From positions 1-44,733 of the forward strand of contig JBGAQM010000002.1 in NCBI GenBank assembly GCA_044220735.1: 44,733 nucleotides of DNA, in the 5' to 3' direction. Positions 1-44,733 of this stretch are shown here, one piece after another. This DNA comes from Urbifossiella sp. Lineage in GTDB: Bacteria; Planctomycetota; Planctomycetia; Gemmatales; Gemmataceae. The notes below the pieces were generated by a model. It made no database searches. It was not told where the DNA came from and saw only the letters and a list, made by a program, of their open reading frames with translations. Position numbers and translations under genes: made by a program. The first letter of the stretch is position 1. Each line of letters starts with the position of its first letter.

Positions 1-1961
1 CCGCGCCCGACCCGGTGGAGTAGGGTCGTCGCGGCGAGCGGCTTCTCGGTGACGCGGACGACCTTCCACGTTCCCTCCAGTTTGTAGACGTGGTACCCGC
101 TCACGCCCGCTTCCCGCGCCGCGTCCCACTTCAGCTCCGCGACCTCGCCCTGCTCCCGGCACAACACGTTCACCGGCGCGGCCGGGAACGTAAGTCCGTA
201 CGGCGACGGGCCGCTCTCGATCCCCAGGCGGTTCACCGCCCGGACGACGTAGGCGTGTACGGCAAACCGGTAGCCCCCGGCCGCCGGCGTCGGTGTAGCG
301 AGATCGACGGTGTCCGAAAATGTCGGGTCCGTCAGGAGGTCGGTGTTGAGCTTGGTCAGCCCGTTGACGTCGCGGACCTGCACCACCTGCGGCTCGTCGT
401 ACTTCGGGTCGTTGTCCTTCCACGCCCCGGGCGTTCCCTCGGTTACGGTCCGCACGTGCGCCACGCCGCGGTAGAGGTTGAAGCCCACCACGTCGGCCGC
501 CGGGTGGCGGTCCCACGTCAGCGCGACGCGGTCCTTCGCCAGAACCGACACGACCGGCTGTACCGGCACCGCCGGCCGCGACCACGCCCGGGTGCTCGCC
601 GGTCCCGTCGTGCCGTCGGCGGCGACCGACTTTACGACGTATGCGTACACCTCCCCGGCCTTCAGCCCGGTGTCCACGAACGTGGTGCTGGTCACGTCTG
701 CGACGCGGCGGAACTCGGCCGCCCACGGCGGGCCGACCTCCGCCCGGTGCACCTCGTACCGCGCCGCACCCGGCACCGCTGGCCACTCCAGCGCGGCCTT
801 GCCACCAGTGGCGGAAGTGACCGTCACCCGGGCCGGCGCCGCGGGCCGCGTGTCCGGTCGAGTCACCCGGTAACGGTAGGTCCACACTTCGGGCCGGTTC
901 GACTTCGCCCCGGACGTTTCGAGGACGAAGACGTTGCGGGCCGGGTCGTACCCGAGGTTCCGCGACCGGCTCTTGCTCGGGTCCGGCTCGACGGCCGGGT
1001 CGAGCTTCGTCCAGGTCCGCGTGCCGGCGTCGAACGCCCACGTCTCGTGCCCGCGGTCGCCGAGCCACACGACGCACACCACGACCCCGCTCGCCGGGTC
1101 GTAGGCCATCCGCGGGATGGTCGAGTACTCCTTCGTCGCCTTCACCGCCGGCGGGTGTGGGTCGAGGGCAAGCCCCTCCCAGCGGTTCGTCTTCAGGTCG
1201 TACAGCCACGTCCGCTCGTCGGCCGAGTACTGGCTGCCGAACATGACGAGCACGTCGCGCCGGGTGTCGTAGGCGAGGCCCATGCCGTCGCGGGCCGGCG
1301 GCGGGTTCGCGGCCTTGAGGTGGTGGAACTGGTTGGCGTGGGCGTCGTAGGCGAACAAGGTGTTCTTCCCGCCCGAGTTGCCCTGTCCGCCGAACGATAG
1401 GGTGACCTCGTGCGGGGCCGCGTACACGGCGCCCGCATTCAAGCCGCCGACGCCCTGCGGCGGGCCGCGGTCGGGCTCTGCGTACGGCGGCGGACGCATG
1501 TTCGTCCAGCGGTCGGCGGCCGGGTCGTACAGCCACACGGCCGAGTCCTTCAGCTTCTCGGCCCGGCTCCACTGGTAGCCGTGGCCGAGCATCCCGCCGG
1601 GGAAGCGGACGAGCCGCCGGGCGGCGAGATCGAAGCAGTTCGCCCCGTCCACGCAGCACACGCCCGGCGGCGACGCGGGCGGGAATTTTTGCTCCCACCG
1701 GCCGGTGTCGAGGTCGAGGGTGAAGGTGTGAAAGCCCTGCGGGATGCCGTCGTGCCCGGCGTGGTGGACCCAGCGGCGGGTGAACGGGTCGTAGTCGCCG
1801 CTGCCCTCGTAGAGGAAGCCCGGGACCGGCGCCCCGTCCCGCGGGCTCTGCTTGACCCAGGTGTTGACCGGGTGGTTGGCCCAGTCGGGCGCCTGCCCGC
1901 GGGCGGGGGCCGCGCCGGCAGCGAGCACCGCAAGTACGGTTACAGCCGACACCCGGGTCAT
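1..1961 (-). CDS. Secreted Kelch-like beta-propeller protein with C-terminal fibronectin type III-like domains (partial, runs off left edge)
   Basis: Not in the ORF track because there is no stop in the window. Manual translation from ATG 1961: MTRVSAVTVLAVLAAGAAPARGQAPDW (signal-peptide-like). Propeller-type blades follow: VWLYDPAADRW, LFAYDAHANQF, LAYDTRRDVLVMFG, TWLYDLKTNRW, MAYDPASG, TWAFDAGTRTW. Then FN3-like segments: ALEWPAVPGAARYEVHR...FVDTGLKAGEVYAYVVKSV, ALTWD...VVGFNLYR...YVVRAVNRLGIESGPS, ELKWD...VSGYHVYK. The frame is still open at base 3. Confidence 0.8.
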   Translation of the reverse strand, partial: MTRVSAVTVLAVLAAGAAPARGQAPDWANHPVNTWVKQSPRDGAPVPGFLYEGSGDYDPFTRRWVHHAGHDGIPQGFHTFTLDLDTGRWEQKFPPASPPGVCCVDGANCFDLAARRLVRFPGGMLGHGYQWSRAEKLKDSAVWLYDPAADRWTNMRPPPYAEPDRGPPQGVGGLNAGAVYAAPHEVTLSFGGQGNSGGKNTLFAYDAHANQFHHLKAANPPPARDGMGLAYDTRRDVLVMFGSQYSADERTWLYDLKTNRWEGLALDPHPPAVKATKEYSTIPRMAYDPASGVVVCVVWLGDRGHETWAFDAGTRTWTKLDPAVEPDPSKSRSRNLGYDPARNVFVLETSGAKSNRPEVWTYRYRVTRPDTRPAAPARVTVTSATGGKAALEWPAVPGAARYEVHRAEVGPPWAAEFRRVADVTSTTFVDTGLKAGEVYAYVVKSVAADGTTGPASTRAWSRPAVPVQPVVSVLAKDRVALTWDRHPAADVVGFNLYRGVAHVRTVTEGTPGAWKDNDPKYDEPQVVQVRDVNGLTKLNTDLLTDPTFSDTVDLATPTPAAGGYRFAVHAYVVRAVNRLGIESGPSPYGLTFPAAPVNVLCREQGEVAELKWDAAREAGVSGYHVYKLEGTWKVVRVTEKPLAATTLLHRVGR

Positions 1962-1990
1962 CACGCCGCTCCCCGGTACGAGGTTCGTGG

Positions 1991-3277
1991 TCATCCGACG
2001 GGGTCGAGGCCGGTGAGCGTGCCGGTGCCGGTACTGAACCGGTCCGACTCGACGCCGAGCCGCTGCAACATGCTGACGTAGAGGTTGCACAGCGGCGGCG
2101 GGTTCTGGGGGTCGAACCGCAGGTGCGTCCCGTGCCGGAACCCGCCGCCGGCGAGCAGCACCGGCAGGTTCCGCACCGAGTGGCTGCTGCCGTCGCCGAG
2201 GTTGCTGCCGAGGAACACCATCGTCCGGTCGAGCAGCGTCGCGCCGTCTTCGCGCGTCTGCCGCAGCTTCGCCAGCAGGTCGCGGACGACCTTCATCGTC
2301 TCGCTCTCCACGGTCTTGAGCTGCTCCAGCTTCCCCGGGTCGCGGCCGTGGTGCGACAGGTCGTGGTGGCCGAGCGTCACCCCGGGGATCGGCGGGACGT
2401 AGGTCGAGCCGCCTAGCATGATCGTGACCAGCCGCGTCGAGTCGGTCTGGAGCGCGAGGTGCGTCAGGTCGAACAGCAGGCGGGTGCGGCCGAGGAGGTC
2501 GGCGGCGTTGGGGATGTCACGCGGCGGTTCGACGCTCACCTTCGGCTTCGGCGTCCGGGCCCACGTCTCGTCGCGAGCCAGCCGCCGCTCCAGGTCGCGG
2601 ACGCTGGTCATGTACTCGTCGAGCCGGTCGCGGTCGTTGGCGCCGAGGCCCGACCGCAGCGCCGCGGCCTGGCCGCCCACGTCGTCGAGGATGCTGCGGC
2701 CGTCGGCGAGGCGGGCCACCTGGGCGCGCACCTCGTCGGGCCGGCCGTCGAGGAACAGTCGGGCGAACACCCGCGCCGGCGACGTGGAGGCGGGCACGAG
2801 CGCGCCGGTGCGCGTCCACGACAGGCCGGCCCCCTCGCCCGACAGCGCCAGACTCGGGAACCGCGTCCGCCCGCCGATGTGCTCGGCGGCGAACTGGTCG
2901 AGCGAGATCGAGTTGCGGAACCCGGCGCGGCCGGCGTTCTGCGCGCCGGTTAAGAAGCTGGCAGATGCCTGGTGCGCGAACCCCGGGCTCTGCCCCGCGT
3001 GCGCCAGCCCGGACACGACCGTGAAGTCGCTGCGGAAGTCCTTGAGCACGTCGAGGTAGGGGGTGAGTTCGTAGTCGGCGCCGTCCTTCTCCGGGAAGAA
3101 GTACGGCGGGTGCAGCCCGAGCGGCGTGCAGACGCAGACCATGCGCCGCCGCGGCTGGGCCAGCCGGTTATCCTGCCCGAAGGCGTCGAGGCACGGGAGC
3201 GCCAGCGACACGCCGGCGGCGCGGAGGAGCGTGCGACGGTGGAAGGTCACGGGAGTACCTCGGTCGGCGGGACTCAT
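1991..3277 (-). CDS. DUF1552 family protein (planctomycete HXXSHH-type)
   Basis: RRTLLRAAGVSLALPCLDA N-terminus; SISLDQFAA...TRFPSLAL, SILD, D..RLDEY.TSVRDLE.RL, LALQTDSTR, HHDLSHH, DGATLLD.T, H...NLPVLLAGG, PLCNLYVSMLQ.LG. The ATG at 3277 overlaps the upstream TGA (ATGA). An alternative GTG at 3250 has GAGGT 6 nt upstream. Confidence 0.9.
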   Translation of the reverse strand: MSPADRGTPVTFHRRTLLRAAGVSLALPCLDAFGQDNRLAQPRRRMVCVCTPLGLHPPYFFPEKDGADYELTPYLDVLKDFRSDFTVVSGLAHAGQSPGFAHQASASFLTGAQNAGRAGFRNSISLDQFAAEHIGGRTRFPSLALSGEGAGLSWTRTGALVPASTSPARVFARLFLDGRPDEVRAQVARLADGRSILDDVGGQAAALRSGLGANDRDRLDEYMTSVRDLERRLARDETWARTPKPKVSVEPPRDIPNAADLLGRTRLLFDLTHLALQTDSTRLVTIMLGGSTYVPPIPGVTLGHHDLSHHGRDPGKLEQLKTVESETMKVVRDLLAKLRQTREDGATLLDRTMVFLGSNLGDGSSHSVRNLPVLLAGGGFRHGTHLRFDPQNPPPLCNLYVSMLQRLGVESDRFSTGTGTLTGLDPVG

Positions 3278-5733
3278 TTACTCTGGAACACCCGGCTCTG
3301 CACGACCTCATGGACGAGCGCCCGGAAGCCGTAGTTCTGCCCACGCACCCGGGCGACGACCGCTTCGACCTCCGGCCGGTCGGCCGTCGCGGGCGCCGCA
3401 CCGGTGGCGTAGGTCAACAGCCGCTGCGCCATCGCGCGGGCCAGTTGGTCGCGGTCGCGCAGAAGGAGTTGCCGGAACTCGTCCACGTTCTTGAACCGCG
3501 CCCCGTCGGGCAGCACGTCGGCGGGGTCCACGTCCGGCCCCTTCTTGTAGCGCATCGTGCGGCCGTCCACGACCGCCGGGCCGCCCGCGCCGACGCTCCG
3601 GTAATAGTCTCGCCAGCCGCCGATCACGTCATAGCTCTCCAGCGCGAACCCGGGCGGGTCGATCTTCGCGTGGCAGCCGGCGCACTCGGCCCGCGCCCGG
3701 TGCTTCGCCAGCTGTTCGCGGATCGTCGTCGCGCCGCGAATGTCGGGTTCCACGGCCTCCACGTCCACCGTCGGTTTCGGCGGCGGCGTGCCGAGGATGC
3801 GGTCCAGCACCCACGACCCGCGCTGGACCGGCGACGTGGTGGTGCCGTTGGCCGTCACCTTCATCACCGCCGCCATCGTGAGAACGCCGCCGCGGTGGCT
3901 CGCCGGCGGCAGCGCCACGCGGCGGAACTCCTGGCCGGTCACTCCCGGGATGCGGTAGTGCCGCGCCAGCCGGCTGTTGAGCATCGTGAAGTCGGACGCC
4001 ACGAAAGTCGTCAGGCTCAGGTCGTTCTTCAACACCTCGTCGAAGAACAGTTGCGCCTCCTTCACCATCGCCGTCTTGAGCACGTCGTCGTACTCCGGGT
4101 AGAGCGCGGGGTCGGGGGCGGTGTCGTCGATCTTGCGGAGGTCGAGCCACTGGCCGGCGAAGTTCTCGGTGAACGCCGCCGCCTTCGGGCTCTTCAGCAT
4201 CCGCTCGACCTGCGCGCGCAGCGTGGCGGCGTCGTTCAGCTTCCCCGCAGCGGCGAGCGCGATCAATTCCTCGTCGGGCATCGAACTCCACAGGAAGTAC
4301 GACAGCCGGCTGGCGAGGGCGTGGTCGTCGAGGCGGCCGGGCTGCTCGCGCAGGAACAGGAAGTGCGGCGACACGAGCGCGGCCTTGTACCCGACCCGCA
4401 TCGCCTGCTCGAACGAGAAGCCGGCGTCGAGTTTGGCCTTCACGCGGGCCAGGAACGGCCGCACCTCCTCGTCGGTCACCGGCCGGCGGAAGGCGCGCGG
4501 GAGGAAGCCTCGCAGGAGGCGTTCGGCGTCAGCTAACTGCTGCGTCGAGACGACTTCCAGGCGGTTCTTGTCGTCGGGCGTCGGGGCGGGCGCCTGCTTC
4601 AGCTCGCCGAACAGACGGCGGTGGCTCGGCGGCGGCCAGGTGTCGTGCAGCGGCCCCTCGACCTCGACCCACTGCACGGCCAGCCCCGGCCCGGTGTACT
4701 TGTCGGCGCCCACCTTCTCGATCACCGGCGGCGTCACGCCGAGCCCGTCCACGACGAGCCGCATGCAGTTCTTCGCCTCCAGCTTCTCGACGAACTCGAT
4801 CACCGTCGGCCGGCCGGGCGGCACGTCGTGGTAGCCGACGATGCGCTCCTCGGTCACGGCCGTGAGCGTGCCGGCGGTGACGTGGAAGGTGACGGGCCTG
4901 TCCGTCTGGAAGGCGTAGGCCGAGATGCGGACGCGGTAGTTGCCGCGGAAGTGCGTGCGGAAGTTCCACAGCGTGACCTGGATGTTCGCCGACACCCACG
5001 AGCCGAAGATGGCGACCGAGTCTTCGAGGTGGCGGTAGACGCTGCCGGTGGGCCGCACCGACTTCTCGTCCTTGATGTCGTACCGCTTCTTCAGCAGCCA
5101 CGGCCGCGGCCCGTTGGCGACGGCGGCGTCGAGCACCTTGTCGGCCGCTTCGAGGTACTGCTCCATCAGGAAGGACGAGACGTGCAGCGCCTCGGCGCCG
5201 TTGTCGAAGCCGTTCGCGGTCGCGTCCGGGGGGAGGAGGTCCATAAGGTCGAGGTCCACGCCGAGGAGGTCGCGGACGGTGTTCTGGTACTCGGCGCGGT
5301 TGAGCCGGCGCAGCGGGACGCGGCCTTGTGTGGCGTTCCGCGCGGCCTCGGCCGCCGCGACCCGGCCGTTCACCCACCCCGTCAGCGCGGTAACGTCCTT
5401 CTCCGCCGGGCGGGCCTTCCCCTTCGGCGGCATCGCCCCCGATTCGACCTGCTCGATCGCCGCGGCCCAGCGCTCGCGGTTGGCCTTGTCGCTGAAGTCC
5501 GTGGTGAGGCTCTCGACGCGGAACTTCCCCTTCGCCTTGTCGCCCGTGTGGCACGCCTGGCAGTGTTGAGCGAGGAACGACGCGGCGGGACCGTCCTTGG
5601 GGGCGGGTTCGGCCGGCCCGCTCGTCCCCCGGCCGTGTACGCCGAGCCCGGCGGCCAACCCGAACATCAGGACGTACCCGCCGCGACGCAGGCGTTGGGA
5701 ACGGTGCCGACTCGGTGGGTGACTCGCGTCCAT
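3274..5733 (-). CDS. Planctomycete cytochrome-c-like DUF1592/DUF1588/DUF1587/DUF1595/DUF1585 domain protein
   Basis: CQACH...MPP (planctomycete cytochrome c), LRRLNRAEYQNTVRDLLG, GFDN, RAFRRP, LVSPHFLF, LASRLSYFLWSSMPDEEL, FTENFAGQWL, RGGVLT...TSPVQRGSWVL..ILG.PPP, second CAGCHAKIDPPGFALE.YD.IG.WR, LLTYATG. This is the usual partner upstream of DUF1552. Confidence 0.9.
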   Translation of the reverse strand: MDASHPPSRHRSQRLRRGGYVLMFGLAAGLGVHGRGTSGPAEPAPKDGPAASFLAQHCQACHTGDKAKGKFRVESLTTDFSDKANRERWAAAIEQVESGAMPPKGKARPAEKDVTALTGWVNGRVAAAEAARNATQGRVPLRRLNRAEYQNTVRDLLGVDLDLMDLLPPDATANGFDNGAEALHVSSFLMEQYLEAADKVLDAAVANGPRPWLLKKRYDIKDEKSVRPTGSVYRHLEDSVAIFGSWVSANIQVTLWNFRTHFRGNYRVRISAYAFQTDRPVTFHVTAGTLTAVTEERIVGYHDVPPGRPTVIEFVEKLEAKNCMRLVVDGLGVTPPVIEKVGADKYTGPGLAVQWVEVEGPLHDTWPPPSHRRLFGELKQAPAPTPDDKNRLEVVSTQQLADAERLLRGFLPRAFRRPVTDEEVRPFLARVKAKLDAGFSFEQAMRVGYKAALVSPHFLFLREQPGRLDDHALASRLSYFLWSSMPDEELIALAAAGKLNDAATLRAQVERMLKSPKAAAFTENFAGQWLDLRKIDDTAPDPALYPEYDDVLKTAMVKEAQLFFDEVLKNDLSLTTFVASDFTMLNSRLARHYRIPGVTGQEFRRVALPPASHRGGVLTMAAVMKVTANGTTTSPVQRGSWVLDRILGTPPPKPTVDVEAVEPDIRGATTIREQLAKHRARAECAGCHAKIDPPGFALESYDVIGGWRDYYRSVGAGGPAVVDGRTMRYKKGPDVDPADVLPDGARFKNVDEFRQLLLRDRDQLARAMAQRLLTYATGAAPATADRPEVEAVVARVRGQNYGFRALVHEVVQSRVFQSK

Positions 5734-5912
5734 GGCCCGATCTTACCAGCGGTCGTCGCGCTACGAGAACGACAATTCCCGTTGCGGAGGCACGAACCCT
5801 GATCGGGCGCCGATACCGAGGAGATGAACGACCCCTCACGCCCGTGGTTCTCTCGTCGACAGGTGACCCGGCGGGCGTGTCCGGCGCCCGCGGCGGGTGC
5901 TACACCAGCCAG

Positions 5913-6995
5913 ATGCTCGACCCCGCCACCCCGGCACTGGTCCTCGCCCCGATGGAGGGGGTGACCGACGCGCCCATGCGGGCCGCGTTCGGGGAGTCGG
6001 CGGCGTTCACCTACGCGGTCGCCGAGTTCCTCCGCGTCGCCCACACCATCCCGGGCCGGGCCGTGGTCCGTCGGCACGTCCCAGAACTGCTCGCGGGCGG
6101 GCGCACCCCGACCGGGCTGCCGGTGCAACTCCAACTGCTCGGCGGCGACCCCGGGCGGGTGGCCGAAGCCGCGGTGATCGGGCACGCGGCCGGGGCGACG
6201 GCCATCGACCTAAACTTCGGGTGCCCGGCCAAGACCGTGAACCGGCACGACGGCGGGGCCGCGCTGCTCCGCGACCCGCCCCGCGTCCGCGCCGTCGTGG
6301 CGGCGGTCCGCGCCGCCCTGCCGCGGGAAGTGACCGTGTCGGCCAAGGTGCGGCTCGGCTGGGACACCATCGACACGATTGACGAGATCGCCACGATGGC
6401 CGCCGAGGGCGGGGCGGCGTGGCTGACCGTCCACGGTCGGACCCGCGCCGCCGGGTACGCCCCGCCGGCGTACTGGGGGCCGATCGGCCGTGTGCGCGAG
6501 CGGCTCGGGCTGCCGGTGGTGGCGAACGGGGACATCTGGACAGTGGCCGACTTCCGCCGCTGCCGCGACGAGACGGGGTGCCGGCACTTTATGCTCGGCC
6601 GCGGGGCGCTGGCCGACCCGAGGTTGCCTCGACGGGTCGCGGCCGAACTCGGCCTGGCCCCGGCTGTGCCGGACGACGAGGCGGCCCGCCCGGTCAACTG
6701 GCCCGCTCACCTGCTGTCGCTGGTCGGCTGGACTCACCGGTTTCCGGGCTTCCACCCCGCGGGCGTTCTTCGTCGGCTCAAGCAGTGGCTCGTCCTTGCG
6801 GCCCGGCACGGTGGCTTCGGTGGCTTCGAGGCGGTGAAGCGTGCGACGACGGTCGAGGAACTCCTCGCCGTGGTCGGCGCCCCGTTTCGGGGTGACCACG
6901 AGCCGGTCCCCCCGTCGGCGTGTGTCTCTCCCGCCGGCGCGCACATGACTGAGTGCCCGGTCGCGGCCGTTGGGGCATCGTGCCACGTTGACTGA
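5913..6995 (+). CDS. dusC: tRNA-dihydrouridine synthase (DusC-like)
   Basis: LAPMEGVTD, QLLG, IDLNFGCPAKTVN..DGGAALL, VSAKVRLGW, LTVHGRT, PVVANGDIW, MLGRGALADP, RLKQWL. I place the start at ATG 5913 just before LAPM rather than at the ORF-track 5715. Confidence 0.85.
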   Translation: MLDPATPALVLAPMEGVTDAPMRAAFGESAAFTYAVAEFLRVAHTIPGRAVVRRHVPELLAGGRTPTGLPVQLQLLGGDPGRVAEAAVIGHAAGATAIDLNFGCPAKTVNRHDGGAALLRDPPRVRAVVAAVRAALPREVTVSAKVRLGWDTIDTIDEIATMAAEGGAAWLTVHGRTRAAGYAPPAYWGPIGRVRERLGLPVVANGDIWTVADFRRCRDETGCRHFMLGRGALADPRLPRRVAAELGLAPAVPDDEAARPVNWPAHLLSLVGWTHRFPGFHPAGVLRRLKQWLVLAARHGGFGGFEAVKRATTVEELLAVVGAPFRGDHEPVPPSACVSPAGAHMTECPVAAVGASCHVD

Positions 6996-7144
6996 CCGGT
7001 GCAAACCCCCGAGGCACCAGACCACACGTCCCGTTCATATCCGGCCGTAGTGGTTTGCCTCGGCCTCAATCGTGTCCCATCCTTCGCCTGTGCGATCCAG
7101 CGACGCACGCACGGTCGGAGGATGACTTGAGCTCAACCGTACGG

Positions 7145-10100
7145 ATGGTGATTCGCCCTACCGTCGCTGCACCGGCTCCGTCCGAAACCCCGCCCCCGGA
7201 CCAGTCGCCCGAACTGGACTGGCCGCGGGTCAGCGGGTACGCCGTGCACACGTCGGTCGGCGTCGGCGGGATGGGCATCGTGTACCGCGCCCGCCACCGT
7301 GCCCTCCGCCGGGTCGTCGCCATCAAGACGCTCCGGGCCGGCTCGCTCGCCGACCCCGAGGCCCGCGACCGGTTCCGCGCCGAGGCCGAGGCCGTCGCGC
7401 GCCTCCAGCACCCGAACATCATCCAGGTGTTCGAGGTCGGCACCGTCCAGCCGCGGCCCGGCGAGGTCCACCCGAGTCCGTTCCTGGCGCTCGAGTTCGT
7501 GGACGGCGGCAGCCTCGCGCAGGCCGCCAAGTCGCCGCGGTCGCCGGGGGCCGCCGCCCGCCTGGTCGAGACGCTCGCCCGGGCCGTCCACGCCGCCCAC
7601 CGCGCCGGCGTCGTCCACCGCGACCTGAAGCCGGCGAACGTCCTCCTCACCGCCGACGGCGAGCCGAAGATCGCCGACTTCGGCCTCGCCAAGGCGTTCG
7701 GCCCGGAGCGCGACGCCGGCGGCCGGTTCGTGACCCAGGCCGGCCTCGTCATGGGCACGCCCGAGTACATGGCGCCCGAACAGGTCGCCGGCGGCGAGCC
7801 GGCCCCGTCGATGGACGTGTACGCGCTCGGCGTCATCCTGTACGAACTGCTCACCGGCCGCGTCCCGCACTGCGGCGACACGCCCGCGGCCACGATGCAC
7901 ATGACCCGCGTCGCCGACCCGGTGTCGCCGCGCCGCCTCCAGCCGTCGCTGCCGCGCGACCTCGAAACGATCTGCCTGAAGGCGCTGGAGAAGGCGCCGG
8001 CCGCGCGCTACGCCACGGCGGCGGAGCTGGCCGACGACCTCGCCCACTGGCAGGGCGGCCGGCCGATCCGCGCGCGCGTCGTCGGCCCCGTCGGGCGGGC
8101 GGCCCGGTGGGCGCGGCGGAACCCCGCCGTCGCGGGCCTGTCGACCCTCGTCGTGATGGTCGCGGTCGCCGGGTTCAGCGGCGTGGTGTGGAAGTGGCGC
8201 GAGTCGCAGGCGAGCGCGGCCGCGGCGGACCGGGCGGCCGCCGAGGCGCGGACCGTCGCGGGGAAGGAGCGCGAGGCGAGCTACCGGGCGAACCTCATCG
8301 CCGCGTCGAGCGCGCTTCGGCTGAACGACGTGGCGGCCGCCCGCCGCGCCCTCCAGGCCGCGCCGGAGGCGCACCGGAACTGGGAGTGGCGGCACTTCAC
8401 GACCCGCCTCGACGACTCGACCAGCAGCACGCCCCTCAACACGACGCAGATCGACCACGTCCACCCCGAAGCCCCGGCCGGCCGGCTCGTCTTCGTCGGC
8501 GCCGACGACACCCCGCGGGTGTGGGACTCGGAGGGCGGGGTCGAGCTCTGCCGCCTGCCGCGGGTGGCGAACACCTACCGGTACTCCATCCGCCCGGACG
8601 GGGCCGTCGTGGCGCGGGCCGGCCCGGATCACACCGTCGAGCTATGGGACGTGTCTACCGGCCGCGTCCGCGCCGTGCTGCGGGGGCACGAGGGCGACAT
8701 CACCAACATTCAGTACAGTCCCGACGGCACGCGGCTCGCGAGCGGGTCGATGGACCACACCGTCCGCGTCTGGGACTCGGCGACGGGCGCGCAGCTGCAC
8801 GTCCTCCGCGGGCAGGCCCACCCCATCTGGACGATGGGGTTCAGCCCGGACGGCAGGTTCCTCGGGGCGCCGGACGGCCCCGGCCGGACCGTCCACGTGT
8901 GGGACGTAGCGGCCGGTACCCTCGTCAGCGTCCTCCGCGGGCACGACCGCCTCGCGTCGAAGGCGGTCTTCAGCCCGGACGGCCGTCGGGTCGTCACGGT
9001 CGAGGACTTCCCCGCCAACACCGTCCGGCTGTTCGACACGGCGACCGGCAAACTCGTCGCCGCCCTGCCGGACCACACGAACCAGATCAAGCACGTCGCA
9101 TTCAGTCCGGACGGCAGCCGGCTGGTGACCATCTCGATGGACCAGACGGCCCGCCTGTGGGACGCCGACGGCAAGCCGGTCGCCGTGATGCGGGGGCACC
9201 GCGGGGGCGTGCTCGGGGCGGCGTTCAGCCCGGACGGCAAGCGGCTGGTGACGGCGTCCGCCGACCGGACGCTGCGGCTGTGGGACGCGAAGTCGGGCGA
9301 GAGCGTCGCGACTCTTCACGGCCACAACGGGCCGGTGAGCTGGGTGGCGTACACGCACGGCGGCGCGGCGTTGGTGTCGGCGTCACAGGACGGCACGCTA
9401 CGGACGTGGAACCCGGCCCGGGCGGAGGCCGGCGGCGTCCTCCGCGGCCACACGAGTTTCGTCTACTCGGTCGCCGTGCACCCGGACGGCCGGCGCGCGG
9501 CGTCGGCGTCGTGGGACGGCACGGCGCGGCTGTGGGACCTTGCCACGGGGCGAGAGTTGCGGGTGTTCGCCCACGAGAAGCGGGAGATCCTTGTGTCCGT
9601 CGCGCTCCACCCGGCCGGCCGGCTGATGGCAACGCTCGGCCGCGACAACGCGGTCCGCTTGTGGGACGTCGAGACGGGCGCGAACGTTCACACCTGGGTC
9701 GTGCCGGTGGCGGCGTGGCAGGACAGCCGGCTGGCGTTCGACCCGAGCGGCGGGCTCCTGGCCGTCGGCGCGAAGGACGGGGAACTGCGGCTCCTGGACG
9801 TGACGTCGCGGGCGGAGGTCGCGCAACTGCGCGGGCACCGCGACGCCGTCCGCGACGTGTCGTTCAGCCCGGACGGTCGGCTCCTGGCGTCGGCGGGGGA
9901 GGGGGCCGACCGCACGGTACGGCTGTGGGACGTGGCGACGCGGCGGGAGGTGGCGCGGCTGGACGGGCACACCAGCTGCGTCTATTCCGTGGCGTTCAAC
10001 CGCGACGGGTCGCTCCTGGCTTCGGGCTCGACCGACGGGACGGTGCGGCTGTGGGACGTGGCGACGCGGCGGGAGGTGGCGGTGCTGAGCCACGGGACGA

Positions 10101-10333
10101 ACGCCTACGGGTTGGCGTTCACCCCGGACGGGTCGAGGCTCGCGGTCGGGTGCGCGGACAACACGATCCGCCTGTGGGACGTAACGACGCGGCAGGAGGT
10201 CGCCGAGTTGCGGGGCCACACCGAGTACATTCACGGGCTGACGTTCGACCGGGAGGGGTCGCGGCTGCTGTCGGCGTCTGGCGACGGTACGCTGCGCGTG
10301 TGGGACGGCTCACCCCGCACCGGGGCGCGATAG
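7145..10333 (+). CDS. Hanks-type Ser/Thr protein kinase with one TM helix and a WD40 repeat region
   Basis: GVGGMGIVY, VAIK, HRDLKPANVL, DFG, GTPEYMAPEQ, DVYALG. A hydrophobic segment (AVAGLSTLVVMVAVAGFSGVVW) is followed by RNWEW, then roughly 13-14 GH...FSPDG...WD repeats. The start is uncertain: ATG 7145 preferred, ORF open from 7055. Confidence 0.92.
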   Translation: MVIRPTVAAPAPSETPPPDQSPELDWPRVSGYAVHTSVGVGGMGIVYRARHRALRRVVAIKTLRAGSLADPEARDRFRAEAEAVARLQHPNIIQVFEVGTVQPRPGEVHPSPFLALEFVDGGSLAQAAKSPRSPGAAARLVETLARAVHAAHRAGVVHRDLKPANVLLTADGEPKIADFGLAKAFGPERDAGGRFVTQAGLVMGTPEYMAPEQVAGGEPAPSMDVYALGVILYELLTGRVPHCGDTPAATMHMTRVADPVSPRRLQPSLPRDLETICLKALEKAPAARYATAAELADDLAHWQGGRPIRARVVGPVGRAARWARRNPAVAGLSTLVVMVAVAGFSGVVWKWRESQASAAAADRAAAEARTVAGKEREASYRANLIAASSALRLNDVAAARRALQAAPEAHRNWEWRHFTTRLDDSTSSTPLNTTQIDHVHPEAPAGRLVFVGADDTPRVWDSEGGVELCRLPRVANTYRYSIRPDGAVVARAGPDHTVELWDVSTGRVRAVLRGHEGDITNIQYSPDGTRLASGSMDHTVRVWDSATGAQLHVLRGQAHPIWTMGFSPDGRFLGAPDGPGRTVHVWDVAAGTLVSVLRGHDRLASKAVFSPDGRRVVTVEDFPANTVRLFDTATGKLVAALPDHTNQIKHVAFSPDGSRLVTISMDQTARLWDADGKPVAVMRGHRGGVLGAAFSPDGKRLVTASADRTLRLWDAKSGESVATLHGHNGPVSWVAYTHGGAALVSASQDGTLRTWNPARAEAGGVLRGHTSFVYSVAVHPDGRRAASASWDGTARLWDLATGRELRVFAHEKREILVSVALHPAGRLMATLGRDNAVRLWDVETGANVHTWVVPVAAWQDSRLAFDPSGGLLAVGAKDGELRLLDVTSRAEVAQLRGHRDAVRDVSFSPDGRLLASAGEGADRTVRLWDVATRREVARLDGHTSCVYSVAFNRDGSLLASGSTDGTVRLWDVATRREVAVLSHGTNAYGLAFTPDGSRLAVGCADNTIRLWDVTTRQEVAELRGHTEYIHGLTFDREGSRLLSASGDGTLRVWDGSPRTGAR
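9920..10081 (+). repeat. Identical 36-nt segment in two adjacent WD40 blades (126-nt period)
   Basis: cggctgtgggacgtggcgacgcggcgggaggtggcg at 9920-9955 and 10046-10081, both encoding RLWDVATRREVA. Confidence 0.85.
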
Positions 10334-10542
10334 TGGATCGTTTCGGATCTACCGCGTCGCCGGACTCAGGCCCGGCCTCAATCCCCATTTCAACCCCCCG
10401 GGCGAGCATCCGGTGAGCTAGATTACAGTACTCACCGATCCGCCCGCCCGAGGTTGACGTGCCCGGCACACGCGATTCGACGGACTCAACTCTCCCCGCC
10501 TGCCCCCGTGCCAATCCCTCCGTCTGATCCGAGTGGTCGCCC

Positions 10543-12237
10543 GTGCCAGCAACTGAACCGTCAGTAACGACCGACCGCCGCGCCGGCGAGGAGCCGGTTC
10601 CCGGCTACGTCCTCGTCGAACCGCTGGGCCGCGGCGGGTTCGGCGAGGTGTGGAAGTGCGTCGCCCCCGGCGGGCTCCACAAGGCCGTGAAGTTCGTGCC
10701 CGGCGGCGGCGACCAACTCCGCCAGGAGGCCGCGGCGTTCGAGCGCGTCCGCGCCCTCCGGCACGCCTTCCTACTGTCGCTGGAGCGGGTCGAACTCGTC
10801 CACGGCGACCTGGTCATGGTGATGGAACTGGCCGACGCCCAGCTCCAGGACCGGTTCGACGAGTGCCGCCGGGAGGGGCGGCGCGGCATCCCGCGAGACG
10901 AGCTCCTGCGCTACCTCGCGGACGCGGCCGAGGCGCTCGACGTGATCACGGCGCGGTACGGACTCCAGCACCTCGACGTGAAGCCGGCCAACCTGTTCCT
11001 GATCGACGGGCACGTCAAGGTTGGCGACTACGGGCTCGTGCGGGCCCTGGGGGCGGGCCACACGGGGGCTGGCCTGACGCCGAAGTACGCCGCGCCCGAG
11101 GTCCTGCGGGGGAACGCCGACGCCCGATCCGACCAGTACAGCCTCGCGCTCGTGTACCACGAACTCCTGACGGGGGCGTTCCCGTTCCCCGGCCGGACGG
11201 CGCAGCAGTTGATGCTCCAGCACGTGAGCGCCGAGCCCGACCTGTCGCCACTTCCCGCGACCGACCGCGCGGCCGTGGCACGCGCACTCGCGAAGGTGGC
11301 GGCCGACCGGTTCCCCAGTTGCTCCGACTTCGTGCGGGCGGTGGCCTTCGCCGGGGGCGGGAACCCCGGGTCGGGACTCCTGTCGTTTCCCATGCCCGCT
11401 CCCGAGCCCCGGGCGAGTGCTGAGACGCGCACGGCCCCCGTCGGCACGATCGTGGAGCACCGGCCGGCGGTCGCGCCCCCGGTCGCCACGCCCGCGCCGG
11501 CCAACCTGCCGGTCGTGGCATTCGTCCCGCGGTTGCGCCCGCGGCCGGCTCTCGCCGGCGACCTGACCCCTGCCGAGTTCGTCGAGACGGTCGTGGCGGC
11601 AGCGCGGTCCGAGGCCGGGGCGGACGAGGTGCCCGCGGACGGGACGCGGTCGTGTCGGTTCCTGTGTACGATCTCGGCGTCGATGCTCCCGCCGAAGCTC
11701 ACTGGCGTGGCCCGGCAATTCGGGATGACGGTCGAGGAGTGGGACTCGGGGGCGGTCTTGCGCCGCCCGGTCGGGGGGCGGTCGTTCTCCGCCCCGGCGC
11801 CGGGCGAACTGTGGGTACTGATCCAGCGCGCGGCTCCCGGGCCCGAAACGGTCGCCACCGCGGGGCTAGCCGGTGACATCCCGGCGGCCGACCAACGGAG
11901 TTTGGAGGCCGCCTTGCCCGGGGTGCTGGCGGGGGTGCGCGGGGCGGTCGAGAACCTGCGCGAACGCCGGAGTCACCCGCGATACGCGGCGGGCCTCCCG
12001 GTCCGACTTCACCCGGTCGGCGACGACGGGACGGTGGGCGCCGCCGAGGACGGCGTGTGCGAGGACGTGTCCGCAGGCGGCGTGCGCGTCCTGACCCGCG
12101 CGGCCACGCCGGTGCGCAAAGTCTACCTGGAGTTTCGCAGTATCGAGGGCGTCGCCGGGAACGCCCTGCTCGCGAAGGTCGTCCGCTCGGAGTCCGGTCC
12201 CGGCGGCCACGTCGTCGCGTGCCGGTTCGACTGCTAG
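10543..12237 (+). CDS. Ser/Thr protein kinase with C-terminal PilZ domain
   Basis: Kinase motifs GRGGFGEVW, AVK, HLDVKPANL, DYG, TPKYAAPE, SDQYSLA, then a Pro/Ala linker. C-terminal ERRSHPR (RxxxR, from ~11962) and EDVSAGG (DxSxxG, ~12064) match the PilZ signature. Confidence 0.88.
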   Translation: MPATEPSVTTDRRAGEEPVPGYVLVEPLGRGGFGEVWKCVAPGGLHKAVKFVPGGGDQLRQEAAAFERVRALRHAFLLSLERVELVHGDLVMVMELADAQLQDRFDECRREGRRGIPRDELLRYLADAAEALDVITARYGLQHLDVKPANLFLIDGHVKVGDYGLVRALGAGHTGAGLTPKYAAPEVLRGNADARSDQYSLALVYHELLTGAFPFPGRTAQQLMLQHVSAEPDLSPLPATDRAAVARALAKVAADRFPSCSDFVRAVAFAGGGNPGSGLLSFPMPAPEPRASAETRTAPVGTIVEHRPAVAPPVATPAPANLPVVAFVPRLRPRPALAGDLTPAEFVETVVAAARSEAGADEVPADGTRSCRFLCTISASMLPPKLTGVARQFGMTVEEWDSGAVLRRPVGGRSFSAPAPGELWVLIQRAAPGPETVATAGLAGDIPAADQRSLEAALPGVLAGVRGAVENLRERRSHPRYAAGLPVRLHPVGDDGTVGAAEDGVCEDVSAGGVRVLTRAATPVRKVYLEFRSIEGVAGNALLAKVVRSESGPGGHVVACRFDC

Positions 12238-12255
12238 CGAGAGGTCGTCGCGGTC

Positions 12256-12292
12256 ACGCCCACCCGTTGCAGCGGGTGGGCGTTTTGCGTTT
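12256..12292 (+). terminator. Probable intrinsic terminator after the kinase-PilZ gene
   Basis: acgcccacccg-ttgcag-cgggtgggcgt is an 11-bp stem followed by tttgcgttt, starting 19 nt after the TAG. Confidence 0.7.
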
Positions 12293-12350
12293 AACAGCCC
12301 TGCGGCATCGGCCGCGACCCAGGCTTCTCCACCCCATCGCCGGGTCCGAC

Positions 12351-14504
12351 ATGCGATCCACGCACACCCGCACGGCCCTCGCGCTCGCCGTCACCCTCTT
12401 CGTGGCATGGGCCGGGCCGACCCAGCCGCCGGCCCCGGACGTCCTCCTCGCCGACTTCGAGGGCGACACCTACGGCCACTGGACCGCGACCGGCTCCGCA
12501 TTCGGCGACCGGCCGGCGGCCGGCACGCTGCCGGGGCAGATGCCTGTGAGCGGGTTCCGCGGTAAGGGGCTCGTCAACACGTTCCGCGGCGGCGACAAGA
12601 GCACCGGCACTCTCACGTCGCCGGAGTTCTCCGTCGAGCGGAACTTCGTCTCGTTCCTGATCGGTGGCGGGGGGTACGCGGGGAAGACGTGCCTGAACCT
12701 CCAGATCGACGGCAAGACCGTCCGCACCGCGACCGGGCCCAACGTGAACCCCGGCGGCAGCGAAGAACTCGCCCCCGCGTTCTGGGACGTGACCGAGTTC
12801 CGCGGCAAGACGGCCCGCCTCGTCGTCGTGGACGACGCCACCGGCGGGTGGGGGCACGTCAACGTCGATCACATCGTCCTGACCGACGCCCGGCCCGCGG
12901 TCCCGGCCCCCGCGACACGCGACATCGTGCTGACGCGACAATACTTGCACCTCCCGGTCCGCACGGGGGAGGGGAAGCCGGGCAAGACCGCACGCGTGGC
13001 CCTCGACGTGGACGGCAAGACCGTCCGCGAGTTCGACATCGAACTCAGCGACCAGCCGACGTGGTTCGCGCACCTCGACGTCGGCGCGTGGACGGGGAGG
13101 ACGGCGACGCTTCGGGCGGACAAACTCCCGCCGGGCGGCGCGGCGCTGAAGCTGGTGACGCAGGCGGACACGATCTGGGACGCCGACAAGGTGTACCGCG
13201 AACCGCTGCGGCCGCTCGTCCACTTCTCGTCGCGCCGCGGCTGGCTGAACGACCCGAACGGGCTCGTGTTCGCCGGCGGCGAGTACCACCTGTTCTACCA
13301 GCACAACCCCTACGGGTGGCACTGGGGGAACATGCACTGGGGCCACGCCGTCAGCCGCGACCTGGTGCGCTGGGAGGAGCGGCCGATCGCCCTGTACCCG
13401 CCGCGGCACGGCGACTGGGCCTTCAGCGGCAGCGCCGTGGTGGACCGCGACAACACAGCCGGGTGGATGACGGGCACGAACGACGTGCTCGTCGCGGCGT
13501 ACACCAGTACCGGCCGCGGCGAGTGCGTCGTCTACTCGAACGACCACGGTCGCACCTGGACGGAGTTCGACGGCAACCCGGTCGTCAAACACACCGGCCG
13601 CGACCCGCGGCTCGTCTGGCACGCCCCGACGCGGCAGTGGGTGATGGCCGTGTACACCGAGGCCGACGGGAAGCGATGGATCGCGTTCCACACGTCACCG
13701 GACCTGAAGACGTGGACGTACCGCAGCCGGATCGAGGGCTTCTTCGAGTGCCCCGACCTGTTCGAACTGCCGCTCGATGGCAAGTCCGACGTGCGGAAGT
13801 GGGTGCTGACCGCGGCCGACAGTAACTACGTCGTTGGCACGTTCGACGGCCGCGAGTTCAAGCCCGAGACGCCGCGACTGACGGGGAGCCGCGGCGTCGG
13901 GTTCTACGCGGCGCAGACGATCAGCCACGACCCGAAGGGTCGAGTGATTCAGATCGGCTGGCTGCAGGCGCCGTCGCCCGGTGCGCCGTTCAACCAGGCG
14001 ATGAGTTTGCCGCTCCAGTTAATGTTGACTGCGACGCCGAACGGCCCGCGGCTGTCGTGGACGCCGGTCGAGGAACTGACGGCGATGCGAGACAAGACGC
14101 ACCGGTTCCCGCACCGCGACGTGGGGCCCGGAACCGACCCGCTGACCGGGATCACGGCCGACGCCCTGGAACTGGAGGCGGTGGTCGATCCGAAACAGGC
14201 GGCGCGGGTCGAATTTCGGGTCCGCGGGGTCGCCATCGGGTACGACGTGGCGAAGCAAGAACTGACGGTCGGCAAGCAGCGGGTGCCGACGCCGCTCCGC
14301 GGGGGGAAGCTGAAGGTACGGGCGTTCGTCGACCGAACCTGTGCCGAAGTGTTCGCGGCCGACGGCCTCGTGTACGTGCCACTCCCGCTGATCTCCCCCG
14401 TTGACGACCGTGGGGCGTCGCTCGCGGTCCGAGACGGGGTCGCCCATTTCGAGGAGCTCAGCATCCATGAACTCCGGTCGATCTGGGAGCCGAGGGAACG
14501 CTAA
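12351..14504 (+). CDS. Glycoside hydrolase family 32 (levanase / beta-fructofuranosidase-like), exported
   Basis: Catalytic motifs WLNDPNG, YHLFYQHNPY, MHWGHAVS.DL, FSGSAVVD, RDP, FECPDLF, FYAAQT; C-terminal beta-sandwich (FVDRTCAEVF). Signal-like N-terminus MRSTHTRTALALAVTLFVAWA from ATG 12351, followed by an accessory module (DFEG..Y..W..TG.AFG...TGTLTSPEF). Confidence 0.92.
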   Translation: MRSTHTRTALALAVTLFVAWAGPTQPPAPDVLLADFEGDTYGHWTATGSAFGDRPAAGTLPGQMPVSGFRGKGLVNTFRGGDKSTGTLTSPEFSVERNFVSFLIGGGGYAGKTCLNLQIDGKTVRTATGPNVNPGGSEELAPAFWDVTEFRGKTARLVVVDDATGGWGHVNVDHIVLTDARPAVPAPATRDIVLTRQYLHLPVRTGEGKPGKTARVALDVDGKTVREFDIELSDQPTWFAHLDVGAWTGRTATLRADKLPPGGAALKLVTQADTIWDADKVYREPLRPLVHFSSRRGWLNDPNGLVFAGGEYHLFYQHNPYGWHWGNMHWGHAVSRDLVRWEERPIALYPPRHGDWAFSGSAVVDRDNTAGWMTGTNDVLVAAYTSTGRGECVVYSNDHGRTWTEFDGNPVVKHTGRDPRLVWHAPTRQWVMAVYTEADGKRWIAFHTSPDLKTWTYRSRIEGFFECPDLFELPLDGKSDVRKWVLTAADSNYVVGTFDGREFKPETPRLTGSRGVGFYAAQTISHDPKGRVIQIGWLQAPSPGAPFNQAMSLPLQLMLTATPNGPRLSWTPVEELTAMRDKTHRFPHRDVGPGTDPLTGITADALELEAVVDPKQAARVEFRVRGVAIGYDVAKQELTVGKQRVPTPLRGGKLKVRAFVDRTCAEVFAADGLVYVPLPLISPVDDRGASLAVRDGVAHFEELSIHELRSIWEPRER

Positions 14505-14894
14505 ACGGCTCCGATTCAAGCCCGCTCGTGGGAATGTGCAGCCGCCGATCGCGGCGTGGTTGCAGGTGGAATAAATCCACCTGTCGGGAAAGTGTCGGAT
14601 TCTCCGGCACCCTTTCAGTCGAGAGGTGTTGCTCCGGAGCGGTCGTTAATTGATTTCTCACCCCAGGCTCGCTACCTTCTCCAATCACACTGACTGCTAC
14701 AGCTCCCGCCGCCCCGCACCTCGATGCTCGGCGGTCACCGGTGCGTGCGGTCGGTGACCCCTCCCGATCGCGGCGCCTTACTCGCAGCCCCGTGATCCGC
14801 CCGCACGTCACCCGCCTTTCGGCGGGATCCGGCCGCACGTACCCGGCCGGCGTAGCTGATTCGGGAACGGTAATCTCCCCACGAGCCAGCGCCC
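14505..14894 (+). promoter_or_regulatory. 390-nt intergenic/leader region of the giant gene with several inverted and direct repeats
   Basis: Inverted repeats: caggtgga-ataaa-tccacctg (14563-14583), gtgtcgga-ttc-tccggcac, ggtcaccg...cggtgacc (14733-14759), cccgcc-tttc-ggcggg (14811-14826). Imperfect direct repeat at 14794-14816 and 14826-14848. AT-richer patch gttaattgattt at ~14644-14655. Confidence 0.45.
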
Positions 14895-17800
14895 ATGCCC
14901 CCGTTTCAGGAATGGCTGCGGAAAGTGTTCGGTCCGCGCGCCCGCGCCGGCCGCCTCAAGGGGCGGACCGACCGCCCCGCGCTCGGGCACGAGGTGCTCG
15001 AAGACCGGACGCTGTTCGCCACCCGCGTCTGGGCGGGGCTCGGGTCCGACGGCCTCTGGAGTACGCCGGCGAACTGGACGGGGAACGTCGCCCCCCAACC
15101 GGACGACAACCTCGTCTTCCCCGCCGGCGCCGGCCGGCTGACCAACACCAACGACTACGCCGCCGACACCCGTTTCCGGTCGGTCACCATCTCGGCCGCC
15201 GGCTACGCCATCGGCGAGCAGGCCCCGGGCGCCAACCGCGTCGTCCTCCTCGACGGCGTCGTCTACCCCGCCGCGCTCGGCAACGCCGCGTTCAACGTTC
15301 CCGTCGCGCTCGGGGCGAATCAGACGTTCTTCGCCGCCAACGCGGGCGCCACGCTCACCCTCGGCGCCATCGACCTCGCGTCACTCCAGACGCTCAGCAT
15401 CGACGGCCGCGGCGACCTGGTCGCCGGCGGCGCCGTGACCGGCACCGGTGGCATCACCAAGCTCGGCGACGGCGTCCTCGCACTGGCCGGCGCGAACACG
15501 TTCGAGGGGATCGTCAACGTTACGCAGGGGAGCATCAGCCTCCGCTCCGACACCGCCCTCGGCTCGACCGTCGGCGGCACCATCGCCGGCCTCGGCACGT
15601 CGATCCTGCTCGACGGCGGCGTCACCGTGCCCGAGAACCTCGTGGTCCGTGACGTCGGCCGCGGTTTCGACCTTAGTGCGCTCGGGGCCGTCCGCAGCGT
15701 GTCGGGCACGAACCGACTGACCGGCACGATCGCGATGAACAACCACGGCAGCTTCGGCGCCGACGCCGGCAGCACGCTGATCGTCTCGGGCGCGGTCATG
15801 GTCGAGCCCAACGTGAGCGACGGCGGCCTCACCAAGTTCGGCTCGGGCACCGTCGAACTCGCCGGCAGCACGGACAACGTCATCACCGGCACGGTGACCG
15901 TGGTCCAGGGGACGCTGCGCCTCAACAAGGACCGCAGCGGGCCGGCGACGCCGCTCGCGTTCAACGCCGCCCTGATCGTCGGGGACAACCGCGACGGCGT
16001 GGCGGCGGCGGACGCCGCGCGAGTTGAACTGGGCGCCCGCGACCAGATCCCCGAGCTCAACTTCAACCGCACCGGTGTCAACTTGGTGACCGTCAACAGT
16101 ACGGGCACCCTCGACCTGAACGGGTTCGACGACCAGGTCGGCAGCCTGACGCTGCTGGTCGGGCGCAGCTCGGCCGCGAAGGTGATCACCGGTGCCGGTA
16201 CGCTGTCGACGCTGGGCGACATCACGACCAACACCTTCCAGGGGAGCAGCGGTGCGAGCCCCGCGGCGCGGATCAGCGGCAACCTGAACCTCGGCAGCTT
16301 CTTCTCCGGGGCCGGCGGCGTCGCCACGCGCACCATCGCCGTCAACGACACCGCCCTCTTCAGCCTCAACCCCGACCTCGTCATCGACGCCAACATCAGC
16401 GGCGGGCCGCAGGTGTCGCTGTCGAAGACCGGCGCCGGCACCCTGATGTTGAGCGGGAATAACACCTACCAGGGGGCGACCCGACTCACCGCCGGCGTCA
16501 CCGACATCGGCCGCGACGGCGCGTTCGGCAACAGTTCGATGGTCGCCGTGTCCGGCGGCTTCTTGCGCGCCGTCGATCCCGCCGGCAACCCCGCCGCACG
16601 AACGACTCCCGGCACCATCCCGTGGGAGTTCGACGCCGACTTCGGCATTTACGGCAGCGGCGCCCTCACGATCGGCGGGCCGGTCACGCTCACGGCCACG
16701 CGCACCATCACCACCTTCGACCCGGCCCAGGTGACGACTCTGGCCGCCGGCATCGGCGAGGGGCTGTTCCCCGGCGCCGGCCTGAACAAGCGCGGCCGCG
16801 GCGAACTGAACATCGCCGGCCCCGCGACGTTCACGGGAACGCTGGGCATCGGCACGAATAACAGCACGGCCGACGGCGGCACCCTTCGACTTTCCGGGCC
16901 GGCGGGGGCGCTGACGCGGAGCCTGAACACCATCCTCGTCGGCGTGAACAGCAGCCTGGTCCTCGACGCCGCCGCGGGGAACAACGCCGACCGCCTGCCG
17001 GACGCGGCGCCGATCGACCTGTACGGCACCCTCCGCCTGATCGGCAACGCCGGCGGCACGACCGAGACGGTCGGCCTGGTCCGGCCGCAAGGCGGGGTCA
17101 CCAGCACGATCGCGTCGGATACGACCGGGGCCGGGAGTAACCGCCTCGTCCTCGGCAGCCTGGGGGCGACCGCCACGAACGCGGCGGTCACGTTCGCGGC
17201 GGGCGGCACGCCGCTGAGCGAGGCCGGGCAGAACCAGATCAACGTGCTTCAGGCCCCGACGAACATGCCGGTGACGAACAACGTCATCGCCAACGCGGTG
17301 GTCCTGAACCCGGACGGCAGCGCCGACTTCGCCACCGTCACGACCGGCGTCGTCGGCCGGGCGATCACCGCGCTGCCGGCCGCCGGCTACGTCACCAGCT
17401 TCGACGCCGCCAACCCGACCAGTAACGTCAAGATCACGTCCGGCACCGTGACGCTGGACCGCTCGCGCACGGTGAACGCGCTGATCCTCGGGCCGGGCGT
17501 CACGGTCAACGGCGTGGACTCGACCGGCCAGCTGACCGTCGCCACCGGGCCGGTGGTGCTGTCGGCCGGGAGCCGGCTGGCGGTGCCGTTCCTGTCGATG
17601 ACGCCGAACGCCGCTGCGTCGTCGGCGAACCCGTTCTTCCTGGTCGCGCCCTCGGGCGCCGCGGTCCTTTCCAGTTCGATCGCCGGCACCACGGGCGGGA
17701 CGCTCACCAAGGGCGGGCTCGGCAACCTGATCCTGGAGGGGGCCAACCAGTTCACCAGTTCCGTCATCGTCGGCCAGGGCGTTCTGACCGTGCGGAATTC

Positions 17801-19178
17801 GATGGCACTCGGCTCGGCGTCGGCCGGCACGGCGGTCAACCTGGGCGGCCAACTCCTCCTCGACGGCAGCTTGACCGTCCTCGGCGAGTCGCTGACCGTC
17901 AGCGGCATGGGGCCGAACGCCGGCGCGTACGGCGCGACCATGTCGAGCACCGACGGCGCGCTGGCCGCCACCGGCGGGGCGAGCCAGTGGACCGGGACGG
18001 TGGCGCTCGGCGGCGTCGTCTCCATCGACGCCACCGCCCTGTTCCCGAATGGCGGGTTCACAACGTTCACCGGGTCCGGCGTTGGCGTCGCCCCCGGGGC
18101 GTCGCTGAACGTCTCCGGCCTCGTGTCCGGCGGGGCCGACATCGTCAAGATGGGCGGCGGTCAGTTGGAACTGAGCGGCACACTGGCGAACTCCGTCAGC
18201 CAGGGGCCGCGGATCAAGCAGGGCACGCTGCTGCTGAACAAGCTCCCGGGCGTGGCGGCGGTGTCGATCAACACGGCGACGATCAGCGTCGGCGACGACG
18301 TGCCCGGAAACAGCGCCACCCTCCGCTTCGGCGCCGGCTACCAGTTCGGCGCCGCCAACTTGACGAACGTGCTGACGGTGGCCAGCAACGGGACGGTTGA
18401 CCTGGCCGGCACGCACCAGGCGTTCGGCTCGATGAACCTGGTCGTCGGGCCGGCGGGCGGGGCGGCCGTGACCGTGGGTGCGGGCGGCTCGCTGACCGTG
18501 GCCTCGACCGCAGTACCCCCGTTCGGCAGCGTGACCGTCCACGCCCTCGGCGGCGGCAACCCGACCGGCGCGACCGTCAGCGGCGGCACCCTGGTGCTCG
18601 ACACGTTCAACTCCTCCGGGACCGCCCAGCAGCGCACCTACACCGTCAACGACGCCGCCGCCGGCGTGGACTTCACGATCTCGTCCGCGATCACCGACGG
18701 CACCGGCTACCGGCCGAACGGCATCATCAAGGCCGGGTTCGGCGCGATGCAGTACGACGGCGCCACGGCCAACACCTACACCGGCACGACGACGGTGAAC
18801 GACGGCACGCTGTTGCTGAACAAGTCGCCCGGCGTGCTGGCGATGCGTGGTCCGCCTCCTGGCCGCGAACCAACTCCCCGACTGGCAGGCGCTGGTGACC
18901 GTCAACGGCACCGGCCTCCTCGACCTGAACAACTTCAACGACACGATCGGCACCGCCGACGGGCAGACCGCCCTGAACGTCACCAGCGGCGTCGTCCGCA
19001 CCGGTACCGGTGCCGGCGCCGGCACGCTCACCCTCAACGGCGACCTGGTCACGACCGCCTTGTTCGGCGTCGGCACGCTGCCGGGGACGAACAACGTGCT
19101 CGCCGCGCCCGTCATCGCCGGGAAGCTCAACCTCGGCTCCGGCTACGCCCGCACGATCAACGTCAACGACCGCAATGA
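14895..19178 (+). CDS. Giant beta-helical surface protein, N-terminal part (sense lost after ~18845; last ~110 aa are out-of-frame tail)
   Basis: N-terminal WLRKVF...RPALGHEVLEDRTLFA (planctomycete extracellular LE[PD]RxL[LF] motif), then W.GLG.DG.WS..ANW. PATR / autotransporter-associated beta-strand repeats follow (ITKLGDGVLALAGANTFEG, LSKTGAGTLMLSGNNTYQG, LTKGGLGNLILEGANQF). The G/T/A/V/N-rich sequence turns R/P/H-rich after NKSPGVLAM. Confidence 0.88.
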   Translation: MPPFQEWLRKVFGPRARAGRLKGRTDRPALGHEVLEDRTLFATRVWAGLGSDGLWSTPANWTGNVAPQPDDNLVFPAGAGRLTNTNDYAADTRFRSVTISAAGYAIGEQAPGANRVVLLDGVVYPAALGNAAFNVPVALGANQTFFAANAGATLTLGAIDLASLQTLSIDGRGDLVAGGAVTGTGGITKLGDGVLALAGANTFEGIVNVTQGSISLRSDTALGSTVGGTIAGLGTSILLDGGVTVPENLVVRDVGRGFDLSALGAVRSVSGTNRLTGTIAMNNHGSFGADAGSTLIVSGAVMVEPNVSDGGLTKFGSGTVELAGSTDNVITGTVTVVQGTLRLNKDRSGPATPLAFNAALIVGDNRDGVAAADAARVELGARDQIPELNFNRTGVNLVTVNSTGTLDLNGFDDQVGSLTLLVGRSSAAKVITGAGTLSTLGDITTNTFQGSSGASPAARISGNLNLGSFFSGAGGVATRTIAVNDTALFSLNPDLVIDANISGGPQVSLSKTGAGTLMLSGNNTYQGATRLTAGVTDIGRDGAFGNSSMVAVSGGFLRAVDPAGNPAARTTPGTIPWEFDADFGIYGSGALTIGGPVTLTATRTITTFDPAQVTTLAAGIGEGLFPGAGLNKRGRGELNIAGPATFTGTLGIGTNNSTADGGTLRLSGPAGALTRSLNTILVGVNSSLVLDAAAGNNADRLPDAAPIDLYGTLRLIGNAGGTTETVGLVRPQGGVTSTIASDTTGAGSNRLVLGSLGATATNAAVTFAAGGTPLSEAGQNQINVLQAPTNMPVTNNVIANAVVLNPDGSADFATVTTGVVGRAITALPAAGYVTSFDAANPTSNVKITSGTVTLDRSRTVNALILGPGVTVNGVDSTGQLTVATGPVVLSAGSRLAVPFLSMTPNAAASSANPFFLVAPSGAAVLSSSIAGTTGGTLTKGGLGNLILEGANQFTSSVIVGQGVLTVRNSMALGSASAGTAVNLGGQLLLDGSLTVLGESLTVSGMGPNAGAYGATMSSTDGALAATGGASQWTGTVALGGVVSIDATALFPNGGFTTFTGSGVGVAPGASLNVSGLVSGGADIVKMGGGQLELSGTLANSVSQGPRIKQGTLLLNKLPGVAAVSINTATISVGDDVPGNSATLRFGAGYQFGAANLTNVLTVASNGTVDLAGTHQAFGSMNLVVGPAGGAAVTVGAGGSLTVASTAVPPFGSVTVHALGGGNPTGATVSGGTLVLDTFNSSGTAQQRTYTVNDAAAGVDFTISSAITDGTGYRPNGIIKAGFGAMQYDGATANTYTGTTTVNDGTLLLNKSPGVLAMRGPPPGREPTPRLAGAGDRQRHRPPRPEQLQRHDRHRRRADRPERHQRRRPHRYRCRRRHAHPQRRPGHDRLVRRRHAAGDEQRARRARHRREAQPRLRLRPHDQRQRPQ

Positions 19179-22100
19179 ACTGATGGTCGATGCCGTCCTC
19201 ACCGCCGACGTGAGCGGCACCGCAGACGTCTTCAAGATCGGGGGCGGCAATCTGCTCGTCTCGGGGGCCAACAGCGGCTGGTCGGGGGCGCTCTCGATCA
19301 ACAACAACGCCGGGTTCAACCAGGCGAGCCTGACGGTCGGCAGCGACACCGCCCTCGGCACCGGGGTGGTGTTCCCGGTCAACACGATCCAGATCGGCGC
19401 CGACGGCGGCCCGCGGTCGATCGCCAACCGGGTGGTCACGCAAGACCTGCGCCTGTCCGGCGGCAACGACCTCACCCTTAGCGGCGCCGTTGACCTGAAC
19501 GCGGGCGCCACGTTCACCGTGTTCGCCCCTGTCAACCTGGCGTTCACCGGCGGCCTCGGCGAACTCGTAAACGGGTTCAACCTCAGTAAGTCCGGGGCCG
19601 GCACCCTCGTGATCGCCTCGCCGGCGCTGATGTCCGGTGCGCTAACGATCAACGGCGCGGGCGGGTCGGTGGTCGTGACCGGGGCGGGCACGCTGCCGAA
19701 CGTGTCGGGCGTGACCGTAAACGTTGGCGGCACACTCCTCCTCGACAACACCACGACGGCCGTCGGCGACCGCCTCCGCGACGCGGCCCAGGTCACGCTC
19801 GCCGGCGGTGCGCTGGAGTTCCGCGGCAACGCCGCCGCGCCGGTGTCCGAGGTGGTCGGCACGATCCAGGCGAACAGCAACTTCTCGTCCACGGTCACGA
19901 GCGTGTCGCAGGGCGCCGCCGCGACCCTGTCGGCCAACCTGCTGTCGCGCCAGGCGTCGAGCTTCGTGTCGTTCCGCGGGTACGGGGCGGACCTCGGCTC
20001 GGCCACGAACCGCCTCATCTTCTACACCCCGTTGACGCCACAGTTGGTCAACGGCGTGCTGCCGTTCGCCACGCTGGCGAAGGCCGGCGACCTCGACTTC
20101 GCCGGCTACGACCCGGCCCGCGGCGTGGTCGCGGCCGCGGCCCGCACCACGCTCGCCGGCGCGGCCGCGACCGACAGCGTGAAGCTGACCGCGAGCCAGA
20201 GCATCTCCGCCGCGACGGCGGTGAACGCGCTGCTGATCGTCGGCTCGAACGTCACCGTCGGCGGCACCGTGCCGCTGCTCGTCGGCTCCGGGCTGCTCGT
20301 CGGCGACGGCGCGAGCAACAAGCTGACCACGCCCGTCCTCTTCGGCGGGGCGACGGGGTTGGTCAACGTGTCCACCCTGCGGCAGCCGGGCGCCGGCCCG
20401 TCGTCGCTGGAACTCGCGGGCGCCGTGGACGGCGAGAGCGGCCTGACCAAGTTGGGCACCGGCCGGCTCACCCTGGCGGCCGCGAACACCTACGCCGGGG
20501 CCACCACGGTGGCCGAGGGCGTACTCCGTGCGTCGGACGGCGGGGCGCTCGGGGTCACGGCCGGCGGGGCCGCGTCCCAGGGCACGACCGTGCTGACCGG
20601 GGCGGCGTTGGAACTGGACGGGTCGGCCGCGAACCTGTCGGTCGGGGCGGAGGCGCTGACCCTGAGCGGCGCCGGGTTCGGGTACGGCAACCAGACCGCC
20701 ATCCTGACGAGCGGCAACACCGGGGCGCTCCGCAGCCTGGCGGGGGCGAATTCGTGGGCCGGGAGCCTGACCCTCCCGAGCCCGGGCGGCGGCCAGACCC
20801 TGGCCGTGGTCTTCGGCGCCGACGCCGGGTCGCTGACTCTTACGGGGACTCTCACCGGCGGGGGCACCGGCGACGTAAACAGCCGGCTCAACATCAACAA
20901 GGTCGGCGGCGGGACGGTCGTCCTCGCCGGGGCCACCGCCGCGACGACCGTCGGCGCCGGGACCCAGGGGCAGATCAACACGACCGTGTTCGAGGGCACG
21001 CTCGCGCTGAACAAGAGTCCCGGCGTCAACGCCCTGCCGAACCAGGTCCAGAACAACATCCAGGTCGGTGACAACGTCGGCCCGGCCGGGGCGGACGTCC
21101 TCCGCCTGCTCGCGTCCGACCAGATCGCCGACACCAACCACCTGATCACCGTCCAGGGCTCCGGCCTGCTCGACCTGAACGGCAACAGCGAGCGGATCGA
21201 TACCACCCTGAACCTCGTCAGCGGCCTCACCGCGTCGGCGGCCGTCACCACCGGCGCCGGCACACTCGTCATCAACACCGCGAACAACATCACGGTCACT
21301 GCCCAGGCGAACACGTTCGGCAACCTCACCCCCGTCGTCGTGTCCGGCACCCTCGCGCTGAACGTCGGCGGCGGGGCGGCCGCGACCCGCACCGTCACCA
21401 CGAACGACACCATCGGCGAGGTGGACCTACGCCTCGCGGCGCGGCTCACCGACGGCGACGGCAACGCGAACCTTCAGAACATCACCACCGCGGGGAACGG
21501 GCGGCTCGAACTGACGAACGGCGCGAACGACTTCTCCGGCGTGTTTACCGTCGCCGCCGGCCGCACCCGGGTGAGCGCGGCGGGTGCCCTCGGCGCCAGC
21601 GGCGCCGGCGCCGGCACGACCGTGAACGCGAACCTCAGCCTGGAACTGAACGGCGTCACGGTGGTGGACGAGGTGCTGTCGCTGAACGGCAGCGGGTTCG
21701 GCGGCCGCGGCGCCCTCGTCGGCGTCCCGGGAACCACGAGCGTGTGGCAGCAGAGTACGTTCGTCGGCAACCTCATCACCCTCGCGGGTGCCGCGACGAT
21801 CGGCGTGGACACGGCCGCGACCGTGGACCTGTCGGCGTCGGTGAGCATCGGCTCGACGATCACGAAGTTGCTCCCCGGCACGCTGCGGCTGTCGGGCGGC
21901 ACGCTGGCGAACTCGGGAGCCGGCGGGCTGATCATCGCCGAGGGCACGGTTCGGCTGGCGAAAAACGCCGGGGTCGACGCGTTCGGCACAGGCACCCTCG
22001 ACGTCAGCGCGAACAACGACTTCGGCGGCCAGGACGCCGACGTGCTGATCCAGGAGGCGAGCGAGCAGATCAACGCGGCCGCGAACGTGCGGGTGTCCGC

Positions 22101-25100
22101 GTCCGGGTTGTGGGACCTCGGCGGGTTCACCGAGAGCCTCGGCAACGGCAGCACCGGCACGGTGCTGACCCTGTTCACCGGGCTGGCGCACCGGGCGCAC
22201 GTCAAGAACGGCACCCTCACGCTCGCCGGCGGCACGGTCTCGACCAGCAACATCACCGTCAGCACCGCGACCGGCGGGCTCGGCGCCAACATGCTGAGTA
22301 ACTCCCTGGGCGTGTGGTTCGACAGCGACCTGGCGGTGAACCTCGGCGGGTCGCGGCGCGACTTCATCACCAACCCGGCCGGATTCTCGCAGAACGTCCT
22401 GCAGGTGGACGGCGTGGTCACGAACGGCCAGATCAACAAGACGAACGTCGGCGGCACCCTGCTGCTGACGAACGCGGGGAACAACTTCGGCGCGAACGAA
22501 GCGCAAACCCTCACCGCCCCGGGGGCGGCGTTCACGCTGACCTTCCGCGGGGCGACGACCGTGAGCCTCGCCGCCGCCGCCGCCGCGTCCGGCGGCGCCG
22601 GGTCGGTGCAGACGGAGTTGGAAAACCTCTCGACGATCGGGGCCGGAAACGTCGTGGTCACCGGGGCCGCCGGCGGCCCGTACACGATCACGTTCCAGGG
22701 GGCACTGGCGAACCGCGACCTGCCGCTCCTGACGGCGAGCGTCGGCACCATCGCCGAGTTGCAGATCGGCGGGGCGATCCTGCTCCAGGGCGGCGTCGTG
22801 GCCGTCGGCAACAGCGGCGCCCTCGGGGGCGGGCTGAGCGCCGCACGCAACAGCGCCGGCAGCCTCCGCGCCGACGGCGGCGCGGTCACGATCAGCCGCC
22901 CGGTCGATCTCGTCTCCGGAACCAGTGGCGCGTTCGCGTTCACGATCCTCGGCGACGCCCCGCTCACGTTCGCCGGCCCGGTCTCGCTCGGCAACAACGA
23001 CGCGACGATCACGGTGAACACGCCGCAGGCCGTAACCTTCGCCGGCTCCCCGGCCCTCAACGTCGGCGTCCGGACGGTCACGATCAACACGATCGCCGGC
23101 AACACGACGACCCTCGCCGGCGCCCTCGTGGACACCGCCGGCCCCGCCGCCGGGGCGCTCACCAAGAGCGGGCTCGGCACGCTGGTGCTGGCCGCGGCGA
23201 ACGCCTACGACGGGACGACGACGGTCAGTGCCGGCGTGCTCCGGGCCGCGAACTCGGCGGCGCTCGGGACCACGACCAACGCCGTGCAGACGTTCGGCGT
23301 TACGAGCACCGGCGGCGGGTCGTTCACCCTCACGTTCAACAACCAGGTGACGCCGGCCCTCGCGTACAGCGCGACCACCCCGCCGACGGCCGCGGCCGTC
23401 GAGGCGGCGCTGAACGCGCTGCCGCTGGTCGCCGCGGTCGGCGGCGGCATTTCCGTCACGTCGTCGACGCCGGCCGGCCCGACGACGACGTACACGGTCA
23501 CATTCGGCGGCGCCCTCGCCGGCTTCGCCCAGGGGCTCATGACGGTCACCGTCACCACGCCTGTCTCCATCAGCACCGCAGCCGCGATCACAACGGCCGG
23601 GGGCGGCGGCACCACGGTCTCGTCCGGCGCGGCGCTCGAGGTGGCCGGGAGCGGCAACACCTTCGCCGAGTCGCTGACCCTGAACGGCATCGGCCTCGGT
23701 GGGGCGCCCACCGGCGCGCTCCGCCTCTTCGACGCGACTCCCAACTCCGCCGAAGCCGTGACCTGGACCGGCAGTATTGCCCTCGCGGCGGCGACAGCGG
23801 TCGGCGTGACGGCCGGCGGCGCCAACGGCGACACCCTCACCCTCGGCGGCACCGGAACCATCACCGGGGCGAACTCGCTGACCAAGTTCGGCGAGGGGAC
23901 GGTCGTGCTCGGCGGGACCAGCAACAACACCTACACCGGCGGCACGGTCGTGGCCCAGGGCACGCTCGTGCTGAACAAGCAGGACACGGCCGGCCGGCCG
24001 TTCCAGCCGAACGCCACCGGCACCGGAGCCGTCACCGTCGGCGACGAGGGCGGGCTCGACGTGATGGTGTACGGCGGCACCGCGGGCGTGGACCAGCTGT
24101 ACGGCCTGGGCAGCGTCACCGTCACCACGTCGGGGGTGTTCGACCTGAACGGGAAGTCCGACTTCATCGGCGGGCTCGTTCTGGAGACGGGCCGGCTGAC
24201 CAGCGCCGTCGTTCAGACGGGGGCGGGGGCGCTCGTCCTGTCCGCCGACGTGGTGGTCAACCCGTTCGGCCCGTCCGCGTTCGCCGGTACGCCCGCGACG
24301 ATTTCCGGCACCCTCACCCTGGCCGGCGCGGTGAACGCCAACCAGGTGGGGACGAGTAACACGGCGCCGCAGTTCACCGTGAACACCGGCGCCGTGTTGA
24401 CCGTGACCGCGGCGGTGGGCCAGCTCCAGCCGGTCGGCGGGTTCGTCCCCGGGCTCCAGGAGTCGCGCATCCCCCGCGGCACGTTCCCGAACGCGGCGGC
24501 CCCCCTCACCCCGACCGCCAACCAGCTCTACCCGCGGCTCGGCGAGGTCTTCAACGGCGCCACCCCCGGAAACCCGTGGGGGACGAACGAGATCTGGGTC
24601 TACACCGGGCAGTTCTTCGACGCCGACGGCGTCGTGTCGTTCGGGTCGAACATCGACGACGACGCCTACATCAGCATCGACGGCGTCGTGGTGTACGGGC
24701 CGTTCAGCGACAACACCTCTCACGCCTCGGGCCTCCTCACCCTCGGGGCCGGCGTGGGCGGCGGCTGGCACACGATCGACATCCGGGTCGGGAACGGGAG
24801 CGGCGGGGCGGGGGCGAACAACGCCAACGGGTGGACGAACGCGTTCGGCTTCGGCATCGCCCCGAACGGCACGACCTCGACCGCCGGCACCAGCTACGCC
24901 ATGCCGGTCGATAACGGGTCGATGAACCTGTTCCGCAGCGCGTCCGCCGCGGTCCCGTACGCGCTCGCGAAGTCCGGCGGTGGCGTGCTCAACCTCACCG
25001 CCGCCAACACCTACACCGGCGGCACCACGGTCAGCGCCGGCACGCTGACGTTCGCCGGCGCCGGCTCCGCGGCCGCGACATCGGCCGTGTCCGTCGCCGC

Positions 25101-28100
25101 CGGCGGCGTGCTGGTGCTCGACAACACTGCTACGAACAACAACAACCGCATCGCCGACGCGGCCGCGGTCACGCTCGGCGGCACGCTGTTGTTCAAGGGG
25201 AACGCGACGACCGCCTCGACCGAGACGCTCGGCGCCCTGGCGCTGACGGCCGGCACCGCGTCCACCGTCCGCTCGGAGTACGGCGGCGTTCCCGGGCAGG
25301 CGCTCACGTTCACCGCGTCGTCCGGGGCGGTCCTTACCCGCAACCCCGGGGCGACACTGAACCTGTCGACGGACAACGACTTCGTACTCGGGGTGAACGA
25401 AGTCCGGTTCGTGGCCACCGGCACGGCGACTCTGCCCGGCCTGACCGGCGGCGTGCTCCCGTGGCTCACCGTGACAACGTTCTCGGCCCCGGCCGCCGGC
25501 GCGGGGGCGGAGGCGATCGACCTCGGAACCGACCTCGACCCCGGGGCGCTGACTCTGAGCCTGGGGCGGCTCCTGGCGTACGACGCCAGCAACGTCAAGG
25601 TGACCAGCGGGAACACCGGGCTCACCCTCGGCAGCACGATCAACGCGCTGCTGCTGGCCGGCTCCGGCCTCACGGCCAACGTTTCCGGGACCACGACCGT
25701 CACCAGCGGGCAGGTGGTGAACGTCGGGGGGTCGAACAGCATCGCCGGCGGGACGCTGGCGTTCGCCGGGGCCGAACCGCTGTTCTTCACGTTCGGCGCC
25801 AACGCGGCCCAGACGATCGACGTGACCGGCGTGACGGCGCCGGTGTTCACCCTGACGCTGCCGGTGAACGCCCCCGGCACCACGTCGCCGACGCAGGGGC
25901 CGACGCAGGTGGCGCCGTCGGCGGTGCAGACGACCGGCCCGCTCAACCCCGCCACGCTCACCGCCGCCGCGCTGCGGCAGGCGCTCGAAGCGCTGCCGGC
26001 CGTCGGCCCCGGGAACGTCTCGGTCGCGCAGTCGGGGACGGTATTCACGGTCACGTTCGTCGGCGCCCTGGCCGGGGGCGCAATCCCGAAGTTGGTGGCG
26101 AACGTGACCGGCGCCGGGGTGGTGCCGCTCGTCGCCGTGTCGGCCGCCGGCGGCGGCGTGCTCGCCGTCGGGTCGTCGGTCACCGGGACGACGGCCGGTC
26201 GCAAGCTCCGCAAGGGCGGGCTGCGGCTGAGCGGTGACAACCAGGCCGGCGGCGGGTACACCGGGGTGCTGACCGTGGAAGAGGGCGAACTGATCGCCGG
26301 GCACGTCAACGCCCTGGGGGCGGTCGCCGCGGGCACCACGGTCGCTCTGGGGGCGGCGCTCACCTATGACCTCGCCGGCACGGTGACGGCCGCGGCCGAG
26401 CCGCTGACGCTCAGCGGCACCGGCTACCTGAACAACGACTCCGGCGCCCTCCGGGTGGTCGGCGGCGGCACCGTCACGCAGGCGGCGGCGGTCACGCACG
26501 TCGGGGCGAACCTGGTCGTGTCTGTGGACGCGGCGTCCACCCTGATCCTCACCGGGTCGCTGACCAACGCCAACCAGAACTTCATCAAGGCCGGGGCCGG
26601 CACGCTCGAGTTCGGCGGTACCGGTAAGGCCGGCGGGGGCAACGGCGTGTTCGTCAACGCCGGCACCCTGCGGCTGAACATGACCGGCACCAACACGATG
26701 AACAGCCACCTGTTCGTCGGCAGCAACGACGGCGGGCCGGCCGCGGCGCAGGTCGTTTACGCCACGACCGCCGGGACCGACCAGATCGTCGCCGGGGCGA
26801 ACGTCACGATTTACCGGTCCGGGCGGATCGACTTCAACGGCATCACGGACACGTTCACCTCGCTGACGATCCTGGAGGGGAGTGCGGTCAACTCGCGGTC
26901 CGTCGCCAACACCATCACCTCGACCAGCGGCCTGACCATGACCGGTGGGTCGGTGGACATGGGCACCGGCACCCTGACGCTGGGGGGGAACGTGACGGTG
27001 AACGCGGGCGGCGGCCCGGCGACGATCGCCGGCACGCTCGCCCTCGGCGCCGCGGCCCGCACGTTCACGGTCAACGACTCGGCGGCCCGCGACGATCTGG
27101 TGGTCTCGGCAAACATCACCAGCGGTGTCGCAGGCGCGCTCGTGAAGGCCGGCGGCGGCACGCTCGTGCTGACCGGCTCGAACGCCGTCCTCGGCACGAA
27201 CGAGGTGCAGACGCTGACGTTCAACAACGCCCCGCTCGGCGGGGCGTTCATCCTCGCCTTCGGCGGGGCGGTGACGGCGCCGATCGTCTTCGACCCGGCG
27301 AGCCAGGCGAACAACGTCGCGGCGATCCAGGCCGCGCTCCAGGCGCTCCCCACGGTCGGGGCCGGGAACCTCACGGTCACGTCGTCGAGCATCACGGCGT
27401 ACACCGTCACGTTCGGCGGCGCCCTCGCCGGGGCCGACGTCCCGGCGATCATCGTGGCCCTCGACCAGGCGCTCGGCAGCGCGGCCGCCCCGCAGCCGAC
27501 GATCACGGTTGCGACGCCGACCGGCGGTGTGAGCGGCTACCAACTCGGCGGCGGCGTGTTGGCCGTCGGGAGCGCGAACGCCCTCAACACCGCGCTGGCC
27601 CGCACCGGCCTTCAGATCACCGGCACCAGCGAGTTGTGGGCCTACGGCGCCGACCGCACGCTGTTCAACTCGCTCCAGGTCGGCGCCAGCTTCACCCTCG
27701 GCGCCCGCCGCGACGTGGTCGGCTCCGGCGACACGGCGCTCCTGGCCGGCCCCGGCACCAACGACCCGTTCAACCTCACGTTCGACGCCACCACGCGCGG
27801 CACCATCAACACCCTCACGCCGACGCTGACGGTAAACGACCCCAACGCCGGCGTGTCGATCCTCGGCAACCTCGGCGAGAACACGACCACGCTGGCCGCC
27901 GCGGGCAACCAGATCATCAAGGCCGGGTTCGGCCAGCTCACGCTCGGCGGCAACAACGCCTTCACCGGGTTGACGTCGGTGAACGTCGGCACCCTGCGGG
28001 CCACCTCGAACAACGCGCTCGGGGCGCCGCGGACGGCCACCCAGCGGGTGACGCTGGCGGCCGTCGGCACGTTCGGCCTCACGGTCACGGCGCCGGCGGC

Positions 28101-31100
28101 GTTCGGCGGTCAGATCCTGGCCACCGGGGTGGTGTTCACCGACACCACCACCGCCGCCGCGATGCAGGCCGCGCTCAACGCCCTGCCGTCGGTTGGGGGC
28201 GTCGGCGGGTCGGTCACCGTCACCCGCGTGGTGAACCCGGGCGTCCCGGGGACCGTGTACTGGTTCATCGAGTTCGGCGGCACGTTCGCCGGGTTCGACG
28301 TCACGGTCGCCGTGAACGCCGGGACCGCGACCCCCACCGTGGCGACTGCGTTGGCCGGCAACATCGTCGGCGCAGCCGTCGGCACGTCCGTCGCGACCGG
28401 GGCCGCGCTCGTCCTCGACGGCAGCCTCTCGATCGGCAACGAGTCTCTGTCGCTGACTTCCGGCTCGGGCGCCGGTTCCGGGTACGTCGGCGACACCGGC
28501 CTGGCCACGAAGGGCGGCGGGTCGCTGGTGGGGGTCAACGGCACGAGCACCTGGGGCACCGGCGAGACGCCGATCACCCTGGCCGGGAACACCGTGACCG
28601 TCGGCGACGGGCTGGTGTTGAACGCGAGCGTTTCGGGCACCGTCGGGCTGAACAAGGTCGGGGCGGGCACGCTCGTGCTCGGCGGCGCCGCGCCGAACAC
28701 GTACTCGGGCACCACGTTCGTCAATGACGGCACCCTGGCGCTGGCGAAGGCGGCGGGGATGCCGGCGGTCCTCGGGGCGATCAACGTCGGCGACGACATG
28801 GGGACCGGGCCGGACGTGCTCGAACTGCGGGCGTCCGAGCAGTTCCTCTACGGCGGGGCGACGAGCATTCCGGTGAACGTCCCGAGCGTTCAGGCGTCCG
28901 GCGCGATCCGCACCACGGCCGCGATGTCGGCGAGCGTCACGCAGGAAGTGCAGGCGATCGTGTTCGCCGGCACGACCGCCGGGAACACCTACACCATCAA
29001 CGCCGGCGGCCCGATCGCGACTGCGGTCACCGGAGCGCTGGTCAACGACACGGCCGCGCAACTCCAGGCCCGGCTGACCGCACCCGGCGTCCTCGCGGCC
29101 GGCGTTACCGGCGTCCGCGTGTTGCAGTTCGGCACGAGCCCGAACGTCACGAACGTCCTGATCTTCACCACGACCACGAACCAGGGTGCGATCTCGGCCA
29201 CCGCCCCGACCACGGGCACGACCACCGTCACCACGCTGGTGAACGCCGGGCTGCTCGGCCGGCAGACGGTCGCCGGGCTGACGATGCAGATCGGCTACGA
29301 CCCGACCAGCCCGAACACCGGAACCGCCGCCCGTGTCGTCCTCGACGCCGGCTCGACGCTCCACCTCGCCGGCAACGTGACGACCACCGCCGAGCCCGGT
29401 GCGAGCGGTTTCGGCGCGACCCCCGAGATCACCGGCGGCACGCTGGCGCTCCTCCCCGAGGCCGCGACCGCGGGGACGGCCCGCACCTTCACCCTGGTCG
29501 ACGCCGCGCTCGCGACCGACTTCACGCTCTCGTCGGCGGTCGTGGACGGGGCCGCGTTCCTCGGCGGCCTCACGAAGGCGAACGCGACCGGGGCGACGGC
29601 CAGCCGCCTCGTGCTGTCCGGGGCGAACACGTACACCGGCGTCACGAACCTGACCAGCGGGTTCCTCCAGGCCGTCGGCGGGTCCGCGCTCGGGGCGTCG
29701 AACGCGACGCAGGCGGCCGGCACGACCGTTCAGCCGACCGGCGTGCTGGAACTGAGCGGCACGACCATCGCCGGCGAGCACCTGCAACTGTTCATTACGA
29801 ACGGTGGGTTCGGCATGCAGCCCGGTCTGTACGACGCCCCGGGGCAGTTCGCCGTCGCCCAGCCGTCGGGCGTGAACAACATGTACGGCACCGGCGTCCT
29901 CCGCGCCGTCGGCGCGGCGACGAGTACCTGGGCCGGGAACGTCGAGTTGCGCAGCCAGGACACGGGCAACCGGTTCCTCGCCGTCGGCGCCGACGCCGGC
30001 AGCACGCTGGTGATCGACGGCGTGGTGTACGGGGCGAACAGCAGCAACACGGTGCAGGGGAACGGCCTGGTCAAGGTCGGCACCGGCACCCTGGAGGTGC
30101 GCGGGGCCAACACGACGACGGTGACGGGCTTCGGCTCGAACCCGGCGACGACGTACACCGGCAACACCGTCGTGACCGCCGGCACGCTCGTGCTCAACAA
30201 GCCGGGGACGGCCATCGCCGGCACGCTGATCGTCGGCGACGGCCGCGGCGGCAACGACGCCGACGTGGTCCGCTACGGCCCGCTCGCGGGCACGGACGAG
30301 ATCGGCGCCGTGACGGTGACGGTACTCGGGTCGGGCAAGCTCGACCTGTCGCAGGCGAAGGCCCAGGGGAACGAGACGCACCTGCTGACGTTCCACCCGT
30401 CGACCGCCGGCGGCACGTTCAACCTGACCTACCTCGGCCAGCCGGTCGGCGGCGCGGCGATCACGTTCAGCACGGTCGCGGCGACGACCGTGACCAGCCT
30501 CACGAACGCGCTGGCCGTCGCGTTCGGCGCCGGCAACTTCACCGTCGCCAACGCCGGCGACGCCTACCACTACGCGATCCAGCTCACCGGCCAGTTCGCC
30601 GGCGTGAACGTGTCCGACTTCGGCGCCGCGAACGTGGCGCTGACCGGGCCGAGTCCGAGCGTGGCCGCCACGAAGCTGCGCGACGGGGCCGGCAACGAGT
30701 CGCAGACCGTCACCCTCGGCGGCACCACGGGCGGCACCGTGACCGTGTCGTTCAACGGCGTCGCCGGGTCGGCCGGGACCATCCTGACGTACACCCCCGC
30801 CACGTCGCCGACCGCCGCGCAGGTCCTCGCGCACCTCAACACGATCCCGGCGCTGGCCGGGAACGTCGCCGTCGCCGGCAACCCGGGCGGCCCGTTCAGC
30901 GTCGTGTACCGCAACGGCCTCGGCAGCGTGGACGTCGGTGACACCGTGCTGACGTTCGCCACGACGGGCGGCACCACGGCGGTGGTGGCGACCGACGGCC
31001 AGGGCGGCAACGCGACCCCCGGCACGCTCGGGAACGAGGTGCAGCTCCTGACGCTCGGCGGCTCCGTCACCGGCGGCGGGTTCCTGCTCAACCACGCCGG

Positions 31101-34100
31101 GTACGTCACCGACGTGCTGCCGTTCAACGCGAGCGCGGCGGCGATCCAGGCGGCGCTGGCCGCGCTGCCATCGGTCGGCACGGGGAACGTCGCGGTGACG
31201 GCGCTGTCCGCGACCGACTTCCTCCTCACCTTCCGGGCCGCGCTCGACCAGCGCGACGTGGCCCAGACGACGGCGATCAACACGCTCGCCGGGTCCGCCC
31301 CGACGGCCCTCCTGAGCACCGTCCTGGCCGGCGCCCCGACCGACGCGGTCGGGGCGATCAACCTCGCCCACGGCGCCGACCTCGACACCGGCGCCCTGTC
31401 GCTGGTGCTCGGCGGCAACCTGACGGTGTACGGCCACGCGGGGGCGAACGGGTCGGCCACGGTCCTCGGAAGTCTCGACCTCGTCAACACCGGGCGGACG
31501 ATCGTGGTGAACGACGGCGCCGCGGCGGCCGACCTGAGCCTGACGGCGTCGCTAACCGGGCAGGCCGGCGCGGCGGTGACGCTGTCCGGCCCCGGCACCA
31601 CCGACTACGCGGGCGCCGCCCGGCACCTGTACGCCGGCCCCACGACCCTGAACGAGGGGACGCTCGTCCTGAACAAGACGACCGGCCCGGCGATTCTCGG
31701 CACGCTGACGGTCGGCGACGGCGTCGGCGGCCCGGCCGCGGACGTGGTTCGGTACGGGGCTGCGGGCGGGGCGAACCAGATCGCCGACCCGGTCGGCGTG
31801 GTGGTGAACGCCTCGGGCCTCCTCGACCTGGCGAACAGGTCGGACGCGTTCGGCGCCGCCCCGTTGCCGACCAGCACGACCGGCCCCACGTTCGGGCTGT
31901 CGCTCCAGGTCGCGCCGGGGTTCAGCGCCGCCGTCGCCACCGGGACGGGCACCCTCACGCTCCTCGGCAGCGTGAACGTGACGCAGTCGAACGCCCCCCT
32001 CACGACCGCGGTGACGCCGTCCGCGACGATCAGCGGCAGCCTCAACTTCGCCGGCGGCGTCCGCGCCATCAACGTCGCCGACGGGGCGGCCGCCAACGAC
32101 CTCGTCGTGTCCGCAACGATCGTGGACGGCACGAGCGCCGGGCTCGTCGAGGCCCGGCTCACGACCAGCCAGTTCGACGAGACGACGCCGAACCCGGGCG
32201 GCCAGAATCAGCTCTACCCGCGGATGGGCGAGACGAGCGCGAAGCCGCCGTGGGGCGACAACGAGACGTGGGTCTACACCGGCCAGTACTTCGACGCCGA
32301 CGGCCAGTTCGCGTTCGCCGAGAACATCGACGACAACGTGTTGATCATCATCGACGGCGTCGTGCGGTTGCGGAACACGGGTAGTACGCCGTCGTCGGCG
32401 TTCAACACCGCCACCACGACGGGAAGCACCGTCGGCGGGAACTCCACGACGACCGGAACAGTGGCCGGCGCCAACACGTTCGGCGGCACCACGAACTTCG
32501 GCATGGGGCCGGCCGGCGACGGCTGGCACAACATCGAAATCCGCCTGGGGAACGGCGGCGGCGGGGCGGGGCCCGTCGCCAGCACGGCCGGGTCGGGCGC
32601 TCCGAACTGGACGGCGGCGTTCGGCCTCGGCCTCCGCGACTCGACCACGAACCTCACCAGCGTGGACGCCTTCGACTACCTCATCCCCACCGACCCGGGC
32701 GACGGCTCGCGCTTCCGGTCCGTGCGGGGCGGCATCGTCGCCGGCGGCACCGGTCGGGTCGTGTTGGCGGGCGCCACCACCCTCACGGGCGGCGTGTCGG
32801 TCACGGCCGGCGAGCTGATGATTACCGCGGCCACGTCGTTCGGCGGGACCACCGCCGTGTCGGCGAACGCCGCCCTTACGCTCGCCGGCGCCGGGACGCT
32901 CGCCGGCACCACCGGCCTGACCGTCGGCTCAAACGCCCGGCTGACGCTCGACAACAGCACGACGAACCTCCCCGACCGCCTCCCGGACGCCGCCCCGCTG
33001 ACGATCAGCGGCGGCACCCTGTCGTTCGTCGGCAACGCGGCCGGATCGACGGAGTCGGTCGGCGCCGTCACCCTCGGGGGCAACACCACCTCGACCGTGC
33101 GTTCCAGCACGTCCGGCGGCACCAACGTGCTGACGCTCGGCGGGCTCACCCGCGGCGCCGGCGCGTTCGTCAACTTCGTCGGCGGGACCACCGACCTGGG
33201 GCCGGCCGAGAATCAAGTGAAGGCGACCGGTGTGACGAACAATGCCGTCATCCCCTACGCCGAGGTCGTCGGGGGGAACGGCGCCCAGCTCGCGGCCTAC
33301 AGCACGGCCGTGGGCGTCCGCGGCGTGCCGCCCGCGACGCAGCCGACCGTCTACAAGACCAGCTTCGCCGAGGTCACCAGCCCGACCGACGTCGTGCGGC
33401 TGACGAGGAGCGAAGCAATCTCCGGGGCCGTGACGGTGGCCGGGCTCGAAATCGCCGGCGACGGCGTGTCGATCACCGGGGCCGGGTCGCTGACCGTGTC
33501 CAGCGGGACCGTCACGGTGACGGGCGGGAACCCGATCGCGGCCACGATCGCGGTGCCGCTGACGCTGGGCGCCGCCTCCGGCGCCGACGACGTGGTCCAG
33601 ATCGACGCCGGCGCCACCCTGACCGTGACCGGCACGCTCACCACCACCGCCGGCGCGACACTCCGCAAGCGCGGCGGCGGCACCCTGACGCTGCCCGGCG
33701 CGAACGCCGTGGCTTCCGCCGTGGTGGTGGAGGAGGGGGTGATCCGTGTCGGGGCGTCGAACTCGCTGGCGACCGCGGCGACCACGGTGTCGGCCGGGGC
33801 GGCCCTCGAGTTCACCGCCGACCTGGGCTCGTTCGTCGCCCCGCTCACCGTCAACGGCCTCGGGCCGAACCTCACCGGCGCCCTCCGCTTCGCGCCGGGC
33901 GTCACGAGCGTCCAGCTCGGGCCGACCGGCAACACGAACGGCGGCACCGTCCTCACGCTCGGCTCGACGACGGCGTTCGCCGTCCCGGCCGGCGGTACGC
34001 TCACCGTCAACGGCGTGGCGACGGCCGGGGCCGCGCAGACGGCCACGAAGTACGGCACCGGCACGCTCGTGCTCACCGGCAACGGCGCCAACAGCGGGAA

Positions 34101-37100
34101 CTTCAACCTCGTGGTCGCCGAGGGGCAGGTGAACCTGGCGAAGACGGCCGCCGTGGCCGTGGCCGGCACCCTGACGGTCGGCGACGACGCGGGCGGGGAC
34201 GACGCCGATCGGGCGACCGTCACCGGCGCCGCGGGTCAGTCGGCGACCCTGGTCGTGACCAGTTCCGGCCGGTTCGACCTGAACGGCATCAACTTCACCG
34301 CCAACGCGGTGACGCTGTCCGTCGGCCCGGCCGCGAGCGGCGACGTGGTGAACACGTCGGCCACGGCGGCGACGCTGACCCTCAACGGGAACGTCACGCA
34401 GAACCTGGCTGCGAACGCGAGCTTCGGCAACGCCCTCGGCGCCGCCCCGCCGGCTCGCATCGGCGCCGACGGGTCCACGAACTTGACCCTCAGCCTGAAC
34501 AACGCCGCCCGCACGTTCACCGTCACCGACCGCACGTCGTTCACCGCCCTGAGCAGCACGTCGGCGCTGGCCCAGCCCGGGAGCGACGACCTGCGGGTGA
34601 ACGCGGCGATCACCGACGGCGGCACCGGCGGCACGCTGACCGCCTCCGGGTCCGGCCGGCTCGCGCTCGCCGCGGCCAACACGCTCACCAGCACCGGCAC
34701 GGTCGTGACCGTCAACGCCAACACGATCCTGACGGTGCGGACCGCCGCCGGCTTCGGCACGACCGCCGGCGGCACCGTGCTGGTGAGTAGCGGCGGCACG
34801 CTGGAACTCGACTCGGCCGCCGCGCTGAACGTGAACAAGGCGCTCACCCTGCAGGGCGGCGGGGCGACGGAGTCGGTGGCCGGCGGGCTCGTCACCCGCG
34901 CCCTCGGCGCCCTCCGGGTACTCCAGGGCGACCACACCTGGGCCGGGCAGGTGACGCAGTCCACGGCCGGGGTCGGCATCGAGATGCCGAACGCGGCCAC
35001 GACGCTGACGTTCACCGGCGGGTACAACCTGGGCGGCCAGAACCTCACGTTCACCGGCCCCGGCACGCTCGACTTCCAGTCGGCGGTAACCGGCACCGGC
35101 TCGGGCGTCCCGGCGGTCAACATTCAGGACGGCACGTTCCGCCTCAGCGGCGCCGCCGGCGCCATGACCGGGCTCGGCGCGACGAACGGCGTGCGCGTGC
35201 AGTTCTCGGGGACCTTCCACGTCCGCGACACCGGCGCCGCGCTCGCGGACCGCGTCGGCAACACCACGCCGATCGAGCTGACCGGCGGCCGGCTGCTGTA
35301 CGAGGGGAACGCCGCCGGCAGCACCGAGACGTTCGGCACCGTCACCGTCGTGGCCGGCACCGCAAACGTGATCGAGACGCAGACGTCCGGCGGCACCAAC
35401 ACCCTCACGTTCGGCAACCTGGTGACCAACACGGGCTCGGCCGTGCGCTTCGTCGGCACCGGCACCGCGCTCGGGTCGGGCAACCAGCTGCTGTTCACGA
35501 CGAGCCCGACGCTCACGAACGGCGTCATCAACCGCGGCACGGCCCTGTCGGGCGGGCAACTCGACCTTGCCACCGTGACCGGGGCAGGGCCGTTCCGCGT
35601 CGAGGCGCTGCCGGCCGGCAGTTACTACACGGGCGCGCTGTCGGCCGCGCCGGCGAACGCGAACGTGCTGATCACCGCCAGCGACAGCAGCGGCGCCCCG
35701 GCGGCGGCGGTGAACGCCGTGCTCGTCCGCGGGTCCGGCATCGCCGTGACGGGTGCGGGCACGCTGACGACCGCCGTGCTGGCCGCGGCCGGCGGCGCGA
35801 ACTCGCTCTCCGGTATGGGCCTCACCAACGCCGGCGAGACGGTCGTGACCGTCGCCGCCGGGGCGACCCTCGACGTCGGCAGCACGATTTCGGGGGCGCT
35901 CGCCCTGACGAAGGCCGGCCCGGGCAACCTGCGGCTGAGCGGGCCGAGCGCCAACACCTACTCCGGCGCCACCGTCGTCGGGGAGGGGCCGCTGACCGTG
36001 GCGAAGGCCGGCGGGCTCTCGTCCAGCGCGACCGCGACGAACCCCGGCGGCGTGTCCGGCGGGCGGATCGTCGTGGACGGCGGCGGCACCGGGATCAGCG
36101 TCGGCAACGCGAACCTCACGCTCGGCGGCTTCTTCGGCATGGGCGGCGGGGCCATCCCGCTCCAGAGTATCAACGGCGCCAACACCTGGGGCACCGGCGC
36201 CACCACGATCGCGCTGAACAACTCGCAGGTCGGGATTACGGTGGACGCCGGCGGCACACTGACCCTGGCGGCGACGGTGACGACCGCGGGCAACGGCATC
36301 GTGAAGACCGGAGCCGGTACGCTGGTTCTCGCCGGCACCGGCGCGAACTCCTACGGCGGCAATACGATTGTCGCCGACGGCGCCCTGCGGCTGGCGAAGA
36401 CGGCCAACGTGGCCGCGATCCCCGGGGCGACGCTGGTCGTCAACCCGGGCCTCTCCGTCAGCGTCGTGACTCCGTTCGACGGCCAACTCGCCGGCGGCGC
36501 CAACGTCCGCCTGCTGGACGGGGCGACGCTCGCGCTCAACGGTACGTCCGGGACCGCGAACGAACTCACGCTCGTCGGCACCACCCTCGACACCGGGGGC
36601 GGCCTGCTCACCGTCAACAGCAACGTCCTCGTCGGCGAGAGCGCCACCGCGTCCGTCCTCGCCGGGGCCGTGTCGCTCAACAACAGTGCCCACAACTTCG
36701 TCGTCCCGGACGGCACCGCGGGGGCCGACCTGGTCGTGTCAGCGGCGCTGGTCGGCGGCGGGGCCACCACGGGGCTCGTCACGAAGCTCGGCACCGGGCA
36801 GATGGTTCTATCCACCGTCAACACCTACGCCGGCAGCACGGTCGTCGCCGCCGGGGTGCTCGAGATCCGCAACGCGTTCGCGCTCGGCACCTCGGACGGC
36901 ACCGCGGCGAACGGCACCGTCGTGAACGCCGGGGCGACGCTGCGGCTGAACGCGGCCGGCGGCCCGGACGTCGCCGTCGGGAACGAAGTGCTGACGCTGA
37001 ACGCGGCGGCATTCGGCTCCGGGGCGGTCGCTGGTGGGACGCTCGTGGCGCTCGACAACGCCGCGGGCAACAACGCCTGGAACGGGCCGATCGTCCTTGC

Positions 37101-40100
37101 CAGCGCCGCGACGGCCGGCCCGGCGGGGCTGGCGGTGAACGTGGCGGCCGGCACGAGCCTGGGCCTGGGCGGCACGATCAGCCAGACCGGAACGGCCGCG
37201 CTCGGGCTGACGCTCCTCGGCGCGGGTTCGACCGAGCTCCGCGGCACCACCGCGAACACCTACACCGGTACGACGACGATCGCCGCCGGCACGCTGACGC
37301 TGAACCAGTCCGCCGGCGTTGTCGCCGTGCCGGGGAACCTGGTGGTCGGGAACGCGGCCGCCGGCACGACGGCGACCGTCCGCCTCCTCTCCGGCGATCA
37401 GATCGCGGATTCCGCGGTCGTGAGCGTACAGGCCGGCAGCACGCTGGACCTGAACGGCAACGCCGACACGATCGGCGGGCTGACGCTCCAGACCGGCACA
37501 ACTGCGGCGTCCGTGGTGACGGCCGGGTCGCTCACGCTGCTCGGGAACCTCGTCGTCGGCACGACCGGCACCGGGGTGACCGGCGTGACGATTCCGGCGT
37601 CGATCACCTTCGGCACGTCGCCGCGTGAGATCGACGCGGCCGGGGCCTTGACGCTCGCAGGCCCGGTCGGCGGCCCGGCGTCGGCGGCGATCACCAAGCA
37701 AGGCGCGGGCGCCGTGACCCTCGCGGCCGGCGTGACCGAGACGTTCACCGGCCCGCTCCTCGTCAACCAGGGGACGCTGGTCGTGGACGCGACCACCGCG
37801 GCCGCGGCCGCCGTGTCTGTCGCCGCGGGGGCGACGCTGGCCGGCCGCGGGACCGTCGGCGGCCCGGTGACGGTACTCACCAGCACGCTCACCGCGCCGG
37901 CGACCGGCGGCACCCTGAATCCCGGAACCGCCGTCGCGGGGAGCACCGCCCGCCTGAGCACCGGCTCGCTGTCCCTCACCACGGCCGCCACGTTCCAGGC
38001 CGACCTGAGCGGTACAACGGCCGACAGCGGCTACGACCAGGTCCGCGTCGCCGGGGCCGTGAGCCTCGGCGGCTCGGTCCTCAGCATCGGCCTCGGGTTC
38101 ACGCCGCCCGCCGGCAGCGTCTACGTCATCATCGACAACGACGGGGCCGACGCCGTCACGGGCACGTTCGCCGGGCTCGCCAACGGCGCCACCGTCGCCG
38201 CCGGCGGCAGCACGTTCCGCATCTTCTACACCGGCGGCGACGGGAACGACGTGGTCCTCGTGGAGGCGACCGCGCCGACCACGGTGTACGTGGACGACGC
38301 CACGAACTTCAACATCGGCCACGCCCCGTCGCCGGGCGAGTTCATCCCGGACGGTGACCTCGGCACGGCCGGCGACCAGCCCGCGGTCTTCGAGGTCACC
38401 GCGTTCTCCACGATCAACGCCGGCGTCGCGGCGGTCGCGACCGCCGGGCTGGTGGTCGTCAACGCCGGCACCTACGGCGAGGCCGCGAACGTCAACAAGG
38501 CGGCGACCGTTCGGCTCACGACGGGGGCGGCCGTCACCGTCGATTCGCTCGACGCCGTCGCCGCCGCCACCATCGACCTCGGTGCGAACCTCCTGACCGT
38601 CGGCGACGCGACCGGCCCGCACACGATCGCCGGCACGGTCGTCGGCGCCGGCGGGTCGCTGAACAAGGTGGGCATCGGCTCGCTCGCGCTGTCCGGCGCG
38701 AACACCTACACCGGCGGCACGACCGTGTCGGCCGGCCGGCTGGCCGTGAACAACGCGAGCGGCTCGGGCGTCGGGAGCGGGGACGTCCTCGTCAGCGGCG
38801 GCACCCTGGCGGGCACCGGCGCGGTCTCCGGGAACGTGACCGTGAACAGCGGCGCGTTCCTGAGCCCGGGCGACCCGACGGGCACTCTGACCGTCGGCAA
38901 CGCCACTCTCGCCGCCGGCGCGACGTTCGTCACCAACCTGGCCGGCACCGCCGCCGGGCAGTTCGGCCAACTCGCCTCGGCCGGCACCATTGACCTGACC
39001 GCCGGGCCGGCGCTCCAGATCGTGCAGCTCTACTCGCCCGCCGACCTCGACAACTACGTCGTGCTTCACGCGCTCGGCACCGGCACCGTCACCGGCGCGT
39101 TCGCCGGCATCCCGCGGACGCTGTCGGTCGTGCCCGTGGTCACGCCGGCCTTCACGTTCAACTACGCATTCACGGCCGACGGCGACGCCCGCGCCAACGA
39201 CGGGCTGCTCGCCCGCGACACCGTGCCGGCGCTGGCCGCCCCGGCGAACCAGACGGTGAACGAGGGGGCGCTGACGACGGTCACCCTCGGCACCCTGACC
39301 GACACCGACGTCGGCGACTCGTGGACCGTGGACGTCAACTGGGGCGACGGCACGGCGCACACCGTGTTCACGACCAGCACGCCCGGGCTGCTCCAGGCCC
39401 AACACGAGTACGTCGAGGGGCCGAACGGGTACACCGTCACGGTCACCGTCACCGACTCGCTGGCGGCGTCGGCGACGACGAGCTTCGGCGTCACGGTCGA
39501 TAACGTGGCCCCGTTCTCGCTCGCCTCGGTCGTCGACACGCAGGACGTGAACGAGGGGAGCGCCCTGACGCTGTCCGGCTCGTTCGCCGAACCCGGCGTC
39601 CTGGACCCGGTCACGGTCACGGTCGGCTGGGGGGCCGGCGAGACGACCAGTACGTTCGCCGTCGGCCTGTTGAGCACCCGCGCCGCCGGCCAGACGGTCG
39701 CGTCGAGCACCGACGGGGCCACGCTCACGATCCTCTCCGTGGCGCCGGACAACAAGAGTTTCGGGTACACCGTCACCCACCTGTACCGCGACGACAACCC
39801 GTCCGGCACCGCGACCGACCCCTACGCCGTCACCGTGTTCGCGGCCGACGACGACGCGGGCGGGACGGGGTCGTCCACGGTCCACGGCATCTTCGTCCAA
39901 AACGTCGCCCCCGTGCTCGGCGGCGTGGCCGTGACCGCGCCGTCGATCAGCGAGGGCGGGACCGCCACCGTCGTCGGCACGCTGTCGGACGTGGGCGTCC
40001 TCGACACGCAGACGCTGACCGTGGCGTGGGGCGGCGGCGAGACGACGTCCACGTTCGCTGTCGGGGCGCCGGCTTCGCTCGCGGTCGGGCAGACGATCCC

Positions 40101-43100
40101 GTCGAGCACCGACGGCGCGACGCTGACGATCACGGCGGTGTCGGCCACCGGCTTCAGCTTCTCGGCGTCCCACGTCTACGTCGACGACCCGGCCGGCCTG
40201 CCCGACACGTTCGCCGTCACCGTCACGGCCCGGGACGACGACACCGGCACGACCTCGGCCGCGACCAGCGTGACGGTCGGCAACGTGGCCCCGGTCGTCT
40301 CCGCCGTGAGCTTCGACCGCACGACCGTCACCGAGGGCGGGTCGGTCACCGTCAGCGGCACCGTGTCCGACGTGGGGGCGCCCGACGCCCTGACCGTCAC
40401 GGTGGCCTGGGGCACCGGCGAAGGGACGAGCACCCCGGCGCTGGTTCCCACCGGCACGCCCGGGGTGTACACGTTCTCCGCGACGCACACCTACGCCGAC
40501 GACGCGCTCACCCCGAACCCGACCGACGACTACACGGTCACGGTGACGGCCGACGACGACGACGGCGGCACGTCGAACGTCGTGACCCAGACCGTCACGG
40601 TGGTGAACGCCAACCCCGTGCTGAGCCTCGTGACCCTCTCGCCGGGGTCGATCAACGAGGCCGGCAACGTCACGCTCACCGGCACCGTATCCGACGTGGG
40701 CGTGCCCGACGTGCTTGCCGTGACCGTGGTCTGGGGCGCCGGCGAGGGGACGACCGTCCTCAGCGGCGCCGCCCTCACCATGACCGGGCCGGGCACGTAC
40801 ACGTTCAGCACGACCCACCAGTACACCCACCCGCCGACCCCCGGCAGCCCGTCGGGCTCCTTCACGGTGTCCGTCACCGCGGCGGACGACGACGGCGGCA
40901 GCGCCGGCCCGGTCGACCGGACCGTGACGGTGAACAACGTCGCCCCGGTGGTCAACGGCTTCACGGTGAACGGGTCGGCCGCCCCGGCCATCACCGAAGG
41001 GCAGACCGTTACGCTGAATGGCACCTTCGCCGACCCCGGCCTCGCGGCCGGCACCGGCCAGTTCGTCGCCGTCGTGACCTGGGGCGACGGCACGACCTCG
41101 AACGCGACGGTCGGGAGCGGAACCTTCACCGCCACGCACACCTACCGCGACGACAACCCGTCCAACACCGCGAGCGACCCCTACGGGGTGTCCGTGACGG
41201 TCACCGACGGGTACGCCGGCAGCGGCAGTCTCGGCGGCGTCACGGTGACGGTCGTGAACGTCGCCCCGACGGTCGGCGGGTTCACCGTCAACGGCAGTTC
41301 GTCCTCGACGACCGTCGGCGAGGGGCAGGTGGTGAACCTGGCCGGCACGTTCTCCGACCCCGCGCTCGGCGTCGTCACCGAGTCGTTCACCGCGGTCGTG
41401 ACCTGGGGCGACGGCACCACGTCGAACGCCGTCGTGACCGGCGGCGCGTTCGCAACCAGCCACGCGTACGCCATCCAGAACGGGGTCGGGTACGCCGTCA
41501 CCGTCACCGTCGCCGACGACGACGGCGGCACGCTCGCCCTCGGCGGGCGGACCGTGGTGGTCACCAACACCCCGCCGACGGTCGTGGCGTTCACCGTGAA
41601 CGGCGTCAACGACGCGACGTCCGACGAGGGCCAACTCGTCACCCTCGCCGGCACCTTCAACGACGCCGTGCTCGCGTTCGGGACCGAGACCTACACCGCG
41701 ACCGTGTCGTGGGGCGACGGCACCACCACGACCGCGCCGGTCGCCGGCGGCACGTTCGCGTTCACCCACACCTACCTGGACGACAACGGGTTCGGGACGG
41801 GCAGCGACACCCTGCCCGTGTCCGTATCGATCACCGACAGCGACGGCGGCACCGGCAACCTCGGCGGCCGCACCGTCACGGTGACCAACGTCGCCCCGAC
41901 GGTGACCGGGTTCACCGTCAACGGCGGCACGGCCGCGACGATCGCCGAGGGCGGGTCCGTGACCGTGAGCGGCACGTTCGCCGACCCGGCGTTCGGCGTC
42001 GTGACCGAGTCGTTCACCGCGACCGTAACCTGGGGCGACGGCAGCACCACCCCGGCGACGGTGAGCGGCAACACGTTCACCGCCACCCACACGTACGCCG
42101 GCAGCAGCCCCGTCGGCGGGTTCGCCGTGTCCGCGACCGTCCGCGACGACGACGGCGGCGCCGGCACCCTCGGCGGCCGCACGGTGACGGTGAACAACAC
42201 CGCGCCGACCGTGACCGGCTTCACCGTGAACGGCGGCGGCACCGCGACGATCAACGAGGGCCAGTCGGTCAACCTGGCCGGCACATTCACCGACCTGTCG
42301 CTCGGGCTCCCAGGCGAGACGTTCACCGCCCTCGTGACCTGGGGCGACGGCACGACGTCGAGTGCGCTCGTGACCGGCGGCACCTTCGCCGCGAGCCACA
42401 CCTACGCCGACGACAGCCCGGTCGGCGGCTACCCGGTGTCGGTCGCCGTGTCCGACGACGACGGCGGCACCGGCTCGCTCGGCGGCCGCAGCGTGACGGT
42501 GAACAACCTCGCGCCGGCCGTCACCACCTTCACCGTGAACGGCGGCACCACGACGACGATCGCCGAGGGTCAGTCGGTCAGCCTCGCCGGCACGTTCGCC
42601 GACGCGGCGCTCGGGGTCCCGACCGAGACCTTCGCCGCGGTCGTGGCCTGGGGCGACGGCACCACGTCGAACGCGGTCGTCAGCGGCAACGGCTTCACCG
42701 CCTCGCACGTCTACGGCGACGACAGCCCGGTCGGCGGGTACGCCGTGTCCGTGACCGTCACGGACGACAACGGCGGGAGCGGCAGCCTCGGCGGCCGCAC
42801 GGTGTCGGTGACCAACACCGCGCCGACGGTGACCGGCTTCACCGTGAACGGCGGCACCACGGCCAGCCTCACCGAGGGGCAGACGGTCAGCCTCGCCGGC
42901 ACGTTCGCCGACGCGGCGCTGGGCGTTCTGACCGAGACGTTCACCGCGGTCGTGGCCTGGGGCGACGGCAGCACGTCGAACGCCACTGTCTCGCCCGGCG
43001 GCAACTTCACCGCGTCGCACGTCTACGCGGGGAACAGCCCGGTCGGCGGCTACCCGGTGTCTGTGAGCGTCACCGACGACAACGGCGGTACCGGCTCGCT

Positions 43101-44733
43101 CGGCGGCCGCTCGGTCACCGTCTCGAACGTCCCGCCGACGCTCAACGGCTTTACGGTGAACGGCGGCACCACGGCGACCGTCGCCGAGGGCGGGGCGCTC
43201 ACGGTCGCCGGCAGCTTCACCGACCCGGGCGTCGCGGCCGGCACCGCGACCTTCACCGTCACCGTGGCGTGGGGCGACGGCACCACCTCCAACGCGGTCG
43301 TGACCGGCGGCACCTTCAACGCCAGCCACGTCTACGCCGACGACAGCCCGGTCGGCGGATACCCGGTGTCCGTCACCGTGGACGACGGCAGCGGCGGCAC
43401 CGACAGCCTCGGCGGCCGCTCGGTGGTCGTCACGAACGTCGCCCCGGTCGTGAACCCCGGTGCCGACGTGGCGGTCTCCGCCGGGACGCGGTTCGTCCGC
43501 ACCGGCTCGTTCGCCGACCCGTCGGCCGACACCGCGACCGCCACCGTGGACTACGGCGACGGCAGCGGGCTGCAACCCCTCGCCGTCAGCGGCCGGAACT
43601 TCACCCTCGACCACACCTACGGCGCCACCGGCGTCTACCTCGTCACCGTCCTGGTGACGGACGAGAACGGCGGCGTCGGCTCGGCGTCGTTCAACATCGC
43701 CGTCGGCAACGTCGGCCCCACGCTCTCCGCCGTGGCCGACCGCACGGCCACGCCCGGCGAGTTGGTCAACTTCGCCCCGCTGGCGACGTTCACCGACCCG
43801 AACTTCGGCCCGGCCGAGGCGTACGGGTACAGCATCATCTGGGGCGACGGCTCGGCGGCCGAGACCGGCACCGCGAGCATCACGGCCCCGGGGAGCGCCG
43901 GCAGCCCGACGCGCGGGGCGATCAACGCCGCCCACCGCTTCCCACGCGAGGGCACCTACGTCGTCACCGTGACGCTCGTCGACCGCGACGGGGCGACGGA
44001 CACGAAGCAGTTCCGCGTTGCGGTCGGCACCACGAGCTTCCTCGCGGTCGCCAACGACACCGGCGGCCCGCCGGTGGTCCACGTCTACAACCCGGACGGG
44101 TCGAAGCGGTTCGACATCGCCGCCTACGCCCCGTCGTTCCTCGGCGGCGTCCGCGTCGCGGTCGGCGACATCGACGGCGACGGCACCCCGGACATCGTGA
44201 CGGCGGCCGGCCCCGGCGGCGGCCCGCACGTGCAGGTGTTCAGCGGGAAGGACGGCAGCCGGCTCCGCAGCTTCTTCGCCTACGAGCCGACGGTCATCAC
44301 CGGCATCTGGGTCGCGGCCGGGGACGTGGACGGCGACGGGTACGACGACATCGTCACCGGGGCGGGCGCCGGCGGCGGCCCGCACGTGCAGGTGTTCAGC
44401 GGGAAGGACAACCACTCGATCCACAGCTTCTTCGCCTACGCCCCGGACTTCAGCGGCGGGGTGACGGTGGCGGCCGGGGACGTGAACGGCGACGGCCGGG
44501 CGGACATCATCACCGGGGCCGGGTTCGGCGGCGGCCCGCACGTGCAGGTGTTCGACGGCGTGGACCACCACACGCGGGCCAGCTTCTTCGCCTACGAGGA
44601 CACCGTTCGCAACGGCATCTTCGTGGCGGCCGGCGACTTCGACGGCGACGGATTGGCCGAGGTGCTAACCGGCCCCGGCGCCGGCGGCGGCCCGGCGGCG
44701 CGGGTGTTCGAGGCCGAGACCGGGGTGGTGCGG
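18847..44733 (+). CDS. Giant beta-helical surface protein, main/C-terminal part (8,629 codons in window, open at right edge)
   Basis: Frame 1 is open from 18820 (after TGA 18817-18819). It reads VVRLLAANQLPDWQALVTVNGTGLLDLNNFNDTIG... to ...GGGPAARVFEAETGVVR. The ORF track lists no frame-1 plus ORF here, consistent with no stop codon. Contains dozens of PATR repeats, inserted domains, PKD-like repeats and FG-GAP repeats. Confidence 0.9.
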   Translation, partial: MVRLLAANQLPDWQALVTVNGTGLLDLNNFNDTIGTADGQTALNVTSGVVRTGTGAGAGTLTLNGDLVTTALFGVGTLPGTNNVLAAPVIAGKLNLGSGYARTINVNDRNELMVDAVLTADVSGTADVFKIGGGNLLVSGANSGWSGALSINNNAGFNQASLTVGSDTALGTGVVFPVNTIQIGADGGPRSIANRVVTQDLRLSGGNDLTLSGAVDLNAGATFTVFAPVNLAFTGGLGELVNGFNLSKSGAGTLVIASPALMSGALTINGAGGSVVVTGAGTLPNVSGVTVNVGGTLLLDNTTTAVGDRLRDAAQVTLAGGALEFRGNAAAPVSEVVGTIQANSNFSSTVTSVSQGAAATLSANLLSRQASSFVSFRGYGADLGSATNRLIFYTPLTPQLVNGVLPFATLAKAGDLDFAGYDPARGVVAAAARTTLAGAAATDSVKLTASQSISAATAVNALLIVGSNVTVGGTVPLLVGSGLLVGDGASNKLTTPVLFGGATGLVNVSTLRQPGAGPSSLELAGAVDGESGLTKLGTGRLTLAAANTYAGATTVAEGVLRASDGGALGVTAGGAASQGTTVLTGAALELDGSAANLSVGAEALTLSGAGFGYGNQTAILTSGNTGALRSLAGANSWAGSLTLPSPGGGQTLAVVFGADAGSLTLTGTLTGGGTGDVNSRLNINKVGGGTVVLAGATAATTVGAGTQGQINTTVFEGTLALNKSPGVNALPNQVQNNIQVGDNVGPAGADVLRLLASDQIADTNHLITVQGSGLLDLNGNSERIDTTLNLVSGLTASAAVTTGAGTLVINTANNITVTAQANTFGNLTPVVVSGTLALNVGGGAAATRTVTTNDTIGEVDLRLAARLTDGDGNANLQNITTAGNGRLELTNGANDFSGVFTVAAGRTRVSAAGALGASGAGAGTTVNANLSLELNGVTVVDEVLSLNGSGFGGRGALVGVPGTTSVWQQSTFVGNLITLAGAATIGVDTAATVDLSASVSIGSTITKLLPGTLRLSGGTLANSGAGGLIIAEGTVRLAKNAGVDAFGTGTLDVSANNDFGGQDADVLIQEASEQINAAANVRVSASGLWDLGGFTESLGNGSTGTVLTLFTGLAHRAHVKNGTLTLAGGTVSTSNITVSTATGGLGANMLSNSLGVWFDSDLAVNLGGSRRDFITNPAGFSQNVLQVDGVVTNGQINKTNVGGTLLLTNAGNNFGANEAQTLTAPGAAFTLTFRGATTVSLAAAAAASGGAGSVQTELENLSTIGAGNVVVTGAAGGPYTITFQGALANRDLPLLTASVGTIAELQIGGAILLQGGVVAVGNSGALGGGLSAARNSAGSLRADGGAVTISRPVDLVSGTSGAFAFTILGDAPLTFAGPVSLGNNDATITVNTPQAVTFAGSPALNVGVRTVTINTIAGNTTTLAGALVDTAGPAAGALTKSGLGTLVLAAANAYDGTTTVSAGVLRAANSAALGTTTNAVQTFGVTSTGGGSFTLTFNNQVTPALAYSATTPPTAAAVEAALNALPLVAAVGGGISVTSSTPAGPTTTYTVTFGGALAGFAQGLMTVTVTTPVSISTAAAITTAGGGGTTVSSGAALEVAGSGNTFAESLTLNGIGLGGAPTGALRLFDATPNSAEAVTWTGSIALAAATAVGVTAGGANGDTLTLGGTGTITGANSLTKFGEGTVVLGGTSNNTYTGGTVVAQGTLVLNKQDTAGRPFQPNATGTGAVTVGDEGGLDVMVYGGTAGVDQLYGLGSVTVTTSGVFDLNGKSDFIGGLVLETGRLTSAVVQTGAGALVLSADVVVNPFGPSAFAGTPATISGTLTLAGAVNANQVGTSNTAPQFTVNTGAVLTVTAAVGQLQPVGGFVPGLQESRIPRGTFPNAAAPLTPTANQLYPRLGEVFNGATPGNPWGTNEIWVYTGQFFDADGVVSFGSNIDDDAYISIDGVVVYGPFSDNTSHASGLLTLGAGVGGGWHTIDIRVGNGSGGAGANNANGWTNAFGFGIAPNGTTSTAGTSYAMPVDNGSMNLFRSASAAVPYALAKSGGGVLNLTAANTYTGGTTVSAGTLTFAGAGSAAATSAVSVAAGGVLVLDNTATNNNNRIADAAAVTLGGTLLFKGNATTASTETLGALALTAGTASTVRSEYGGVPGQALTFTASSGAVLTRNPGATLNLSTDNDFVLGVNEVRFVATGTATLPGLTGGVLPWLTVTTFSAPAAGAGAEAIDLGTDLDPGALTLSLGRLLAYDASNVKVTSGNTGLTLGSTINALLLAGSGLTANVSGTTTVTSGQVVNVGGSNSIAGGTLAFAGAEPLFFTFGANAAQTIDVTGVTAPVFTLTLPVNAPGTTSPTQGPTQVAPSAVQTTGPLNPATLTAAALRQALEALPAVGPGNVSVAQSGTVFTVTFVGALAGGAIPKLVANVTGAGVVPLVAVSAAGGGVLAVGSSVTGTTAGRKLRKGGLRLSGDNQAGGGYTGVLTVEEGELIAGHVNALGAVAAGTTVALGAALTYDLAGTVTAAAEPLTLSGTGYLNNDSGALRVVGGGTVTQAAAVTHVGANLVVSVDAASTLILTGSLTNANQNFIKAGAGTLEFGGTGKAGGGNGVFVNAGTLRLNMTGTNTMNSHLFVGSNDGGPAAAQVVYATTAGTDQIVAGANVTIYRSGRIDFNGITDTFTSLTILEGSAVNSRSVANTITSTSGLTMTGGSVDMGTGTLTLGGNVTVNAGGGPATIAGTLALGAAARTFTVNDSAARDDLVVSANITSGVAGALVKAGGGTLVLTGSNAVLGTNEVQTLTFNNAPLGGAFILAFGGAVTAPIVFDPASQANNVAAIQAALQALPTVGAGNLTVTSSSITAYTVTFGGALAGADVPAIIVALDQALGSAAAPQPTITVATPTGGVSGYQLGGGVLAVGSANALNTALARTGLQITGTSELWAYGADRTLFNSLQVGASFTLGARRDVVGSGDTALLAGPGTNDPFNLTFDATTRGTINTLTPTLTVNDPNAGVSILGNLGENTTTLAAAGNQIIKAGFGQLTLGGNNAFTGLTSVNVGTLRATSNNALGAPRTATQRVTLAAVGTFGLTVTAPAAFGGQILATGVVFTDTTTAAAMQAALNALPSVGGVGGSVTVTRVVNPGVPGTVYWFIEFGGTFAGFDVTVAVNAGTATPTVATALAGNIVGAAVGTSVATGAALVLDGSLSIGNESLSLTSGSGAGSGYVGDTGLATKGGGSLVGVNGTSTWGTGETPITLAGNTVTVGDGLVLNASVSGTVGLNKVGAGTLVLGGAAPNTYSGTTFVNDGTLALAKAAGMPAVLGAINVGDDMGTGPDVLELRASEQFLYGGATSIPVNVPSVQASGAIRTTAAMSASVTQEVQAIVFAGTTAGNTYTINAGGPIATAVTGALVNDTAAQLQARLTAPGVLAAGVTGVRVLQFGTSPNVTNVLIFTTTTNQGAISATAPTTGTTTVTTLVNAGLLGRQTVAGLTMQIGYDPTSPNTGTAARVVLDAGSTLHLAGNVTTTAEPGASGFGATPEITGGTLALLPEAATAGTARTFTLVDAALATDFTLSSAVVDGAAFLGGLTKANATGATASRLVLSGANTYTGVTNLTSGFLQAVGGSALGASNATQAAGTTVQPTGVLELSGTTIAGEHLQLFITNGGFGMQPGLYDAPGQFAVAQPSGVNNMYGTGVLRAVGAATSTWAGNVELRSQDTGNRFLAVGADAGSTLVIDGVVYGANSSNTVQGNGLVKVGTGTLEVRGANTTTVTGFGSNPATTYTGNTVVTAGTLVLNKPGTAIAGTLIVGDGRGGNDADVVRYGPLAGTDEIGAVTVTVLGSGKLDLSQAKAQGNETHLLTFHPSTAGGTFNLTYLGQPVGGAAITFSTVAATTVTSLTNALAVAFGAGNFTVANAGDAYHYAIQLTGQFAGVNVSDFGAANVALTGPSPSVAATKLRDGAGNESQTVTLGGTTGGTVTVSFNGVAGSAGTILTYTPATSPTAAQVLAHLNTIPALAGNVAVAGNPGGPFSVVYRNGLGSVDVGDTVLTFATTGGTTAVVATDGQGGNATPGTLGNEVQLLTLGGSVTGGGFLLNHAGYVTDVLPFNASAAAIQAALAALPSVGTGNVAVTALSATDFLLTFRAALDQRDVAQTTAINTLAGSAPTALLSTVLAGAPTDAVGAINLAHGADLDTGALSLVLGGNLTVYGHAGANGSATVLGSLDLVNTGRTIVVNDGAAAADLSLTASLTGQAGAAVTLSGPGTTDYAGAARHLYAGPTTLNEGTLVLNKTTGPAILGTLTVGDGVGGPAADVVRYGAAGGANQIADPVGVVVNASGLLDLANRSDAFGAAPLPTSTTGPTFGLSLQVAPGFSAAVATGTGTLTLLGSVNVTQSNAPLTTAVTPSATISGSLNFAGGVRAINVADGAAANDLVVSATIVDGTSAGLVEARLTTSQFDETTPNPGGQNQLYPRMGETSAKPPWGDNETWVYTGQYFDADGQFAFAENIDDNVLIIIDGVVRLRNTGSTPSSAFNTATTTGSTVGGNSTTTGTVAGANTFGGTTNFGMGPAGDGWHNIEIRLGNGGGGAGPVASTAGSGAPNWTAAFGLGLRDSTTNLTSVDAFDYLIPTDPGDGSRFRSVRGGIVAGGTGRVVLAGATTLTGGVSVTAGELMITAATSFGGTTAVSANAALTLAGAGTLAGTTGLTVGSNARLTLDNSTTNLPDRLPDAAPLTISGGTLSFVGNAAGSTESVGAVTLGGNTTSTVRSSTSGGTNVLTLGGLTRGAGAFVNFVGGTTDLGPAENQVKATGVTNNAVIPYAEVVGGNGAQLAAYSTAVGVRGVPPATQPTVYKTSFAEVTSPTDVVRLTRSEAISGAVTVAGLEIAGDGVSITGAGSLTVSSGTVTVTGGNPIAATIAVPLTLGAASGADDVVQIDAGATLTVTGTLTTTAGATLRKRGGGTLTLPGANAVASAVVVEEGVIRVGASNSLATAATTVSAGAALEFTADLGSFVAPLTVNGLGPNLTGALRFAPGVTSVQLGPTGNTNGGTVLTLGSTTAFAVPAGGTLTVNGVATAGAAQTATKYGTGTLVLTGNGANSGNFNLVVAEGQVNLAKTAAVAVAGTLTVGDDAGGDDADRATVTGAAGQSATLVVTSSGRFDLNGINFTANAVTLSVGPAASGDVVNTSATAATLTLNGNVTQNLAANASFGNALGAAPPARIGADGSTNLTLSLNNAARTFTVTDRTSFTALSSTSALAQPGSDDLRVNAAITDGGTGGTLTASGSGRLALAAANTLTSTGTVVTVNANTILTVRTAAGFGTTAGGTVLVSSGGTLELDSAAALNVNKALTLQGGGATESVAGGLVTRALGALRVLQGDHTWAGQVTQSTAGVGIEMPNAATTLTFTGGYNLGGQNLTFTGPGTLDFQSAVTGTGSGVPAVNIQDGTFRLSGAAGAMTGLGATNGVRVQFSGTFHVRDTGAALADRVGNTTPIELTGGRLLYEGNAAGSTETFGTVTVVAGTANVIETQTSGGTNTLTFGNLVTNTGSAVRFVGTGTALGSGNQLLFTTSPTLTNGVINRGTALSGGQLDLATVTGAGPFRVEALPAGSYYTGALSAAPANANVLITASDSSGAPAAAVNAVLVRGSGIAVTGAGTLTTAVLAAAGGANSLSGMGLTNAGETVVTVAAGATLDVGSTISGALALTKAGPGNLRLSGPSANTYSGATVVGEGPLTVAKAGGLSSSATATNPGGVSGGRIVVDGGGTGISVGNANLTLGGFFGMGGGAIPLQSINGANTWGTGATTIALNNSQVGITVDAGGTLTLAATVTTAGNGIVKTGAGTLVLAGTGANSYGGNTIVADGALRLAKTANVAAIPGATLVVNPGLSVSVVTPFDGQLAGGANVRLLDGATLALNGTSGTANELTLVGTTLDTGGGLLTVNSNVLVGESATASVLAGAVSLNNSAHNFVVPDGTAGADLVVSAALVGGGATTGLVTKLGTGQMVLSTVNTYAGSTVVAAGVLEIRNAFALGTSDGTAANGTVVNAGATLRLNAAGGPDVAVGNEVLTLNAAAFGSGAVAGGTLVALDNAAGNNAWNGPIVLASAATAGPAGLAVNVAAGTSLGLGGTISQTGTAALGLTLLGAGSTELRGTTANTYTGTTTIAAGTLTLNQSAGVVAVPGNLVVGNAAAGTTATVRLLSGDQIADSAVVSVQAGSTLDLNGNADTIGGLTLQTGTTAASVVTAGSLTLLGNLVVGTTGTGVTGVTIPASITFGTSPREIDAAGALTLAGPVGGPASAAITKQGAGAVTLAAGVTETFTGPLLVNQGTLVVDATTAAAAAVSVAAGATLAGRGTVGGPVTVLTSTLTAPATGGTLNPGTAVAGSTARLSTGSLSLTTAATFQADLSGTTADSGYDQVRVAGAVSLGGSVLSIGLGFTPPAGSVYVIIDNDGADAVTGTFAGLANGATVAAGGSTFRIFYTGGDGNDVVLVEATAPTTVYVDDATNFNIGHAPSPGEFIPDGDLGTAGDQPAVFEVTAFSTINAGVAAVATAGLVVVNAGTYGEAANVNKAATVRLTTGAAVTVDSLDAVAAATIDLGANLLTVGDATGPHTIAGTVVGAGGSLNKVGIGSLALSGANTYTGGTTVSAGRLAVNNASGSGVGSGDVLVSGGTLAGTGAVSGNVTVNSGAFLSPGDPTGTLTVGNATLAAGATFVTNLAGTAAGQFGQLASAGTIDLTAGPALQIVQLYSPADLDNYVVLHALGTGTVTGAFAGIPRTLSVVPVVTPAFTFNYAFTADGDARANDGLLARDTVPALAAPANQTVNEGALTTVTLGTLTDTDVGDSWTVDVNWGDGTAHTVFTTSTPGLLQAQHEYVEGPNGYTVTVTVTDSLAASATTSFGVTVDNVAPFSLASVVDTQDVNEGSALTLSGSFAEPGVLDPVTVTVGWGAGETTSTFAVGLLSTRAAGQTVASSTDGATLTILSVAPDNKSFGYTVTHLYRDDNPSGTATDPYAVTVFAADDDAGGTGSSTVHGIFVQNVAPVLGGVAVTAPSISEGGTATVVGTLSDVGVLDTQTLTVAWGGGETTSTFAVGAPASLAVGQTIPSSTDGATLTITAVSATGFSFSASHVYVDDPAGLPDTFAVTVTARDDDTGTTSAATSVTVGNVAPVVSAVSFDRTTVTEGGSVTVSGTVSDVGAPDALTVTVAWGTGEGTSTPALVPTGTPGVYTFSATHTYADDALTPNPTDDYTVTVTADDDDGGTSNVVTQTVTVVNANPVLSLVTLSPGSINEAGNVTLTGTVSDVGVPDVLAVTVVWGAGEGTTVLSGAALTMTGPGTYTFSTTHQYTHPPTPGSPSGSFTVSVTAADDDGGSAGPVDRTVTVNNVAPVVNGFTVNGSAAPAITEGQTVTLNGTFADPGLAAGTGQFVAVVTWGDGTTSNATVGSGTFTATHTYRDDNPSNTASDPYGVSVTVTDGYAGSGSLGGVTVTVVNVAPTVGGFTVNGSSSSTTVGEGQVVNLAGTFSDPALGVVTESFTAVVTWGDGTTSNAVVTGGAFATSHAYAIQNGVGYAVTVTVADDDGGTLALGGRTVVVTNTPPTVVAFTVNGVNDATSDEGQLVTLAGTFNDAVLAFGTETYTATVSWGDGTTTTAPVAGGTFAFTHTYLDDNGFGTGSDTLPVSVSITDSDGGTGNLGGRTVTVTNVAPTVTGFTVNGGTAATIAEGGSVTVSGTFADPAFGVVTESFTATVTWGDGSTTPATVSGNTFTATHTYAGSSPVGGFAVSATVRDDDGGAGTLGGRTVTVNNTAPTVTGFTVNGGGTATINEGQSVNLAGTFTDLSLGLPGETFTALVTWGDGTTSSALVTGGTFAASHTYADDSPVGGYPVSVAVSDDDGGTGSLGGRSVTVNNLAPAVTTFTVNGGTTTTIAEGQSVSLAGTFADAALGVPTETFAAVVAWGDGTTSNAVVSGNGFTASHVYGDDSPVGGYAVSVTVTDDNGGSGSLGGRTVSVTNTAPTVTGFTVNGGTTASLTEGQTVSLAGTFADAALGVLTETFTAVVAWGDGSTSNATVSPGGNFTASHVYAGNSPVGGYPVSVSVTDDNGGTGSLGGRSVTVSNVPPTLNGFTVNGGTTATVAEGGALTVAGSFTDPGVAAGTATFTVTVAWGDGTTSNAVVTGGTFNASHVYADDSPVGGYPVSVTVDDGSGGTDSLGGRSVVVTNVAPVVNPGADVAVSAGTRFVRTGSFADPSADTATATVDYGDGSGLQPLAVSGRNFTLDHTYGATGVYLVTVLVTDENGGVGSASFNIAVGNVGPTLSAVADRTATPGELVNFAPLATFTDPNFGPAEAYGYSIIWGDGSAAETGTASITAPGSAGSPTRGAINAAHRFPREGTYVVTVTLVDRDGATDTKQFRVAVGTTSFLAVANDTGGPPVVHVYNPDGSKRFDIAAYAPSFLGGVRVAVGDIDGDGTPDIVTAAGPGGGPHVQVFSGKDGSRLRSFFAYEPTVITGIWVAAGDVDGDGYDDIVTGAGAGGGPHVQVFSGKDNHSIHSFFAYAPDFSGGVTVAAGDVNGDGRADIITGAGFGGGPHVQVFDGVDHHTRASFFAYEDTVRNGIFVAAGDFDGDGLAEVLTGPGAGGGPAARVFEAETGVVR
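22495..31335 (+). repeat. Nine dispersed ~90-120 aa 'NEVQ' alpha/beta domains inserted in the beta-helix
   Basis: Copies start at ~22495, 23278, 25801, 27199, 28033, 28942, 30370, 30694 and 31033. Consensus NEvQtlT...gGtFtLtf.......aaa.vqaAL.aLp.vG.GNv.Vt.....ytvTF.GalAg.dv. Confidence 0.8.
24451..24940 (+). other. PA14-like inserted domain, copy 1
   Basis: GLQE...NQLYPRLGE...PWGTNEIWVYTGQFFDADGVVSFGSNIDDDAYISIDGVVV...GWHTIDIRVGNGSGGAG...WTNAFGFG. The pattern W..tG...F...DD....IDG...H.I.I resembles PA14. Confidence 0.65.
32140..32721 (+). other. PA14-like inserted domain, copy 2
   Basis: GLVE...NQLYPRMGE...PWGDNETWVYTGQYFDADGQFAFAENIDDNVLIIIDGVV...GWHNIEIRLGNGGGGAG...WTAAFGLG. Confidence 0.65.
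39223..44030 (+). repeat. About 15 tandem PKD/Ig-like domains
   Basis: Units of NVAP...EG..V.L.GTF.D......V.WGDG......F...H.Y.DD....V.V.V.DDDGG. The most similar units start at 41887, 42196, 42505, 42814, 43126 and 43435 (309-312 nt spacing). Confidence 0.85.
44040..44733 (+). repeat. FG-GAP/VCBS-type calcium-blade repeats (156-nt period), partial
   Basis: GGVRVAVGDIDGDGTPDIVTAAGPGGGPHVQVF, GDVDGDGYDDIV, GDVNGDGRADII, GDFDGDGLAEVL. GGGP motifs sit at 44215, 44371, 44527 and 44683. Confidence 0.9.

What the first reader, a model, noticed from the sequence alone, without database searches (positions are those of the whole stretch)
14895..44733. Hidden giant gene of about 9,950+ codons: a planctomycete beta-helical mega-adhesin
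Seen: about 1,317 codons in one frame plus 8,629 in the next form one continuous repeat architecture, still open at the window edge. The ORF track shows only the first piece and antisense shadows. Order: LEDRTL export motif, ~7,700 aa PATR stalk carrying inserted domains, cap, short second beta-helix, ~15 PKD-like domains, FG-GAP blades. Known: PATR repeats are typical of autotransporter passengers, and LE[PD]RxL motifs mark planctomycete extracellular proteins. Inference: this is a roughly megadalton surface fibre, possibly over 100 nm long if the stalk is continuous. No autotransporter barrel or classical signal peptide is visible, so it may use a non-type-V export route and be a structural candidate for planctomycete surface fibres.
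Basis: partly seen in the sequence, partly recalled or inferred. Interest (0 to 1): 0.85.

Follow-up and report, generated by a model that had tools for sequence, protein, structure and literature searches.

The report
Megadalton barrel-less planctomycete surface fibre protein
One gene of about 10,050 codons, split in this sequence only by 56 missing bases that other samples of the organism carry, encodes a protein predicted to form a surface rod over 100 nm long that likely glues the cell to sugar-coated surfaces; it has no ordinary signal peptide and a complete close relative has no export barrel, so it would leave the cell by a separate, untested export machine likely shared with dozens of similarly tagged proteins.

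Summary
The giant gene is real. The frame change at 18845/18846 is a 56-base loss: contigs from three independent studies carry 56 extra bases there, which restores the frame. A congeneric genome encodes an intact, collinear 10,032-aa orthologue (74% identical, 0.97 MDa, no cysteine) that ends in a six-bladed FG-GAP propeller with no autotransporter barrel. Anatomy: basic LExR leader without a hydrophobic core; about 6,260 residues of autotransporter-type beta-helix carrying nine phage-virion-like inserts and two PA14-like inserts; 15 PKD domains; propeller. A 10,787-aa orthologue swaps the PKD/propeller end for RTX repeats. In a closed relative, 48 of 51 propeller-bearing ORFs carry the leader. 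No canonical type I or type V exporter was found, but the secondary-SecA/M50-HlyD cassette described in 2015 is present elsewhere in the genome and is the best candidate exporter (inferred, not linked by position). The gene is patchy (5 of 251 family genomes) and deleted in a closed relative, so it is not the general planctomycete fibre. LExR-tagged 1-MDa proteins are already known in this family: a new variant of a known kind.

The parts
14895..15017 (+). Basic N-terminal leader ending in the LExR motif (LEDRTL at 14997-15014); no hydrophobic core
   Evidence: best 11-residue hydropathy 1.03 against 2.65 and 2.57 for two window proteins with evident signal peptides; no PF07595 score
15018..18845 (+). 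Beta-helical PATR stalk, first part (frame +3)
   Evidence: PF12951/TIGR02601; 75% identical to orthologue in G001
18845..18846 (+). Site of a 56-base loss that shifts the frame in this assembly
   Evidence: runs X2, X3, X4 (three studies) each have a contig with 56 letters between these positions; orthologue has 19 residues here
18847..37906 (+). Beta-helical PATR stalk, main part (frame +1); whole stalk about 6,260 residues outside the inserts
   Evidence: a 701-aa model matches IcsA passenger Z 14.2, rmsd 4.6, 217 aligned
22489..31338 (+). Nine ~105-aa inserts shared with phage virion proteins: 22489-22800, 23272-23613, 25795-26163, 27193-27534, 28027-28365, 28936-29256 and three in tandem 30364-31338
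   Evidence: profile hits Bxb1 gp23 (9D93) E 1e-33; fold Z 13.4, rmsd 2.6, 100 aligned; PHROG tail sheath/major tail; positions
24421..24954 (+). PA14-like insert 1 with a conserved Asp-Asp pair
   Evidence: Foldseek to MpIBP PA14 prob 0.89-0.97 but E about 0.1; Cea1A Z 7.9
32110..32736 (+). PA14-like insert 2 with the same Asp-Asp pair
   Evidence: 45% identical to insert 1
37907..39225 (+). Cap-like module, short second PATR helix, second cap-like module
   Evidence: sequence; PATR hits; not folded
39226..44025 (+). Fifteen PKD-type Ig domains
   Evidence: PF18911/PF00801; motif count
44026..44733 (+). FG-GAP beta-propeller, cut by the contig end about 80 residues before the stop
   Evidence: PF01839/PF13517; orthologue's complete domain folds as six blades closed by the last strand, pLDDT about 95

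Best explanation
This is one gene of about 10,050 codons for a cysteine-free protein with a short basic leader, a predicted beta-helical rod of over 100 nm bearing likely sugar-binding and phage-like side domains, 15 Ig-like domains and a terminal propeller; it is likely a cell-tethered fibrillar adhesin that would be exported by the secondary-SecA/M50-HlyD machine rather than by Sec and a barrel. Proposed order of events (all inferred): the LExR leader is read in the cytoplasm by the PqqD-like domain of the M50-HlyD protein and may be clipped by its intact HExxH site; the short SecA pushes the unfolded chain through an HlyD/TolC-type conduit; outside, the helix folds rung by rung with its inserts hanging off the loops; the last strand closes the propeller, which binds calcium and holds the fibre on the cell surface, leaving the helix and PA14-like domains to reach polysaccharides or other cells in flocs and biofilms. 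My odds by step: intact gene in the organism 0.93; surface-exposed fibre 0.85; adhesion as main job 0.7; export by this cassette 0.55; propeller as the cell-side anchor 0.5.
For: Intact gene. Fold: (helix alignments span both kinds of insert). No Sec signal. No barrel in the complete orthologue and no PF03797 match in 0 of 5 genomes. No HlyD over the TIGR01843 cut-off in 10 genomes and no HlyB over cut-off in 5, although G001, G011 and G136 hold many RTX repeats. Cassette present: GAF-like/HlyD, HlyD-WD40 and PqqD-M50-HlyD on G000:C224 (HExxH); a second, short SecA in 4 of 5 genomes beside a long one and as the only hit in the incomplete G000; many TolC-family genes. Shared pathway: in closed genome G011, 43 of 51 propeller ORFs have the leader by a fixed pattern, 5 more by eye; their middles include S8 proteases, a GDSL lipase, matrixin, cyclophilin and a nucleotidase. 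In G000, 21 of 29 closed leader-tagged ORFs hold the propeller in frame and 5 more have it downstream of a frame break. The end module is exchangeable: RTX in G136, dockerin in 7 of 16 other hosts of the insert. In T. immobilis, motif-plus-FG-GAP proteins are SignalP 'OTHER' and several are found only in the SDS-soluble envelope fraction (PMC8567305 supplement rows). Leader-tagged giants of Chlorobium are expressed and lie beside a TolC gene (10.64898/2026.03.19.712371 passages).
Against: The cassette is not next to the gene in G000, G001, G021 or G136. Leader-tagged ORFs lie within 10 kb of the M50-HlyD gene in only 2 of 32 loci, no more than the genome-wide density. They lie about 10 kb from the short SecA in G000, G001 and G011 (one genus, one event) but not in G021 or G136. 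Kamneva et al. name no substrate in the passages read. Secretins are also present, 3-6 matches per genome. The PA14 assignment rests on a low-confidence part of the model (pLDDT about 50-60), with no Pfam or PDB sequence hit. In several G011 proteins the propeller is near the N-terminus, not the end, which weakens a strict anchor role. The propeller's closest folds by Z are generic six-bladed ones. No expression data exist for this gene.
Confidence: 0.5

Rival explanations
1. Same fibre and same exporter, opposite polarity: the N-terminus stays caught in the outer-membrane channel (as recalled for LapA-type adhesins) and the propeller is the distal lectin-like tip; the M50 protease would release the fibre by cutting the leader.
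For: Top Foldseek rows for the propeller include glycan-binding propellers (UmbA4 with teichuronic acid 9oee E 4.5e-10; PAL/PVL lectins). RTX ends, as in G136, mark proteins exported C-terminus first (established for type I secretion).
Against: The same propeller sits on enzymes and on proteins of about 340-420 aa, where a distal tip makes little sense; the leader is only 8-41 residues from the Met and has no folded retention domain.
Confidence: 0.2
2. The protein leaves by another route (type II secretion or a divergent ABC-type type I system) and the M50-HlyD cassette serves small peptides.
For: Secretins in 5 of 5 genomes; ABC transporters with HlyB-like scores below cut-off; the M50 protein's best NCBIfam match is a RiPP leader peptidase (NF041824, E 8e-56, below cut-off); no positional linkage.
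Against: Type II secretion needs Sec or Tat entry, and the leader has no hydrophobic core; no type I HlyD over cut-off in 10 genomes.
Confidence: 0.15
3. The fibre is protective rather than adhesive: a spacer against grazing or a decoy, with the phage-like inserts binding surface glycans or occupying phage receptors.
For: Nine inserts homologous to phage tail-tip, capsid and sheath domains; patchy presence and clean loss in a relative.
Against: The insert is a common module (12,902 clusters) found in many surface proteins; PA14-like and PKD domains are typical of adhesins (established).
Confidence: 0.1
4. The gene is truly broken in the strain this genome came from (a pseudogene), although intact in its relatives.
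For: The window itself lacks the 56 bases; no X1 contig bridges the site; a relative has lost the gene.
Against: In X1, whose long contigs match the window with no differing letter, the contig reaching 18845 goes on for 55 further letters; no stop in 8,629 codons downstream; other genes of this assembly also show frame breaks (4 breaks in 3 of 75 genes).
Confidence: 0.05

Closest known systems
LExR (RRLxxExLExRxLLA / LxLExLExRxxP, Pfam PF07595) surface proteins of planctomycetes, e.g. Tuwongella immobilis (PMC8567305)
   Same: Basic leader with the motif, no SignalP-type core, size up to about 1.1 MDa; GMBLW1_40430 (288 kDa) has motif + PATR + FG-GAP in the supplement.
   Different: T. immobilis's largest ones are described as integrin-beta (Calx-beta) arrays; this one is a ~6,260-residue PATR helix with inserts. 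The leader does not score on PF07595.
Type Va autotransporter passengers (IcsA, Ssp, pertactin, YfaL)
   Same: PATR repeats, right-handed beta-helix (Z 14.2 to IcsA), no cysteine, side domains inserted in loops.
   Different: No Sec signal, no C-terminal barrel, several times longer, ends in PKD domains and a propeller.
Giant LEPRxLL proteins Cag_663/Cag_665 of Chlorobium chlorochromatii (10.64898/2026.03.19.712371)
   Same: N-terminal LEPR-type motif, very long predicted beta-helix, inserted domains, shown there to be expressed.
   Different: They lie beside TolC and SapC genes and use haemagglutinin-type repeats; here no exporter gene is adjacent. Homology of their inserts to these was not tested.
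RTX adhesins exported by type I secretion (MpIBP, LapA)
   Same: No Sec signal, Ig-like extender run, PA14 sugar-binding domain (MpIBP), calcium-binding C-terminal module; the G136 orthologue ends in RTX repeats.
   Different: Stalk is a beta-helix; window and G001 proteins have no RTX end; no canonical HlyB/HlyD found.
Secondary SecA_DEAD + Peptidase_M50/HlyD + GAF/HlyD locus (Kamneva et al. 2015, PMC4452313)
   Same: All components are present in this genome (C224, C474).
   Different: Split into two places and unlinked to the giant gene; the paper's passages read name no substrate.
Mycobacteriophage Bxb1 gp23 tail-tip cage and capsid C-terminal domain (PDB 9D93, 9D9W)
   Same: The nine inserts share sequence (E 1e-33) and fold (Z 13.4).
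   Different: Here they decorate a bacterial beta-helix; no Pfam model covers them in this library.

Membership tests
Planctomycete LExR surface proteins | Motif [L]xxExLExRxx[PL] near the N-terminus after a basic stretch | tested here: met
   residues 30-41; aligns with 31 other leaders, L-E-x-R invariant
Planctomycete LExR surface proteins | Score over the PF07595 cut-off | tested here: inconclusive
   no hit for this leader, but no locus passes the cut-off in 5 genomes rich in such leaders, so the model is too narrow for this family
Planctomycete LExR surface proteins | Located on the cell surface | not testable with these tools
   only by analogy with T. immobilis fractionation
Type Va autotransporter | Beta-helical passenger with PATR repeats | tested here: met
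Type Va autotransporter | N-terminal Sec signal peptide | tested here: not met
   hydropathy 1.03 against 2.57-2.65 in two controls
Type Va autotransporter | C-terminal 12-stranded barrel | tested here: not met
   complete orthologue ends in a propeller; PF03797 in 0 of 5 genomes, control rang in 3 of 14
Two-partner secretion (TpsA) | Sec signal followed by a TPS domain | tested here: not met
   no signal; no TPS-domain family reported for residues 1-1319
Two-partner secretion (TpsA) | TpsB transporter in the genome | tested here: inconclusive
   PF03865 over cut-off in 0 of 5, but the control rang in 0 of 14
Canonical type I (RTX) substrate | No Sec signal, no cysteine | tested here: met
Canonical type I (RTX) substrate | C-terminal RTX repeats | tested here: not met
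   absent in window and G001; present in the G136 orthologue
Canonical type I (RTX) substrate | Cognate HlyB/HlyD pair | tested here: not met
   TIGR01843 over cut-off in 0 of 10 genomes; TIGR01846 in 0 of 5; PrtD/LssB-type models were not searched
Substrate of the secondary-SecA/M50-HlyD cassette | Cassette genes present in the genome | tested here: met
Substrate of the secondary-SecA/M50-HlyD cassette | Gene lies beside the cassette | tested here: not met
Substrate of the secondary-SecA/M50-HlyD cassette | Export depends on the cassette | not testable with these tools
   needs mutants
PA14 lectin domain | PA14 fold | tested here: inconclusive
   Foldseek prob 0.89-0.97, E about 0.1; Z 7.9 to Cea1A; model pLDDT low there
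PA14 lectin domain | Asp-Asp calcium site (DcisD, recalled) | tested here: met
   Asp-Asp kept in 6 of 6 copies in window, G001, G136; cis geometry not testable
FG-GAP/VCBS propeller | DxDGDG-type blades forming a closed propeller | tested here: met
General planctomycete fibre or stalk subunit | Conserved across planctomycetes | tested here: not met
   5 of 251 family genomes, 0 of 400 further phylum genomes with this query; deleted in G011

The most novel reading that the evidence does not exclude
Gemmataceae run an undescribed one-step secretion pathway with a two-ended code: an N-terminal LExR leader read and cut by a PqqD-M50-HlyD protein and driven by a short SecA, plus an exchangeable calcium-binding C-terminal module (FG-GAP propeller, RTX or dockerin) that tethers the cargo. 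It serves about 50 proteins per genome, and this 1-MDa barrel-less autotransporter-type helix, studded with phage-virion domains and lectin domains, is its largest kind of cargo.
Probability: 0.35. Interest if true: 0.85.

Novelty: new variant of a known kind. Interest (0 to 1): 0.55.

Why it matters
How planctomycetes export their LExR-tagged surface proteins has been open since the motif was described in 2004 (as cited in PMC8567305). This protein sharpens the question: an autotransporter-type helix of about 6,260 residues with neither Sec signal nor barrel, in genomes without a canonical type I system. The near-complete coupling of leader and propeller gives small test substrates (340-800 aa) in the same family, and names two genes to knock out. 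It also shows a common, Pfam-less domain shared between phage virions and bacterial surface fibres, and is a clear case of an assembly loss hiding a 30-kb gene.

Tried and rejected
Extending the contig within G000: no other contig overlaps its end, only 66-75% paralogues in the part of the output shown. Contigs of X2 and X3 run past the end but their letters were not shown. No RNA holder was listed. Complex prediction of the PqqD-like domain with the leader gave no answer (score 0.01); it is not evidence either way. The protein atlas gave no result. Co-occurrence across 201 phylum genomes: M50-HlyD in 57; PF07595 at E<=0.01 in 18, of which 9 have the cassette; the motif model is too weak to decide. 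Positional linkage of cassette and leader-tagged genes: 2 of 32 loci, no enrichment. The two insert types are unrelated. PA14 insert: no PDB sequence hit. A paper naming the Bxb1 domain was not found (passages of PMC13252515, and PMC13419713, held nothing on it). Earlier findings by words and by sequence for the giant itself: none. Programmed frameshifting was considered and dropped because other samples carry the missing bases.

Full report
1. The observation. The window is the whole of contig C285 of a 6.25-Mb, 571-contig, 76%-complete genome. Frame +3 is open from the ATG at 14895 to 19178, and frame +1 from 18820 to the contig end, 8,638 codons without a stop. The repeat-type sequence runs 1,317 codons to 18845 and resumes at 18847 for 8,629 codons. 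PATR repeats score in all five segments up to 39252, PKD after that, FG-GAP at the end. Homologues of a neighbouring-pathway gene from this genome are titled Gemmataceae or Urbifossiella at 93% identity, which places the organism in that family (inference).

2. The break is a loss of 56 bases. Of four runs laid on 17500-20500, three from three different studies (X2, X3, X4) each have a contig with 56 letters between 18845 and 18846, with 167, 80 and 255 letters on the shorter side. Fifty-six bases turn frame +3 into frame +1. In X1, flagged as a possible source, no contig bridges the site, but the one reaching 18845 goes on for 55 more letters. The assembly has other breaks: 4 frame breaks in 3 of 75 genes compared, this one included. 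I read it as an assembly loss (0.93).

3. Orthologues. G001 (same genus, 96% complete) has a 10,032-aa frame, collinear over its length, 7,268 of 9,874 aligned residues identical, with 19 residues at the break, 0.97 MDa, no cysteine; it extends about 80 residues past the window's end and stops after the propeller. So the window's protein would be about 10,045 aa. Differences by codon position are 0.195, 0.146 and 0.340 over 9,855 codons, as expected for a gene under selection. G136 (another genus) has 10,787 aa, 4,671 of 9,364 identical to G001, with 11 phage-like and 2 PA14-like inserts, but after about residue 8,200 it has no PKD run or propeller and ends in RTX repeats. G021 has a 7,181-aa frame (one run of X from unknown bases) with 3 inserts and the propeller. 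G022 and G006 are cut by contig ends. With residues 301-800 as query at E<=1e-30 the gene was found in 5 of 251 family genomes, this one included, and 0 of 400 further phylum genomes (few candidates are scored per genome, so this is 'not found with this query'). A partial protein named from a 'Chthoniobac...' genome is 53% identical over 74% of a 701-aa segment. The closed genome G011 (same genus) is syntenic on both sides but lacks about 33 kb, including the GH32 gene and all but the last ~200 codons of the giant, which remain fused behind a GNAT fragment.

4. Anatomy. A 701-aa model (mean pLDDT 70, pTM 0.54, 19 sequences) aligns to autotransporter passengers (IcsA Z 14.2, rmsd 4.6, 217 aligned), with alignments spanning both inserts, so the helix appears to continue across them. 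Nine ~105-aa inserts match Bxb1 gp23 by sequence (E 1e-33) and fold (Z 13.4, rmsd 2.6, 100 aligned) and PHROG tail families; they have no Pfam match yet a profile finds 12,902 clusters; of the best 150, 29 have a strict LExR leader and 21 have three or more PATR-like motifs. Two inserts look like PA14 domains: Foldseek probabilities 0.89-0.97 to the MpIBP sugar-binding domain but E about 0.1, Z 7.9 to Cea1A, Asp-Asp pair kept in 6 of 6 copies; the model is weak there, so this is likely, not shown. The orthologue's end folds at pLDDT about 95 into six blades, the last strand completing the first blade; it is related to integrin-alpha blades by sequence (E 4e-12) and its top Foldseek rows include glycan-binding propellers. 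The stalk has 6,262 residues outside the inserts; at 0.48 nm per rung and 20-30 residues per rung (recalled values) that is 100-150 nm, plus about 60 nm for 15 PKD domains at about 4 nm each (recalled).

5. Export. The leader has no hydrophobic core (1.03 against 2.65 and 2.57 for two window proteins with evident signals; two others gave 2.06 and 1.88; 43 leaders of G011 gave 0.32-1.81). No barrel family match in 0 of 5 genomes; no HlyD over cut-off in 10; no HlyB over cut-off in 5; TolC-family genes and secretins are present. G000:C224 carries three genes: GAF-like/HlyD, HlyD-WD40, and PqqD-M50-HlyD with an intact HExxH; a short SecA lies on C474, and G001, G011, G021 and G136 have a short and a long one. 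I looked for this cassette from recall (note 94); eight earlier unchecked notes of this scan propose the same machine for LEPR giants in other genomes and led me to the short SecA and to the 2015 paper. Their claim of adjacency does not hold in this family: 2 of 32 loci; near the short SecA only in one genus. The link is therefore inferred from elimination and from analogy.

6. A genome-wide family. From the G011 matches listed (19 matches over four genomes were not listed; one listed place was not fetched) I fetched 40 stretches holding 51 propeller ORFs. A fixed pattern finds the leader ahead of the propeller in 43; like for like (first 250 residues, basic context) it is 32 of 51 against 12 of 471 other frames. 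Five of the remaining 8 have a degenerate motif by eye; the other 3 are a frame-broken gene, one cut by my fetch, and the remnant above. Thirty-four of 51 end in the closing-strand motif; in several the propeller is N-terminal. Of these ORFs 42 were scanned: their middles include proteases, a lipase, a nucleotidase, cyclophilin and Ig arrays. Conversely, in G000 21 of 29 closed leader-tagged ORFs hold the propeller in frame, 5 have it behind a frame break and 3 lack it. In 16 other hosts of the insert, chosen for having the leader, 7 carry a dockerin near the end. This is why I read the end module as an exchangeable tether.

7. What is known. Passages read: PMC8567305 (52 motif proteins in T. 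immobilis, 8 of its 10 longest, up to 10,566 aa) and rows of its supplementary table (first 18 places per term), where motif-plus-FG-GAP proteins are SignalP 'OTHER', several S3-only, and GMBLW1_40430 has motif, PATR and FG-GAP with signal in 1 of 3 S3 replicates; PMC5177795 and PMC12673574 (giant genes common in the phylum); PMC11573180; 10.1101/2023.11.21.568195; 10.64898/2026.03.19.712371 (its supplements are closed and may bear on whether its inserts match these); PMC4452313. Studholme 2004 was not read, only cited. No paper linking the leader to the propeller or to the cassette, or describing this architecture, came up in searches; the library lacks most subscription papers.

8. Verdict. 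Observation confirmed; interpretation partly supported. A real, rare, ~1-MDa leader-tagged surface protein, most likely a fibrillar adhesin, not an autotransporter and not the general planctomycete fibre. New variant of a known kind; interest 0.55, rising to 0.85 if the two-ended export code proves true.

Noticed in passing
G011:C1:2665004-2665945 (L026:10004-10945): A deletion of about 33 kb relative to G001 has left the last ~200 codons of the giant's propeller fused behind a GNAT acetyltransferase fragment in one open frame.
   Followed up: yes
window 22489-31338; P0057-P0206: The ~105-aa insert is a very common module (12,902 clusters) with no Pfam model here; hosts include leader-tagged giants, apparent phage structural proteins and cysteine-rich giants that look eukaryotic; weak hits to mastigoneme proteins (9UFE, E 0.03-0.08).
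   Followed up: partly
G136:C18 36085-3713: The orthologue ends in RTX repeats; this genome has 126 RTX matches but no type I HlyD over cut-off.
   Followed up: partly
G000:C224:57-7015 (L062): GAF-like/HlyD, HlyD-WD40 lipoprotein and PqqD-M50-HlyD genes in a row; in G001 and G011 they lie next to grpE-dnaJ-groEL chaperone genes.
   Followed up: partly
G000:C474:496-16833 (L105): Short secondary SecA about 9 kb upstream of two leader-plus-propeller genes; same layout in G001 and G011, not in G021 or G136.
   Followed up: yes
window 12057-14504 (+): GH32 beta-fructosidase-like gene with a signal peptide directly upstream; also upstream in G001 and lost with the giant in G011.
   Followed up: partly
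window 5715-12237 (+): DusC-like gene followed by two Ser/Thr kinase genes (one with WD40 repeats) where G001 has other genes between dusC and GH32.
   Followed up: partly
window 1991-5733 (-) and 3-2090 (-): Two-gene cluster of the planctomycete DUF1592/DUF1552 type (label recalled, no NCBIfam hit) and a secreted kelch-like/fibronectin-III protein cut by the contig start.
   Followed up: no
G000 contigs C7, C14, C179, C507, C172, C38, C570: Several other leader-plus-propeller genes are split by frame breaks in this assembly, against 1 of 51 in the closed genome G011.
   Followed up: partly
G011 L048-L051: Four paralogues with a longer leader and the propeller near the N-terminus, followed by other domains (cut by my fetch).
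   Followed up: no
window 42575-42883: One contig of run X5 joins 42883 back to 42575 (309 bases, one PKD unit), which may be repeat-number variation or an assembly loop.
   Followed up: no

What the first reader, a model, noticed from the sequence alone, without database searches (positions are those of the whole stretch)
22495..31335. Beta-helix used as a display scaffold: nine 'NEVQ' domains spliced into at least four different loop positions
Seen: a ~100-aa module (e.g. NEVQTLTFNNAPLGGAFILAFGGAVTAPIVFDPASQANNVAAIQAALQALPTVGAGNLTVTSSSITAYTVTFGGALAGADVP) interrupts repeats mid-motif, and the repeat resumes afterwards. Insertion sites: inside the PATR GxN..G motif (22495, 27199), between ALG and GT[TS]V (23278, 28033), after the SG.LDL-type strand (28942, 30370) and after EPLFFTFG (25801). 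All copies lie in the middle 9 kb of the stalk. From memory, unverified: the GGTFTL...AA.VQ.AL..L...GNV.V.G..GGPYT.TF pattern resembles accessory domains of actinobacteriophage capsid and tail proteins. Inference: a mobile binding or decoration domain has repeatedly inserted into permissive loops, giving a bottle-brush fibre.
Basis: partly seen in the sequence, partly recalled or inferred. Interest (0 to 1): 0.75.

Follow-up and report, generated by a model that had tools for sequence, protein, structure and literature searches.

The report
Phage surface domains on bacterial stalk
A giant protein of a planctomycete bacterium carries nine copies of a small domain also found on the outside of phage heads and tails, spliced into loops of its predicted beta-helical stalk, where they likely act as many weak contact points for sticking to surfaces or other cells.

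Summary
Confirmed. Nine ~100-aa modules sit at seven points, in four loop classes, of a ~10,000-aa PATR beta-helix protein of a Gemmataceae-like planctomycete. Eight align strongly; the copy at 28942 is divergent but significant. No Pfam or NCBIfam family covers them. They are homologous to the 'C-terminal extension' (CTE) domain of mycobacteriophage Bxb1 capsid, tail-tube and tail-tip proteins (profile E 6e-23; structure Z 12.9). A model of one insert with its flanks folds the insert separately and keeps one helix across it. Across 25 non-redundant relatives, 106 of 148 insert runs map to 17 positions of the repeat, mainly at natural length-variable loops; copies even nest inside each other. 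The insertions are old, not currently mobile: an orthologue at 72% identity keeps all nine. Direction of phage-bacterium transfer is unresolved. Binding is inferred, not shown. I found no description of this domain on cellular proteins, but could not read the main Bxb1 paper.

The parts
14895..18845 (+). N-terminal part of the giant protein: planctomycete-type leader with an LEDRTL motif (label recalled; no Pfam hit), then PATR beta-helix repeats with no inserts
   Evidence: 74% identical to residues 42-1350 of the intact G001 frame
18845..18846 (+). Apparent frameshift; 56 bases are missing from this assembly
   Evidence: contigs of 2 of 4 runs laid (two studies) carry 56 extra letters here; the G001 orthologue is one 10,073-codon frame
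18846..39237 (+). PATR beta-helix stalk built from at least four repeat-unit types; carries all inserts
   Evidence: Pfam PATR and TIGR02601; unit profiles; model matches IcsA passenger
22495..22773 (+). CTE-like module 1, inside the PATR N-x-F..G turn
   Evidence: 95 bits to non-window profile
23278..23607 (+). CTE-like module 2, between ALG and GTTV; modelled with its flanks
24421..24954 (+). Second inserted domain type, PA14-like, copy a, just before a PATR
   Evidence: PA14 E 0.0034 for 1 of 4 aligned copies; weak PDB match E 0.014
25801..26157 (+). CTE-like module 3, after EPLFFTFG (long repeat unit)
27199..27528 (+). CTE-like module 4, same loop class as module 1; modelled alone
28033..28359 (+). 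CTE-like module 5, same loop class as module 2
28942..29250 (+). CTE-like module 6, divergent, after the SG.LDL-type strand
   Evidence: fails leave-one-out; 17 bits, 0 of 500 shuffles; 87% kept in orthologue
30370..30693 (+). CTE-like module 7, first of a tandem triplet after the SG.LDL strand
30694..31032 (+). CTE-like module 8, tandem
31033..31332 (+). CTE-like module 9, tandem; helix resumes after it
32140..32727 (+). PA14-like inserted domain, copy b, just before a PATR-type strand
39238..44034 (+). About 15 PKD/Ig-like repeats
   Evidence: Pfam PKD_4; 15 motif matches
44035..44733 (+). FG-GAP propeller; cut by the contig end about 80 residues before the C-terminus seen in the orthologue

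Best explanation
The nine modules are homologues of the phage CTE domain inserted into loops of a predicted beta-helical stalk, which likely projects from the cell and uses them as side domains for multivalent, low-affinity contact with surfaces or other cells. Shown: homology, positions, family-wide reuse of loops, nesting, an intact orthologue. Predicted: the domain folds on its own with its two ends close together, so it can be dropped into any turn without breaking the coil; the helix continues beneath it (modelled for one of four loop classes). Inferred: the protein is exported by its planctomycete leader and held by the C-terminal PKD/FG-GAP part; about 6,700 stalk residues would give a rod of roughly 130-160 nm (recalled helix geometry); the copies spread by in-frame recombination between repeats and with prophage tail genes, long ago. 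The ligand is unknown; a cell-wall or matrix polymer is the best guess, with the two PA14-like inserts as likely sugar-specific heads.
For: Homology: profile E 6.2e-23 to Bxb1 gp23 and 0.0031 to its capsid protein; VIA Z 12.9, rmsd 2.2 A over 102 residues to gp23, Z 10.1 to the capsid protein; hhalign 97.9% to a Hookmount minor tail protein domain. Looped-out: composite model pLDDT 86.6, pTM 0.73; residues 49-160 match gp23 (Z 13.6) while 163 residues over range 1-293 fit the IcsA passenger helix at 3.4 A, more than the 133 residues after the insert. Insertable anywhere: 17 positions in 25 proteins, near indel hot spots of empty units; nested copies in 17 of 152 proteins; internal insertion in phage tail and sheath proteins. 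Retained under selection: 58-87% identity in the orthologue against 57-83% for flanks. Contact role: on Bxb1 the extensions face outward (PMC8704799, passages); CTE-like domains shape the tail-tip cage (PMC13252515, passages); another paper calls the cage domains CBMs that flatten on cell-wall contact (PMC12474359, passage; that these are the same domains is my inference). Side domains on a beta-stem carry function in Hbp (PMC3521207, passages).
Against: No ligand is shown for any CTE domain in what I could read; the Bxb1 extensions are dispensable and of unknown function. The window copies have almost no Trp (0.1%) and little Tyr (1.2%), and the one semi-conserved aromatic column (78% Y/F/W in 407 homologues) is lost in several copies, unlike typical sugar-binding modules (recalled). 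Copies are only 22-45% identical, so a shared ligand is not assured. Only one loop class was modelled, and the aligner gives ranges, not residue pairs. The junction test gave no support for sites 28942 and 30370.
Confidence: 0.55

Rival explanations
1. The modules are structural side domains, not binders: they would stiffen or shield the long helix, space it from neighbours, or cross-link adjacent stalks, as CTE domains pack with each other on Bxb1 capsomers and in the tail-tip cage.
For: Preliminary statement that Bxb1 capsid extensions form assemblies at capsomers; cage architecture; few aromatic or charged residues in the copies; conserved residues are mostly core hydrophobics and glycines.
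Against: A single-chain beta-helix is stable without them: the same loops are empty elsewhere in this protein, and 14 of 15 mapped homologues have two or more bare PATR units before the first insert. Copy number and position vary widely between homologues.
Confidence: 0.27
2. The modules are near-neutral passengers: a domain with adjacent ends is tolerated in any loop, so it accumulates by recombination without a function of its own.
For: Dispensable on Bxb1 in the laboratory; many positions and nesting look indiscriminate; 5 of 24 same-family genomes and 15 of 15 sister-family genomes searched had no match.
Against: All nine copies are kept in frame and conserved as well as the helix in an orthologue at 72% identity; 12 of 12 same-genus genomes carry the domain; about 965 residues of extra protein per molecule.
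Confidence: 0.1
3. The modules are phage mimics or decoys: the cell would display virion-type domains to intercept phages, or to engage whatever the virion domain engages, such as grazers.
For: The same domain is in tail-module proteins of planctomycete prophages and in 856 of 50,697 phage records; it is immunodominant on Bxb1.
Against: A decoy should resemble the host receptor, not the virion surface (reasoning). No excess divergence of the modules over the flanks; no phage genes among the neighbours scanned in the window.
Confidence: 0.08

Closest known systems
CTE (C-terminal extension) and CTE-like domains of mycobacteriophage Bxb1 capsid gp14, tail tube gp19 and tail-tip cage gp23 (PDB 9D9W, 9D93; Freeman et al. 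2025, not held; described through PMC8704799 and PMC13252515 passages)
   Same: Sequence homology, fold, about 90-110 residues, accessory position on a long structural scaffold; gp23's copies look nested (three starts, then two tails), as in some planctomycete homologues.
   Different: Here the carrier is a single-chain cellular beta-helix, not a virion polymer; copies are inserted in many loop positions of one polypeptide rather than added once per subunit.
SPATE autotransporter passengers with side domains, e.g. E. coli Hbp d1-d5 (PMC3521207, passages), and PATR passengers such as IcsA (PDB 5KE1)
   Same: Beta-helical stem used as scaffold for looped-out domains; PATR repeats; model fits IcsA, Ssp and fusolisin helices.
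   Different: Side domains of Hbp are five different domains; here one domain family is reused at many sites. No autotransporter barrel at the C-terminus; about ten times longer.
Peripheral domains of contractile tail sheaths and flagellin/FliD D2-D3 domains
   Same: Weaker fold similarity (VIA Z 7.7 to 4.9) and the same role as outward add-ons to filaments.
   Different: 9-17% identity; Z under 8 may be only a common arrangement; homology not shown.
Planctomycete giant genes (PMC5177795, passages)
   Same: Genes over 20 kb with predicted adhesion or carbohydrate-binding roles.
   Different: The passages I saw name no PATR stalk with CTE inserts.

Membership tests
Bxb1-type CTE domain | Sequence homology to the Bxb1 extensions | tested here: met
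   gp23 E 6.2e-23 (best single stretch 4e-7), capsid E 0.0031, tail tube E 3; PHROG tail sheath and major tail families hit 3 of 9 copies each
Bxb1-type CTE domain | Same alpha/beta fold | tested here: met
   model pLDDT 84; Foldseek E 1.8e-5; VIA Z 12.9, 10.1, 9.9 for the top three, all mycobacteriophage proteins; modules 2 and 4 only
Bxb1-type CTE domain | Ends close together so that the domain can be inserted | tested here: met
Bxb1-type CTE domain | Part of a phage virion protein | tested here: not met
   carrier is a cellular PATR/PKD/FG-GAP protein among cellular genes
Bxb1-type CTE domain | Same function | not testable with these tools
   function unknown even on Bxb1 in the passages read
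PATR beta-helix passenger | PATR repeats (PF12951, TIGR02601) and right-handed beta-helix | tested here: met
   IcsA passenger Z 11.6, rmsd 3.4, 163 aligned
Classical (type Va) autotransporter | C-terminal beta-barrel | tested here: not met
   C-terminal 1,024 residues give PKD and FG-GAP only; the orthologue ends about 80 residues later in a continuation of the propeller region (that tail was read, not scanned)
Two-partner secretion (TpsA) | Adjacent TpsB gene and TPS domain | tested here: inconclusive
   upstream gene is a GH32; no TPS Pfam hit in the N-terminal part; downstream gene not in the window, and in G001 read but not scanned; genome not searched for TpsB
Ig-like phage accessory domains (Big, Hoc-like) | All-beta sandwich | tested here: not met
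   model has a 13-residue central helix; Big_5 and Big_7 hits are sub-threshold, E 0.004 and 0.08
Carbohydrate-binding module | Exposed aromatic or polar binding site and demonstrated sugar binding | tested here: inconclusive
   low Trp/Tyr, one semi-conserved aromatic column; binding not testable
Intein or self-mobile element | Splicing residues at the ends; recent gain or loss | tested here: not met
   no Cys and no His-Asn end in the copies; none gained or lost in the orthologue; no listed joint removes a module in 4 runs, 134 joints not shown
PA14 domain (second insert type) | PF07691 above its cut-off | tested here: inconclusive
   1 of 4 copies at E 0.0034; PDB RTX protein E 0.014; not folded

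The most novel reading that the evidence does not exclude
One small snap-on domain with no Pfam model is a shared surface-contact module of virions, bacteria and microbial eukaryotes. Gemmataceae took it from prophage tail genes and turned their giant beta-helix stalks into phage-style adhesion brushes that bind the same class of envelope polymer as the Bxb1 tail-tip cage, so these soluble bacterial copies would reveal the unknown function of the phage CTE domain.
Probability: 0.2. Interest if true: 0.8.

Novelty: new variant of a known kind. Interest (0 to 1): 0.56.

Why it matters
The domain is very common (10,612 clusters at E up to 0.001) yet has no Pfam or NCBIfam model, and its role on phages is an open question. 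This case shows it works as a general insertion module on a cellular protein, maps the loops of a PATR helix that naturally accept 100-300 residue inserts (useful for display engineering), and gives candidate monomer-sized copies for binding assays. It also gives a concrete architecture for some of the uncharacterised giant genes of planctomycetes.

Tried and rejected
Pfam and NCBIfam name no family for the module. tblastn of window modules 8-9 against phages found nothing; a less low-complexity homologue did. A first junction test with permissive settings was saturated and uninformative. The first 92-row alignment forced empty repeats across the insert and was not folded; the folded one left out whole empty units and three misaligned rows. 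Foldseek on the composite model gave no match at E 0.001 or better. The tree of 77 domains had 3 of 74 well-supported branches, so donor and order of events are unresolved; nearest neighbours share a site no more than chance (24 of 70 against 29% expected) and share a protein somewhat more (10 of 70 against 4%). A two-copy complex job gave no verdict. I first read the PA14-like inserts as absent from the orthologue; the full alignment shows both present. A real frameshift or pseudogene was rejected. No CBM entry appeared in the top 50 fold matches, which does not exclude one. The protein atlas gave no answer. A named-genome scan with the alignment was not possible. Earlier findings of this scan: none on this domain.
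Full report
Setting. The window is one whole contig of a 6.25-Mb, 76% complete genome. A same-genus genome encodes a protein that its source names 'Gemmataceae bacterium', so the organism is a Gemmataceae planctomycete. Runs that hold half or more of a sampled stretch are bioreactor, wastewater, soil and aquatic metagenomes where labelled. The finding lies in a gene that starts at 14895, appears to shift frame near 18845 and runs off the contig. The shift is an assembly gap: contigs from 2 of 4 runs laid carry 56 extra bases there, and genome G001 has one intact 10,073-codon frame that is 72-74% identical. The protein is a leader, a long PATR beta-helix, about 15 PKD-like repeats and an FG-GAP propeller, with no autotransporter barrel.

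Observation. They are 22-45% identical. Leave-one-out profiles recover 8 of 9 at 16-52 bits against a background of at most 4 bits; the copy at 28942 fails but scores 17 bits on a profile of non-window homologues, above all 500 shuffles. No Pfam or NCBIfam family passes its cut-off.

Does the repeat resume? With the insert left out in a script, the joined flanks match insert-free repeats across the junction 79 and 28 times for the two ALG sites, 4, 2 and 1 times for 25801, 27199 and 22495, and not at all for 28942 and 30370. Profiles of four repeat-unit types place the ALG inserts between positions 39-40 and 37-42 of unit A and the triplet between positions 86 and 87 of unit B; 28942 maps on its downstream side only. 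An AlphaFold2 model of module 2 with its flanks (293 residues, 65-row alignment holding no whole empty unit) has pLDDT 86.6 and pTM 0.73. Its residues 49-160 match Bxb1 gp23 (Z 13.6, 2.4 A), while 163 residues over the range 1-293 fit the IcsA passenger helix at 3.4 A (Z 11.6); since only 133 residues follow the insert, both flanks most likely lie in one helix (inference from ranges). The other three loop classes were not modelled.

What the module is. The nine-copy profile finds Bxb1 tail-tip cage gp23 (E 6.2e-23), its capsid protein (0.0031) and, weakly, its tail tube (E 3) among 177,635 PDB sequences. The model of module 4 (pLDDT 84; strands, one helix, strands) has the same three kinds of top match: gp23 Z 12.9, capsid 10.1, a Patience protein 9.9, then sheath domains at 7.7 and below (searches agree). 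These are the 'C-terminal extension' or CTE-like domains (PMC8704799 and PMC13252515, passages). A homologue hits 856 of 50,697 phage records, 809 of them Mycobacterium phages, in minor tail, sheath and major tail genes; in 2 of 3 records examined the domain is internal. The window's own modules 8-9 found none by tblastn.

How general. The profile finds 10,612 clusters at E up to 0.001 among 1.84 billion representatives. It is present in 19 of 24 same-family genomes (12 of 12 same genus), 0 of 15 in the sister family and 18 of 300 other genomes of the phylum, by a shallower first look. There it also sits in ~950-residue proteins inside prophage head-tail modules (3 of 3 loci examined). Named carriers include an Actinomycetota and a Chloroflexota genome and a marine microeukaryote transcriptome; 14 of 20 proteins looked up gave no organism. 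The own genome has a second PATR protein with five hits. In 25 non-redundant PATR proteins (from 35 sequences, chosen because they hit the profile), 148 insert runs hold 246 copies; 106 runs map to 17 hand-drawn positions, 6 of them seen once, 40 runs at the ALG site; 42 runs did not map. The main positions lie at or next to columns where empty units vary in length. Some unmapped runs are in a propeller-like domain or nested inside another copy, after the helix (17 of 152 proteins); gp23 shows the same nested pattern. Nesting is good indirect evidence that the two ends of the domain are adjacent.

How mobile. Not now. The orthologue keeps all nine copies and both PA14-like inserts, at 58-87% identity against 57-83% for flanks. 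GC3 is 0.93-0.99 against 0.96 for the stalk. In four runs no listed joint removes a module, with 134 joints not shown. Window copies are as close to three phage copies (23-49%) as to each other, and the tree is unresolved, so the direction of transfer is unknown. Paired sites may be block duplications, though flanks of paired sites are not each other's best matches.

How it likely works. Architecture is well supported (about 0.9). For function I favour multivalent surface contact (0.55): the domain faces outward on virions, one paper describes the Bxb1 cage domains as carbohydrate-binding modules that flatten on the cell wall (PMC12474359, passage; no data seen, and their identity with the CTE-like domains is my inference), side domains carry function on the Hbp stem (PMC3521207, passages), and the stalk also carries PA14-like heads (weak). 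Against it, the Bxb1 extensions are dispensable and of unknown function, and the copies lack the aromatic residues usual in sugar binders (the conservation table is biased toward copies with an intact N-terminus). Structural or cross-linking (0.27), neutral (0.10) and decoy (0.08) readings remain. From the sequence pattern and the model's strands, the four loop classes seem to use different turns of the coil, which would fit a bottle-brush; this was not checked on coordinates.

Novelty. Both parts are known: beta-helices with side domains, and the CTE domain on phages. I found no description of CTE domains on cellular proteins in eight searches (listings and abstract starts, plus passages of the papers cited here; searches added nothing on this). 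The main Bxb1 structure paper and its supplements were not held and may mention such homologues. PMC5177795 (passages) notes giant planctomycete genes with predicted adhesion roles but not this design. Verdict: a real, family-wide, apparently undescribed use of a phage accessory domain; new variant of a known kind; interest 0.56.

Noticed in passing
window 24421-24954 and 32140-32727: A second inserted domain type, PA14-like with a DD motif, twice at the same loop class just before a PATR strand; kept in the G001 orthologue; its core motif was not found in the other proteins fetched.
   Followed up: partly
window 18845-18846: 56 bases are missing from this assembly, which splits the gene artificially.
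   Followed up: yes
P0011 (L023) residues 966-1225; PDB 9d93 chain M: Copies of the domain nest inside each other like Russian dolls, usually just after the helix.
   Followed up: partly
L044:11736-14612, L045:11266-13980, L046:9857-12733: Prophages of other Planctomycetota carry a ~900-960-residue protein with 3-5 CTE-like copies in the tail module; many top hits look like the same family.
   Followed up: partly
G000:C4:13544-4536 (- strand): A second PATR protein of the same genome with CTE-like inserts, one at a fifth loop class; its frame also begins mid-repeat, which may be another assembly break.
   Followed up: partly
P0003, P0058, P0126, P0145: The domain is also inserted in a propeller-like region that itself interrupts the beta-helix in Gemmataceae-type homologues.
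   Followed up: no
15 near-complete homologues: In 14 of 15, two or more PATR units precede the first insert, so the N-terminal part of the stalk stays bare.
   Followed up: no
P0067, P0007, P0008, P0043, P0086: Giant proteins with many copies that look eukaryotic; one is from a marine microeukaryote transcriptome, one has EGF-like domains.
   Followed up: no
window 1991-14504: Ordinary planctomycete neighbours: DUF1552 and DUF1592 cytochrome pair, Dus, two Ser/Thr kinases (WD40; PilZ-like), GH32.
   Followed up: no
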